Counted from the first letter of the stretch, positions 1 to 64,000 are shown. The stretch is DNA of 64,000 bases from Candidatus Poribacteria bacterium (GCA_963663765.2 CAXXUA010000003.1:558081-622080), one strand, 5' to 3'. The notes: generated by a model from the sequence alone, not told the origin. Translations and numbers: made by a program.

Positions 1-211
1 TCTAATAGTGTATCCTTGCAACTTTCCATTTTTGCTTTATCCAATTTTTAGATTTAAACTCCTTACGGCTCAACTTACGATGTTCTCGTTTGAGTATTCG
101 CTCGTGGCGTTTCAAGGGTCTGGAATTATCGTATTTCTTACCATCACTCAGGGTTACCAATGTGTTGATACCAACATCTATATCAATTAATAAGGTGCGT
201 TGCGTTATCAA
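1..211 (-). pseudogene. tnpB: IS200/IS605-family TnpB fragment (RuvC-I region), 5'-truncated with an in-frame stop
   Basis: IDVGINTLVTLSDG...LKREHRKLSRK...SKNWIKQKWKVARIH matches the typical TnpB RuvC-I/helical segment; TAG at 2-4. Confidence 0.75.
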
Positions 212-236
212 CTGCTTCGGTGACCTTCCTCTGTGT

Positions 237-856
237 CTACGGTGATGATGTTTGTGTAGGATTCAATTCCCACAGCAGCACCGTCCCGTCCGAACTCCCA
301 CTTGCGATTGTATTGCCATCCGGAGTAAAAGAGATGCATTCGACCGAACCCGTATGCCCTGTGAGAGTTCTGAGATGCTTTCCTGTTTTTGCGTCCCACA
401 AGCGGATGGTCTCGTCCGAACTCCCACTTGCGATTGTGTTGTTGCCAACCGGACTAAAAGAAACGCTGTAAACCGAACCCGTATGTCCTGTGAGAGTTCT
501 GAGATGCTTCCTGTTTTTGCGTCCCATAAGCGGATAGTCTCATCCGAACTGCCACTTGCGATTGTGTTGTTGTCATCCGGACTAAACGAGACGCTGGAGA
601 CCGGACTCGTATGCCCGGTGAGGAGATTAAGTTCTTCACCTGTCTGAGCATCGTAAATCCATATACCGATACTACTCGCTACTGCCAACTTGGTGCCATC
701 GGGTGAATACATAATTTCATAGATCCGACCTTTGCCGAGTCGGACTTTTGCTCCATCCGGTAGACTCAATTTTGTATAGTCTTGGGCAAAACTGTTCGGT
801 GCTACCGCAAAGATTACAAACAGAACGGTTAAAATCAAAAGTAAGATGTTTTTCAT
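237..856 (-). pseudogene. Secreted WD40-repeat protein, frameshifted near 509
   Basis: Signal peptide MKNILLL..., family N-terminus LPDGAKVRLGKG, GHT..V.SVSFSPDG repeats; one T is missing versus the neighbouring repeat (gatgcttc vs gatgctttc), possibly a sequencing error. Confidence 0.8.
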
Positions 857-1010
857 TATAAAATCGCTCTCTTGATACACTTATTTCTGTTTTTTCCTAA
901 TGTTTTCCAATCTCAAATAAAAAATGAAAATAATTAATTCCCCGCGTCATACTAAAAAACAGATAGGACGACACAGGGGAACATATCATTCAAATCCGTT
1001 TACTTCAACA

Positions 1011-1970
1011 TTACCATTCAAACACGGTACCCAGTAATCGCATCGGTTCATCACGTAGCCAACGGTATATCTGAGGTGCTTCAGTAACATTGACTCGGTG
1101 CCGAATTAGCGGTGTGATCCTTACTGACTCTTGACGAACAAATCGACAAAGATTTTCAAGATCATCGCGAGTAAAATGGCTACAATGTAAAATACTGATC
1201 TCCTTGAATTGCCCGACATTGAAGGTATAGTTCACATCAAACCTACCAGCAACCAATAGCAAACGTCCACGGGTTTTGCATGCTTGAATCATCGGTGAAA
1301 TCATATCTGTAGCACCGGCAAAATCCATCACCGCATCAAAACTGCCATCAGCAATAAGTTTTCTCCACCCATCACCACTTGTATTGAGAACCAATTCAGC
1401 GATACCAAGTTCACGAACTTGTTCCAAACGGGACTCATCAATATCACACACGGATACGCGTGCTCCCATTGCATACATAATCTGCGCAGCAAACATGCCG
1501 ATACATCCTTGTCCAACGATAAGCACGCGTTCTCCAATACGCGGATCAACACGTCGACAACAGTGCATTGCTACACCCGATATACCGAATAACGCTGCCG
1601 CCGCAGGATCAATATCCTCAGGCAATTTCAACAATAACCCGTTTTCTGCAATACTGAACCGTTCAACATGATCCACACTTGCATAAATGAGATCTCCAAT
1701 CTCAAGTTGTGTGACATCTGGTCCAGTTTCAATTACACGTCCAACGTTCTGATAACCACCGCCACAGGGCAAACTCTCGTCTGCGGGAGCATAGTTCCCA
1801 CTGATCAACTGGTTGCGTTCCGTGCCGTTTGTTAGTCCCGTGAAAACTGCTTCACATAATACCTCGTTACCCACAGGCGACGCAGGTTCTTTCCAGTCAA
1901 AAACCACAGTTTTCTCACGGCGTTTATCCGGCAATAGTTTGATGACAATTGCTCTCACAGGTTTAATCAA
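1011..1970 (-). CDS. Zinc-binding/medium-chain dehydrogenase-reductase family protein
   Basis: GYQNVGRVIETG, GDLIYA and Rossmann motif VLIVGQGCIG. Confidence 0.85.
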   Translation of the reverse strand: MIKPVRAIVIKLLPDKRREKTVVFDWKEPASPVGNEVLCEAVFTGLTNGTERNQLISGNYAPADESLPCGGGYQNVGRVIETGPDVTQLEIGDLIYASVDHVERFSIAENGLLLKLPEDIDPAAAALFGISGVAMHCCRRVDPRIGERVLIVGQGCIGMFAAQIMYAMGARVSVCDIDESRLEQVRELGIAELVLNTSGDGWRKLIADGSFDAVMDFAGATDMISPMIQACKTRGRLLLVAGRFDVNYTFNVGQFKEISILHCSHFTRDDLENLCRFVRQESVRITPLIRHRVNVTEAPQIYRWLRDEPMRLLGTVFEW

Positions 1971-2155
1971 TCCTACAGAATAATGCTAAACAAACAAGAT
2001 AATTCTACCACACATTGTTAACTTACCTTATTCATACTAAATTGTCAAGTGTGTTGATCTTTCAGGGTGTGTAAAGTTTTCAATTTATTGAGTAAAATTT
2101 TATCACAGTCGCTTGTCCTTGAGTTAGCTTATTTTTGGGAGTTAACTCATTCTTT

Positions 2156-2334
2156 GTCTGAACCAGGATTTTCAGGATTACCAGATTTTCAGGATTTACC
2201 TCGTCAAGGGTTTTTGATATGTGTTTATGCCCTCTTTTGGAATAGGATCTGATGAGAAATATCTTGATAATCTACTAATCCCGGTGAATGCCATAAGGCA
2301 TTCATACCGTTGATTTGAAAATCCTAGTTCAGAC
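2156..2334. repeat. Inverted-repeat-bounded MITE-like segment
   Basis: gtctgaaccaggattttca (2156) and tgaaaatcctagttcagac (2316-2334), 18/19 inverted match. Confidence 0.5.
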
Positions 2335-2416
2335 CAAAATCAAGAATACCATAAAAATCCTATATAATTGCTAATCTTAACCCAAAGTTAACTGGCATTA
2401 CGATATATTCTTAAGA

Positions 2417-3380
2417 CTGAATAACCCTGCCTTTTTAGCGTTTGCTATCTCCCTTTATATTTCCGTGCTACAATAACCTTTTATCAGGGTTATTCAGTTT
2501 TAGGGATTTTAGCTGTTTCCTGAGAAAATCGCGACCGGGAGGTCGCTCCTACCGCGTGGTTATTTTTTTGAAAAATTCAAACATTAGGTAAACTGAATAA
2601 AACTGCCTTTTTAGCGTTTACTATCTCCCTTTATATTTCCGTGCTACAAAAACCTTTTATCAGGGTTATTCAGTTTTAGGGATTTTAGCTGTTTCCTGAG
2701 AAAATCGCGACCGGGAGGTCGCTCCTACCGCGTGGTTATTTTTTTGAAAAATTCAAACATTAGGTAAACTGAATAAAACTGCCTTTTTAGCGTTTACTAT
2801 CTCCCTTTATATTTCCGTGCTACAAAAACCTTTTATCAGGGTTATTCAGTTTTAGGGATTTTAGCTGTTTCCTGAGAAAATCGCGACCGGGAGGTCGCTC
2901 CTACCGCGTGGTTATTTTTTTGAAAAATTCAAACATTAGGTAAACTGAATAAAACTGCCTTTTTAGCGTTTACTATCTCCCTTTATATTTCCGTGCTACA
3001 AAAACCTTTTATCAGGGTTATTCAGTTTTAGGGATTTTAGCTGTTTCCTGAGAAAATCGCGACCGGGAGGTCGCTCCTACCGCGTGGTTATTTTTTTGAA
3101 AAATTCAAACATTAGGTAAACTGAATAAAACTGCCTTTTCAGCGTTTACTATCTCCCTTTATATTTCCGTGCTACAAAAACCTTTTATCAGAGTTACTCA
3201 GTTTTAGGTATTTTAGCTTTTTTCTGAGAAAATCGCGACCGGCAAATCAAGAAATCAACGGTATGAATGCGCGTATGGCATTCACCGGGTATGAATGCCT
3301 GTTGGCATTCCCCGGGTCGCTCCTACCGCGTGGTTAATTTCTTTGAAAAATTCAAACATTAGGAAAACTGAATAACCCTG
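2417..3380. repeat. Tandem array of about 5 x 176-bp units, each an approximately 121-bp ISAs1-type MITE carrying a GTAG-REP hairpin plus a constant spacer
   Basis: gcgaccgg recurs at 2531, 2707, 2883, 3059 and 3235; unit ends are cagggttattcagttt / aaactgaataa(aa|cc)ctg. Confidence 0.9.
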
Positions 3381-3500
3381 ACCTTTTTAACTCCTATTGA
3401 CATTGTTTATTTTTACAAGTATACTATCGTCAGATAAACGGACTTATACAATGCTATTTACGGTGTTTGGACATTTCATTTAGCAAATTGGAAAGACCGC

Positions 3501-5846
3501 TTACTGCAATATTTTCCAATCCGCCCACGAAGTGGTGAGTTTTCCTTTTGCCGACACAAGCCCTCTCAACCGAACCTTTGCTAACTGCTCTCGAACCCCA
3601 GCATGCGATACGTCCTCTATTCGATAATAGTAGACTGTATTCGGTTTAGCCGTGGTATCTGTCAATGTATACTCATTTTGTTCACCTGTGGTGCCAGCAC
3701 CTTGGACCATTGTCGGATTGACGACTTTGAATTCACCATCCTTTGTTTCACTGCGGTAGATATAAAAACCTGCGTTGTCTACCTCTGATTCAGTTGTCCA
3801 GTTGAGGATAACACCTGCATCGGTGTGTTCTGCTCGGAACAGAGATAAGGTGACGGGTAATATACCTCCAAGCGTATAACTCGGATTACCCACATCTGTC
3901 GGATCACCAAAATAGGTAGACTTACCGAGTTTGACATCTACAGCGCGCTGCCAACTTGATGCTTCCCTGCCAACAAGCGGTCTCCGAGTTTCATGATGAT
4001 AAAGCCGGAGCATAGAAATTCGCGCACCGTTCTCCGTTATCCCAGAGGGTAATTCCCATATAGGTGTATCCTGTGTTTCGCTATCACCATCAAGGTTGCC
4101 AACTGTATCAACTACAGTGCCAGTCGGTGTTGTCAGCTGCAGAAACAAACCATCCGGACTTAGAACGTTATTGCTTCCGAACTTAATAATATCCGCAAGA
4201 TGGTGCTCAAAAAGATTGTAAACGCGTCTATCAGGAATGTTTTCTGCGTTCTGCGCTGTCCCCGTCACCCAAAGTGCCGTTTGCTTAGGCAAGATAACCA
4301 AATCTTTTAGTGTGAGAACTGCATGCCGATTCTGTTTACCGTGCCGTGACTCAATTGTCACTTCCCATCCGGTGAGATCAACCGCCTCTATAGGGGAGTT
4401 GTTGTATAGTTCTATCCACTGGGGCACCGTTCGGTTGCCGATTTTGTTGGTGAACATCATCTCGCTGAAACTTATCTGTCCGGTGTATTTTTGTCGGACT
4501 AACGGATTATTTGGGTAACCGGGTGTGCCGAGGCTTGTGTCTTTCGGTGCTGTCGGTTGATACCCGATCCCTGCTTGATACCTACTTTCACGCCACGCCT
4601 CTACATCATATCCGACATACGATATTGTTGCGCGTTGCCATGCAGTTCCTTGTGTTAGCGGTTGGTCTGCTGTTAACTTGTCAAGGAAATACGTTCCTGC
4701 CACATCCTCAATTGCTTCCTGTGTGCCGTTTCTATCCAACGCACTTCGCAATATCAGCATATATGGCTTATTAGTTAATTGGAGTTTATTCGTCACTAAA
4801 TAATCGTGCTGCGCACCGTTTCTAATATCTGGCGTTCTGATATTCTGTCCGCGCAGCAGTGTTGTTTCTCTCGGATCAGTATTGGTTATCAGCAAGATGC
4901 CACCAACGGGTAGGGTGTAGTCAGGAAACGAGACGACAACAACTTCCGGGTTCACCGTTTTATCTTCACGAGTAAGCATGCTAATCTCCCACTCCTTGAG
5001 AGAAATGTCCGTATTTCCGATGTTCCTGAGCTCTATCCAGTCATTTCTGTCATCAGCAGCGTTGCGTACCTCATTGAAAAACACCCGTGTCAACGCAACT
5101 TGTGATTCGTGCGGCACTGAAGTTTCAAGGTCAACCGATATGCCCGCGGCAATTAGTTCATGGATTTGAAAAATATCTGTAATCGGGTTATCTGTAATAT
5201 ATAATTCCTCTAAATTGGTTAATGAGTAAAGCGAATGTATACTTTCTACTTTGTTAGAACTAATGTTTAATATCTCCAGTTGTAGTAAGGCATTGAGTGG
5301 GGTTACGGTACTAATCTGATTATCTGCAAGGTATAATTCTACTAATTGCGTTAACCCACGTAACGGCACAAGATTGCTTAGCTGGTTAGAATTAAGAAAC
5401 AACTCCTCTAATTGTGTCAAACCTGAAAGTGGTTTTAGGTCACTGATGATATTGTCATTAAGCCATAATATAGATAAATTCGCTAACGTTGAAAGTGGGG
5501 TGATGTCCTTAATCTTGTTCGAGCCGAGTGATAGTAGTTCAAGTTGGGTCAAGTCTGCTAACACACTAATGTCACTAATTTGATTTGACTTTAGATTTAG
5601 GATTTCCAAATTCGTTGCGTGTTCCAATCCTGTTAAATCGGTAATTTCTGAATTGCTACCATTCAGTGCTGTCATCTGCAGCATCAATTGTTGTGTGATA
5701 GGTACGTTTTGAGACAACCTAAAATGTTCCCGTATAGCTGATGCTAAATTCGGGTCGGGTATGTACACCTCTTGTGCATAAGTAATTCGGTTCAATCCGA
5801 TAATAACAATTAGAACACAACATATCGTATAAATTCGTTTTATCAT
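3501..5846 (-). CDS. Secreted LRR protein with two lamin-tail-like domains and an LPV...KLTTSW C-terminal domain
   Basis: RBS aaggagg, signal peptide, IPDPNL cap and 22-aa LRRs, FNEV..DWIELRN and FSEMM..QWIELYN motifs, LPVTLSLFRAE. Confidence 0.85.
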   Translation of the reverse strand: MIKRIYTICCVLIVIIGLNRITYAQEVYIPDPNLASAIREHFRLSQNVPITQQLMLQMTALNGSNSEITDLTGLEHATNLEILNLKSNQISDISVLADLTQLELLSLGSNKIKDITPLSTLANLSILWLNDNIISDLKPLSGLTQLEELFLNSNQLSNLVPLRGLTQLVELYLADNQISTVTPLNALLQLEILNISSNKVESIHSLYSLTNLEELYITDNPITDIFQIHELIAAGISVDLETSVPHESQVALTRVFFNEVRNAADDRNDWIELRNIGNTDISLKEWEISMLTREDKTVNPEVVVVSFPDYTLPVGGILLITNTDPRETTLLRGQNIRTPDIRNGAQHDYLVTNKLQLTNKPYMLILRSALDRNGTQEAIEDVAGTYFLDKLTADQPLTQGTAWQRATISYVGYDVEAWRESRYQAGIGYQPTAPKDTSLGTPGYPNNPLVRQKYTGQISFSEMMFTNKIGNRTVPQWIELYNNSPIEAVDLTGWEVTIESRHGKQNRHAVLTLKDLVILPKQTALWVTGTAQNAENIPDRRVYNLFEHHLADIIKFGSNNVLSPDGLFLQLTTPTGTVVDTVGNLDGDSETQDTPIWELPSGITENGARISMLRLYHHETRRPLVGREASSWQRAVDVKLGKSTYFGDPTDVGNPSYTLGGILPVTLSLFRAEHTDAGVILNWTTESEVDNAGFYIYRSETKDGEFKVVNPTMVQGAGTTGEQNEYTLTDTTAKPNTVYYYRIEDVSHAGVREQLAKVRLRGLVSAKGKLTTSWADWKILQ

Positions 5847-5874
5847 ATCTTTCCTCCTTTTAGACAATCCATTT

Positions 5875-8800
5875 CTACTTCCTTATCAACATCTTTCGTA
5901 TTTTCGTATAATTACCCGCCTTGAATTTGACAAAATAGAGACCTCCCGCCACCTTCTCACCGAGATTGTTTTTACCATCCCAATATGCCGCGCGGCTCTG
6001 ACTATAATAGACTCCTGCATCACGATGCCCCAACGTTATCTGTCTAACCACAACACCCCTCACATCATAGAACGTCAGTGTAACATCCGCGGATTTTGCT
6101 AACTGGTAAGGTATCCACGTCTCCGGGTTGAACGGGTTGGGATAGTTGGGTAGGAGTGCAGTTTTGGCAGGATTTGCTTGTGCTGACGGGGCAGCACTAA
6201 TATCAACGTCTATGCTGATAGTTTGTGTTGTTTTTGCTTGAAGTCTGCGAAGTGGAGCTAAATCCGAAATCGGATTGCCACCAATACCCAGCCCGGTAAG
6301 AGCTGTTAAATCTTCAAGAGGTGTGACGTTGCTGATGGAATTGCTAACCAGATTGAGATATGTCAGCGAAGTCAACCCAGAAAGTGCAGATATATCACTG
6401 ATGGAATTGTTATACAGATAGAGCTCCGTCAGCGAAGCCAACCCAGAAACCGCTGATATATCGCTGATGGAATTGTCAGACAACCCCAACCTTATCAGTG
6501 AAGTCAACCCTGATACCACTGATATATCACTGATGGAATTATCAGGCAGATGGAGCCCTGTCAGCGAGGTCAACCCAGAAAGTGCAGATATATCACTGAT
6601 GGAATTGCTATTCAGAAAGAGATATGTCAGCGAAGTCAACCCAGAAAGTGCAGATATATCACTGATAGAATTGAAATGTAGTTCAAGACCTGTCAACGAA
6701 GTCAACCCAGAAAGTGCAGATATATCGCTGATGGAATTGTGATCCAGCCTAGATATTGTAAGCGAAGTCAACCCAGAAAGTGCAGATATATCGCTGATGG
6801 AATTGTTATACAGAAAGAGATATGTCAGCGAAGTTAACCCTGAAATCGCGGATATATCACTGATGGAATTGCTACCCAGATTGAGCGATGTCAACGAAGT
6901 CAACTCCGAAACCGCAGATATATCACTGATGGAATTGTCATACAGATAGAGCGTTGTTAGACTCGTTGCATGTTCCAATCCTGATATATTGCTTATATTA
7001 GACTCAATGGCAGATAGACTTGTTAATCTTTTCATCGTTTCTTGTGTAAGTGCATCACCTTCCTGTAGTCCGAGTGCGGTGCGCACCTTTGCACGTAAGT
7101 TCGCATCCGGCATCCACTCCTCTTCAGACAGGTCAGTTGATGTACCATTGTTGGGATCTTGTGTAATATCAATATCTATGCTGATGGTATGTGTTGTTTT
7201 TGCCTGCAGCCTGCGGAGTGGAGCGTAATCTGTAATCGGATTGCCTGAAAGATATAATTCTGTGAGTGCTGTTAAATTTTCAATAGGTGATACATCGCTG
7301 ATGGAATTGCCATTCAGATAGAGCAAGGTTAACGAAGTCAATCCTGAAACCGCAGATATATCGCTGATGGAATTGTTCTACAGCCCGAGCGTTGTCAACG
7401 AAGTCAAGCCTGAAACCGCAGATATATCGCTGATGGAATTGCCAGCCAGACTGAGCCAGGTTAACGAAGTCAATCCTGAAACAGCTGATAAATCGCTGAT
7501 GGAATTGTGGCCCAACCCGAGCGTTGTCAACGAAGTCAACCCTGAAACAGCTGATATATCACTGATGGAATTGAAAAGCAGATCGAGGAATGTCAACGAA
7601 GTCAATCCAGAAACAGCTGATATATCGCTGATGGAATTGCCAACCAGACTGAGCGAGGTTAACGAAGTCAACCCTGAAACAGCTGATATATCGCTGATTT
7701 GATTCTCCGAGAGATCTAAGGATTGTAGTTGTGTTGCATATTCTAATCCGGTGATGTCGGTTATCTCTGAACCTATAGCAGATAGCCTCGTCAATCCTTG
7801 CAGTGTTTCTTGTGTAAGTGCATCACCTTCCTGCAGTCCGAGTGCGGTGCGCACCTTTACACGTAAATTCGCATCTGGCATCCACTCCTCTTCAGACAGG
7901 TCATCAGTTGATGTATCATTGTTGGGATCTTGTGTAATATCAATATCTATGCTGATAGTTTGTGTTGTTTTTGCTTGAAGTCTGCGGAGTGGAGCTAAAT
8001 CTGTAATCGGATTGCCTGAAAGATATAATTCTGTGAGTGCTGTTAAATTTTCAATAGGTGATACATCGCTGATGGAATTGTGGACCAGACTGAGCGTTGT
8101 CAACGAAGTCAACCCTGAGACCACGGATATATCGCTGATGGAATTGTTACCCAGCCCGAGCGTTGTCAACGAAGTCAACCCTTCAACGGGTGTGATGTCG
8201 CTGATTTGGTTCAAATCAAGATTTAATGACCGTAAATTCGTTGCATGTTCCAATCCGGTAAGATCACTTATTTGACTTCTAGGAGCACTTAACGATGTCA
8301 ATCCTTGCAGTGTTTCTTGTGTAAGTGCATTATGTTCCTGTAGTCCGAGTGCGGTGCGCACCGTCGCACGTAAATTCACATCCGGCATCCACGTTTCCTC
8401 AGAAACAGCAGCAGTATTAACAGTTACTGTAATAGTTTGTGTAGCCGTCAACTCACCATCATCTGCTTCAACGGTAATAGTTGCGTTTCCCTCACTCACA
8501 GGTGTAATTGTCACCGTGGATTCAGAAGCTTGTGCGGTTGCAACACTTGTATTACTGGAGTTTAACGTAAAGATAAGGGTATCATTGTTCGCATCTGTGA
8601 AGTAACCAGAAACGTCAAGAGACGTTGGAGTTCCGACATTCAACGTCTGTGCAGCAATCGTCCCTTGAGCACGAGGTGCCACATTTACTGTATCTATGAT
8701 TAGGTCGGATCCACGAACATTGATTATGATAATGTTAGAACAGTTATTGTCTGTATGTTCTTCATCCGTTACACTGTCTACGCACGCATAGTAATAGTAT

Positions 8801-11800
8801 ATACCGGACTGATTCGGTGCACGGACACTATGAATTTCTTCATCCGAGTTACCTTTTCTTATACGTCGGACAGAATCTGTGCCAATTTGTTGATCATCCG
8901 GTGAAATTGCTGCATCTGCAGAAAGATAGTAACGGACCGTCGTAGAATTTGACGCATCTGCTGTTCCTTGATTTCGGACAGTGGCTTCTAAATTGATAGA
9001 TGCATTTGAATCAACGAGACTCTTGTTTGATGAAAGCGTGATAACCAAATCAGGCGATTCAGAAATGGTAACGGGAATTGGGTTAACCGTAACAGAGAAG
9101 GTCTGTGTAGCCGTCAACTCGCCATCGCTTGCCGTTATTGTAATCGTCGCGCTGCCTTCTGCAATAGGACGGATCGTTAAAATTGAACCTGACACCCCTG
9201 CTGCCTCTGCAACGACTATGCTGGTATCAGAGGAAATTGCTGTGTAGGTAAGTGAAGTATTGTTTGGATCAGAGAAATACGTTGATACGTCCAGTCTAAT
9301 ATGGGTATCCGTTACAGAGAGGGTCTGACTCGATATTGTGCCGACAGTTGTTGGTGCCCGGTTTTGAACAGTAATTGTAATAGCATAAGAACAGTTATCA
9401 CCTGTATCGCTTTCATCTGTGATACTCTCCACACATCCGCCGTAATAGTAGGTACCAGATTCCATAGGTGCTGTCAGATTGATTTGCTGTGTTACCCTTC
9501 CACCGACATTAAGTGAACTGACGTTAGCACTTCCAATTTCCGTATCATTCATGGATATATTTGAGTTAGGTGAGCGATACCATCGGAACGTTGTAGCAGA
9601 TGAGTTCGCTGTGCCATTGTTACGTACAGTGGCATTCAGCGTAAAACTTTCACCTGGTCCTAAGGTCGCAGCACTTGTCGTCGGGGTCTCGACGACTAAA
9701 TTTGGTAATGCAGGTTCATCCGGATCCGGGGCTTGCACAGTGATTGCAACTGCTGCGGAGCAATTGTTGTTTGAATTACTCTCATTGTCCACATCTGATA
9801 CACATGCCCCATAATAGTAGACACCCGGCTCGGTCGGTGCAGTTAGACTAATTGATTCCCTGCCAGTTTCATCTGCATCCAATCTTGTCACAGAGTCATC
9901 GCCAACCCGTCTGTCACTTGGTGATATACGTGCATCTGATGAACGGTAATAATCCAGATCAGCAGAAGATGTCGGCTCACCTAATCCTTGATTACGAACA
10001 GTAGCTCTCAGCGTAAAACTTTCACCAGGGTCAAGAGTCGTCTTACTTACCGAAATGGACTCAACGATATAGTCGGGGTATCCTGTTACCTGAACCTGCT
10101 CCTCGCCGGCAAGGTTGTTAGTAAGCATAGAGACCGTGAGATCGTCTTGGTAATCTGTATCATGAACATTAGATGGCAAAAATGCGCCATAATAGTAGCG
10201 ATCAGGGATATTGAGTGCATTCACTCTGAGTGTTAACGTAGTGCTTTCGCGTTGTCGTAAGGAAGGCACGCTTAGTTTCCCCGCACTTCGTAAATCCCGT
10301 TCTTCGCTTAATTCCTCAAGGTCATCGTTACGACTGCCCGAATGATAGTAAAAATAAATATCTGTCGCAGCGGACTCACCGGGACCGTTGTTTCGAATAT
10401 CTACTTCCAACTCTATTTCTTCACCTATGCCAACTTGACTTTCATTGAGATCAAAATCGCGAATTTCCAAGTCTGGCGGGCGGCGGAATAGTAACTGATC
10501 ACCACCAAAGGCTTCTACACTCCAAGCTTCTATATCCACTTGATCCCATTCTATTTTCCACCAAGTATAACCGTTGTTTTCCTCCGGTCCATCTGTGATA
10601 ATTCCTGTCCCACCATTCCATAATTCTCTTATCACGTTATTGCCAATCCATGGGTTTGATCTTAAGTTAAGACCGTCGCCTGTCAATGGTACATTTTGAA
10701 TGATAACAGAAACGCCTTCTCTAAGTCCTTCAGCGCGAGGATTACTACCGTTGGGAACAGAAAAGATTTGATCATTATTAGGTGGATGGACAGTACTAGT
10801 TTGTCTCACTACCACATAGATAGTTTGTGTAGCAGTTAAGTTCGTGACCGTATCGCGTGCTAAGACTATTACTGTCGCAGTTCCTGCTTCCACGGGTCTA
10901 ATCGTGACTCGCGAACCAGAAACAGATGCTGTTGCGATATTGCTGGGATTTGTACTTACTTCATATTTTAGGCTGTTTGAAGATGAAAAATATTGTGCAA
11001 CGTTTACTGTTGTACCAGAACCGTCGTCTGACAATGATTGAAAAGGAATCGCACCTTGTGGCACTGGAGCCTGAACCGTTGATGTTTGTGCGATTGGAAA
11101 AGTCGTTTGATTTGATGTGAAATTCAGATCAACTTCCTGCTCGGAAACAATAGGGGTTATTGGGAGTTCGCCAATCACCTTTTCATAATTCCATATAGGT
11201 ATCCCTAAAGGATTGAACTCAAGCGTGACATCACTGGTTGCAGCAAGATCAAGCTTATACGTGAATTTTTCATTGTAGCTGCTATTTACCGTGTAAGAGT
11301 TCTGTGACATATCTAATCCAGGCGCTTTAATAGTTTGATTTTCGCGTGTTATCTTTACACCATTCACGGTGATGGATTCACCAGAAAGGGTAGCAGTGCT
11401 TAAAAAACCAAGATTGGCACTAATTGCAGCGTTGCCTATCCCCTTTTCAACTATGGTTGCAGCAGGTTTTGATAATGAAGGTGGTATTGCAGTTAGTGCA
11501 GTAACAATCAGTTGGGTTACCTCAACAGCAGTAAGTTCTGCCTGCACAAGTTTACGAATCCCGCCTCTTACGACAACATCATCATCCAGAAGAAGGGTAC
11601 TAAATGGTTCAGACTCATCCCAAGTTTGATAAGGATTAACTGTAAGGGAACCGATGGGAATTAATTCGCTAAGTAATTGGGAAAGATCTAAGCCCCCAGG
11701 TTCAAAAACTGTCACTTCATCTTTTACGAGTAATGGGAAATCAACCAATTGGTTGATTGCGAATACGGCAACCAAAAGAGTTGGCTCAAGAGTTAAATAA

Positions 11801-12171
11801 GGCACACTTTCTATTACAAACGCGATTTTTACAACACCTTTAAGGGTCAGTCCACCTTTACTTTGAAGATTACCGTCTTTGCCACGAAGCTGAATTGTCC
11901 CATTCTCTTGGTCAAAGGTCATAGTTCCCGTGACATCTGCCTCTATCTGCTCAGGCGTTAAGTCAAAAGTAAATACAATTTGAAAGTGGTTGTCAGGATC
12001 AACATTATTAGGAAATGCATACTCCTTTTGGATACCATCGCTAAAAGGAGTATACTCAGCATTGTAGTTTACAATTTTGGAAACTTGTTGTGAATAGCAA
12101 ACTGAGTAGCACATTAATATTAAAAGTGGGATAACTATGCTGCACGTTATTTTTTTATGTTTCGATGTCAT
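5875..12171 (-). CDS. Large secreted CARDB/Ig-like + LRR protein with FlgD/T9SS-like tail, interrupted by one in-frame TAG at 7378-7380
   Basis: ORFs 7378-12171 and 5875-7341 are in the same frame and the 66-bp LRR register is unbroken across the stop; PDL..VRNQG..YYYGACV repeats; tail PNPFNPETWIPY...RKMLIRK. Confidence 0.8.
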
Positions 12172-12192
12172 TTATGTCCTCCGTTACTTGCG

Positions 12193-12897
12193 TTACCTGG
12201 ATTGTTTCTTGGTTTCTTTTTTCTTGAAGATTTCAGGAGGGATAACTGTATTGATCTTGTAATCCGTTATGCGATTGATAAGCACTTGTTTTGTCAAGGG
12301 AAAGAAACTCCGAGTTTCTACAGGCAAACCACGTTTTCTTCCCGCTCCTATATATTTAAACTGTGTAACGGCTATTTCAAGAGAAGCCATAGAAATAGAG
12401 AATTGCACGACACGCCAATCTCTCTGTGAAACCCATAACTTTGCTAACTCCCCTGGACGTTCAGCCGATGAGATTTCTAACACATAACATTTTTTCCCTA
12501 ATATAGACTCTCTGTCCTTAAGTTCTATATCTAAGTCTTTCAGGGTCCCAAGCGCACTCAATAACTCTATCCTAAATATCCCGTATTTTGTTAGTCCGAT
12601 CTCTTTAACTACATGCTCATCCGGCTTCCAAAAAAATAAATTAAAGGATATTATCGGTTCTCGCGCTTCAAAGGTACTCTCTGAAGCATACATTGAATCT
12701 GTCTCGTAGGTTTGAACAACTGCCGTATAATTTTCAATATCTTCATAAACTTCTAAGGCGTTTTCCATCACTTCCTGTGCGGTGATGGCTGAAACGTTGC
12801 TGGGGGTTATGCCTACAAAAAGAAACAGGCTTAATATAAAAAAAATGTTTTGGGTGTGTTCTTTACTAACTTTTGATAAAAAACAACAATATAGCAT
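12193..12897 (-). CDS. Exported LolA-like / outer-membrane lipoprotein-sorting-fold protein
   Basis: RBS aaggag, signal peptide, ESILGKKCYVLEI...KLWVSQRDW...DYKINTVIPPEIF pattern. Confidence 0.65.
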   Translation of the reverse strand: MLYCCFLSKVSKEHTQNIFFILSLFLFVGITPSNVSAITAQEVMENALEVYEDIENYTAVVQTYETDSMYASESTFEAREPIISFNLFFWKPDEHVVKEIGLTKYGIFRIELLSALGTLKDLDIELKDRESILGKKCYVLEISSAERPGELAKLWVSQRDWRVVQFSISMASLEIAVTQFKYIGAGRKRGLPVETRSFFPLTKQVLINRITDYKINTVIPPEIFKKKETKKQSR

Positions 12898-13288
12898 AAA
12901 TATTCTCCTTAGTGTTTGATAAATCAAAAAATACATGTCCGTTTATGATGTCACGTTGTTCTACCATTGCGTTGTTCCCGATACGGTTCGGTAGGGACCA
13001 CCTCAAGCAAGGTGGATCGTATTCCCTCCAACAACGCTGCGGAAAGTGTATAATAGACCTTATCTCATAAAACTTATGTAGGGATATGTCCCTGTGCCTC
13101 GCCATCTCTCACAATGAAACTTTAGTTATAATAACCTAAGTTGCGACCTAATCAATTTGAAGGTTCAATCTCACAAATACCGTATTAAGACAGTTTAATT
13201 TTATTATATATACATTATTATATTGTCTTTATATGTATATTTATACATAAATTCAACATATTTGTCAAATTATTTCGTAAAATATTGT

Positions 13289-13409
13289 CAGGGTTATTCA
13301 GTTATAGGTATTTTGACTGTTTCCTGAGAAAATCGCGACTGGGAGGTTGCTTTTACCGCGGGGTTATTTTTTTGAAAAATCCAAATATTAGGAAAACTGA
13401 ATAATCCTG
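13289..13409. mobile_element. Solo 121-bp ISAs1-type MITE (same family as the 2417-3380 units)
   Basis: Ends cagggttattcagtt / aactgaataatcctg; near-perfect 9-bp flanking duplication aaatattgt / aaatattct. Confidence 0.8.
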
Positions 13410-13459
13410 AAATATTCTGAATTAAACTTGACATATTTATCCATTAGTATTATTATCTC

Positions 13460-13580
13460 AGGACTTACGCATTATTCTTGATTAAATCAAGAATAATGAT
13501 GAAAATGATATAATTATCAGTATTTTTCTGGTTTTCCGGCGCGCTTACAAAGCACGCCTATCGTTGTGTGCGTAAGTCCT
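13460..13580. mobile_element. MITE with 12-bp TIR AGGACTTACGCA, abutting the truncated DUF1670-pair element
   Basis: aggacttacgca 13460-13471 and tgcgtaagtcct 13569-13580; internal palindrome cattattcttgatt-a-aatcaagaataatg and a REP ggcgcgcttacaaagcacgcct. Confidence 0.7.
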
Positions 13581-15078
13581 TCTACAGTCAAACGTGACAT
13601 TCGTCAGTTGAAACAGGAAGGATATTTCGTTATGACGCGCGGGACGAAACACGATATGGGCCCCGGCACTTCTCATAAGACACAGATCATGGATCTGTAT
13701 TTCAAAGGCTAAACCTTCACCGAAATCGAGCAAAAAACAAACCACAGCGAACGGGCTGTCTACCGCTACTTGAGAGATTTCACACAAGTTGCCACGCTCC
13801 ATCATCAAGGCTTCCCTAATGCACAGATACGCCTGATTTCTCATCTCTCTGACCGGTTGATACGCGAGTATCTTTCGCTGTCCAAGGAATATCAACACAC
13901 CGATCGCATGACCCAACTCCTTCACCCAGAACCATAGGACACAAAAAAGGGGGATCTCTCATGAGTAAACCACTAACACGCACGCAAATCAACGAGAAAA
14001 TATTCAGACGCATCAACGATAAATCCCTACGACAGTTGCTTATCCATCGCTTTCTCAATGACTACGGGTATGACAAAGGCGAAGTCACTGCCACCGCCAT
14101 TGTTGATGATATTCTCAAGACCGTTGAGGACTATTTCGTAATTACCCTCCCCTTGGGGAAACTCGCCACCGGCGATCAACTCACAGATGAGCGTTTCCTG
14201 AGTTATGGACAACTCGTTTGGATGGCCATCCCTATTGATGAACATCCAGAAAGAGGGAAGTCCATCGTCAAAACTCGGATGAAACCCATCATCTTGACCT
14301 ATCTCGCTACCGAGGATATTGAATCTTTTCGAAACGGATTTACCTCCCGACAACTGTAAATCAATCGCTTAGTCCGCTGGTGTCATCAAGCCTATGACCA
14401 AGGTGCTTTATTGACACAACTCGATTTAGCCGTCTTGCTGAACGTCTGCGATGCTGTTGTCTGTGATTATGTCAATGAATGGCAAAAAACCACTGGTGAC
14501 ATCTTGCCCACTCGCGGCAACATCCATGATTTATCAGGTGCTATTACCCACAAGAAAGAGATCATCACCCTCTATCTTCAAGGACATCTCACCCCCAGAA
14601 TTGCCGCAAAGACCAAACACTCTAAAGAGGCAGTTGACCGATACATTCGCGATTATGAGAGCGTCAAAGTCGTTCGCAACGCAACTGCAGATATTGATAC
14701 AATCTCACAGATTACACGACTTTCTAAACGCGTTATCACTCAATATCTTGACCTTATTCCACAGCACCAACTTCAAACTATGGATGCAAACCTTGCCAAT
14801 TCATCTGCAAACGATGCAACAACACGCCAAGGAGAAGAACAATGATACTAAACCTCCTGTTCCACCAGACGAACATTATTCAGAAAAACCGAGGCAGTTT
14901 CCTTGAACATAGGATTGACAACTGCTACTTGTTTTGCTATACTCTAAGAATGTTTACCGTTAATCGCATCATTTCTCAAAGAGAATGATAGTTATTCCAA
15001 CTTAACCCACTCATCAACGATGGTTGCGAAGCTAATAAACATCAGCATTCCAGCTATCCTATGGTCATTTGATACTAT
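13575..15078 (+). mobile_element. DUF1670-pair element copy A: left end lost, both ORFs carry stops, right end intact
   Basis: Collinear with 51132-52633; stops near 13710, 13935 and 14357; right IR GGTCATTTGATAC 15063-15075 followed by TAT-TT. Confidence 0.9.
14915..14943 (+). promoter_or_regulatory. Sigma70-type promoter in the element 3' non-coding region (copy A)
   Basis: TTGACA-17 nt-TATACT with extended -10 TG; conserved in copy B. Confidence 0.7.
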
Positions 15079-18000
15079 TTTAAAATAACCATTTTACGCA
15101 GGAAAGACACACTGTCTGCCTGCAGTTGATAAACATAGATACCGTTTGCCACTCGTTCACCGAGATTGTTCCGACCATCCCAATGCGCAGCACTGCTTCG
15201 GGTTTTGTAGTATCCTGCCCGCTGATGCCCCAAGTCCAGTCGACGCACAATAACGCCACGAGCATCGTAAATCGTAATCTGCACGTTGCTGGCATTTGCC
15301 AACTGATACGGTATCCACGTCTCAGGATTGAACGGATTGGGAAAGTTTGACAGCAAGGCGGTATTATCAGGAATTTCAGGTGATGTTTGAACGGATGGCG
15401 CAGCATTGGCTACATCGGTGACATTGATTGTAACGGTGATGATATCAAGACCGTTTTTCCCATCATCAACAGATACTGTTACCGTATAGGATGTCTTTAT
15501 TTCATAATCAAGTGTAGCCTTCGTTTGTAGCTGCCCGCTTGTGCTAACAATATCAAACGAAGCAGCATCCGTGCCGCTGAGTGAATATGTAAGTGTATCA
15601 CTGGTATCTGAATCCGTTGCAGCCACTGGTGTGCCGATGCTTTGACCGGCTTCTGTATTTTCTGCAACGGATCGGGTGGTGCTGTCTCCGTCAGGAAACA
15701 CAGGCGGGTTGTTATTAATGTCAATATTAATGTCAATATTAGGATTATTTTCCTTGAGTCTGCGGAGCGGACCGTAATCTGAAATCGGGTTTCCGATGAT
15801 ATATAATGTATTCAGTGAAGTCAAACCTTCAAGTTCAGAGACATCACTGATTTGGTTACTGCTGAGAGATAATTTTTTCAGTTTTGTGTTATTATCAAAC
15901 ACACCAGTGGGTAATGAGGTCAGAGCATTACTGCCTATCCAAAGATCTTTCAGTTTTGTGTTATTGTCAAACACACCAGTAGGTAACGAAGTCAGATCAT
16001 TGCTGCCCAGCGCAAGTTCTCTTAGATTTGTGTTATTATCAAACACATTAGCAGGCAACGAAGTCAGCGCGTTGCTGCCCAGCACAAGCCATTCCAGTTT
16101 TGTGTTATTGTCAAACACATTAGTGGGTAACGAAGTCAGCTCGTTGCGGCTTAGCCAAAGATCTTTCAGTTCAGTGTTATTGTCAAACACATTAGCGGGC
16201 AAAGAGGTCAGATCGTTGTTGTTCAGCGTAAGCCATTCCAGTTTTGTATTGTTGTTAAACACATTAGCGGGTAATGCGGTCAGATCGTTATTGTTCAGAG
16301 CTAGGTCTGTCAGATTTATGTTATTGTCAAACACATTAGCGGGTAATGCGGTCAGATCGTTATTGTCCAGAGATAGGTATGTCAGATTTGTGTTATTGTC
16401 AAACACATTAGCGGGTAACGAAGTCAGATCGTTATGATACAGGTAGAGATCTGTTAGTTTTGTGTTATTGTCAAACACATTAGCGGACAATGCGGTCAGA
16501 TCGTTATCAGACAGGTAGAGGTCTGTCAGTTTTGTATTATTGTCAAACACATTAGCGGGTAAAGAGGTCAGACCGTTATGATACAGGTAGAGTTCTGTCA
16601 GTTTTGTGTTATTGTCAAACACACCAGCGGGTAACGAGGTCAGACCGTTAAAATGCAGCAATAGAGTTTTCAGTTTTGTATTATTGTCAAAGACACCAGC
16701 GGGTAACGAGGTCAGATCGTTTTTATACAGACTGATCCCTGTGAGTTTCGTGAGTTTGCCGAATACATCAGATCGCAACGAATTCAGTCCACTCCCACCA
16801 AACGAAAGGTATGTCAGTTTTGTGTTATTGTCAAACACTCCAGCGGGTAACGTTGTAAAATAGCATCCACCCAGTTCAATGGATCTCAGTTCAGTGTTTT
16901 CGTCAAAGACACCAGCGGGTAAAGATTTTAGACCGGTGTAGTAAAGACTAAGAGTTCTTAGCGCGGTCATACCGGAGAAATCACCTACTTTCAATGTGTT
17001 CATTTTTTTGTTATAAAGATTCAGATCATCAATCTGCTGAAGATGTTCTGATGTCACATCTTCAGCAGAATCCACACCTGCTGCCTTCACGATTGCATTC
17101 CGCACATGTGATGTGCGTTCACTGATTGGGACAATTATAGTTTCTGTCACGTCAGTGACATTGATAGTGACCGTGATTTCATCCTCGCCACTATTGCCAT
17201 CAGAGACAGAAATGGTTACCGTATAAGAGGTTTTTGTTTCATAATCAAGTGCAGCATTCGTCTGTAGCTGCCCGCTCGTGTTGACGATGCTAAACGATGT
17301 CGCATCCGTACCACTGAGAGTATATGTAAGCGTATCGTTATCCGCATCGGTTGCAGCAACAGGGTCTCCGATGTTCTGCTCAGATTCCGTATTTTCCACA
17401 ACTGACCGGGTTGTGCTATCGCCATCGGTGAATTCAGGGGTACGGTTTTCGTCCACATCAGTGACACTAATAGTGACCGTGATACTATCTCTACCACCAT
17501 TCCCATCAGACACTGTGATTGTCAAGGAATAAGATGTCTTGGTTTCATAATTTATGGCTGATCTTGTTAGCAGCTGCCCGTTTGTAGTGTTAATGCTAAA
17601 TGAGGCAGCATCCGTCCCACTGAAACTATAAGTAAGATCATCGTCATCTGCATCGGTTGCCCCAATCGCACTCCCGATATTCACGCCGGATCCCGTATTC
17701 TCCGCAACAGAGCGGGTTATGCTATCGCCATCTGTAAACACAGGTGCGCGGTTCTCGTCCACATCCGCCACATTGATTGTAATATCAATTTCGTCTGTGA
17801 GTGTTCCATCAGACACAGTGATTGTGACAGAATAGGAGTCTTTTGTTTCGTAATCCAGAGCGGCTTTCGTTCGCAAATGTCCTGAGCTGCTATCAATGCC
17901 AAACGAGGCAGCATCCGTTCCACCGAGACTATAAGTAAGCGTATCGTCATCTGCATCGGTTGCCCCAATCGCACTCCCGATATTCACGCCGGACCCCGTA

Positions 18001-21000
18001 TTCTCCGCAACAGAGCGGGTTGTGCTATCGCCATCTGTAAACACAGGTGCGCGGTTCTCATCCACATCCGCCACATTGATGGTAATATCGATTTCGTCTG
18101 TGAGTGTTCCATCAGACACGGTGATTGTGACAGAATAGGAGTCTTTTGTTTCGTAATCCAGAGCGGCTTTCGTTCGCAACTGTCCTGAGCTACTATCAAT
18201 GCTAAATGAGGCAGCATCCGTCCCACCGAGACTATAAGTAAGATCATCGTCATCTGCATCGGTTGCCCCAATCACACTCCCGATATTCACGCCGGACCCC
18301 GTATTTTCCGCAACGGAACGCGTTGTGCTATCGCCATCTGTAAACACGGGTGCGCGGTTCTCGTCCACATCCGCCACATTGATTGTAATGCTATCGCCAT
18401 CTGTAAACACAGGCTCGCGATTCTCGTCTACATCACTCACATTGATGGTAATGTCAATCGTATCTGTGAGTGTGCCATCGGAGACAATGATTGTTACTAA
18501 ATAACGAGCTTTGGTTTCATAATCCAAGGCAGTTTTAGTTTGCAGTTGTCCTGTCGTGTTAACAATGTCAAACGACGATGCATCCGTGCCACCGAGTGAA
18601 TATGTCAAGGTATCGCCATCGTCCGGATCGGTTGCTGATAACGCTCCACCGATATTCACTCTAGCCGCCGTATTCTCCGCGATAGACAGGGTAGTGTCGG
18701 TATTAGCAGCAATGACAGGTGCTTCATTGACATCCGTGACGTTAATTGTGACTGTGATTGTGTCTGTGTCACTACCATCTGTTACGGTGACAACAACTGT
18801 ATAAGACGATTTCGTTTCATGGTTCAGGGCAGCGTTCGTTTTCAGTTGCCCGTTTGTGTCGTCAATGCTAAACGAGGACGCATCTGTTCCACTCAGCAGG
18901 TACGCGAGCCTATTGTTATCCGCGTCTGTCGCAGCAATAGGTGTACCGATGTTTTTGTCTGCTGCTGTATTCTCAACAATAGATCGCTTTGTGCTTGTCC
19001 CATCTGTAAATACGGGTGGGTTGTTTGATGGTGTCTCGTCAAGGTTCGTGATGTTGATGGTAACTGTAATGGAGTCCGTAAGACTTCCATCAGAGACAGT
19101 AATTGTCACCGAGTAGACTTTTTTGGATTCATAGTCAAGCGTCGCTTTCGTCTTTAACTGTCCTTTTGTGCTGTCTAAACTAAACGACGCTATATCCGTG
19201 CCGCCCAGCGTATAGGTCAGTTTACTCCCTTCTGGATCAACAGCAGAAACAGCACTTCCGATGTTTATGTCTGCAGCAACATTCTCAGCGATTGAGCGGG
19301 TTGTGCTATCGCCATCAGAAATCGCAGGTGCTTCGTTGACATTGGTAACGTTAATGGTAACGGAGATGCTATCTGTGTCCGTACCGTCTGAGGCAGTGAC
19401 AGATACCGAGTAGGAGGATTTGCTCTCATAGTCCAACGTTTCGCTGGTTTTCAGTTGTCCTGAATAGCTATCAATGCTAAAAGAAGACGCATCGGTGCCA
19501 CTGAGACTATAAGTCAATTCATCATTGTCCGCATCAGTCGCAGCAACAGCACCACCGATGTCTACACCCGGACCCGTATTCTCTGTTACAGTGAGGGTCG
19601 TGCTACTCCCTCCTGTAAACTCCGGTGCGGTGTTTGTTGGCGTTTCGTCTACATCGGAAACATTTATCGTTACGGTGATACTATCACTACCACCGTTGCC
19701 ATCAGATACACTGATTGTCACCGAATAGGAGAACTTCGTTTCATAGTCCAGCGATGCACTTGTCCGCAACTGCCCCGAACTGCTATCAATGCTAAATGCC
19801 CCTGCATCTGTGCCGCTAAGGGTATAGGTGAGTGTATCACCATCCGTATCTGAAGCAGATACCGCAGTGCCGATATTGACACCAGAGCCTGTGTTTTCAG
19901 TGATGGAACGTGTTGTGCTATCGCCGTCTGAAAACACAGGGACGTTATTTAGAGGCGTTTCGTCTACGTCCGTAACATTAATTGTGACCGAGATACTATC
20001 AGTCCCGTTATTGCCATCAGACACAGTGATTGTCACGGAATACGACGACTTCGTTTCATAGTCAAGGGACGCATCGGTTCGCAGTTGTCCTGTTGTGCTA
20101 TCAATACTAAACGAGCCCTTATCCAGACCACCCAGTGTATAAGTCAATGTATGTCCGTCCGTATCGGTGGCTGATACAGCTTTCCCAATGTCAACACCAG
20201 CACCAGTGTTTTCCGCAACTGAGCGGGTGATGCTATCGCCATCTGTGAACTCTGGCGCGTTGTTTGTTGATGTGGTTTCAGGTTCCCCCGTTGTTATACG
20301 ACTATCCGTTACGGTTTTCTCATCCACATCTGTGACGTAGATTGTGACGTTAATCGTATCTGTGAGATTGCCATCTGAGACAGTTACCACCACTGAGTAT
20401 GAGTTTTTAGTTTCATAATCAAGGGACGCTTTTGTTTTCAACTGTCCCGTTGCGGTATCAATGGCAAATGATGAGGCATCTGTACCCCCGATGCTGTAGG
20501 TAAGTGGATCGTCATTCGTATCAGTTGCAGCAACCGGTTCACCAATATTTTCTCCTGCAGCCGTGTTCTCTGCGATGGGTCGCGTTGCGCTTGTGCCTTC
20601 TGTAAACACAGGTGCGCGGTTTTCATCCACATCCGTGACGTTGATTGTGACGTTAATCGTATCTGTGAGATTGCCATCTGAGACAGTTATCATCACCGAG
20701 TATGAGTTTTTAATTTCATAATCAAGGGACGCTTTTGTTTTCAACTGTCCCGTTGCGGAATCAATGGCAAATGCTGTTGCGTCTGTTCCACCAAGGCTAT
20801 AGGTGAGCGTATCGTCATCCGCATCAGTTGCAGCAACCGGTTCACCAATATTTTCTCCTGTAGCCGTATTCTCTGCAATAGATCGAGTTGTACTTGTACC
20901 TTCCGTAAACACCGGTGCGCGGTTTTCATCTACATCCGTGACGTTGATTGTGATGTTAATCGTATCTGTGAGACTACCGTCTGAGACAGTTATCATCACC

Positions 21001-23405
21001 GAGTATGAGTTTTTGGTTTCATAATCAAGGGACGCTTTTGTTTTCAACTGTCCCGTTGCGGTTTCAATGGCAAATGATGATGCATCTGTCCCACCCAGTG
21101 AATAAGTCAGAGTGTCGTCGTTAGCATCTGTGGCAGTGATCGCAGTGCTAATATCTATGCCTGCCGCCGTGTTCTCTGCGATTACGCGCGTAGTAGATGA
21201 CCCATCTGTAAACATAGGTGCTACATTTATACGTTTGAATATTTCCAGAGGTAAACCATCAGGTTTCACAAGTGTGTAACCACTATGTGTTGCGGGTAAA
21301 CTCGGCATCGTTTCAATATCTACCGTAACTGCATCCGTCGTCCCGGCAGTGCGGTTCACGAGGAAAGGGACACTCACCGCACTACCTTTTGAGATCATGA
21401 TGTTGTCTACACCAATACTCCCATTTTCGACGGAGATTTGTAGATTCATATCAAACGGTGCACCTGGTGGCACAACAGCTCTCACTTGGTTTTCACCGAC
21501 TTTTTCCAGTGTTACAGTCAAAGGTATAGATGAAACCGAATTCCCACTCAAGTTGAGATGATCTAATGATGTCAATCCAACAAAAATACCATTGGGTAGG
21601 TTTGTGAGTTGATTATTACTGAGATTAAGCGTTGTAAGTGAAAGCAGACCAGAGAAATCGCTTGCATCCAATGATGTGATTGACGTGCCACTGAGATTGA
21701 GAGTGGTTATTGTTGCAAGGTGGATGTTGCTTACATTACGGCAATCGGTTACATCCGGCACTGCATCGGTAATCGCTTCAATAACTTGGAGCGTGCGGTT
21801 ACAAACATCAGATTTGGCAAGTATATAACCGAAATGGTTGGCTGGCAATACCGGTAACTCCCCGATGCTTGGCGTGCCTACATACGTAAAACTTTCACTT
21901 GTCACGCTGCCTTTTGGGATCGTGACCATCAGGGAATTGTTGATAGGCAAAACAATGTCAAACGGCGCACCTGTTGATATAACAGCTCGGAACTGATTGT
22001 CTGACACCTGTTGTAATGACACAAGGAGTGGCATCGGAGCAACGGTGTTGCCTCCTAATCGGAGCGTCGTCAGCGATATAAGACCTTCAAATATACCATT
22101 CGGCAGAATGCTCAGCAGGTTACCATACAGATTTAAACTTGTGAGTCCTGTCAAACCGGCAAAATCACCTGATTTTAGCTCAGAAATACCCGCAGATCGT
22201 AAATTCAGGCTTGTAATTGCTGCGAGATGTGCACCAGTTACTTCCTCAGCAGAAGTTATTCCGGAGACCGCAGCAACAATAGCATCACGCACTTGCGGTG
22301 TACGCTTACTGACAGGCAGTGATGTTGCGGCTAAATCCATATCCGCTACGTCTATGACACTGACAATAACAGTGATGGTATTTGTGAGACTACCGTCAGA
22401 TACAGTGACTGCCACCGTATAGATGCTCTTTATTTCATAATCCAATGATGCACTTGTTTTCAACTGTCCTGTCGCACTATCGATCTCAAAAGCTGCTGCG
22501 TCAGTCCCGCTAAGTGTATAGCTCAAGGAGTCGTCATTGGCATCAGTTGCAGCAATCGCTGTGCCGATATTGACATCTGATGCAGTATTCTCTACTACTG
22601 ATCGGATGGCGATTATGCCATCTGTGAACACTGGCACGGCAGCTTCCTTTACTGGCAGCGGGGTGACTTCATCAGGTGGATCTACTGGGTCAACAGGCGG
22701 TGTAATAACTACTGCACCTATAACTTCAATCGGGAGATCGTCTGATTTAGATAAAGTATAGCCGTAATGATTACTCGGCAGATTTGGCAATGTCCCGATG
22801 TCCGCAGTAACAGCATCGGTAGTGCCTGCGGTGCGAGTAACCGTCAAAGTATCGCTTTCCACGCTCCCCTTGGCAATCGTGAGTGTCGTTGCACTGTCAA
22901 CTATACTGCCGTTAGTGACACTAACCGGCAAGACAATATCAAATGGTGACCCTGTTGGTACAACTGCTTTGAACCGACCACCACTGTCTCCGACCCTTTC
23001 AAGCGAAACTGTTATTGGTAAAGGATGAACTGTGTTACCACCTAATCGAAGCGTTGTTAAAGCAGTCAATCCTTCAAAGATACCATCTGGAAGCTTGCTT
23101 AGCATATTACCGTATAGATTTAGGGTTGTTAGCCCAGTTAGCCCCGAAAGATCGCCTGATTTTAGGGCAGTAATCCCTTTGGAGCGTAGGTTGAGACTGG
23201 TGATGGTGGTGAGGTGTGTTTCGGTTACATCCGTAGCAGAAGTAACACCTGCTGCCGCTATGATCGCTTCACGCACCTGCGGCGTGCGATCATTGACAGG
23301 TGGTATCTCAGCATACACCATGAGAAATGGACTAAATACTATCAATAGTGACCTGAAAATAGATATAGTATACTTGAGATTTACCGCCTGCGTTTTCATG
23401 TTCAA
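15075..23405 (-). CDS. Giant secreted LRR + cadherin-repeat protein with FlgD/T9SS-like tail (2776 aa)
   Basis: Cadherin motifs APVF..ENT..ATDAD..LDYETK; 24-aa LRRs LPANVFDNNTKL; tail ending RKMVILK; its stop TAG overlaps the element right end. Confidence 0.9.
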   Translation of the reverse strand: MNMKTQAVNLKYTISIFRSLLIVFSPFLMVYAEIPPVNDRTPQVREAIIAAAGVTSATDVTETHLTTITSLNLRSKGITALKSGDLSGLTGLTTLNLYGNMLSKLPDGIFEGLTALTTLRLGGNTVHPLPITVSLERVGDSGGRFKAVVPTGSPFDIVLPVSVTNGSIVDSATTLTIAKGSVESDTLTVTRTAGTTDAVTADIGTLPNLPSNHYGYTLSKSDDLPIEVIGAVVITPPVDPVDPPDEVTPLPVKEAAVPVFTDGIIAIRSVVENTASDVNIGTAIAATDANDDSLSYTLSGTDAAAFEIDSATGQLKTSASLDYEIKSIYTVAVTVSDGSLTNTITVIVSVIDVADMDLAATSLPVSKRTPQVRDAIVAAVSGITSAEEVTGAHLAAITSLNLRSAGISELKSGDFAGLTGLTSLNLYGNLLSILPNGIFEGLISLTTLRLGGNTVAPMPLLVSLQQVSDNQFRAVISTGAPFDIVLPINNSLMVTIPKGSVTSESFTYVGTPSIGELPVLPANHFGYILAKSDVCNRTLQVIEAITDAVPDVTDCRNVSNIHLATITTLNLSGTSITSLDASDFSGLLSLTTLNLSNNQLTNLPNGIFVGLTSLDHLNLSGNSVSSIPLTVTLEKVGENQVRAVVPPGAPFDMNLQISVENGSIGVDNIMISKGSAVSVPFLVNRTAGTTDAVTVDIETMPSLPATHSGYTLVKPDGLPLEIFKRINVAPMFTDGSSTTRVIAENTAAGIDISTAITATDANDDTLTYSLGGTDASSFAIETATGQLKTKASLDYETKNSYSVMITVSDGSLTDTINITINVTDVDENRAPVFTEGTSTTRSIAENTATGENIGEPVAATDADDDTLTYSLGGTDATAFAIDSATGQLKTKASLDYEIKNSYSVMITVSDGNLTDTINVTINVTDVDENRAPVFTEGTSATRPIAENTAAGENIGEPVAATDTNDDPLTYSIGGTDASSFAIDTATGQLKTKASLDYETKNSYSVVVTVSDGNLTDTINVTIYVTDVDEKTVTDSRITTGEPETTSTNNAPEFTDGDSITRSVAENTGAGVDIGKAVSATDTDGHTLTYTLGGLDKGSFSIDSTTGQLRTDASLDYETKSSYSVTITVSDGNNGTDSISVTINVTDVDETPLNNVPVFSDGDSTTRSITENTGSGVNIGTAVSASDTDGDTLTYTLSGTDAGAFSIDSSSGQLRTSASLDYETKFSYSVTISVSDGNGGSDSITVTINVSDVDETPTNTAPEFTGGSSTTLTVTENTGPGVDIGGAVAATDADNDELTYSLSGTDASSFSIDSYSGQLKTSETLDYESKSSYSVSVTASDGTDTDSISVTINVTNVNEAPAISDGDSTTRSIAENVAADINIGSAVSAVDPEGSKLTYTLGGTDIASFSLDSTKGQLKTKATLDYESKKVYSVTITVSDGSLTDSITVTINITNLDETPSNNPPVFTDGTSTKRSIVENTAADKNIGTPIAATDADNNRLAYLLSGTDASSFSIDDTNGQLKTNAALNHETKSSYTVVVTVTDGSDTDTITVTINVTDVNEAPVIAANTDTTLSIAENTAARVNIGGALSATDPDDGDTLTYSLGGTDASSFDIVNTTGQLQTKTALDYETKARYLVTIIVSDGTLTDTIDITINVSDVDENREPVFTDGDSITINVADVDENRAPVFTDGDSTTRSVAENTGSGVNIGSVIGATDADDDDLTYSLGGTDAASFSIDSSSGQLRTKAALDYETKDSYSVTITVSDGTLTDEIDITINVADVDENRAPVFTDGDSTTRSVAENTGSGVNIGSAIGATDADDDTLTYSLGGTDAASFGIDSSSGHLRTKAALDYETKDSYSVTITVSDGTLTDEIDITINVADVDENRAPVFTDGDSITRSVAENTGSGVNIGSAIGATDADDDDLTYSFSGTDAASFSINTTNGQLLTRSAINYETKTSYSLTITVSDGNGGRDSITVTISVTDVDENRTPEFTDGDSTTRSVVENTESEQNIGDPVAATDADNDTLTYTLSGTDATSFSIVNTSGQLQTNAALDYETKTSYTVTISVSDGNSGEDEITVTINVTDVTETIIVPISERTSHVRNAIVKAAGVDSAEDVTSEHLQQIDDLNLYNKKMNTLKVGDFSGMTALRTLSLYYTGLKSLPAGVFDENTELRSIELGGCYFTTLPAGVFDNNTKLTYLSFGGSGLNSLRSDVFGKLTKLTGISLYKNDLTSLPAGVFDNNTKLKTLLLHFNGLTSLPAGVFDNNTKLTELYLYHNGLTSLPANVFDNNTKLTDLYLSDNDLTALSANVFDNNTKLTDLYLYHNDLTSLPANVFDNNTNLTYLSLDNNDLTALPANVFDNNINLTDLALNNNDLTALPANVFNNNTKLEWLTLNNNDLTSLPANVFDNNTELKDLWLSRNELTSLPTNVFDNNTKLEWLVLGSNALTSLPANVFDNNTNLRELALGSNDLTSLPTGVFDNNTKLKDLWIGSNALTSLPTGVFDNNTKLKKLSLSSNQISDVSELEGLTSLNTLYIIGNPISDYGPLRRLKENNPNIDINIDINNNPPVFPDGDSTTRSVAENTEAGQSIGTPVAATDSDTSDTLTYSLSGTDAASFDIVSTSGQLQTKATLDYEIKTSYTVTVSVDDGKNGLDIITVTINVTDVANAAPSVQTSPEIPDNTALLSNFPNPFNPETWIPYQLANASNVQITIYDARGVIVRRLDLGHQRAGYYKTRSSAAHWDGRNNLGERVANGIYVYQLQADSVSFLRKMVILK

Positions 23406-23620
23406 CTCCTTTCCTTAAATATTGTTGTTTCGTGGTAGAATGACTATAAAGAACATATAACCAGCAATTAATATTAATAAATCAACAGTTAATAGTATTG
23501 ACTTAATATGGCTATTAGAATAAAATAACTTGATTTGTAGTGCGGAGTCTCTGATACTCTGCACAGCAATAAAGGTGAGACGTGTCATGGAAAAGGTAAA
23601 AACCCACGTCCCATAAGTTT

Positions 23621-24420
23621 TTACATACGCTTAATTTTACCCCAAGTAGTTGTAAGTTTTTCTAAAGGAGTAACCGACGTAACGTTTACCCTCAACATTT
23701 CAATCTCTCTTTCACTTAAACTTCTATTATACAAACGAAATTCATCAACTAATCCCAACCAAGAACCATTTGTATCTTTAGCACCTTTACCGACTATGAG
23801 TTTTACAACATCAGACACTTCGCCTTCAGTCGCATCACTATTATGCGTAGGGTGTCATCAAATATACCATTGATATACATAGACAGTTTTTGACCGCTTT
23901 TCCAAGAATATGCGATGTGCTGCCATTCCGTTGTTTGCGCATCTCTTTTACTTTCATAGGTTTGCGTGCCGCCCGTTGTTGTCAAGGACGCTTTGATAAA
24001 GTTTACACCACCCTTAACATCCCAACTTGATTTGTCATAACGAAGACCGAAAATCCTGTCTTGACCGTCCGGTTCAATACCCATGACGAACCCTCTGTCA
24101 TGATTGATTTCACTTGCTTTCACCCAAACAGAAACAGTGAAAGCAGTAAGACCATTGATATAGTCCGAACCGTTTTCATTTTCAACACAGCTATCATTAC
24201 CATTAAAATTAAGAGTGCCTCCATGCCTGCCTTCCGTAGTGAGCCATTCAGCACCGCCTATCAGTTCAGCATTGTTGTGGTTTCCACTATTATCAGACAC
24301 ATCGTTACCTTTCCCTTCGTCAAACGGATAGTGAACGATTAAACCATCCTGTAGGTCTGCTGCCACAACAGAGCAGAGCAGAGACATAATAATCACCAAA
24401 AACACTAATTGCTTTAACAT
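23621..24420 (-). pseudogene. Secreted LamG-like (concanavalin fold) protein, frameshifted near 23852
   Basis: Paralog of intact 39349-40146; one base missing in the DDNxTHN segment; tail KLTTTWGKIK. Confidence 0.8.
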
Positions 24421-24611
24421 AAGTTAACTCTTTTTTTAGAATCGAGAGGTACAACTTGCCCTCTCGCGTTAGTTGTAGTGGAATGTCCATTCGGACATTG
24501 TAGGTAGAGTAGAACGTTCGAAACCTGATACGCATTTACTTATCATCAGTAAAGTCAGGTTTCGTGCCCCTACCCTACAGTATAGGAATAGACAGACCAG
24601 TAGGTTACTTC

Positions 24612-26741
24612 TTACTTCAAAATCAACATCTTACGCGTAGCAGAAAACTGTCCTGCTGATAATGTATAGAAATACACGCCGCTTGCGACGTGTTCTCCTT
24701 GTGCATTTTTGCCATCCCAATGGGCAGCGTGGTTCCGATAATGATATGTGCCGATGGGTTGGTGTCCTAAGTCTAATGTGCGTATCAACTTACCATCTGT
24801 TGTATATATGGAAATACTAACATCAGCGGGGGTTGCTAACTGATAAGGTATCCACGTCTCTGGGTTGAATGGGTTAGGGTAGTTCGGCAACAAAGCAGTC
24901 TCTTTCGGTGTAAGCGAGGCGAGTAGTTGTTCCAATACCAATATACCACGTTGGAAATCGAGATCAGTTAGGTTGAGTTGCCGTGCTTCGTTTAGCCATG
25001 CTTCTACATCTGCTCTTGTAAGACCGATCTCCGAATTGCGACTCCACGCAAGAGGTGCGGCCGCAGTATTCCCAAACGCTGCTGCTACCAATGTCAAGTC
25101 AACGATATTGACAACGCCATCCCCATTTACATCTGCAGCATTGGTGCCTGTTGCACCAAAGTTAGTTGCGACGAGTGTGAGATCAACGATATTCACTACA
25201 CCATCCTCATTCACATCTTCAGACAGAAATATAGGTTCGGTAATTTCTGCGTTCTCTGTTTGTGGATTTGTGGTTTCTCCAGAACTATCAGTCAATATCA
25301 CATCAGAAAGCATCACGGTAGAGGCTTTAACCGAGACGACCTCAAATGTGATGGTGGCAAGTGTGCCATCTCCCATCGTTTCCCCAGCAAGTGATGTTGC
25401 TGCCAGTTGGACAGAGTTGCCTTCAACTTGTGGTGGAATAAAGAATGCACCTGAAGGTAGATAAGAACCATTGTCGCTTTGCACATAACTGAGGGTAGTG
25501 GTGTCAAACTGCACTGTGGCTTGGTAGCCCGCGACGTTTTGACCTTCTGCTATATTGAGTGAGAAAGTGAGTTGTTCACCGACATCCGGAGACACAACAC
25601 TCTCTGGTGAAAGACTCACAACGGTGGGTGATGTTGGCGTCGGGATGAGATCCCACAGCAGCACGGTGTCATCAGAACTCCCACTTGCGAATGTGGTGCC
25701 ATCAGGACTAAAAGATACGCTACTGACCGAATCCGTATGCCCCGATATTGTTCGTATGTGTGTGCCTGTGTCTGCCTCCCACAAACGGATGGTACCGTCC
25801 GAACTCCCACTTGCGATTGTGCTCCCATCAGTACTAAAAAATACGCTAAAGACATAAGACGTATGCCCTGTGAGTGTTCGTATGTGTGTGCCGGTGTCTG
25901 CTTCCCACATACGGATGGTTCTGTCCGCACTCCCACTTACGAGTGTGGTGCCATCAGGACTAAAAGATACGCTATAGACCCAACCCGTATGCCCTGTGAG
26001 TGTTCGTATGTGTGTGCCTGTGTCTGCCTCCCACATACGGATCGTTCTGTCCGAACTCCCACTGGCGATAGTGGTGCCATCAGGACTAAAAGATACGCTA
26101 AAGACATCCCACGTATGCCCTGATAGTGTTCGTATGTGTGTGCCTGTGTCTGCATCCCACAAACGGATGGTTCTGTCCGAACTCCCACTGGCGATAGTGG
26201 TGCCATCAGGACTAAAAGATACGCTTCTGACATCATCCGTATGCCCTGAGAGTGTTCGTATGTGTGTGTCGGTGTCTGCATCCCACAAACGGATCGTGCT
26301 GTCAAAACTCCCACTTGCGATAGTGCTCCCATCAGGACTAAAAGATACGCTATAGACCCAACCCGTATGTCCTGATAGTGTTCGTATGTGTGTGCCGGTG
26401 TCTGCATCCCACAAACGGATCGTGCTGTCAAAACTCCCACTTGCGATAGTGCTCCCATCAGGACTAAAAGATACGCTAAAGACATCATCCGTATGCCCTG
26501 AGAGGAGGTCAAGTTCTTCACCTGTCTGTGCGTCGTATATCCAAACACCTATGCTGCTTGCCACTGCCAACTTGCTGCCATCGGGAGAATAGGCAACATT
26601 CCCAGTAATCTCTCCTTTCCCGAGACGTGCTTTTGCACCTTCGGGTAGATGCCATTGCGATGAGTCTTGGGCGCGGGTGTTGGTGGTAAAGATTAGTGTT
26701 ATGAATAGTGTTATCAAGATTGAATACAATATGTTTTTCAT
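24612..26741 (-). CDS. Secreted WD40 + cohesin-like + dockerin-like protein with FlgD/T9SS-like tail
   Basis: MKNILYS signal peptide with RBS; 126-bp WD40 repeats; NVAGYQATVQFD; DVNEDGVVNIVDL x2; RKMLILK. Confidence 0.9.
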   Translation of the reverse strand: MKNILYSILITLFITLIFTTNTRAQDSSQWHLPEGAKARLGKGEITGNVAYSPDGSKLAVASSIGVWIYDAQTGEELDLLSGHTDDVFSVSFSPDGSTIASGSFDSTIRLWDADTGTHIRTLSGHTGWVYSVSFSPDGSTIASGSFDSTIRLWDADTDTHIRTLSGHTDDVRSVSFSPDGTTIASGSSDRTIRLWDADTGTHIRTLSGHTWDVFSVSFSPDGTTIASGSSDRTIRMWEADTGTHIRTLTGHTGWVYSVSFSPDGTTLVSGSADRTIRMWEADTGTHIRTLTGHTSYVFSVFFSTDGSTIASGSSDGTIRLWEADTGTHIRTISGHTDSVSSVSFSPDGTTFASGSSDDTVLLWDLIPTPTSPTVVSLSPESVVSPDVGEQLTFSLNIAEGQNVAGYQATVQFDTTTLSYVQSDNGSYLPSGAFFIPPQVEGNSVQLAATSLAGETMGDGTLATITFEVVSVKASTVMLSDVILTDSSGETTNPQTENAEITEPIFLSEDVNEDGVVNIVDLTLVATNFGATGTNAADVNGDGVVNIVDLTLVAAAFGNTAAAPLAWSRNSEIGLTRADVEAWLNEARQLNLTDLDFQRGILVLEQLLASLTPKETALLPNYPNPFNPETWIPYQLATPADVSISIYTTDGKLIRTLDLGHQPIGTYHYRNHAAHWDGKNAQGEHVASGVYFYTLSAGQFSATRKMLILK

Positions 26742-26764
26742 TATTATTTTCCTTATGTTGACTG

Positions 26765-26900
26765 CTATTTCCGTATTAACATTTTGCGCGTAGTTGAGAC
26801 CTTGCCAGCGGTGAATGTATAGAAATACACGCCGCTTGCGACAGGTTCTCCTTGTCCGTTTTTGCCATCCCAATCGGCAGCACGGCTACGCTGATGATAC
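26765..26900 (-). pseudogene. Orphan secretion-tail stub
   Basis: Encodes ...WDGKNGQGEPVASGVYFYTFTAGKVSTTRKMLIRK* with no upstream gene body. Confidence 0.75.
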
Positions 26901-26934
26901 ATCTCTATTAGTACTGTTAGGAAACCGCACCTAT

Positions 26935-27240
26935 AGTTACTGAGTATGAGTTCTTTTTTTCATAATCAAGAGACATTTTTGTTTTCAACTGTCCCGTTGC
27001 GGTATCAATGGCAAATGATGATGCATCCGTTCTGCGAACACAGGTGCTACATTTTTGGCAAGTATATAACCGAAATGGTTGGATGGTAATGCTGTCATCA
27101 AACCATTCAATCGGAGAATATACGCCACATATTACCGCAACGATTGCATCAGAACTTCCGAAGTGCGCTCACTGACTGATGCGACATCTGCATAACTGGT
27201 AACAAGCACGCCAAACATTACTAAAATTCATAAATGATGT
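26935..27240 (-). pseudogene. Telescoped relic of an LRR-cadherin gene
   Basis: Short collinear fragments matching SERTSEV, LPSNHFGYILAK, NVAPVF and TDASSFAIDTATGQLKTK..LDYE. Confidence 0.7.
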
Positions 27241-28459
27241 ATTCTATTGAGATAGTGAGTATTCAAGAAATACTCACTATGTTTTGATAATGTCAAATAT
27301 AATGACTTGTGCTAGTTATCTGATAGTTTTGTTGGTTTTCACAAGTGTCTATATTCTGTATGAGCGATTTCCGAATCGCGATTTTTTATTATCGGGAATT
27401 GGAGTTCACTCCTACATTTTAGACTGACATCCGCCTGAAATTAAAGGAATTTAAACATAAATGTGACGGATATGTGAAATATAGACATACTAAATGTTAA
27501 CTAGCACAAGTCGTTATTTTAAAATCACCATTTTACGCAGGAAAGACACACTGTCTGCCTGCAGTTGATAAACATAGATACCGTTTGCCACTCGTTCACC
27601 GAACTCGTTCCTACCATTCCAATACACCGCACGACTCCGACTCTTATAGAACCCTATTTGTTGATGCCCGAGACCTAATTTACGCACAACATTTCCGCCT
27701 ATATCATAGATAGTGACACTCACATCACTCGGCTTTGCCAACTGATACGGTATCCACGTCTCCGGATTGAACGGGTTGGGATAGTTGGGTAGTAATCCTG
27801 TTACTGTTGGCACATTTGGAATACTATTGGGAGCACCACCTATTGCAGGAATGACTTCCAAAGGAAGATTGCTGGATTTGACGGGTCTATAGCCAAAATG
27901 GAAATGAGAGTCTGGCCTCGGCAACGTTCCAATATTTACGGTGACAGCCTCGGTCGTTCCAGTAGTGCGGACCACTGTCAGAGTATCGTCGCTTTCCACT
28001 TTACCTTTGCCGACAGTGATAGTGGTAGCCTCTCCACTGATACTACCATTGGTCACACTGAACGGTAATACAATTTTATAGGTTGCACCTGTGTTGACTG
28101 TTGCTTTGAACTGTCCTTCCGCGATCTTTTTGAGTGACACAACGATTGTCAAAGGGTTCTGTGAATTGGAAGAAAGGTTAAGCAGGTTTAAGGAGGACAA
28201 GCCCTCAAATACACCCGCAGGAAGACTCGACAACGAGTTGCCTGCAAGATTAAGTGTTCTCAAGGAGGACAAGTCCTCAAATACACCCGTAGGAAGACTC
28301 GACAACGAATTGGCCACAAGTCTGAGTGTAGTCAAGGAGGACAAATTCTCAAATACATTTTCTGGAAGACTCGAAATAGAATTAAATCTTAGGTCTAATT
28401 CTCTCAAAGAAGCCAACCCACTAAAATCTCCGTTTTGCAATGATCCAATTGATTTACTA

Positions 28460-29708
28460 GTAGATAGTCCATTCTAATTGTTCGGGTATAGATGTTTTAA
28501 TCGTACGCGTGCATCGTCCGTTGTAAATTGCCAGTTTACCTGCTTTTGCTCTGCATTTCGCCGTTTTTGCCAGGCTTGTGTCTCTCTATGGAGTGTCTCT
28601 ATATCTGGGATACGCCGACACAAACATTGACGCGTAAGGACACTCAGTTCTATTTCCGCTATATTCAACCAACTTCCATGTACTGGCGTATGCACGATTT
28701 CTAAACGCTTACGCAACCTATTTGCTTCCTCATCTCCAAACACTTTATTGAGCGTCGAAAGTTTGTGTATATTCAGGTTGTCACAAACTAAAATCACACT
28801 TTTTGCTGATGAGTAGTCCTGATCCAATAGTATTTTTACTTCTTCTGCCCAATCCTCTGCCTTTCTGCGCGTCCGAACAGACACACGCCTCCATCCCGAT
28901 AATGCTTCTGTGAATAGGAAGATATTTGCCGTGCCTTTGCGTTTATACTCATTATCTACACGCTTGACTTGCCCCGGTTTCACAGGATGCGGATCCCGAA
29001 CATCATCCCTAAGCGTGACAGATTGTTCGTCCATGTTCACAACAGGTATTTCTGTATCTAAAGGTTTCTGGTAAAGATCAAGCACTTCTTCCATCGACTT
29101 TACAAACTCAGCATCTTTTTCAGGGGGAATCACCCACTGTTGCTGAAGGTGCGGCTTCAAAGCGTTTTTTTTAGTGTCTGTCTTACCGTTTCTGGAGAAA
29201 TGCTTTCCACGATTTCAAGTCTTACCAATTCTGACGCAAGTAGGCGTAAAGTCCATTTAGCAGCACCTTCGGGAGGTTCGCTACAACTCAGTGCTATCAA
29301 GCGTGCTTCAGCTTCACCATCAAGTTTACGAGGTGTGGGAGGATGCTCTCGCTTAGCACGAAATAAGACACGAGAAAAACCACCTACAGCAAAACGCTTA
29401 CGCACTTTCGCGACTGTCCTATCAGTGCACTCATACGCTTCAGCTATTTTCCCATCAGTCCAACCGGGACCATTGACATCTGATTTCAGCAAAATATGAG
29501 CATTCCTTATCTTATACGCCTCTTTTTTACCTGTGTTTATACAATCTAACAACTCCTGCCGCTCCGAATCAGTGAGTTTTACAACATATTTCTTAGTCAA
29601 GGTTGTGTTCCTCCTTAAGTTTTGCTATACTATAAGAGAAAAACTCTTGTTTGTCAAGATACTAAGAAACAAAAAAATAAATACAAACTTTTAGTATGGA
29701 CTATCTAC
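28460..29708 (-). mobile_element. IS630-family insertion sequence, apparently intact
   Basis: TIRs gtagatagtccattcta / tagtatggactatctac; TA duplication in a CTAG target; HTH ORF plus DDE ORF. Confidence 0.92.
28474..29600 (-). CDS. IS630 transposase in two ORFs (29157-29600 HTH, 28474-29160 DDE) joined by a probable -1 frameshift
   Basis: VVNMDE, VCDNLNIH, HGSWLNIAEIELS; slippery A8 run at 29165-29172. Confidence 0.9.
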
Positions 29709-32700
29709 TAGATAGATCTAGTGATCTGATTGATGTAAGGTGTTCTGTTGTCACATCGTCAGGTGAGTCCACACCATTTATAGCGGCAACGATAGCATTA
29801 CGCACTTGCCATGTGCGGTCACTGACCGGAGTAACAGTGGTTTCGGTCACATCAGTGACACTGATAGTGACCGTGATTTCATCTTCACCTCCATTCCCGT
29901 CGGACACGGTCACATCTACCGTATAGGATGTCTTGGTTTCATAATCAAGTGCTACATTCGTCTGTAGCTGCCCGCTTGTGCTAACAATACTAAACGAGGA
30001 CATATCTGTTCCACCAAGAGTATACGTCAATGAATCATCGTCCGCATCCGTTGCACCCACAGCACTGCCAATGTCTTCTCCTGCCTCAGTATTCTCAGCA
30101 ACATCACGGGTTGTGCTATCACCATCAGCGAACACAGGTGCACGGTTCTCGTCTACATCCGTGATATTGATAGTAACCGTGATTTCATCTTCACCTCCAT
30201 TCCCGTCGGACACGGTCACATCTACCTTATAGGATGTCTTGGTTTCATAATCAAGTGCTACATTCGTCTGTAGCTGCCCGCTTGTGCTAACAATACTAAA
30301 CGAGGACACATCTGTGCCACCAAGAGTATACGTCAATGAATCATCGTCCGCATCCGTTGCACCCACAGCACTGCCAATGTCTTCTCCTGCCTCAGTATTC
30401 TCAGCAACATCACGGGTTGTGCTATCACCATCAGCGAACACAGGTGCACGGTTCTCGTCTACATCCGTGATATTGATAGTAACCGTGATTTCATCTTCAC
30501 CTCCATTCCCGTCGGACACGGTCACATCTACCTTATAGGATGTCTTGGTTTCATAATCAAGTGCTACATTCGTCTGTAGCTGCCCGCTTGTGCTAACAAT
30601 ACTAAATGAGGACACATCTGTGCCACCAAGAGTATACGTCAATGAATCATCGTCCGCATCCGTTGCACCCACAGCACTGCCAATGTCTTCTCCTACCTCA
30701 GTATTTTCAGCTACAGACCGCGTTGTGCTACTTCCATCCGTGAATACGGGTGCGCGGTTCTCGTCTACATCTGTCACATTGATAGTAACCTTGATTTCAT
30801 CTTCACCACCATTCCCATCAGAGACAGTGATTGTCACGGTGTAAGATGTCTTGGATTCATAATCAAGTGCAGCACTTGTTCGTAGCTGCCCATTCGTACT
30901 ATTGATGGTAAACGATGATGCATTCGTACCACCAAGTGTGTAGGTAAGGTCATCGTTGTCGGCATCGGTTGCCCCAACGGCACTACCGATGTTCACACCC
31001 GAACCCGTGTTCTCAGCAATAGACCGGGTTGTGCTATCCCCATCCGTGAAAACTGGCGCGCGATTCTCGTCTACATCTGTCACGTTGATAGTAACCATGA
31101 TGTCATCTTCACCACCATTCCCATCAGAGACGGTGATTGTTACGGTGTAAGATGTCTTGGATTCATAATCAAGTGCAGCACTTGTCCGCAATTGCCCTTT
31201 TGTGCTGTTAATACTAAACAATGATGCATTCGTACCACCAAGTGTATAGGTAAGCTCATCGTTGTCGGCATCGGTTGCCCCAACGGCACTACCGATGTTC
31301 ACACCGGAGCCAGTATTCTCCGCAACAGACCGGGTTGTGCTATCCCCATCCGTGAAAACTGGCGCGCGGTTCTCGTCTACATCACTCACATTGATGGTAA
31401 TGTCAATCGTATCCGTGAGTGTGCTGTCAGAGACCGTGATTGTGACCGAGTAAGATGTCTTGGATTCATAATCAAGTGCAGCACTTGTCCGCAATTGCCC
31501 TTTTGTGCTGTTAATGCTAAACGATGACGCATCTGTCCCACCGAGTGAATATGTCAAGGTATCGCCATCGTCCGGATCAGTTGCTGATAACGCTCCACCG
31601 ATATTCACACCTGCTGGCGTATTCTCTGCGATTGACAGAGTCGTTTTGGCATCAGCTGCTATGACAGGTGCCTCATTCACATCTGTGACGTTAATCGTGA
31701 CCGTGATACTATCTGTTTCGCTTCCATCCGAAACAGTGACAGTGACATTATAAGAGGTTTTAGCCTCATGATTAAGCGCAGCACTTGTTTTCAACTGCCC
31801 GTTTGTGCTGTCAATCGCAAACGATGCCGCATCCGTCCCACTCAACAGATACACAAGTGTGTTTTTGTCGGCATCTGTGGCAGCGATAGGCGTACCGATG
31901 TTGGAAACTGTTGCCGTGTTCTCTGGAACAGACCTTGTCGTGCTAGTGCCATCGGTAAACACAGGTGGATTGTTAGAAGGTGTTTCGTCAAGGTTCGTAA
32001 CGTTGATTGTGACCGTGATTGTATCTGTGAGAGTTCCATCGGAGACGGAGATTGTCACCGAATAGGTTGTCTTTTTTTCATAATCAAGTGTTATCTTCGT
32101 TTTCACTTGTCCCGAATTGTTATCAATACTGAATGACGCTGCATCGGTACCACCGAGTGTATAAGTGAGGGAGTTACTCTCTGGGTCGGTTGCAGATACA
32201 GCACTGCCGATGTTTACGTCTGCGGCTACATTCTCAGCAATCACACGCGTCGTGCTGTCACCATCTGTAAACATAGGTGCTTCATTGACATCTGTAACAT
32301 TGATCGTAACACTGATGCTGTCAGTACCACCGTTACCATCAGAGACGTTGACGGTTACCGAATACGAAGATTTGCTCTCATAATTCAATGCTGCACTGTT
32401 ACTCACTTGTCCTGAACTCGTATCAATGCTAAACGAGTCTGCATCCGTGTCACTAAGACTGTAGGTCAGCGCATCGTTATCCGCATCGGTGGCAGAAACA
32501 GCATCACCGATGTCAACACCGGAACCGGTGTTCTCCGCAACTGAGCGGGTGGTGCTTTCACCATCGGTGAACTCAGGCGCGTTGTTCGTGGGACTTTCAT
32601 CTACATCTGTGACGTTAATCGTCACGTTAATTGTGTCTGTCAGACTGCCATCAGAAACATTAATTGAAACTGAATACGATGACTTCGTTTCATAGTCAAA

Positions 32701-35700
32701 GGACGCATCGGTTCGCAGCTGCCCACTTGTGCTATCAATGCTGAATGAGGACGCATCCGTACCACCAAGGCTGTAGGTCAGCACATCGTTATCCGCATCG
32801 GTCGCAGAAACGGATGAACCGATGTCTAAACCGGAACCAGTATTTTCCGCAACTGAGCGGGTGGTGCTTTCGCCATCGGTGAACTCAGGTGCGCTGTTTG
32901 CGGGCGTTTCGTCTATATCCGTAACATTAATCGTGACGCTAATCGTATCGCTACCTTCGTTGCCATCAGACACAGTGATTGTCACAGAGTAAGATGACTT
33001 CGTTTCGTAGTCTAACACTGCACTTGTTCGCAGTTGTCCAGTTGTGCTGTCAATGCTGAACGAGGACGCATCTGTGCCACCAAGACTGTAGGTCAGCGCA
33101 TCGTTATCTGCATCGGTCGCAGAAACAGCATTACCGATGTCTATACCGGAACCGGTGTTCTCCGCAACTGAGCGGATGGTGCTTTCACCATCAGTGAACT
33201 CTGGCGCGTTGTTCGTGGGACTTTCATCTACATCTGTGACGTTAATCGTCACGTTAATTGTGTCTGTCAGACTGCCATCAGAAACATTTATTGTAACTGA
33301 ATACGATGTCTTTGTTTCATAGTCAAGGGACGCATCGGTTCGCAGTTGTCCAGTTGTGTTGTCAATGCTAAACGAGTCTGCATCCGTTCCACTAAGACTG
33401 TAGGTCAGCGCATCGTTATCCGCATCGGTCGCAGACACCGCAGAACCGATGTCTATACCGGAACCGGTGTTCTCCGCAACTGAGCGGGTGGTGCTTTCAG
33501 CATCGGTGAACACTGGCGCGTTGTTCGTTGGACTTTCATCTACATCTGTGACGTTAATCGTCGCGTTAATTGTGTCTGTCAGACTGCCATCAGAAACATT
33601 TATTGTAACTGAATACGATGACTTCGTTTCATAGTCAAGGGACGCTTTTGTTTTCAACTGTCCGGTAGCACTATCAATGTCAAATGATGCTGCATCTGTC
33701 CCACCCAGTGAATAAGTCAATGTATCGTTATTGTTAACATCCGTTGCAGCAACCGGTTCACCAATATTTTCATCTGCAGCCGTATTCTCTGTGATAGCAC
33801 GCATAGTAGAAGCACCTTCTGTGAAGATAGGTGCTACATTTATTCTTTTGAATATTTCCAGAGGTAACCCATCAGGTTTCACAAGCTCGTAGCCACTATG
33901 TGTTGTGGGTAAACTCGGCATCGTTTTAATATCTACTGTGACCGGCTCCGTCGTATTGGCAGTGCGAGACACGGTGAGAGAGTTACTCGCCGCACTGCCT
34001 TTTGGGATCATGATGTTGTCTACACTAAGACTCCCATTTGCTACAGAGACTTGTAGATTCATATCAAACGGTGCACCTGTTGGCACAACGGTTCTAATCT
34101 GGTTCTCACCGACTTTCTGTAGCAATACAGTAAGCGGTAATGGTGAAACCGAATTCCCACTCAAGTTCAGATGATTCAATGATGTCAATCCAATAAAAAT
34201 ACCATTGGGTAGGTTTGTGAGTTGATTATTACTGAGATTAAGCGTTGTGAGTGAGAAAAGACCAGAGAAATCGCCTGCATCCAATGATGTGATTAACTTG
34301 CTACTGAGATTGAGGGTTGTTGTTGTTGCAAGTTGGATTTCGCTTACATTACGGCAATCGGTTACTTCCGGCACTGCTTCGGTAATCGCTTCTGCCACTT
34401 GGAGCGTGCGGTTACAAACATCAGATTTGGCAAGTATATAACCGAAATGGTTGGATGGCAATACCGGTAACTCCCCGATGCTTGGCGTGCCTACATACGT
34501 AAAACTTTCACTTGTCACGCTGCCTTTTGGGATCGTGACCATCAGAGAATCGTTGATAGGCAAAACAATGTCAAACGGCGCACCAATGTGTATAAACGCT
34601 TGGAATTGATTGTCTGACACCTGTTGTAATGACACAAGGAGTGGCATCGGAGCAACGGTGTTGCCTCCTAATCGGAGCGTCGTCAGCGATATAAGACCTT
34701 TAAATAGACCATTTGGCAGACTTCTGAGCATATTCCCATACAGATTAAGACTCGTCAACCCACTCAAACCACCAAAATCGCCTGATTTCAGTTCGGTAAT
34801 CCCGTTAGAACGCAGATCCATACTGCTAATTGCTGCAAGATGCACATCTGTTACTGCTGTAGCATCCGTTATACCCGGTATTGCAGCCACAATCGCATCG
34901 CGCACTTGCGGTGTCCGCTCACTCACAGGAAGTGATGCAGAAACCAAATCTGTATCGTTGACATCAATGACGACGATAATTACGATGATACTGTCTGTGA
35001 GAGTGCCATCAGAAACGGTGATAGTAACTGTGTAAAAACGTTTGGTTTCATAGTCCAACGCTGCCTGTGTTTTCAACTGTCCCGTGCTGTTATCAATACT
35101 AAATGACGATGCGTCTATACCACTAAGCGTATACGATAATGTGTCATTATTTGCATCGGTTGCGCCGACAGCAACACCGATATTGACATTTGCGTTCGTA
35201 TTTTCTGCAACTGGACGGGCAGCGACTGACCCATCGGTGAACACGGGCGCGATCGCTTCCTGAACAATAGGAGGTTCTACTGGCTGCGTGACCATAGGCG
35301 GTTCTACTGGGTCAACAGGAGTTGTAATAGTTTCTTCACCGATAACTTCAATCGGCAGTGTATCGGATTTGGTAAGCGTATAGCCGTAATGGTTTTTAGG
35401 TAAACCTGGCAATGTGCCGATATTCGCAGTAACAGCAGCAGTAGTACCAGCAGTGCGGGTAAACGTCAATGTATCACTTTCTACACGACCTCTCGCAATT
35501 GTAATTGTCGTTGCACTGTCAGCGTTACTACCATTCACTACACCGATAGGTAAAACGATAGCAAACGGTGCACCTGTCGGTACAACTGCTTTCAACTGTC
35601 CATCACTCTCACTGCCACCGACCTTTTCTAGCGAAACACTAATCACCATCGGATCAACTGTGTTGCTTCCTAAACGGAGCGTTGTTAAAGCAGTCAATCC

Positions 35701-36123
35701 TTCAAAGATGCCATCGGGTAAACTGCTCAGTTCGTTGTTATACAGATTGAGATTAGTTAGTGCGGTTAACCCCGAAAAATCGCCTGACTTAAGTGCTATA
35801 ATACCTATGCCGCGTAGGTCGAGACTTGTAATCGCGGCAAGATGTGCTTCGGTAACATCACCTGCATTGTCCACACCGGGTACTGTCGTAATGATCTTAT
35901 CGCGCACTTCAGATGTACGTTCACTCACTGCGGTGGCATCCGCAAAACTCATAAAATTTGTTCCAATGATTGTCAAAATAACCAATAAAATATATATAAC
36001 CAGTTTGTTCTGAAAAGATAACGTGTTCACATAATCTCCTTTTTATAGTAATAGTTAGCGCATTTTACAGGTTTCTTGTTAGTTCGAAAGTTGGGTTTCG
36101 CTGTCAGTCTATCCAACTTACAT

Positions 36124-36674
36124 CTACATTTTCAAATCTGTCCAACGGGTGGTGAATTTACCGGAGGCGGATACAAGCCCTCTCAAACGAACAGTCGCCA
36201 ACTGTTTGCGTTCTCCAGCATGCGATACATCCTCTATCCGATAATAATAGACAATATTCGTTTTAGCAGTGGTATCTGTCCACGTATACGCATTGCGTTC
36301 ACCTGTGGTACCTGCACCTTTTTTCATTGTGGGTTTAACGACTTTGAACTCACCATCTTTTGTTTGACTACGATAGATGTAGAAGCCTGCATTGTCAACT
36401 TCTGATTCTGTCGTCCATTTAATGATAATGCCTGCATTAGTATGTTCTGCGCGGAAACTGGATAAGTTAACAGGCAAAGGTTCATCAAGTAAGAAGTAAC
36501 GAGCATCAAGCGATGGTGATGTTTGCGTAGGGTTGAGATCCCACAGCAGCACGGTGCCATCCCTACTCCCACTTGCAATTGTGTGTTCCCATCAGGAGTA
36601 AAAGATACGCTATAGACCAAACCCGTATGTCCTGAGAGTGTTCGTATGTGTCTGCCATCGGTTACATTCCACAT
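36124..36674 (-). pseudogene. Gene fragment: final WD40 repeat fused to an LPV...KFTTRW C-terminal domain
   Basis: No N-terminus; frameshifted WD40; LPVNLSSFRAEH domain near-identical to the C-terminus of 3501-5846. Confidence 0.75.
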
Positions 36675-37593
36675 AGTGAGTATTCAAGAAATACTCACTA
36701 TGTGGAATGTCAAATATAATAATTATATTTATATAGTCCTATTAAGTCAAGTTATAATATATATATTTATTAAATATATTATGATTATTTATTACTCTAT
36801 TGTCAGCGGATGTATCAATTCAGATATACGGTCCATCTGGCAGAGCGTATCAAAGCGGCAAGTCTTCTATCTCATTGTAGCAGCTTGTAGCGGTGGTTCT
36901 CTGTACCAGCCGTTGTTGTATGTCTGACATGGTGTGGCGTAGAGAACCGTTTTACACTGTGGTGTCTATAGGGTTATTTAGTTTTATGAATTGTCCGTTG
37001 AAGGATATTACTTATCAGTCCGATCTGCCATATAGGTTTGTGAACAGTTACAGCGAATCTCATAAATATTAGTTGGTGTGTTTTTTCTTTTAAGCGTTAA
37101 TCATCTCTGTTAAACTATTTCTACTAAGAGCATTGAAATCAATCCTCGGACTTAACATTATTGTTCTTATGACTGGACATAAAGGATATACATCCATCGC
37201 AACTTGAGCCCGAACCCAACCCGACCTCGCAAGAGACCTCGCAAGAACACTCGGTTTTACACACAAGAAAACACCTTGTCTCGCAACATTACATAATGAT
37301 CTAAAATATTTAGATGCTGATGCTGTTGAAAATACATTTACAGACTGGGTAGAAGACGTTTGTAAAAGTCGACCTGATTTAGAAGGTTGTCTTGACGCTG
37401 TTGCCATAGGCGGTAAAACGATGCGTGCCAGTAAGAAAAGTGGTGCGACAATAAGCCATTTACTCTCGGTTGTTTCTCATGAGTTAGGGGTTACACTGAT
37501 ACAACAAGATGTCAGTGGCAAAACCAACGAAATACCGATTTCAACAGAGATTCTCAATAACATTGATGTAAAGTGTAAAGTTATCACAACAGA

Positions 37594-38393
37594 GGGTGTG
37601 TAAAGTTTTTGCACAGAGGTACAAACTTTTGTTCTCTTTAGTCCCGTAGGTACGATATATCTATAGAAAGACGTTATCACCCTCTCTTGAGTTCCATAGG
37701 AATGACATAGAAGAATAAACATATCGTCCCTACGGGACTAAAAAGGCGTGTGAACTCGTATTCTATAAACATATCGTCCCTACGGGACTGAAGAGTATGG
37801 TTGATATTAACAATATTTCCTTATGTTGACAACACCTATGGGTCCTGTTCCCGCAATCTCTAATTTAATCAGTTGCGGCGTGGCACAGAGACCCATAGGT
37901 GTCAACTTAAGAAAAAGTCAAGTGCTAAATACCCCATCCCGGTAGGCGTGCTTTGTAAGTGCGCCGATAAATAAAGGATTGGCAACGGCGCGCTTACAAA
38001 GCACCAAATCAACGGTATGAATGCCGTTTAGGCATTCCCCGCCTACCTTGAGTGAGAAAATCGGGGTTTCAAGGTTTCCCTCCTATTGGCAACGGCGCGC
38101 TTACAAAGCACGCCTGCGGGTGAGTGCGGGTGAGTGCGGGGCGCGCTTACAAAGCACGCCTGCGGGTGAGTGCGGGTGAGTGCGTGGCGCGCTTACAAAG
38201 CACGACTGCAGGTGAGTTTGGGTCAGTGCGTGGCGCGCTTACAAAGTACGCCTACCTTGAGTGAGAAAATCGGGGTTTCAAGGTTTCCCTCCTACAATAA
38301 TATGAATCGCTAAGTTGACACCTATGCGGCGGGGCACAAAGACCCCGCCCTACAATGGAGAATGAACAGTGTGTGCAAAAACTTTACACACCC
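37594..38393. mobile_element. 800-bp non-autonomous element (IS256-like ends) inserted in the ISAs1 transposase gene
   Basis: Perfect 22-bp TIR gggtgtgtaaagtttttgcaca; 8-bp target duplication acaacaga (37586-37593, 38394-38401); no ORF; filled with REP-like hairpins. Confidence 0.85.
37940..38295. repeat. Cluster of REP-like ggcgcgcttacaaagcacgcct units with gcgggtgagt microrepeats
   Basis: About 5 direct copies plus one inverted copy; bracketed by ataggtgtcaactta / taagttgacacctat inverted repeats. Confidence 0.75.
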
Positions 38394-39348
38394 ACAACAG
38401 ACACTCTCTTGACACAGAATACTTTCTGTGTCAAGAGAGAGGCGGAAACTATCTACTTCCTGTCAAAAGAAATCATCCTGACCTCTTTAGTGAGATTGAG
38501 GACCTTTTTCAGAACATTCCTGACACACTCGCTGAGGATACAATACATCCTATTTTGAAAGAACCCATTGACGTTTATGAGACAGTTGAAAAATCACATG
38601 GTAGAATCCAAACAAGGTGTTTGAATGCAAGCACAAGTCTAAATGCATCCCTGGACTGGCGAGGGTTAGCACAAGTTCTCCAATATCGTTATACGTATAA
38701 GAACCTAAACACAGGAGAAGAAACACACAAAATCTCCTATGGTATTACAAGTCTAAATCCCAAAGAAACAACTGCCGAACGCTTACTCACTTTACGGCGT
38801 GGACATTGGTCTATAGAGAACAAATCTCACTGGATGCGGGATACGCTGCTTGGAGAAGATGCCTCGTCTGTCCGATGCGGTGCTATTCCACAAATAATGG
38901 CTGCTTTGCGAAATACAGCATTAGCAGTGCTGCGATTTGCTGGGATAACGCGTATAGCTGACGAGATAAAATACTTAGCTTCAAAACCTAAACTCCCAGT
39001 TAACTTGATAACTGAGAGTTTTTTAAACTAAATAACCCTGCCTTGCATTTGACACACAAGGCACTTTCAAAAAACTTAAATGCTCGTGACATCATCCGCG
39101 TTGTCTTGCGCGTTGTCGTTCGCGTTGTCTGATGTCACTTCTGTTGTAGATGTAATATCAATTGTTGTAGATTCAATTGTGTTTTCTAAAGTCACATTGA
39201 TAATAAGATTTATAGGTAGGTCATCTTCACATTCTTCCTCTACCTCGTGAGAAATAACAACCAATTACATGATAACCTTTTACATGCATTTACCAAAATG
39301 GTGGGGCGCGTCATTTAATAGGTTTAGAAAACCCCACGCCCATAAGGT

Positions 39349-40146
39349 CTATTCAATCTTCAATGTCCCCCAAGTAGTTGCAAGTTTGTCATGGAGTTCA
39401 ACCGAAAGCACACCGCCTGCAATTCTCGTAATTTCTTCTTCGGTTAAGACCCTATTATATAAACGAAAATCATCAATGAGGCCTAACCATGAACTACTTG
39501 TATCTTTTGCCCCTTTACCGATAATGAGTTTTACAACATTAGACACCTTGCCTTCAGTTGCATCACTATTATGGGTTGCATTATCGTCAAGTATGCCATC
39601 AATATAAAGTGACAACTGCTTACCGCTTTCCCAAGAATATGTGATATGTTGCCATTCCGTTGTCTGCATATTGCTTTGACTTTCATAGGTTTGCTTGCCA
39701 CCTGTAGTTGTCAAGGATGCCTTGATAACATCTACGCTACCTTTGACATCCCAACTGTCTTTGTCATAACGAAGACCGAATATGCTGTCACTGTCGTCAG
39801 GGTCAATCCCCATCAGAAAACCTCTATCGTGATTTGTTTCAGTTGCTTTTATCCAAACAGACATAGTAAAAGCAGTGAGTCCGTTGATATAATCCGCACC
39901 ATTCTCATCAACGATACAACTATCGTTGCCGTCTAAACTGATAGCACCGCGATACCTGCCTTCTGCAGATGCCCATTCAGCACCACCCATCAGTTTAGCG
40001 TTGTGGTTGTTACCACTATCATCAGACACAGCGTTACCACTGATTTCGTCAAATGGATAATAAACGATTAACCCGTCCTGTAGACTTGCAATAACAGAGC
40101 CGCACAGGGACATAAGAATTACCATAAACATTAGTAGATTACGCAC
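39349..40146 (-). CDS. Secreted LamG-like protein with KLATTWGTLK tail
   Basis: Signal peptide, YYPFDE..DDSGNNH, FTMSVWIK, EWQHITYSW, IDDFRLYNRVLTEEEI. Confidence 0.88.
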   Translation of the reverse strand: MRNLLMFMVILMSLCGSVIASLQDGLIVYYPFDEISGNAVSDDSGNNHNAKLMGGAEWASAEGRYRGAISLDGNDSCIVDENGADYINGLTAFTMSVWIKATETNHDRGFLMGIDPDDSDSIFGLRYDKDSWDVKGSVDVIKASLTTTGGKQTYESQSNMQTTEWQHITYSWESGKQLSLYIDGILDDNATHNSDATEGKVSNVVKLIIGKGAKDTSSSWLGLIDDFRLYNRVLTEEEITRIAGGVLSVELHDKLATTWGTLKIE

Positions 40147-40205
40147 AATTTAACTCCTTTTTTTGGATAAAGGGGAGCAACATGCACCCCTTAGGTTTGT
40201 TATAT

Positions 40206-43200
40206 TTACTTCAGTATCACCATCTTCCGAAGGATGGAAATTTTGTCCGCCTGCAGTTGATAAAAATAAACACCATTCGCCACACCCTCACCATAAGCGT
40301 TTCGACCATCCCAATGTGCCGCACGGCTTCTATTTGTATAGATTCCCGCAGGCTGACGACCAAGACCTAATTGACGTACAACGTTTCCGCGGACATCGTA
40401 GATCGTGATGCTAACTTCACTCGGATTCGCCAACTGATACGGTATCCACGTCTCAGGGTTGAACGGATTGGGATAGTTAGAAAACAAGGCAGTATCATCA
40501 GGTGACGCAGAAGGCGGCTGAACAGAAGGCGCAGCACCTGCTACATCGGTGACATTGATCGTAACGGTGATGATATCAGTACCACTATGATTTCTCGGTC
40601 TACCATAATGAATATCCAGAATATCCCGTACAAAGATTGAGAACGTATATGAGGACTTGGTTTCAAAATCCAATGCCTCCTTCGTTCTCAACTGCCCACT
40701 ATATTTATCAAGACCGAAGGGTTCAGCATCACCCAAGTAATTAGTCGAGGAATCACCCGAGTAATCATTGAAATACATTAAGGTATTACCATCCGCATCT
40801 GTTGCGGACAGAGGATTACCGATGTTTGTACCGACTTCAGTATTCTCTGCAACCGAGCGGGTAGTGCTTGCACCTTCGGTAAATATAGGCGGATTATTAT
40901 CAATGTTTAGATCAATATCAATATCCGTATTATTCTTCTTGAGGGTGCGGAGCGGACCGTAATCGGAAATCGGATTACGATAGAGATATAATTTATCTAT
41001 TGATGTTAGATTTTCAAATTCTGAGGCATCAGTAAGCAGATTGTCACCGATGTTGATTGTCTTTAAAGATGATAGTCCATCAAATACGTCAGAAGGTAGA
41101 CTGGACAAGTCGTTATCCGCAAGTCTGATCAATTCTATAGATGCGAGTCCTTCAAACACATCAGCAGAGAGGCTTGATATGGAGTTGTGACCCACGAAGA
41201 GGTCTTGTAGTGATGAGAGCCCATCGAACGTACTATCAGATAGACTTGTGATGGCGTTGAACTTTAGATCAAGCTCTGTCAGTGCTGAGAGTTCATCAAA
41301 AATATTATCAGGGATACTCGTTACGTTGCTATCAACGATCCTTAACCGCTCAAGTGCTGTTAACCCATCAAACAAACCATCAGGTAGACTTGTCATACTT
41401 CCATTATCGTAAATAGAGAGATCGGTGAGACCTGTAAGTCCATCAAAATCGTTAGCTGACAATGATGTTATACCTTGACTGCTGAAACTAAGAGACGTAA
41501 TAGCAGCAAGATGTGCTGCTGTTACATTGGCTGCAGCATCCACACCATCTATGTTTTCAACGATAGCATCTTGCACTTGCGATGTGCGTCCGCTTAACAC
41601 ATTTGTGTTCATTAGTTGTTGTGGTGGCTCAATCGCTACGTTCGTGATGTTGATCGTAACAGCAATAGAGTCGCTACCGCCTTTGTTATCGGAAACGGAG
41701 ACCGTTACCGAATAGGTATCCTTCTGTTCATAATTCAAGGGGGCTTTGGTTTTCAGTTGTCCTGATGTGGTAACAAGCGCAAATGATGCCGCATCGGTAC
41801 CACCTAGGCTATAGGTAAGCGTATCACTACTATCAGCATCGGTTGCAGATACCGGATCACCGATTTCTGTGCTTGATGCCGTATTCTCTTCGATAGACCG
41901 CGTTGCGGTTTCACCTTCAGTGAACATCGGAAGGTTCTCGTTTAAATCCGTGATATTGATCGTCACGCTAATGTTATCTTCACCGCCATTACCATCAGAG
42001 ACAGTGATTGTGACCGAATAGAATTTCTTTGCTTCATAATCCAAAGCAGCCTTGGTTTGCAGCTGCCCAGATGTGCTCACAATACTAAACGAATCTGCAT
42101 CGGTGCCCCCCAGTGTGTAGGTGAGCGTATCACTACTATCTGCATCAGTCGCAGATACAGCCGTACCTACATTCATGTTTGCTGCCGTATTCTCTGCAAC
42201 AGAGCGAGTCGTGCTTTCACCATCTGTGAACGCGGGGATACTGTTTTCCGCCACATCCGTGACTTTTATCGTTACGTCAATGGTATCGCTTTTACCATTG
42301 CCATCGGCAACAGTGATTGTCACTGAATAAGAGTTCTTCATCTCATAATCAAGTGCTGCATTTGTTTGCAGTTGTCCACTTGTGCTAACGATGCTAAATG
42401 AACTTGCATCTGTCCCACCGAGCGTGTATGTAAGGTCATCGTCATCTGCATCCGTCGCAGAAGCAGCATCACCGATGTTCGCACCTGAACCAGTATTCTC
42501 AGCGACTTCGCGCGATGTAGTTTCGCCATCCGTGAACACAGGTGCGCGGTTCTCATCTACATCTGACACATTGATTGTCACCGCAATCTCATCAGTAAGT
42601 TTGCCATCGGAGACAGTGATTTCAACAGCGTAGGATTTCTTGGTTTCATAATCAAGTGCTGCACTTGTGCGCAGCTGCCCATTAGTGCTGTTAATGCTAA
42701 ACGAAGTTGCGTCTGTCCCACCAAGCGTGTATGTAAGGTCATCGTCATCTGCATCCGTCGCAGAAACAGCATCACCGATGTTCGCACCTGAACCAGTATT
42801 CTCAGCGACTTCGCGCGATGTAGTTTCGCCATCCGTGAACACAGGTGCACGGTTCTCATCTACATCTGACACATTGATTGTCACCGCAATCTCATCAGTA
42901 AGTTTGCCATCGGAAACAGTGATTTCAACAGAGTAGGATTTCTTGGTTTCATAGTCAAGGGCTCCACTTGTGCGCAGCTGCCCATTAGTGCTGTTGATGC
43001 TAAACGATGATGCGTCTGTCCCACCAAGGGTGTATGTAAGGTCATCGTCATCAGCATCCGTCGCAGAAACAGCATCACCGATGTTCGCACCTGAGCCAGT
43101 ATTCTCAGCGACCTCGCGCGATGTAGTTTCGCCATCTGTGAACACAGGTGCACGGTTCTCATCTACATCTGACACATTGATTGTCACCGCAATCTCATCA

Positions 43201-46200
43201 GTAAGTTTGCCATCGGAAACAGTGATTTCAACAGAGTAGGATTTCTTGGTTTCATAGTCAAGGGCTCCACTTGTGCGCAGCTGCCCATTAGTGCTGTTGA
43301 TGCTAAACGATGATGCGTCTGTCCCACCAAGGGTGTATGTAAGGTCATCGTCATCAGCATCCGTCGCAGAAACAGCACTACCGATGTTCACACCTGAGCC
43401 AGTATTCTCAGCGACTTCGCGCGATGTAGTTTCGCCATCTGTGAACACAGGTGCGCGGTTCTCATCTACATCTGACACATTGATTGTCACCGCAATCTCA
43501 TCAGTAAGTTTGCCATCGGAGACAGTGATTTCAACAGCATAGGATTTCTTGGTTTCATAATCAAGTGCTGCACTTGTGCGCAGCTGCCCATTAGTGCTGT
43601 TAATGCTAAACGAAGTTGCGTCTGTCCCACCGAGCGTGTATGTAAGGTCATCGTCATCAGCATCCGTCGCAGAAACAGCACTACCGATGTTCACACCTGA
43701 GCCAGTATTCTCAGCGACTTCACGCGATGTAGTTTCGCCATCCGTGAACACTGGTGCACGGTTCTCATCTACATTCAACACATTGATTGTAATATCAATT
43801 TCATCTGAGAGCGTCCCGTCTGAGACAGTGATTGTCACTAAATAGGACTTTTTGGTTTCATAGTCAAGTGAGGTTTTTGTTTGAAGCTGTCCACTTGTGC
43901 CAACAATGTCAAATGACGCTGCATCTGTCCCACCAAGGGTATATGTCAAAGTGTCACCATCATCAGGATCCGTTGCGGATACCGTCCCGCCGATATTCAT
44001 ACCTGCTGCCGTATTCTCTGCAATAGACAAGCTTATTTCTGTATTGGCTGGGATAATAGGTGCTTCATTCACATCAGTGACGCTAATCGTGACGGTGATA
44101 CTATCAGTTCCGCTCCCATCAGAGACAGTGACAGTGACCGTATAAGAGGCTTTCGCCTCATGATTAAGAGCAGCCCTTGTTTTCAATTGCCCGTTAGCAC
44201 TGTCAATACTAAACGATGCCGCATCTGTGCCGCTTAGCAGATACGCAAGCGTGTTTTTATCCGCATCTGTTGCACTAATAGGTGTGCCGATGTTGGAACC
44301 TGCATCAGTATTTTCAGCGACAGAACGTGTTGTGCTTGTACCCTCAGAGAATACTGGGGGGTTGTTAGAAGGCGTTTCATCTAAGTTCGTGATGCTGATT
44401 GTTACCGTGATTATATCTGTCAAACTACCATCGGAGACAGAGATTGTCACCGAATAGGCTGTCTTTTTTTCATAATCAAGGGTAGTTTTTGTTTTCAACT
44501 GTCCAGTCTCACCCTCAATACTGAATGATACTGCATCCGTTCCACCGAGGGTATATGTCAGGTCGTCCCCTTCCGGGTCGTTGGCAGAAACCGCACGACC
44601 TACATTGATGTCTGCAGGAACGTTCTCTGCAATAGCGCGCGTTGTGGTAGTACCATCCAAGAAGACAGGTGCTTCATTGACATCCGTAACTTTAATCGTA
44701 ACGCTGATGCTGTCGGTGCCTCCGTTACCATCGGAAGCATTGACGGTCAGCGAATACGAAGATTTGCTCTCATAATTCAATACAGCACTGGTTTTCACTT
44801 GTCCTGAACGACTATCAATGCTGAACGAAGACGCATCTGTGCCACTGAGTCTATATGTCAACGTATCGTCATCCGCATCGGTTGCTGTGATTGGACTGCC
44901 GATATTGACGTCGGAACCTGTATTCTCAGCAACAGTGAGCGTCAGGCTGCTTCCATCCGTAAACTCAGGGGCATTGTTTGTCGGCGATTCGTCTACATCC
45001 GTTACATTTACTGTGACAGATATACTATCACTACCACCATTCCCATCAGAAACAGTAATCGTAACTGAATATGATGACTTCGTTTCAAAGTCTAACGCTG
45101 TACTTGTTCGCAGCTGCCCATTAGTGCTGTCAATAGTGAATGAAGACGCATCGGTACCGCTAAGACCATAAGTCAAAGTATCATTATCTGAATCTGTCGC
45201 AGAAACGGCTGAACCGATGTCAGCACCAGAACCCGTATTCTCCGGCACGCTAAGGGTCGTGCTTTCTCCTGCTGTGAACACAGGTTCGTTGTTTGTCGGC
45301 GATTCGTCTACATCCGTTACATTGATCGTAACAGATATACTATCACTACCACCATTCCCATCAGAAACAGTAATCGCAACTGAATACGAGGACTTCGTTT
45401 CATAGTCAAGGGACGTATCGGTTCGCAGCTGCCCGGTTGTGCTGTCAATACTAAATGAGGACGCATCGGCACCGCTAAGACCGTAAGCCAAAGTATCGTT
45501 ATCTGAATCTGTCGCAGAAACGGCTGAACCGATGTCAGCACCAGAACCCGTATTCTCCGCCACGCTAAGGGTTGTGCTTTCTCCTGCTGTGAACACAGGT
45601 GCGTTGTTATCGGGATTTTCATCTACATCCGTTACATTAATCGTCACGTTTATGGCATCGTTTCCCGTGTTGCCATCAGATACGGTGACTATAACAGAGT
45701 AGGACGACTTCGTTTCATAATCTAACGCTGCACTTGTTCGCAGCTGCCCGGTTGTGCTGTCAATACTAAATGAGGACGCATCGGTGCCGCTAAGACCGTA
45801 AGTCAAAGTATCGTTATCTGAATCTGTCGCAGAAACGGCTGAACCGATGTTAGCACCAGAACCCGTATTCTCCGGCACGCTAAGGGTCGTGCTTTCTCCT
45901 GCTGTGAACACAGGTGCGTTGTTTGTCGGCGATTCGTCTACATCCGTTACATTTATTGTAACAGATATACTATCACTACCACCATTCCCATCTGAAACAG
46001 TAATCGTAACTGAATATGATGACTTCGTTTCATAGTCAAGGGACGTATCGGTTCGCAGCTGCCCGGTTGTGCTGTCAATACTGAATGAGGACGCATCGGT
46101 GCTGCTAAGGCTGTAAGTCAAAGTGTCGTTATCTGAATCTGTCGCAGAAACGGCTGAACCGATGTCAGCACCAGAACCCGTATTCTCCGGCACGCTAAGG

Positions 46201-49043
46201 GTCGTGCTTTCTCCTGCTGTGAACACAGGTGCGTTGTTATCGGGATTTTCATCTACATCCGTCACGTTAATCGTCACGCTTATGGCATCGTTTCCTTTGT
46301 TTCCATCGGATACGGTGACTATAACAGAGTAGGACGACTTCGTTTCGAAGTCTAACGCTCCACTTGTTCGAAGCTGTCCGGTTGTGCTATCAATACTGAA
46401 TGATGAAGCATCGGTACCGCTAAGACCATAAGTCAACGTATCGTCATCTGCATCCGTAGCACCGATAGCCGCGCCGATATTTTCACCTGATGATGTGTTT
46501 TCTGCGACAGAACGAGTTGTGCTATCGCCATCAGTAAACACAGGCGCGCGGTTCTCGTCTACATCGGTGACGTTGATTGTAACGGAAATGCTATCACTAC
46601 CACCATTCCCATCAGATACATCCACAGTTACCGAGTAAGTAGTTTTAGTTTCATAATCCAACGCATCTTTTGTCTGGAGTTGTCCTGACGTGCTAACAAT
46701 GCTAAACGACGACGTATCTGTCCCACTCAACACATAGGTAAGCGTATCATCATCAACATCTGTAGCAGCAATCGCCGCACCAATATTTGTGCCTGATTCC
46801 GTATTCTCAGCAATAGAACGTGTCGTGGTGGCACCTTCTGTAAATATTGGTGCGGAGTTGATACTACTAAACACCTCAACAGGTAAACCATCTGATTTCA
46901 CAAGTGCATATCCAGTATGGGTTGTAGGTAGAATCGGCAGGTTACCAATATCTGCAGTAACCGCAGCGGTCGTATCAGCAGTACGAGTAACCTCGTGTAT
47001 TTGGCTTTCCCTACTGCCCTGCGGGATTGTAAGGGTGATTGTGTTAGTTAGAGTCGTGCCTGTCCTGATGTTTATCGGCACTGAAATATCAAAAAGCGCA
47101 CCTGTTGAGACGACTGTTTTGAGCATGTTCGTACCGAACTTCTCCAACGACACAGTAAGCGGCAATGGCGAGACCGAATTGCCACTCAAGTCAACCGTTG
47201 TCAACGAATGCAGATTGTCAAAAATACCATCTGGAAGGCTACTGAGTTGGTTATTACTCAGGTTAAGTGTTGTCAGTGAAAGCATGCCAGCGAAATCATC
47301 ACTGTGCAACGTGCTAATCCCTCTGCTACTTAAGTCAAGGTTTGTGATGAGTGTAAGTTGCCAATCGTTTACATTACGACAATCGGTGACACCTGGCACT
47401 GCATCGGTAATGGCTTCAGTTACTTGGAGCGTTCGGTTGCAGACTGTAGATCTAGAAAGAACATAGCCGAAGTGGTTCGCAGGCAATGCAGGTAAACCAC
47501 CAATAATGGGTACTATGGTTGAGGTAAATGTCTCACTTATCACGTTTCCTTTCGGTATTGTTTTATTACCGATTCCGCCAAACGGCACAACAACGTCAAA
47601 AGGTGCACCGACAGGTATCACTGCTTGATATTGATCCACACCTACCTGCTGCAACGATACGATAATCGGCAGTGGGGCAACAACGTTACCACCCAGTCGC
47701 AGTGAAGTCAGTGAAGTTAAACCTTTAAATAGACCATTCGGCAGACTGCTGAGCATATTCCCATACAGATTAAGACTCGTCAACCCACTCAAACCACCAA
47801 AATCACCCGATTTCAGTTCGGTAATCCCGTTAGAACGCAGGTCTAGACTTCTAATTGCTGCAAGATGTACATCTGTTACCGCAGTAGCATCTGTTATGCC
47901 CGGTATTGCAGCCACAATCGCATCGCGCACTTGCGGTGTCCGCTCACTCACAGGAAGCGATGCAGAAACCAAATCTGTATCGTTGACATCAATGACGACG
48001 ATAATAACGGTGATACTGTCGATGAGAGTACCATCGGAAACGGTGATAGTAACTGTGTAAAAACGTTTGGTTTCATAGTCCAACGCTGCCTGTGTTTTCA
48101 ACTGTCCCGTGCTGTTATCGATATTAAATGACGATGCATCTATTCCACTAAGCGTATACGATAATTTGTCATTATTTGCATCGGTTGCGCCGACAGCAAC
48201 ACCGATATTGACATCTGCGTTTGTATTTTCTGCCACTGTACGGGCAGCAACTGATCCATCGGTGAACACGGGCGCGATCGCTTCCTGAACAACAGGTGGC
48301 TCTATTGGTTGCGTGACCATAGGCGGTTCTACTGGGTCAACAGTTTCTTCACCTAAAACTTCAATCGGCAGTGTCTCGGATTTGGTAAGCGTATAGCCGT
48401 AATGGTTTTTAGGTAAACCCGGCAATGAGCCGATATTCACAGTAACAGCATCGGTAGTACCAGTAGTGCGAGTAACCGTCAAAGCATCGCTTTCCACACT
48501 GCCCTTGGCAATCGTGAGTGTCGTTGCACTGTCAGCGATACTGCCGTTGAGTGCACTAATCGGCACCAAAATATCAAACGGTGCACCTGTCAGTGCGACT
48601 GCTTTGAACTGCCCACCACTCTCACTGCCACCGACTTTTTCAAGCGAAACACTAATAGGCAACGGGTCAACCGTGTTGCCACCCAAACGCAACGTTGTCA
48701 ATGCTGTCAATCCCTCAAAAATGCCATCAGGAAGGCTACTAAGTTCGTTGTTATACAGATTTAGATTAGTTAGTGCGGTTAACCCAGAAAAGTCGCCTGA
48801 TTTCAACGTTGTAATGCCTTTGGCGCGTAGGTTGAGGCTGGTAATTGCTGCGAGGTGTGCTTCGGTAACATCACCTGCAGTGTCCACACCGGGTACTGCC
48901 GCAATGATCGCATCGCGCACTTCAGATGTACGCTCACTTACTGCCGTGACATCTGCAAAACTCATAAAATTCGTTCCAATGATTGTCAAGATAACAAAAA
49001 AAACATAGATAACCTGTTTATTCTTAACCGTTAATATCTGCAT
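40206..49043 (-). CDS. Giant secreted LRR + cadherin-repeat protein with FlgD/T9SS-like tail (2945 aa)
   Basis: Same architecture as 15075-23405 and 27514-36030; near-identical 303-bp cadherin repeats at 42.3-43.8 kb. Confidence 0.9.
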   Translation of the reverse strand: MQILTVKNKQVIYVFFVILTIIGTNFMSFADVTAVSERTSEVRDAIIAAVPGVDTAGDVTEAHLAAITSLNLRAKGITTLKSGDFSGLTALTNLNLYNNELSSLPDGIFEGLTALTTLRLGGNTVDPLPISVSLEKVGGSESGGQFKAVALTGAPFDILVPISALNGSIADSATTLTIAKGSVESDALTVTRTTGTTDAVTVNIGSLPGLPKNHYGYTLTKSETLPIEVLGEETVDPVEPPMVTQPIEPPVVQEAIAPVFTDGSVAARTVAENTNADVNIGVAVGATDANNDKLSYTLSGIDASSFNIDNSTGQLKTQAALDYETKRFYTVTITVSDGTLIDSITVIIVVIDVNDTDLVSASLPVSERTPQVRDAIVAAIPGITDATAVTDVHLAAIRSLDLRSNGITELKSGDFGGLSGLTSLNLYGNMLSSLPNGLFKGLTSLTSLRLGGNVVAPLPIIVSLQQVGVDQYQAVIPVGAPFDVVVPFGGIGNKTIPKGNVISETFTSTIVPIIGGLPALPANHFGYVLSRSTVCNRTLQVTEAITDAVPGVTDCRNVNDWQLTLITNLDLSSRGISTLHSDDFAGMLSLTTLNLSNNQLSSLPDGIFDNLHSLTTVDLSGNSVSPLPLTVSLEKFGTNMLKTVVSTGALFDISVPINIRTGTTLTNTITLTIPQGSRESQIHEVTRTADTTAAVTADIGNLPILPTTHTGYALVKSDGLPVEVFSSINSAPIFTEGATTTRSIAENTESGTNIGAAIAATDVDDDTLTYVLSGTDTSSFSIVSTSGQLQTKDALDYETKTTYSVTVDVSDGNGGSDSISVTINVTDVDENRAPVFTDGDSTTRSVAENTSSGENIGAAIGATDADDDTLTYGLSGTDASSFSIDSTTGQLRTSGALDFETKSSYSVIVTVSDGNKGNDAISVTINVTDVDENPDNNAPVFTAGESTTLSVPENTGSGADIGSAVSATDSDNDTLTYSLSSTDASSFSIDSTTGQLRTDTSLDYETKSSYSVTITVSDGNGGSDSISVTINVTDVDESPTNNAPVFTAGESTTLSVPENTGSGANIGSAVSATDSDNDTLTYGLSGTDASSFSIDSTTGQLRTSAALDYETKSSYSVIVTVSDGNTGNDAINVTINVTDVDENPDNNAPVFTAGESTTLSVAENTGSGADIGSAVSATDSDNDTLAYGLSGADASSFSIDSTTGQLRTDTSLDYETKSSYSVAITVSDGNGGSDSISVTINVTDVDESPTNNEPVFTAGESTTLSVPENTGSGADIGSAVSATDSDNDTLTYGLSGTDASSFTIDSTNGQLRTSTALDFETKSSYSVTITVSDGNGGSDSISVTVNVTDVDESPTNNAPEFTDGSSLTLTVAENTGSDVNIGSPITATDADDDTLTYRLSGTDASSFSIDSRSGQVKTSAVLNYESKSSYSLTVNASDGNGGTDSISVTIKVTDVNEAPVFLDGTTTTRAIAENVPADINVGRAVSANDPEGDDLTYTLGGTDAVSFSIEGETGQLKTKTTLDYEKKTAYSVTISVSDGSLTDIITVTISITNLDETPSNNPPVFSEGTSTTRSVAENTDAGSNIGTPISATDADKNTLAYLLSGTDAASFSIDSANGQLKTRAALNHEAKASYTVTVTVSDGSGTDSITVTISVTDVNEAPIIPANTEISLSIAENTAAGMNIGGTVSATDPDDGDTLTYTLGGTDAASFDIVGTSGQLQTKTSLDYETKKSYLVTITVSDGTLSDEIDITINVLNVDENRAPVFTDGETTSREVAENTGSGVNIGSAVSATDADDDDLTYTLGGTDATSFSINSTNGQLRTSAALDYETKKSYAVEITVSDGKLTDEIAVTINVSDVDENRAPVFTDGETTSREVAENTGSGVNIGSAVSATDADDDDLTYTLGGTDASSFSINSTNGQLRTSGALDYETKKSYSVEITVSDGKLTDEIAVTINVSDVDENRAPVFTDGETTSREVAENTGSGANIGDAVSATDADDDDLTYTLGGTDASSFSINSTNGQLRTSGALDYETKKSYSVEITVSDGKLTDEIAVTINVSDVDENRAPVFTDGETTSREVAENTGSGANIGDAVSATDADDDDLTYTLGGTDATSFSINSTNGQLRTSAALDYETKKSYAVEITVSDGKLTDEIAVTINVSDVDENRAPVFTDGETTSREVAENTGSGANIGDAASATDADDDDLTYTLGGTDASSFSIVSTSGQLQTNAALDYEMKNSYSVTITVADGNGKSDTIDVTIKVTDVAENSIPAFTDGESTTRSVAENTAANMNVGTAVSATDADSSDTLTYTLGGTDADSFSIVSTSGQLQTKAALDYEAKKFYSVTITVSDGNGGEDNISVTINITDLNENLPMFTEGETATRSIEENTASSTEIGDPVSATDADSSDTLTYSLGGTDAASFALVTTSGQLKTKAPLNYEQKDTYSVTVSVSDNKGGSDSIAVTINITNVAIEPPQQLMNTNVLSGRTSQVQDAIVENIDGVDAAANVTAAHLAAITSLSFSSQGITSLSANDFDGLTGLTDLSIYDNGSMTSLPDGLFDGLTALERLRIVDSNVTSIPDNIFDELSALTELDLKFNAITSLSDSTFDGLSSLQDLFVGHNSISSLSADVFEGLASIELIRLADNDLSSLPSDVFDGLSSLKTINIGDNLLTDASEFENLTSIDKLYLYRNPISDYGPLRTLKKNNTDIDIDLNIDNNPPIFTEGASTTRSVAENTEVGTNIGNPLSATDADGNTLMYFNDYSGDSSTNYLGDAEPFGLDKYSGQLRTKEALDFETKSSYTFSIFVRDILDIHYGRPRNHSGTDIITVTINVTDVAGAAPSVQPPSASPDDTALFSNYPNPFNPETWIPYQLANPSEVSITIYDVRGNVVRQLGLGRQPAGIYTNRSRAAHWDGRNAYGEGVANGVYFYQLQADKISILRKMVILK

Positions 49044-49714
49044 AAAATCTCCCCTTTTTAGTAATAGTTAGCGCATTTTACGCGCTTTCTTGTTAGTTCG
49101 AAAGTTGGGTTTCGCTGTCGGTCTATCCAACTTACATCTACATTTTCAAATCTGCCCAACGAGTGGTAAATTTACCGGAGGCGGATACAAGTCCTCTCAG
49201 AAACAAGTAATAGTTGCGAATGTAAATAGAATCACAAACAGACATGACACATAAAATCTCATTTTAAATTCTCCTGTAAAGTTAAAAGTTGAAATTATTT
49301 ACCAATATTTGAACCTGCGGGTAACTCCACAGGAGCATTCTTTTAATACCCAATTAACTGGATTAATCTTATTTTTCGACTTTAGGTACGGTTTCCTAAC
49401 CAATGACCAAAGAATTGTCCAGCGAGGATTCCGCACCCGTGAAAACAAGACGAATCATGTTAATCTGGTATAACACGGTCACAAGCGTCCAAATGCTATT
49501 TCTGTTGACACAATTCACAGAACGTACATCGTACACATATCGCTCGTAAGCCGTTTGATTTTGGTGGATTATTTTTTTCTCTACGCGCGTCCACCTGTCG
49601 CGAGGTCCTAAACCAATCGTGATTGTTAATGAAGTTTGCAACTGCTCCGGTTTTCTTGCCAACGGTTATTGATAGGTATGGTTTTGAACAATGTCTACAG
49701 TTATGAAGTACCCA

Positions 49715-49850
49715 CTATTTCAAAATCAACATTTTACGCAAGGCAGAATAATCCCCTGCCTTGAACTGATAAGAATACACGCCACTCGCCACAAGTTCTC
49801 CCTGCGCGTTTTTACCATACCAATGGGCACCGTTGCTACGATAAGGTGTT
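49715..49850 (-). pseudogene. Orphan secretion-tail stub
   Basis: ...AHWYGKNAQGELVASGVYSYQFKAGDYSALRKMLILK*. Confidence 0.7.
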
Positions 49851-49979
49851 TGATAAGTAAAATGTTGACATCCGTAAACAGTTTTCTTTTCATTAGAAAA
49901 TTCTCCTTTTCAATCATTAATGGTTTGCAGGCGCGATTCGGAGATCGCACCTACAAAAAGCGGAACCCATAAATAGGCT

Positions 49980-50486
49980 TTATTCTTTTTTGAAACCGTA
50001 GACTTTGCCAGTATCACTGGTTAATGTGAGCGTATCTCCTTCTACTGACCATGTACCAATATCTATTTCTGTATTTCCAAAAGTTGATCCCAACGTGTCA
50101 AGATCGTCACCAGTGTCTGTCTCTTCCACTGGAATTGTAGAGGACATTGGTGTGAGGGTATAGTTAGCATCAGATAAAGCGTAAGTTCCCATAACCTCGT
50201 ATGACTCTGTGATTTCATCGACCATTATAGTTATATCTCTCTGCCATGTCTCATCTTCATGAAATGTCCACATATCAGAATAAGAGATCTCTATTCCAAA
50301 AATTGTCGCGACTAGTTTTGCTTCCGCAATTTGTGACTCAACACTTTCGCCTTCAAAGGTTTCAAGGCTCCATGTTCCCACCCACGGATTATCTTCCTCA
50401 TCTTCGCTGCAGCCACTAACTCCGATCATTAGACCGGCACAAAGAATCACTAACATGAACTTATAGAATCTAACCTGTTTAAACAT
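49980..50486 (-). CDS. Lipoprotein, lipocalin-like
   Basis: Lipobox VSGC, NPWVGTW and GTWSVEGDTLTLT motifs, RBS aaggag. Confidence 0.75.
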   Translation of the reverse strand: MFKQVRFYKFMLVILCAGLMIGVSGCSEDEEDNPWVGTWSLETFEGESVESQIAEAKLVATIFGIEISYSDMWTFHEDETWQRDITIMVDEITESYEVMGTYALSDANYTLTPMSSTIPVEETDTGDDLDTLGSTFGNTEIDIGTWSVEGDTLTLTSDTGKVYGFKKE

Positions 50487-50642
50487 TTTTTTATTCTCCT
50501 TTCTAAATTACACCAAACACGTAAGTGTGAGGCTTCGGTTGACGATTGCGCTAAACAATCTATGAGATGGTTTGTGTATCGACTCCAGGATTAAAAATCA
50601 ATCCTGATACAGCGTTACTTATAGTTTGTATCAAATGACCCC

Positions 50643-50672
50643 ATGAGTTATACTTTTAGTATGAGTTATACT
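50643..50672 (+). repeat. 12-bp direct repeat ATGAGTTATACT x2 inside the element left end (possible protein-binding site)
   Basis: 50643-50654 and 50661-50672; also present in copy C. Confidence 0.7.
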
Positions 50673-50720
50673 AACGAGTAGATGTATTCGGATCCCGTTA
50701 ATCTATTCATGGAGGTCAAC

Positions 50721-51521
50721 ATGAACCGCAAAAAGGATACCGCCTACGGTATTAACCGGCTCGAATCCAAGAATGCCAGAGCCGCTATTATTCAGAAGAT
50801 ATCAGCAGACTTTAATCTAATGCCTATTGTTGCTGAAGCCTACTATAAACAGATTTCTACTTACTTTGAACAACATACCGATGTGAAACTGACATCAGGA
50901 CAAATCTGCTACGAGGCTGTCGCTGCTGAGGAACCCGCAGGTAAACACATCGCTTTAGCGAAAAAAATCTCCTGTCGGCTCACCCTCAATGACACAAACG
51001 CTGATCTTGAAGTCTTAGCGACTTATGGACTTGCAGGACTCAGACGACATCGGATCCTCCGATTGACCAAAGAAGCCTATGACCAAGATTCCTTACTGAG
51101 CTATGAAGATTTAGCTGTCTTATTAACCACCAGTCCTTCTACAGTCAAACGTGACATTCGTCAGTTGAAACAGGAAGGATATTTCGTTATGACGCGCGGG
51201 ACGAAACACGACATGGGTCCCGGCACTTCTCATAAGACGCAGATCTTGGAGCTGTATTTCAAAGCCTATACCTTTACCGAAATCGAGCAAAAAACGAACC
51301 ACAGCGAACGCGCTGTCTACCGCTACTTGAGAGACTTCACACAAGTTGCTACGCTCCATCATCAGGGGTTCCCTAACGCACAGATACGTCTCATTTCCCA
51401 TCTCTCTGATAGGCTAATCCGCGAGTATCTCTCGCTGTTCAAGGAATACCAACACACCGAACGCATGAACCAACTTCTTCACCCAGAACCAGAGGAAACA
51501 AAAAAGGGGGATCTCTCATGA
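50721..51521 (+). CDS. DUF1670-like protein A
   Basis: RBS ggagg; EAYDQ..LL..EDLAVLL..S..TVKRDI...TRG..HD.G...SHK...HS..AV.RY pattern, recognised from memory as DUF1670. Confidence 0.75.
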   Translation: MNRKKDTAYGINRLESKNARAAIIQKISADFNLMPIVAEAYYKQISTYFEQHTDVKLTSGQICYEAVAAEEPAGKHIALAKKISCRLTLNDTNADLEVLATYGLAGLRRHRILRLTKEAYDQDSLLSYEDLAVLLTTSPSTVKRDIRQLKQEGYFVMTRGTKHDMGPGTSHKTQILELYFKAYTFTEIEQKTNHSERAVYRYLRDFTQVATLHHQGFPNAQIRLISHLSDRLIREYLSLFKEYQHTERMNQLLHPEPEETKKGDLS

Positions 51522-52402
51522 GTAAACCTTTGACGCGCACACAAATCAACGAGAAGAAATTCAGACGCATCAACGATAAATCCCTACGACAGTTGCTTAT
51601 CCATCGCTTTCTCAATGACTACGGGTATGACAAAGGCGAAGTCACTGCCACTGCCATTGTTGATGATATTCTCAAGACCGTTGAGGACTATTTCGTAATT
51701 ACCCTCCCCTTGGAGAAACTCGCCACCGGCGATCAACTCACAGATGAGCGTTTCCTGAGTTATGGACAACTCGTTTGGATGGCCGTCCCTATTGATGAAC
51801 ATCCAGAAAGAGGGAAGTCCATCGTCAAAACTCGGATGAAACCCATCATCTTGACCTATCTCGCTACCGAGGATATTGAATCTTTTCGAAACGGATTTAC
51901 CTCCCGACAACTGCGAATCAATCGCTTAGTCCGCTGGTGTCATCAAGCTTATGACCAAGGTGCTTTATTGACACAACTCGATTTAGCCGTCTTGCTGAAC
52001 GTCTGCGATGCTGTTGTCTGTGATTATGTCAATGAATGGCAAAAAACCACTGGCGACATCTTGCCCACTCGGGGCAACATCCATGATTTATCAGGTGCCA
52101 TTACCCACAAGAAAGAGATCATCACGCTCTATCTTCAAGGACATCTTACTCCCAGAATCGCCGCAAAAACCAAACATTCTAAGGAGGCAGTTGACCGATA
52201 CATTCGCGATTATGAGAGCGTCAAAGTCGTTCGCAACGCAACTGCAGATATTGATACAATCTCACAGATTACACGACTTTCTAAACGCGTTATCACTCAA
52301 TATCTTGACCTTATTCCACAGCACCAACTTCAAACTATGGATGCAAACCTTACCAATTCATCTACAAACGATGAAACAACACACCAAGGAGAAGCACAAT
52401 GA
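51518..52402 (+). CDS. DUF1670-like protein B (paralog of A, ATGA-coupled)
   Basis: QAYDQGALLTQLDLAVLL...PTRGNIHDL...THKK...HSKEAVDRY. Confidence 0.78.
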   Translation: MSKPLTRTQINEKKFRRINDKSLRQLLIHRFLNDYGYDKGEVTATAIVDDILKTVEDYFVITLPLEKLATGDQLTDERFLSYGQLVWMAVPIDEHPERGKSIVKTRMKPIILTYLATEDIESFRNGFTSRQLRINRLVRWCHQAYDQGALLTQLDLAVLLNVCDAVVCDYVNEWQKTTGDILPTRGNIHDLSGAITHKKEIITLYLQGHLTPRIAAKTKHSKEAVDRYIRDYESVKVVRNATADIDTISQITRLSKRVITQYLDLIPQHQLQTMDANLTNSSTNDETTHQGEAQ

Positions 52403-52469
52403 TACCCTAACCTCCTATTCCAAACGAACTTTATTCTGCAAAACCGGGGTAGTTTCCCTGAAAATAGGG

Positions 52470-52498
52470 TTGATAACCGTCCCCAGCCTTGCTATAAT
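52470..52498 (+). promoter_or_regulatory. Sigma70-type promoter in the element 3' non-coding region (copy B)
   Basis: TTGATA-17 nt-TATAAT with extended -10 TG. Confidence 0.7.
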
Positions 52499-52504
52499 TT
52501 AGAC

Positions 52505-52617
52505 ACGTTTATCGCTAACCGCATCATTTCTCAAAGAGAATGGTAGCGATTCCAACTTAACCCACTCATCAACGATGGTTGCGAAGCTAATAAACATCAG
52601 CATTCCAGCTATCCTAT
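52505..52617 (+). ncRNA. Putative element-encoded small structured RNA
   Basis: Lies downstream of the conserved promoter; two hairpins; the 3' about 85 bp are identical in copies A and B; inferred, with no expression data. Confidence 0.4.
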
Positions 52618-52629
52618 GGTCATTTGATA

Positions 52630-52815
52630 CTATTTCAGTATCAACATTTTGCGTGTAGCAGAGACCTTCCCTGCTGATAATGTATAGAAATACACGCCGC
52701 TTGCGACGTGTTCTCCTTGTGCGTTTTTGCCATTCCAATGCGCAGCATGGTTATGGTTTTGAGACATACCCACCTGTAGGTGTCCAAGTGCTAACGTCCG
52801 CACTAACGTGCCGTT
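52630..52815 (-). pseudogene. Secretion-tail fragment, out of frame with the upstream WD40 gene
   Basis: ...AVNGTLVRTLALGH...RKMLILK*; stop overlaps the element right end. Confidence 0.75.
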
Positions 52816-55800
52816 TACTGCCCTGATGAATGTTTCCACAAGAGTATCCTGCCATCCTGTCCACTACTTGCTATATTCTTGCCATCTGGGCTGAACGCAA
52901 CACCATAAACTACATCATCATGCCCTTGAAGAACTCGTAGGGACACACCGGTTTCTGCGTTCCAGATACGGACTGTGCCATCCCTACTTGCGCTTGCGAG
53001 TGTTTTTCCACCCGGACTGAACGCAACACCACAAACTACATCATCATGCCCTTGAAGAACTCGTAGGGACACACCGGTTTCTGCGTTCCAGATACGGACT
53101 GTGCCATCCTCACTTGCGCTTGCGAGTGTTTTTCCATCCGGACTGAACGCTATACTAAATACATCATTATCATGCCCTTGAAGAACTCGTAGGGACACAC
53201 CGGTTTCTGCGTTCCAGATACGGACTGTGCCATCCCTACTTGCGCTTGCGAGCATTTTTCCATCCGGACTGAACGCAACACCATAAACTACATCATCATG
53301 CCCTTGAAGAACTCGTAGGGACACACCGGTTTCTACATTCCAGATGCGGACTGTGCCATCCTCACTTGTGCTTGCGAGTGTTTTTCCACCCGGACTGAAC
53401 GATACATTATAGACTGGTTCTTCATGCCCTTGAAGAACTCGCAGTTGTTTGCCAGTCTTCACATCACAAAAATAGATGTTATTATCATCGCCTCCAGCTG
53501 CAAGTGTTTTTCCATCCGGACTAAATGCTACTAAATAGATTTTATCCGTATTCCCAGTGACAGTGATGATGTGCTGCAGTGTTCCAGTTTCCACATCCCA
53601 TAACTTGATGATATTATCGAGACTCTGACTTGCTAACATATTGCCATTAGGATTAAAGACTATATTGAAGACAGGTTTCTGATTAAGGTCAGCAATTATA
53701 GTCTCTTTCATTATATTCTCCGTGTGAACGATTGGTTCTGATCCAGTCTTTACATCCCATTCCCGGATAGAATTATCTCCACCCCTGCTTGCGATAGTCT
53801 GTCCATTGGGACTGAACGCTACACTAAAGACAGCACTCGTATGACCAATGAACATACGCAGCTGTGATGCTGTCTGTGCGTCCCACAGACGGATTGTCCT
53901 ATCCTCACTTGCGCTTGCGAGTGTTTTCCCATCCGGACTGAACGCTATGCTATATACTGCACCTGAATGCTTCGTAAGGGTCTGTTTCTCCGTGCCGGTC
54001 TGTGCGTCCCACAGACGGATTGTCCTATCCTCACTTGCGCTTGCGAGTGTTTTCCCATCCGGACTGAACGCTATGCTATATACTGCACCTGAATGCTTCG
54101 TAAGGGTCTGTGTTTCTGCGCCTGTTTTCATATCCCACAGACGGATTGTCCTATCCATACTTGCGCTTGCGAGTGTTTTTCCATCCGGATTGAACGCAAT
54201 ACTACGGACACTATCTGTATGCCCCTGAAAAATATGTTCCTCTGTATTGGTTTTCATATCCCATAAACGGACGGTATTATCCGCACTGCCGCTTGCGAGT
54301 GTTTGCCCATCCGGACTGAACGCAACACTATACACAAAACCTGTATGCTCCTTAAGAATGTGCTTTCTGTCGGTCTCGAAATTCAATAGAAGGATGGTAT
54401 TATCCGCACGTCCGCTTGCGAATGCCGTTCCATTCTGACTGACCGTTAGGCAAAGGAAAGGATCCGTATAGTTAATGGCGGGTTCCAACATACTGACATT
54501 CCAGATTGCGTTACCACTTGCCACTATAAGCTCAACCCCACCTCCACCTGCACCTTGTAGATACTTTATTTCCCCGGTGCCATTGTTAATGAGCCTTACA
54601 GGTTCAGTTATCTCAACGTTTTCAACGTGTAACTTGAAACCATTCTTCGCGCTGTTGTATAGCAGCACATCGGATAAGATCAAAGTGGATGGTTTGGCAG
54701 TGATAACTTCAAAGGTCAGTAAAGCAAGTGAACCGTGTTCGTTTTTGATTTCACCTGTGGTATTCATTGCGGTAAGCATGACCTTATTCTTTTCAACAAC
54801 AGGAGTCTTAAAGTCTACATTTGCTGCAGGTAAAAAACCACCATTTGCAGCGGAGACATAGCGGATGGCAGTATCATCAAACGTCACGGTAGCTTGATAC
54901 CCTGATACGTTTTGACCTTCTGCTATATTGAGTGAGAAAGTAAGTTGTTCACCGACATCCGGAGACGCAACACTCTCTGGTGAAAGACTAACAACGGTGG
55001 GTGATGTTGGCGTCGGGGTGAGATCCCACAGCAGCACAGTGCCATCCCTACTCGCACTTGCGAGTGTGGTGCCATCAGGACTAAAAGATACGCTATTGAC
55101 ATAACCCGTATGCCCTGATAGTGTTCGCATGTGCGTTCCTGTGTCTGCCTCCCACAAACGGATCTCTTGCCAACTCCCACTTGCGAGTGTGGTGCCATCG
55201 GGACTAAAAGAGGTGCTCTCGACATCATCCGTATGCCCTGTGTCTGCGTTCCACAAACGGATGTCCCCGCTCCCACTTGCGAGTGTGGTGCCATCAGGAC
55301 TAAAAGAGACGCTATTGACCGTATCCCAATCCCCTTCTAGTGTTCTTATGTGTGTGCCTGTGTCTACGTTCCACAAACGGATGGTGCTGTCCGAACTCCC
55401 ACTTGCGAGTGTGCTCCCATCAGGACTAAAAGAGACGCTATTGACATAACCCGTATGCCCTGATAGTGTTCGCATGTGTGTGCCTGTGTCTGCCTCCCAC
55501 AAACGGATCTCTTGCCAACTCCCACTTGCGAGTGTGGTGCCATCAGGACTAAAAGAGACGCTATTGACCCAACCCGTATGCCCTGATAGTGTTCGCATGT
55601 GTGTGCCTGTGTCTGCCTCCCACAAACGGATCTCTTGCCAACTCCCACTTGCGAGTGTGGTGCCATCAGGACTAAAAGAGACGCTACTGACCGTATCCCA
55701 ATGCCCTGATAGTGTTCTTATGTGTGTGCCTGTGTCTGCGTTCCACAAACGGATGGTGCTGTCCGAACTCCCACTTGCGAGTGTGCTCCCATCAGGACTA

Positions 55801-56834
55801 AAAGATACGCTACTGACCGTATCCCAATGCCCTGATAGTGTTCTTATGTGTGTGCCTGTGTCTGCGTTCCACAAACGGATGGTGCTGTCCGAACTCGCAC
55901 TTGCGATTGTGCTCCCATCAGGACTAAAAGAGACGCTATTGACATCATCCGTATGCCCTGATAGTGTTCTTATGTGTGTGCCTGTGTCTGCGTTCCACAA
56001 ACGGATGGTGCTGTCCGAACTCGCACTTGCGATTGTGCTCCCATCAGGACTAAAAGAGACGCTATTGACATCATCCGTATGCCCTGATAGTGTTCTTATG
56101 TGTGTGCCTGTGTCTGCGTTCCACAAACGGATGGTGCTGTCCGAACTCCCACTTGCGATTGTGCTCCCATCAGGACTAAAAGAGACGCTATTGACATCAT
56201 CCGTATGCCCTGATAGTGTTCTTATGTGTGTGCCTGTGTCTGTGTTCCACAAACGGATGGTGCTGTCCGAACTCCCACTTGCGATTGTGCTCCCATCAGG
56301 ACTAAAAGAGACGCTATAGACATAAGACGTATGTCCTGTGAGAACATCTGTTCGTGTGTGTGTGCCATCGGTTACATTCCACATATGGATCTCTTGCTCA
56401 CTCGCACTTGCGATTGTGCTCCCATCAGGACTAAAAGAGACGCTACTGACCGTATCCCAATGCCCTGTGAGTGTTCTTATGTGTGTGCCTGTGTCTGTCT
56501 CCCATAAACGGATGGTCTCGTCATCACTCGCACTTGCGATTGTGCTCCCATCAGGACTAAAAGAGACGCTATAGACATCATCCGTATGCCCTGAGAGGAG
56601 GTCAAGTTCTTCACCTGTCTGGGCATCGTAGATCCAAACACCGATGCTGCTTGCCACTGCCAACTTGCTGCCATCGGGAGAATAGGCAACATTCCCAGTA
56701 ATCTGTCCTTTCCCGAGACGTGCTTTTGCACCTTCGGGTAGATGCCATTTTGTGTAGTCTTGGGCGGGGGTGTTGGTGGTAAAGGTTAGTGTTATGAATA
56801 ATGTTATCAAGATTGAATACAATATGTTTTTCAT
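52815..56834 (-). CDS. Secreted multi-propeller WD40 protein with internal cohesin-like domain; tail lost or out of frame
   Basis: MKNILYS signal peptide, more than 20 WD40 repeats in distinct sub-blocks, NVSGYQATVTFD. Confidence 0.85.
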   Translation of the reverse strand: MKNILYSILITLFITLTFTTNTPAQDYTKWHLPEGAKARLGKGQITGNVAYSPDGSKLAVASSIGVWIYDAQTGEELDLLSGHTDDVYSVSFSPDGSTIASASDDETIRLWETDTGTHIRTLTGHWDTVSSVSFSPDGSTIASASEQEIHMWNVTDGTHTRTDVLTGHTSYVYSVSFSPDGSTIASGSSDSTIRLWNTDTGTHIRTLSGHTDDVNSVSFSPDGSTIASGSSDSTIRLWNADTGTHIRTLSGHTDDVNSVSFSPDGSTIASASSDSTIRLWNADTGTHIRTLSGHTDDVNSVSFSPDGSTIASASSDSTIRLWNADTGTHIRTLSGHWDTVSSVSFSPDGSTLASGSSDSTIRLWNADTGTHIRTLSGHWDTVSSVSFSPDGTTLASGSWQEIRLWEADTGTHMRTLSGHTGWVNSVSFSPDGTTLASGSWQEIRLWEADTGTHMRTLSGHTGYVNSVSFSPDGSTLASGSSDSTIRLWNVDTGTHIRTLEGDWDTVNSVSFSPDGTTLASGSGDIRLWNADTGHTDDVESTSFSPDGTTLASGSWQEIRLWEADTGTHMRTLSGHTGYVNSVSFSPDGTTLASASRDGTVLLWDLTPTPTSPTVVSLSPESVASPDVGEQLTFSLNIAEGQNVSGYQATVTFDDTAIRYVSAANGGFLPAANVDFKTPVVEKNKVMLTAMNTTGEIKNEHGSLALLTFEVITAKPSTLILSDVLLYNSAKNGFKLHVENVEITEPVRLINNGTGEIKYLQGAGGGGVELIVASGNAIWNVSMLEPAINYTDPFLCLTVSQNGTAFASGRADNTILLLNFETDRKHILKEHTGFVYSVAFSPDGQTLASGSADNTVRLWDMKTNTEEHIFQGHTDSVRSIAFNPDGKTLASASMDRTIRLWDMKTGAETQTLTKHSGAVYSIAFSPDGKTLASASEDRTIRLWDAQTGTEKQTLTKHSGAVYSIAFSPDGKTLASASEDRTIRLWDAQTASQLRMFIGHTSAVFSVAFSPNGQTIASRGGDNSIREWDVKTGSEPIVHTENIMKETIIADLNQKPVFNIVFNPNGNMLASQSLDNIIKLWDVETGTLQHIITVTGNTDKIYLVAFSPDGKTLAAGGDDNNIYFCDVKTGKQLRVLQGHEEPVYNVSFSPGGKTLASTSEDGTVRIWNVETGVSLRVLQGHDDVVYGVAFSPDGKMLASASRDGTVRIWNAETGVSLRVLQGHDNDVFSIAFSPDGKTLASASEDGTVRIWNAETGVSLRVLQGHDDVVCGVAFSPGGKTLASASRDGTVRIWNAETGVSLRVLQGHDDVVYGVAFSPDGKNIASSGQDGRILLWKHSSGQ

Positions 56835-56862
56835 TATTATTCTCCTTATGTTGACTGCTATT

Positions 56863-57229
56863 ATAGTTTGTATCAAATGACCCCATGAGTTATACTTTTA
56901 GTATGAGTTATACTAACGAGTAGATGTATTCGGATCCCCGTTAATCTATTCATGGAGGTCAACATGAATCGCAAAAAGGATACCGCCTACGGTATTAACC
57001 GGCTCGAATCTAAGAATGCCAGAGCCGCTATTATTCAGAAGATTTCATCAGACCTTAATCTAATGCCTATCGTTGCTGAAGCCTACTATAAACAGATTTC
57101 TACGGACTTTGAACAACATACCGATGTGCAACTGACATCAGGACAAATCTGCTACGAGGCTGTCGCTGCTGAGGAACCCGCAGGTAAACACATCGCTTTA
57201 GCGAAAAAACTCTCCTGTCGGCTCACCCT
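56863..57229 (+). mobile_element. DUF1670-pair element copy C: left end and 5' part of ORF A only
   Basis: Matches 50621-50986; IR GTATCAAATGACC 56870-56882; fused by deletion to a cohesin-coding segment. Confidence 0.88.
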
Positions 57230-58057
57230 TGCTGCAGGTAAAAAACCACCATTTGCAGCGGAGACATAGCGGATGGCAGTATCATCAAACGTCACGGTAG
57301 CTTGATACCCTGATACGTTTTGACCTTCGCTGATATTGAGTGAGAATGTGAGTATCTCACTTGGAGTTGGTGACGGCAGGGAAGAGGGTGAAAGACTGAC
57401 TTTAGCAGCTGATGCGGGTAGTTCGGGAAGCGCATGGGTATCCCACAAAAGTATCGTGCCATCATCACTCCCAGTTGCCAACGTAGTGCAATCAGGACTG
57501 AAAGCTACACTGTTGACCTGATCCAAGTGTCCCGAGAAAATGGCTTGTTCTTTACCGGTCTCCACATCCCACAGACGGACGGTATTTACTTCTGACGAAG
57601 GTTCGTCACTCCTGCTTCCGCTTGCAAGTGTTTTCCCAACCGGACTGAAGGCTATGATATTGACATCATCCGTGTGCCCCGTAAGGGCTTGGGTGTGTTC
57701 TCCAGAGTTGGTATCCCACAAACGGATGGTGGTGTCTGAACCCTCACTTGCGACACTTGCGAGGGTGTTGCCATCTGGACTAAAAGATACGCTATTGACA
57801 TCACGCGTATACCCTGTGAATAGATCCAATTCTCCACCTGTCTGGGCATCGTAGATCCAAATTCCGATATTACCTGCTACCGCCAGTTTAGTGTCATCGG
57901 GTGAATACTTGATTTCATTGATATTACCTTTTCCAAGTCGTGCTTTCGCGCCTTCGGGTAGATGCCATTGTATATAATCTTGTGCTAAACTATTGTGCAC
58001 AAACGCGAAGGTTGCAAAAGTGAGTAGTGTAAGTGTTAGACATAGTGTCGTTTTCAT
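57230..58057 (-). pseudogene. WD40 + cohesin-like gene, 3'-truncated by the deletion that also truncated copy C
   Basis: MKTTLCL signal peptide; identity to 54822 onward ends at ...GGFLPAA. Confidence 0.8.
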
Positions 58058-58145
58058 GTATTTGTTTTCCTTATTTTGGGAAAGGCGGGTACCTACGTTT
58101 GTGTGTAACAAATCACAGAGACCACACCCTTAGTTTTGGAATAGA

Positions 58146-58270
58146 TTACTTCAAAATAACCATTTTACGCAGGAAAGACACACTGTCTGCCTGCAGTTGA
58201 TAAAAATAGATACCGTTCGCAACACGCTCACCATAAGCGTTTCGACCATCCCAATGTGCCGCACGGCTTC
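58146..58270 (-). pseudogene. Orphan secretion-tail stub of the LRR-cadherin type
   Basis: SRAAHWDGRNAYGERVANGIYFYQLQADSVSFLRKMVILK*. Confidence 0.8.
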
Positions 58271-60395
58271 TAGATGTCAGGTTCACCATTCAATGTTGTC
58301 CAGAGTTCCTTTCCGGTCATAAGTTCGGAGGACAGTGCGGAGAGGCTTTCTATACCCTCGCCCCATAACACATTATTTGCACTGACCGACTCAAGAATCG
58401 GTCCCCTGTACTCCAATTCTGGTGCTTCATCCGGGAAACCAATGGTGTAGACCAGTGTATCTTCGTTTTCTCGGTATAGGGTGACTTCTTTACCATTCTC
58501 CAGTCGGAAACTGACGATCACGGGCTTTCCTGTTCTGTGCGTGTGAGTTCCCACAGCAGCACGGTGCCATCATAACTCCCACTTGCGATTGTGGTGCCAT
58601 CAGGACTAAAAGATACGCTATTGACCTGACCCGTATGCCCTGTGAGTGTTCTTATGTGTGTGCCTGTGTCTGCGTTCCACATACGGATGGTGCTGTCCGA
58701 ACTTGCACTTGCGAGTGTGCTCCCATCAGGACTAAAAGATACGCTATTGACATCATCCGTATGTCCTGACAGTGTTCTTATGTGTGTGCCTGTGTCTGCC
58801 TCCCACAAACGGATGGTGCTGTCCGAACTCACACTTGCGAGTGTGCTCCCATCAGGACTAAAAGATACGCTATTGACATCATCCGTATGTCCTGACAGTG
58901 TTCTTATGTGTGTGCCTATGTCTGCCTCCCACAAACGGATGGTGCTGTCCGAACTCGCACTTGCGAGTGTGCTCCCATCAGGACTAAAAGATACGCTATT
59001 GACATCATCCGTATGTCCTGACAGTGTTCTTATGTGTGTGCCTGTGTCTGCCTCCCACAAACGGATGGTGCCGTCCGAACTTCCACTTGCGATTGTGGTG
59101 CCATCAGGACTAAAAGATACGCTATTGACCTGACCCGTTTGCCCTGATAGTGTTCTTATGTGTGTGCCTGTGTCTGCCTCCCACAAACGGATGGTGTCAT
59201 CATCACTCGCACTTGCGAGTGTGCTCCCATCAGGACTAAAAGATACGCTATTGACCTGACCCCAATACCCTGATAGTGTTCTTATGTGTCTGCCTGTGTC
59301 TGCGTTCCACATACGAATGGTTCTGTCATAACTCCCACTTGCGATTGTGGTGCCATCAGGACTAAAAGATACGCTATTGACATAAGACGTATATCCTGAT
59401 AGTGTTCTTATGTGTGTGCCTGTGTCTGCCTCCCACAAACGGATGGTGCCGTCCCTACTCCCACTTGCGATTGTGGTGCCATCAGGACTAAAAGATACGC
59501 TTAAGACATCACGCGTATGCCTTTCTAGTGTTCTTATGTGTGTGCCTGTGTCTGCCTCCCACAAACGGATGGTGCTGTCATCACTCGCACTTGCGATTGT
59601 GCTCCCATCAGGACTAAAAGATACGCTAAAGACCGTATCCGTATGCCCTGATATTGTTCTTATGTGTGTGCCTGTGTCTGCCTCCCACAAACGGATCGTG
59701 CCGTCCCCGCTCCCACTTGCCAACGTGGTGCCATCAGGACTAAAAGATACGCTAAAGACCATATCCGTATGCCCTGAGAGTGTTCTTATGTGTGTGCCTG
59801 TGTCTGCGTTCCACAAACGGATGGTGTCGTCCCAACTCGCACTTGCGAGTGTGCTGCCATCAGGACTAAAAGATACGCTAAAGACCATATCCGTATGCCC
59901 TGTGAGTGTTCTTATGTGTGTGCCTGTGTCTGCATCCCACAAACGGATGGTGCTGTCATAACTCCCACTTGCGATTGTGGTGCCATCAGGACTAAAAGAT
60001 ACGCTAAAGACCGTATCCGTATGCCCTGAGAGTGTTCTTATGTGTGTGCCTGTGTCTGCGTTCCACAAACGGATGGTGTCGTCCCAACTCGCACTTGCGA
60101 GTGTGCTGCCATCAGGACTAAAAGATACGCTCCAGACCGAACCCGTATGCCCTGAGAGGAGGTCAAGTTCTTCACCTGTCTGTGCATCGTAGATCCAAAC
60201 ACCGATACTACCTGCTACTGCCAACTGGCTGCCATCGGGAGAATAGACAACATTCCCAGTAATCTGTCCATTCCCGAGACGTGCTTTTACGCCTTCAGGT
60301 AGATGCCATTGCCATAAGTCTTGGGCGGGGGTGTTGGCGGTAAAGGTTAGTGTTATAGTCAGTGTTATCAAGATTGAATACAATATGTTTTTCAT
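58270..60395 (-). pseudogene. Secreted WD40 protein, frameshifted near 58527 into a truncated copy of the domain at 61486-61745
   Basis: About 13 WD40 repeats; gggctttcc versus gggcttttcc in the paralog; 58273-58570 duplicates 61486-61785. Confidence 0.8.
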
Positions 60396-60399
60396 TATT

Positions 60400-60535
60400 A
60401 TTTTCCTTTTAAGGTCTTCCGTGTAGCAGAGACCTTCCTTGCTGTGAATGTGTAGAAATACACGCCGCTTGCGACGTGTTCTCCTTGTGCGTTTTTGCCA
60501 CCCCAATTGCCAGCACGGCTACGCTGATGATACAT
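60400..60535 (-). pseudogene. Orphan, degenerate secretion-tail stub
   Basis: GKNAQGEHVASGVYFYTFTA.KVSATRK; same truncation junction as 26765-26900. Confidence 0.7.
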
Positions 60536-60635
60536 CTCTATTAGTACTGTTAGGAAACCGCACCTACCGTCTAAAAATAAGATAAATCACGTTAATAATT
60601 TGGTATTATAACGTTCGACAAAATAATTTCATCTA

Positions 60636-63600
60636 TTAGAACTGCTTTGAATAATAGATTCCAAGGCTTACGGGAGTGAAAGTTTTCTGATCCCATTCAA
60701 TATCAATTAATTCATCAAGTACTGAAACCTCATTTTCAAAGGTAGAAAACGGTTTGTCAATACGTAGTTCAAGTTTTAATCCGCTCTTGGAAAAACGTCC
60801 TGTATCTATTCCAATTACGCCATAGATGCCGGGTCCGAGTTTGTCTTCATCAATTAGTATAAGTTTTCGGGACATCCATATTACTGAAACACCACCACCA
60901 ATATATGGTGAAAAACCTTTTTGAATTAAATATACACGCGCACCAAGGGATCCAGACTGAAATATCCAAAGAGGAGAAAAGTCTAGCTCAGTCTCAGCCT
61001 CGGTCTCAGCCTCAAAACCCTTCAAGCTCATAGCAAGCCGATAGTCCGCTATTACAGCAAATCTGTTGAAATCATAGGACACACCGCCTTCAACTCCAAT
61101 GCCATCTTGAATATTGACACTCGCTTCATTGATACGTACACCGAGAACTCCAACAGAAAAGCGCAATCGTGATAGGGTAAACTGCTTACTGTTGGCAGGC
61201 GAGGGTACTGTGTCATGTGAAATGCTATCCGTTGCGTTAGTGGCACTATGCAGACGAAGCATTTTCCCATCCGGTGCCAAAGCTGTGAGGCTATACGATT
61301 TATAATCGTCCAACTCCTCCTCGGGTACGTTGATGGGTCGCCCTTCTGTATACGAGACAACATACTCCCAACCAGAAGTTCGGAAGATATAAGCAGATTG
61401 GGAAATGGATCCCGTAGAGGCAGAAACAGAGATAAATCCGTGGCTCTCGTCCGAATTAGCTGCTTTGGATATTGCTTCTGCAATGATGTCAGGTTCACCA
61501 TTCAATGTTGTCCAGAGTTCCTTTCCGGTCATAAGTTCGGAGGACAGTGCGGAGAGGCTTTCTATACCCTCGCCCCATAACATATTATTTGCACTGACCG
61601 ACTCAAGAATCGGTCCCCTGTACTCCAATTCTGGTGCTTCATCCGGCAAACCAATGGTGTAGACCAGTGTATCTTCGTTTTCTCGGTATAGGGTGACTTC
61701 TTTACCATTCTCCAGTCGGAAACTGACGATCACGGGCTTTTCCTGTTCTGTGCGTGTGAGTTCCCACAGCAGCACGGTGCCATCAGAACTCACACTTGCG
61801 AGTGTGCTGCCATCAGGACTAAAAGATACGATCTCGACCCAACCCGTAAATCCTGATATTGTTCTTATGTGTCTGCCTGTGTCTGCCTCCCACAAACGGA
61901 TGGTCCCGTCCGAACTCCCACTTGCGAGTGTGCTCCCATCTGGACTGAACGCTATGCTATTGATATCATCCGTATGCCTCGTAAGGGTTTGGATGTGTTC
62001 TCCGGAGTTGGCATCCCACAAACGGATAGTGTCGTCATAACTTCCACTTGCGAGTGTTTTCCCATCTGGACTGAACGCTACGCTATTGACACTATCCGAA
62101 TGTCCCTTGAACTCCTGCTTCTTTATGCCGGTGGCAACATCCCACACACATAAGGTTTTACCCTCAGTAATACTACCACTAATCAACTGTTCATCCTCAA
62201 AGCTACCACTACTCCCGGTTGCGAGTGTTTTTCCATCTGGACTGAACGCTACGCTATTGACATAACCTATTATATACGCCTTGAGCGTGCCGAGGGGTGT
62301 GCCCGTGTTAACATCCCACAACTCCAATTGAACGACATCCCCCATTCACCGTCGATTCATAACTCCCACAGGCAATTATCTCTCCATTAGGACTGAATGC
62401 TACGCTACTGACCGAACCCGGCTGCCAGAGGACCTTCTTCTCTGTGCCAGTTTTCACATCCCTCAAACGGACGGGGCCATTAGAACTCGCACTTGCGATT
62501 GTGCTGCCATCAGGACTAAAAGATACGATCTCGACCCAACCCGTATGCCCTGATATTGTTCTTATGTGTGTGCCTGTGTCTGCCTCCCACAAACGGATGG
62601 TGCTGTCCGAACTCCCACTTGCGAGTGTGCTCCCATCTGGACTAAAAGATACGCTATTGACCTGACCCCAATGCGTATGCCCTGATAGTGTTCTTATGTG
62701 TCTGCCTGTGTCTGCGTTCCACATACGGATAGTGGTGTCATCACTGCCACTTGCGATTGTGCTGCCATCAGGACTAAAAGATACGCTACTGACCGAACCC
62801 GTATGCCCTGATAGTGTTCTTATGTGTCTGCCTGTGTCTGCGTTCCACATACGGATGGTGTCGTCCGAACTCGCACTTGCGATTGTGCTGCCATCAGGAC
62901 TAAAAGATACGCTACTGACCGAACCCGTATGCCCTGATAGTGTTCTTATGTGTCTGCCTGTGTCTGCGTTCCACATACGGATGGTCCTGTCATCACTCCC
63001 ACTTGCGATTGTGCCACCATCAGGACTAAAAGATACGCTACTGACCCAAGACCTATGCCCTGATAGTGTTCTTATGTGTGTGCCTGTGTCTGCCTCCCAC
63101 ATTCGGATGGTGCTGTCAAAACTCGCACTTGCGATCGTGCCACCATCAGGACTAAAAGATACGCTATAGACCGACCTCGTATGCCCTGATAGTGTTCTTA
63201 TGTGTCTGCCTGTGTCTGCGTTCCACATACGGATGGTGCTGTCATCACTCCCACTTGCGATTGTGCCACCATCAGGACTAAAAGATACGCTATAGACCGT
63301 ATCCGTATGCCCTGATAGTGTTCTTATGTGTCTGCCTGTGTCTGCGTTCCACATACGGATGGTGTCGTCCGAACTCCCACTTACGATTGTGCTGCCATCA
63401 GGACTAAAAGATATGCTAGAGACCCAACCCGTATGCCCTGAGAGGAGGTCAAGTTCTTCACCTGTCTGTGCATCGTATATCCAAACACCGATGCTGCCTC
63501 CCACTGCCAATTTTGTGCCATCGGGTGAATACTTTATTTCATTGATACTGCCTTTTCCAAGTCGTGCTTTTGCGCCTTCAGGTAGACTTATTGTTGTGTA

Positions 63601-63678
63601 GTCTTGGGCGAGGGTGTTGGTAGTAAAGGTTAGTGTTATAGTCAGTGTTATCAAGATTGAATACAATATGTTTTTCAT
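60636..63678 (-). CDS. WD40 protein + unknown domain + C-terminal outer-membrane beta-barrel, split by a frameshift near 62340
   Basis: ORFs 62308-63678 and 60636-62345 overlap mid-WD40 at a C5 run; C-terminal amphipathic strands (FSPYIGGGVS, GIYGVIGID) end in Phe. Confidence 0.7.
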
Positions 63679-63701
63679 TATTATTCTCCTTATGTTGACT
63701 G

Positions 63702-64000
63702 CTATTTCCGTATTAACATTTTGCGAGTAGCAGAGACCTTCCCTGCTGATAATGTATAGAAATACACGCCGCTTGCGACGTGTTCTCCTTGTGCATTTTT
63801 GCCATCCCAATGGGCAGCGTGGCTCCGATTATGATATGTGCCAATGGGTTGGTGTCCTAAGTCTAATGTGCGTATCAACTTACCATCCAATGTATATATG
63901 GAAATACTAACATCAGCGGGTGTTGCGAGTTGGTACGGTATCCAGGTTTCTGGGTTAAACGGGTTTGGGTAGTTCGGTAACAGTGCGGTTTCTTTCGGGG
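63702..64000 (-). CDS. 3' end of a gene with FlgD/T9SS-like tail (starts beyond the window)
   Basis: PKETALLPNYPNPFNPETWIPYQL...RKMLIRK*. Confidence 0.85.
   Translation of the reverse strand, partial: PKETALLPNYPNPFNPETWIPYQLATPADVSISIYTLDGKLIRTLDLGHQPIGTYHNRSHAAHWDGKNAQGEHVASGVYFYTLSAGKVSATRKMLIRK

Follow-up and report, generated by a model that had tools for sequence, protein, structure and literature searches.

Within the window, a stretch of 64,000 nucleotides from a Candidatus Poribacteria bacterium (GCA_963663765.2, CAXXUA010000003.1:558081-622080) to which all coordinates below refer, copies of a repeated element end precisely at the closing lysine codons of genes for proteins with secretion tails, raising the question of how an element comes to lie at the last codon of a gene and what reads the address.

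The element and its copies

The element is an insertion sequence of 2013 bp, for which copy B (50621..52633, + strand) of this sponge-symbiont genome serves as reference; this full-length copy, in which both genes are open, was delimited by self-blast and genome blast and its ends were read directly. The termini 5'-ATAG...CTAT-3' lie within imperfect inverted repeats of 16-20 bp. The left repeat, ATAGTTTGTATCAAATGACC (50621..50640, +), is kept at 6/6 left ends of the genome and across relatives, and the right repeat, GGTCATTTGATACTAT (52618..52633, +), is the same or nearly the same at 7/7 right ends of the genome and is also kept in the loci of 30/30 genomes. The consensus for both ends, ATAGT[TTG]TATCAAATGACC and GGTCATTTGATACTAT, was found at all ends read. 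Between the inverted repeats there are two overlapping DUF1670 genes and no others. ORF1 (50721..51521, +; Pfam PF07900, E 2.9e-61) encodes 266 aa from MNRKK, or 279 aa from an alternative upstream ATG at 50682, and its homologues have 263-285 aa; ORF2 (51518..52402, +; PF07900, E 9.6e-62) encodes a paralogous DUF1670 protein of 294 aa and its start codon overlaps the stop of ORF1 (ATGA). Terminal inverted repeats, a target-site duplication and several copies at unrelated loci, the generic marks of an insertion sequence, are all present.

Genome blast detected four full-length copies with 91.7-95.1% mutual identity, a 438-bp internally deleted copy and fragments. As the copies have diverged by 5-8% and the genes are broken in 2/4 of the full-length copies, activity of the element in this genome may be old. 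The 438-bp derivative has no genes, yet its ends are intact and its junction is proper, indicating that trans-mobilisation happens at least within the element family. The other two copies in the window are partial. Copy A (13575..15078, +; 93.8% identity to 51132-52635) consists of the right 1.5 kb only, with the left 513 bp missing and one TAA in ORF2, and copy C (56863..57229, +; 97% identity to 50619-50986) consists of the left 367 bp only, joined at its inner end to an internal part of a truncated WD40 gene. Positions 13575 and 57229, taken as element limits in the initial annotation, are therefore internal truncations and not junctions.

Junctions at the last lysine codon

On re-reading, the four junctions in the window (right end of copy A, both ends of copy B, left end of copy C) all matched their first description. 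The right junction of copy A reads ...GATACTAT (15071-15078), TT (15079-80), taaaataaccat, which on the reverse strand gives ATG GTT ATT TTA AA/A TAG, the end of a 2776-aa tail gene (15075..23405, -) closing with ...RKMVILK, whose stop TAG and third Lys base are element-derived. At the right end of copy B, GATACTAT (52626-33), TT (52634-35) and cagtatcaacat follow each other and read ...MLILK-TAG, and at its left end gcgTTAC, TT (50619-20) and ATAG (50621...) carry the displaced G-TAA. The left copy of the duplicated TT (50619..50620) is thus preceded by gTTAC, which on the coding strand is the displaced G plus the TAA of the host Lys-stop, and the right copy (52634..52635) corresponds, from the junction reading, to the first two bases (AA on the coding strand) of the last Lys codon of the host. 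The last four bases of the right terminal inverted repeat are A plus TAG on the host coding strand; since that strand reads AA/A-TAG at the junction, the lysine is kept and the stop is supplied by the element.

The host of copy B had been described as a gene, but only a 69-aa T9SS-tail fragment ending ...RKMLILK was found (52630..52839, -; element-derived stop TAG at 52630-52632), whose reading frame differs from that of the 1353-aa WD40 ORF upstream. The left junction of copy C, gttgactgCTA, TT (56861-62), ATAG, is one T short of the empty sites ...gttgactgCTATTTccg at 26765 and 63702; its flank CTA-TT (56858..56862) is correspondingly one T shorter than the rule CTA-T-TT and continues leftward into a spacer and then the start of the next WD40 gene. 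A WD40 gene lacking its C-terminal part and tail (57152..58111, -) probably hosted copy C at first, until a deletion intervened.

Eight empty sites had also been proposed, and every one is a Lys-stop end of a tail ORF on the - strand. Seven were recovered in a genome-wide tail catalogue obtained by pattern search: AAG TAG at 5875..5880, AAG TAA at 24612..24617 and 58146..58151, AAA TAA at 27514..27519, AAA TAG cagtcaac... at 26765..26770 and 63702..63707, and AAG TAA of a 2945-aa gene at 40206..40211, where the context ttacttcagtatcaccat is nearly identical to the rebuilt site of copy B. The eighth, AAA TAG of the tail ...GVYSYQFKAGDYSALRKMLILK (49715..49720), falls outside the pattern and was read by eye.

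Throughout the genome, 7/7 right ends adjoin the last Lys codon, each of a different T9SS-tail gene, whereas about 51 tail ends in 6.35 Mb, with one position and orientation per tail, give an expectation of about 4e-6 per random insertion. All five tails tested match NCBIfam TIGR04183 (T9SS type A sorting domain) with 30.8-38.5 bits (cut-off 23), in alignments covering positions 2-71 of the 72 of the model; Kamke et al. 2014 (PMC3909097) report that they did not find structural Por genes in genomes of Poribacteria. TAG stops in empty tails were considered as possible footprints of old insertions: TAG is the stop in 21/39 empty Lys-ending tails versus 28% of 2250 long ORFs, a comparison in which the paralogous tails are not independent, and 8 of these 21 TAG-closed tails are AAG-TAG, a sequence that the element cannot write.

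The target rule in relatives and other phyla

The element is present in 37/121 genomes of the Poribacteria order, often as several identical copies. The initial annotation had predicted that most junctions would fall on the AA of the closing Lys codon, and the junctions agree: 7/7 right ends of this genome and 65/67 resolved right junctions from 25 Poribacteria genomes, with 62 distinct flanks, are located at the last Lys codon of a T9SS tail. The target logo is codon-periodic with conservation ending at the stop, and the 62 distinct targets vary at nearly every third codon position. Left flanks have the form [TTA/CTA/TCA][C/T]TT, that is the original stop plus the displaced third Lys base, in 53/55 resolved cases; the right junction is invariably AAA, and 35/55 left flanks record AAG as the original codon. 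The target duplication is 2 bp, TT/TT in 53/55 pairs and CT/CT in L175, and non-identical dinucleotides occur at three junction pairs (C13_b AT/TT, L035 CT/TT and L176 TT/TG). In other phyla, where loci were located with an ORF1 alignment, the same junction was found at 16/25 loci examined, some with CAA-TAG or AGA-TAG ends and one with a CT/CT duplication. Occurrence extends over Poribacteria, Ignavibacteria, Bacteroidota, Calditrichota, KSB1, Gemmatimonadota and other groups, the two-gene unit between inverted repeats being found in at least eight phylum-level groups, and ORF2 is matched by 993 protein clusters.

The proposal that the conserved 3' end of a large gene family serves as a safe harbour holds as far as site-specific use of this end and a frame that is kept closed are concerned. 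That insertion is harmless is not established, because 2/7 occupied tails are short gene fragments, several insertions come between a tail gene and its neighbour, which starts 13-21 nt past the stop, and a promoter-like site of the element (see below) is directed antisense into the host gene.

Independence of the insertions

The same placement could be reached with no target specificity at all if one ancestral insertion beside a tail had been copied together with its flanks by duplication or gene conversion, and it fits with this that the host genes form tandem arrays of paralogues and that two neighbouring copies, the C13 copies, share homologous left flanks. In this pair, however, identity falls abruptly at both junctions, to the base, from 88-98% to 63-75%. 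For element ends the identity is 77-99%, against 50-85% for flanks (50-71% over 300 nt), the 62 distinct right flanks are spread over 25 genomes, and the same junction recurs in unrelated phyla. Moreover, when filled and empty alleles were compared among relatives, orthologues of the C2 host gene were unoccupied in 9/9 sister species. Spread by duplication or conversion, which the initial annotation had itself raised against its own reading, is rejected on these grounds and is considered extremely improbable.

For copy B, DNA comparison revealed no orthologous locus among 40 relatives. The left flank of the C2 copy does not adjoin the host-gene orthologue in sister species; since the regions downstream of the C2 host gene differ among all sister species, this flank says nothing firm on recombination. 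That recombination between copies reshuffles the adhesin array, also suggested at the outset, is not shown by the data, which comprise only the truncated copies A and C and, in one relative, shared flanks near contig ends (L017, L058, L059, L063) that may be assembly artefacts. In Logan contigs of four runs, many different flanks begin at the two element ends and some forms are internally deleted (50728>52606 and 50956>52367); neither a joint of right end to left end nor an empty-allele contig is among them, and movement was not observed directly. The sole match to a joined-ends pattern in metagenome contigs arose by chance in an AT-rich gene that is not related to the element, and a protein-level search of a plasmid collection gave no match.

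A sister lineage in hairpin loops

A sister lineage with the same ends occupies, at 18/21 loci, a single base position within the loop of a repeated hairpin; its sites are intergenic and have no cargo gene. Empty hairpins read GAAACCGAGTTTTTTCTTC... and filled ones ...GAGTTTTTT[element]TTCTTC..., and their comparison shows that the 2-bp flanking repeat is a true duplication. Only four residues separate the lineages, all of them in ORF2 (T128S, Q131E, C163R, G193A), within or beside the winged helix, and none in ORF1; they may reflect shared descent and not target choice. Locus L024 has the hairpin-lineage version of the non-coding right region together with a T9SS-tail target.

The hairpin sites also bear on the idea that the DUF1670 genes form no transposon but a domesticated regulator pair tied to secretion-system cargo genes. 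Family members are named in databases as hypothetical protein, 'biotin operon repressor' or 'response regulator', and such a role would account for the constant proximity to T9SS cargo genes and for a promoter that faces the cargo gene. Insertion of the sister lineage where there is no cargo gene speaks against it, as do the terminal inverted repeats with a 2-bp duplication, the many identical copies per genome, the restriction of the unit to fewer than a third of the genomes of the order and the existence of decayed and internally deleted copies, so that a regulator pair appears highly improbable.

The DUF1670 proteins

Both proteins are full-length PF07900 members (207.1 bits for ORF1 and 208.7 bits for ORF2, cut-off 25). 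Pfam assigns no function to this family, and a full-text literature search found no paper on the element and none mentioning DUF1670 or PF07900. The overlap of the two genes and the existence of natural fusions with two domains (519-544 aa) or three domains (930-952 aa) suggest that ORF1 and ORF2 act together; the scores of heteromer predictions (0.20, 0.42 and 0.18) fall on both sides of the mark of 0.32. The AF2 model of ORF2 (pLDDT 83) comprises an N-terminal part, a winged helix (128-192) and an HTH (195-269). Searches of Pfam and NCBIfam with both proteins returned DUF1670 and HTH only, including weak matches to HTH_23, HTH_28 and HTH_29, with no transposase family at E <= 0.01 and, in Pfam, no match to Phage_integrase. 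Foldseek against the PDB gave no match at E <= 0.001, and a wide structural search, which barely probed the N-terminal 127 residues of ORF2, gave winged-helix/HTH matches only (Z <= 6.3). All 74 ORF2-family sequences have H197, H220 and Y228, and all 46 ORF1-family sequences have the corresponding H171/K172, H194 and Y202. The invariant His/His/Tyr are placed in the second HTH, a region matched by HTH folds only, and there they could simply contact DNA.

Two proteins built of DNA-binding modules, with no recognisable catalytic fold, might do no more than recognise ends and target, while cutting and joining are left to an enzyme encoded elsewhere, such as a host recombinase or nuclease or the transposase of another element acting in trans; the geneless 438-bp derivative with its intact ends documents mobilisation in trans within the family. 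Such a partner would, however, be needed in every one of the at least eight phylum-level groups in which the two-gene unit travels alone, and simple DNA binding would not usually call for His, Lys, His and Tyr to be invariant in both paralogues. An enzyme supplied in trans is thus regarded as rather unlikely.

The outward promoter and the non-coding region

The element contains a non-coding region of 230 nt with a promoter-like site, TTGATA-17-TATAAT with TG (52470..52498, +; 11/12 matches), which is situated 135 nt from the right end and aims out through it, antisense to the host tail. The -10 box, TATACT/TATAAT, is kept in 46 distinct right ends, and beyond the promoter-like site there are conserved stems with compensatory-looking changes. 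A strong, conserved promoter at this distance from the end, followed by such stems, would suit RNA-guided targeting, in which the outward transcript pairs with the target in the way of the bridge or seeker RNAs of IS110/IS1111. In four elements of both lineages, however, target and element interior share no stretch of at least 9 nt on either strand, the targets differ at nearly all third codon positions, and L024 couples a hairpin-lineage non-coding region to a T9SS target; in addition, the element has no match in Rfam and, in Pfam, none to a DEDD transposase domain. A guide RNA is accordingly judged very unlikely.

Discussion

We consider it fairly probable that the element belongs to an insertion-sequence family not described before and that the HTH-built DUF1670 pair itself inserts it at a tail target read by protein. 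What the junctions show is insertion, always in the same orientation, behind the second base of the final sense codon in genes with a T9SS type A sorting domain (...RKM-x-I-x-K-stop); the right end adds A plus TAG, so that the gene still closes with a Lys codon (in relatives also Gln or Arg) and translation halts at once, and the original third base and stop codon are shifted to the left flank. The lack of a match of 9 nt or more, the uncoupling at L024 and the confinement of lineage residues to ORF2 argue for a protein and not an RNA as reader of the address, which would be the codon-constrained DNA of the last approximately eight codons, and the foremost candidate for selecting the target is the winged helix of ORF2. 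The pair would perform both cleavage and joining via a staggered 2-bp cut, with the invariant His-Lys...His...Tyr cluster as candidate active site, and the outward promoter might drive ORF1-ORF2 only from a joined-ends form or might counter read-in transcription.

It is possible, though we would stop short of calling it likely, that the pair constitutes a new transposase class without known catalytic folds, operating as a heteromer with the His-Lys/His/Tyr cluster, inserting with a 2-bp stagger and using the winged helix for a long address that can be re-targeted, as suggested by the handful of substitutions separating the tail lineage from the hairpin-loop lineage; insertion and decay would then have written TAG stops and end remnants onto part of the tail family. 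If two small DNA-binding proteins are the transposase, they represent a new enzyme class, and the DUF1670 pair may be a compact, protein-addressed and orientation-specific insertion system with natural examples of retargeting. The element would exemplify a transposon avoiding harm, with the reservation on harmlessness made above, in that it targets the closing codon throughout a gene family and needs just four bases to restore the stop. For annotation, these elements flag the 3' ends of T9SS-type cargo genes, and they account for many 2-kb repeat contigs in sponge metagenomes.

Among known systems, the insertion sequences targeting REP sequences or hairpins (IS1397, ISKpn1 and ISPsy8, and IS110/IS1111 with seeker or bridge RNA, bioRxiv 10.1101/2024.04.26.591405) have a hairpin site like that of the sister lineage. 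They employ DDE (IS3-type) or DEDD transposases, with a guide RNA in IS110/IS1111, whereas neither such enzymes nor a guide were found in the element. IS630 and Tc1-mariner elements are small and have terminal inverted repeats, a 2-bp TA duplication, a DNA-binding part of tandem HTHs and a DDE/D transposase. The present element resembles them in small size, terminal inverted repeats, 2-bp duplication and HTH modules, but it duplicates TT (rarely CT) and not TA, has two paralogous genes instead of one, in which no DDE/D domain was found by sequence, and uses a long, gene-specific target site. Phages and islands that enter the 3' ends of tRNA or protein genes, such as phage 21 and e14 in icd, rebuild these ends; they work with integrases of the tyrosine or serine type and with identity over tens of bases. 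Likewise, the element brings the bases that restore the end of the interrupted gene, but here these are four (A-TAG) and no integrase domain was found in Pfam; compared with the tyrosine recombinase set R-K-H-R-H/W-Y, invariant H, K, H and Y are seen, in the HTH-matched region. In the TnsD pathway of Tn7 at attTn7, a DNA-binding protein reads the conserved coding 3' end of the host gene, and Tn7, which requires TnsABC and TnsD, lands downstream of glmS with a 5-bp duplication. Unlike Tn7 with its one site, the element inserts inside the last codon with a 2-bp duplication and has about 50 sites per genome, and it carries only two DUF1670 genes, no Tns protein family being detected in Pfam or NCBIfam; what it has in common with Tn7 is, besides the proposed reading of the coding 3' end by a DNA-binding protein, a fixed distance, a single orientation and a host gene that is not inactivated.

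Copies of the element in the window and in its genome

Self-comparison of the window revealed, outside the 126-nt WD40 tandem arrays, one dispersed repeat, with matches of 93.8% over 1508 nt between 13575-15080 and 51132-52635 and of 97% between 50619-50986 and 56861-57229. On reading the sequence, these regions belong to three copies of one DUF1670 insertion sequence. Copy B (50621-52633) is complete at 2013 bp, has imperfect terminal inverted repeats (left ATAGTTTGTATCAAATGACC, right GGTCATTTGATACTAT), is flanked by TT on both sides and carries two paralogous genes, ORF1 and ORF2, which overlap by ATGA. Copy A retains only the right 1.5 kb and copy C only the left 367 bp, with a fusion point at 57229 inside a WD40 gene lacking its C-terminal part. 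The junctions given in the initial annotation are confirmed for the element ends; at their inner limits, A and C are truncated. At 13461-13580, about 120 bp of AT-rich DNA are enclosed by a 12-nt inverted repeat (AGGACTTACGCA ... TGCGTAAGTCCT); the end of this segment coincides exactly with the truncation point of copy A, and the segment may have caused the truncation or may be a small MITE.

The source genome (6.35 Mb in 15 contigs, the window lying within contig 3) was searched by blast with copy B plus its flanks. Four full-length copies of 2012-2016 bp, 91.7-95.1% identical, were detected, with both genes open in two of them, and in addition A, C, one right-end fragment and an internally deleted copy of 438 bp that keeps both ends.

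Other features of the window include a tandem repeat at 2412-3242, found by self-blast (period about 176 bp, copies 96-98% identical), and a 220-aa ORF at 38369-39031 in which part of a DDE_Tnp_1 transposase domain is recognisable (E 3.4e-7), the remnant of a different, conventional insertion sequence. This ORF adjoins a 2945-aa cadherin-repeat tail gene; immediately downstream of the latter, 39349-40146 encodes 265 aa that include a concanavalin-like lectin domain (Laminin_G_3, E 1.9e-23).

Insertion within the last lysine codon of secretion-tail genes

The right ends of A and B both read ...M-(L/V)-I-L-AA|A-TAG on the host strand, so that the last lysine of the host is preserved and the stop codon is the element's own, as had been proposed in the initial annotation. 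The left flank of copy B (AA-G-TAA) consists of the displaced third base of the Lys codon and the original stop, and that of copy C (AA-TAG-cagtcaac) is shorter by one A than its empty counterparts at 26765 and 63702. Throughout the genome, all seven right ends adjoin the last Lys codon of different tail genes at the identical base, and four of six left ends are exactly a stop codon, the third Lys base and TT; of the other two, one has AT in place of TT and the second is copy C, one base short. All five tails tested passed the T9SS type A sorting domain model TIGR04183. In the genome 50 Lys-ending tails were catalogued, plus one at 49715 that lay outside the regular expression and was added; 7 of the 50 are occupied, 39 are empty and 4 are followed by solo right-end remnants of 11-45 nt that keep the element-derived stop (C2:89392, C6:448427, C13:591402 and C3:402271, where C denotes the contig). 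The eight window positions first named as empty sites are without exception Lys-stop ends of tail ORFs.

Copy B does lie at a tail, but the host is a 69-aa piece of one, whose frame differs from that of the preceding WD40 ORF. Within the WD40 arrays, each tail (26765, 58146, 63702 and 52630) is a short ORF of its own (45-69 aa) in a different frame from the long WD40 ORF that precedes it, which could be due to gene decay, frameshifts or misassembly of the 126-nt repeats; in the rest of the genome, 36 of the 39 empty tails form the ends of ORFs of at least 300 aa.

The left flanks of the contig-2 copy and of one of the two contig-13 copies (C13_b) carry two consecutive stops (A-TAG-TAA...), the C13_b flank being that of its neighbor C13_a with an additional TAG; either a tandem stop of natural origin or the trace of an older insertion could account for this. 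Five tail ends (26765 and 63702 in the window, C7:61625, C15:573286 and C4:1056979 elsewhere) share a downstream spacer, TAG-cagtcaacataagg..., which is similar at its start to the right end of the element, TAG-tatcaaatgacc, and may be a very old end remnant.

Independence and cost of the insertions

Between the copies in the genome, identity amounts to 77-99% for the final 201 nt of the element, 50-85% for the adjoining 60 nt of flank and 50-71% for 300 nt of flank. For the two contig-13 copies, which are 2 kb apart, comparison in 100-nt steps gave 88-98% identity inside and 63-75% outside, with the change at both junctions. Nine sister species possess full-length orthologues (76-80% identity) of the gene that hosts the contig-2 copy, and all nine orthologues end unoccupied, in AAA or AAG followed by TAA, TAG or TGA. 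The spread of one ancestral insertion by duplication or gene conversion is ruled out, as identity falls at the junctions, flanks have diverged and orthologues are empty. Judged by these alignments, the genome copies are independent insertions and not one insertion copied around.

The initial annotation had regarded the tail ends as a safe harbor. The reading frame is indeed closed at all occupied tails and five of the seven occupied host ORFs are long (691-2776 aa), which fits a low-cost site. The insertions may still not be harmless, because several insertions lie between a tail gene and a next gene starting 13-21 nt past the stop and because of a putative antisense promoter. This promoter-like site at 52470-52498 (TTGATA-17-TATAAT with TG, 11 of 12 matches) is directed outward through the right end, and 46 distinct right ends show conservation of its -10 box and of the stems downstream of it; the predicted promoter would read antisense into the host tail when integrated and into ORF1-ORF2 from joined ends. 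The suggestion that recombination between copies reshuffles the adhesin array found no solid evidence, shared flanks occurring in one relative only and near contig ends.

Relatives in the Poribacteria order and in other phyla

Of 121 genomes in the order, 37 contain ORF2, often as many identical copies, and 90 loci from 30 genomes were examined. The tail-targeting lineages account for 69 loci from 25 genomes, with 67 resolved right junctions, of which 65 adjoin a T9SS-type Lys-ending tail (62 distinct flanks) and two are off-target sites, one including the look-alike tcaacatttt. Of the resolved left flanks, 53/55 consist of TTA, CTA or TCA followed by C or T and TT. The original Lys codon was AAG in 35 of the 55, yet the right junction is invariably AAA, which places the element end at CTAT and implies a 2-bp duplication. 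The target logo, YTAY|TT|NNN-DAT-NAN-CAT-YTT-NCG-NGT-NGC, is codon-periodic, with nothing conserved past the stop. At two of the 69 loci (L065 and L072, both in one relative, G106) the right repeat is split at the same point, GGTCATATG|GTAGTGATAGG..., by identical foreign sequence, and a second element may target the right inverted repeat.

A sister lineage with the same element ends and ORF2 72-80% identical was found within the loop of a repeated hairpin at 18 of 21 loci. Comparison of empty hairpins (GAAACCGAGTTTTTTCTTCAAAACTCGGTTTC; 45 and 41 copies in two genomes) with filled ones (...GAGTTTTTT-element-TTCTTC...) directly reveals the TT duplication.

Close relatives all bear the name Candidatus Poribacteria, which are sponge symbionts. 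ORF1 relatives at 59-66% identity were found in metagenome-assembled genomes labelled Gemmatimonadota, Ignavibacteria, Bacteroidetes/Saprospiraceae, Calditrichota, KSB1 and others, and in 16 of 25 such loci examined the right repeat adjoins a T9SS-type tail, the other nine being cut by contig ends or without match to the tail regular expression. Three of these 16 tails end in Gln (CAA) or Arg (AGA), so what stays constant is the insertion point, between the second and third bases of the final codon; the added A maintains any purine-ending two-fold codon. One locus from the other phyla has a CT/CT duplication. Many ORF1 relatives among metagenome proteins are encoded on contigs about as long as the element (1.9-2.1 kb), and in contigs from sponge metagenomes the element ends have a summed depth about 60 times the flank value. 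The element is a high-copy repeat across the sponge communities sampled.

The DUF1670 proteins, target choice and a proposed mechanism

Both ORFs are full-length matches to Pfam DUF1670 (PF07900; E about 1e-61) with weak helix-turn-helix (HTH) matches besides, and neither matches the NCBIfam transposase models. ORF2 has 993 related clusters (E <= 0.001) among 1.84 billion representatives, including natural fusions with two domains (519-544 aa) or three (930-952 aa). Names among the 1382 relatives of ORF1 include hypothetical protein, biotin operon repressor, response regulator and DUF1670 protein; "transposase" is absent among the 120 matches listed. Without exception, 74 ORF2-family sequences share H197, H220 and Y228, and 46 ORF1-family sequences share the corresponding H171/K172, H194 and Y202. 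An AlphaFold model of ORF2 (pLDDT 83.4, pTM 0.62) comprises a helical/beta N-terminal part, a winged helix (128-192) and an HTH (195-269). Foldseek against the PDB returned nothing at E <= 0.001, and a wide structural search gave winged-helix/HTH proteins only (best Z 6.3), which barely covered the N-terminal 127 residues. The main rival reading is that the DUF1670 pair only addresses DNA, cutting and joining being performed by an enzyme encoded elsewhere. We infer instead that the pair is the catalyst and would act through a 2-bp staggered cut.

An RNA guide appears unlikely, because in four elements drawn from both lineages the target has no word of at least 9 nt in common with the element interior, the 62 targets vary at most third codon positions, one element (L024) has the right non-coding region of the hairpin lineage yet is located in a tail, and Rfam has no match for the element. 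Recognition of the codon-constrained last ~8 codons would rather be by protein, probably ORF2. No ORF1 position is fixed within and different between the two target lineages, and four are in ORF2 (T128S, Q131E, C163R, G193A), in or beside the winged helix; as target-choice residues they are a lead only, since shared descent could yield the same pattern. After decay of an element, its junction would be retained by selection because it bears the working stop, and the four short right-end remnants fit this.

By its conserved ends, 2-bp duplication, base-exact insertion in one orientation at the last codon and own A-TAG, the element is an insertion sequence. No paper on DUF1670 or PF07900 was found in the main text of the full-text literature, nor was anything relevant to stop codons, type IX secretion and insertion sequences present among the listed titles and abstract beginnings. 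Kamke et al. (2014; PMC3909097) state that Por structural genes were not found in poribacterial genomes, and describe TIGR04183 tails on eukaryote-like repeat proteins.
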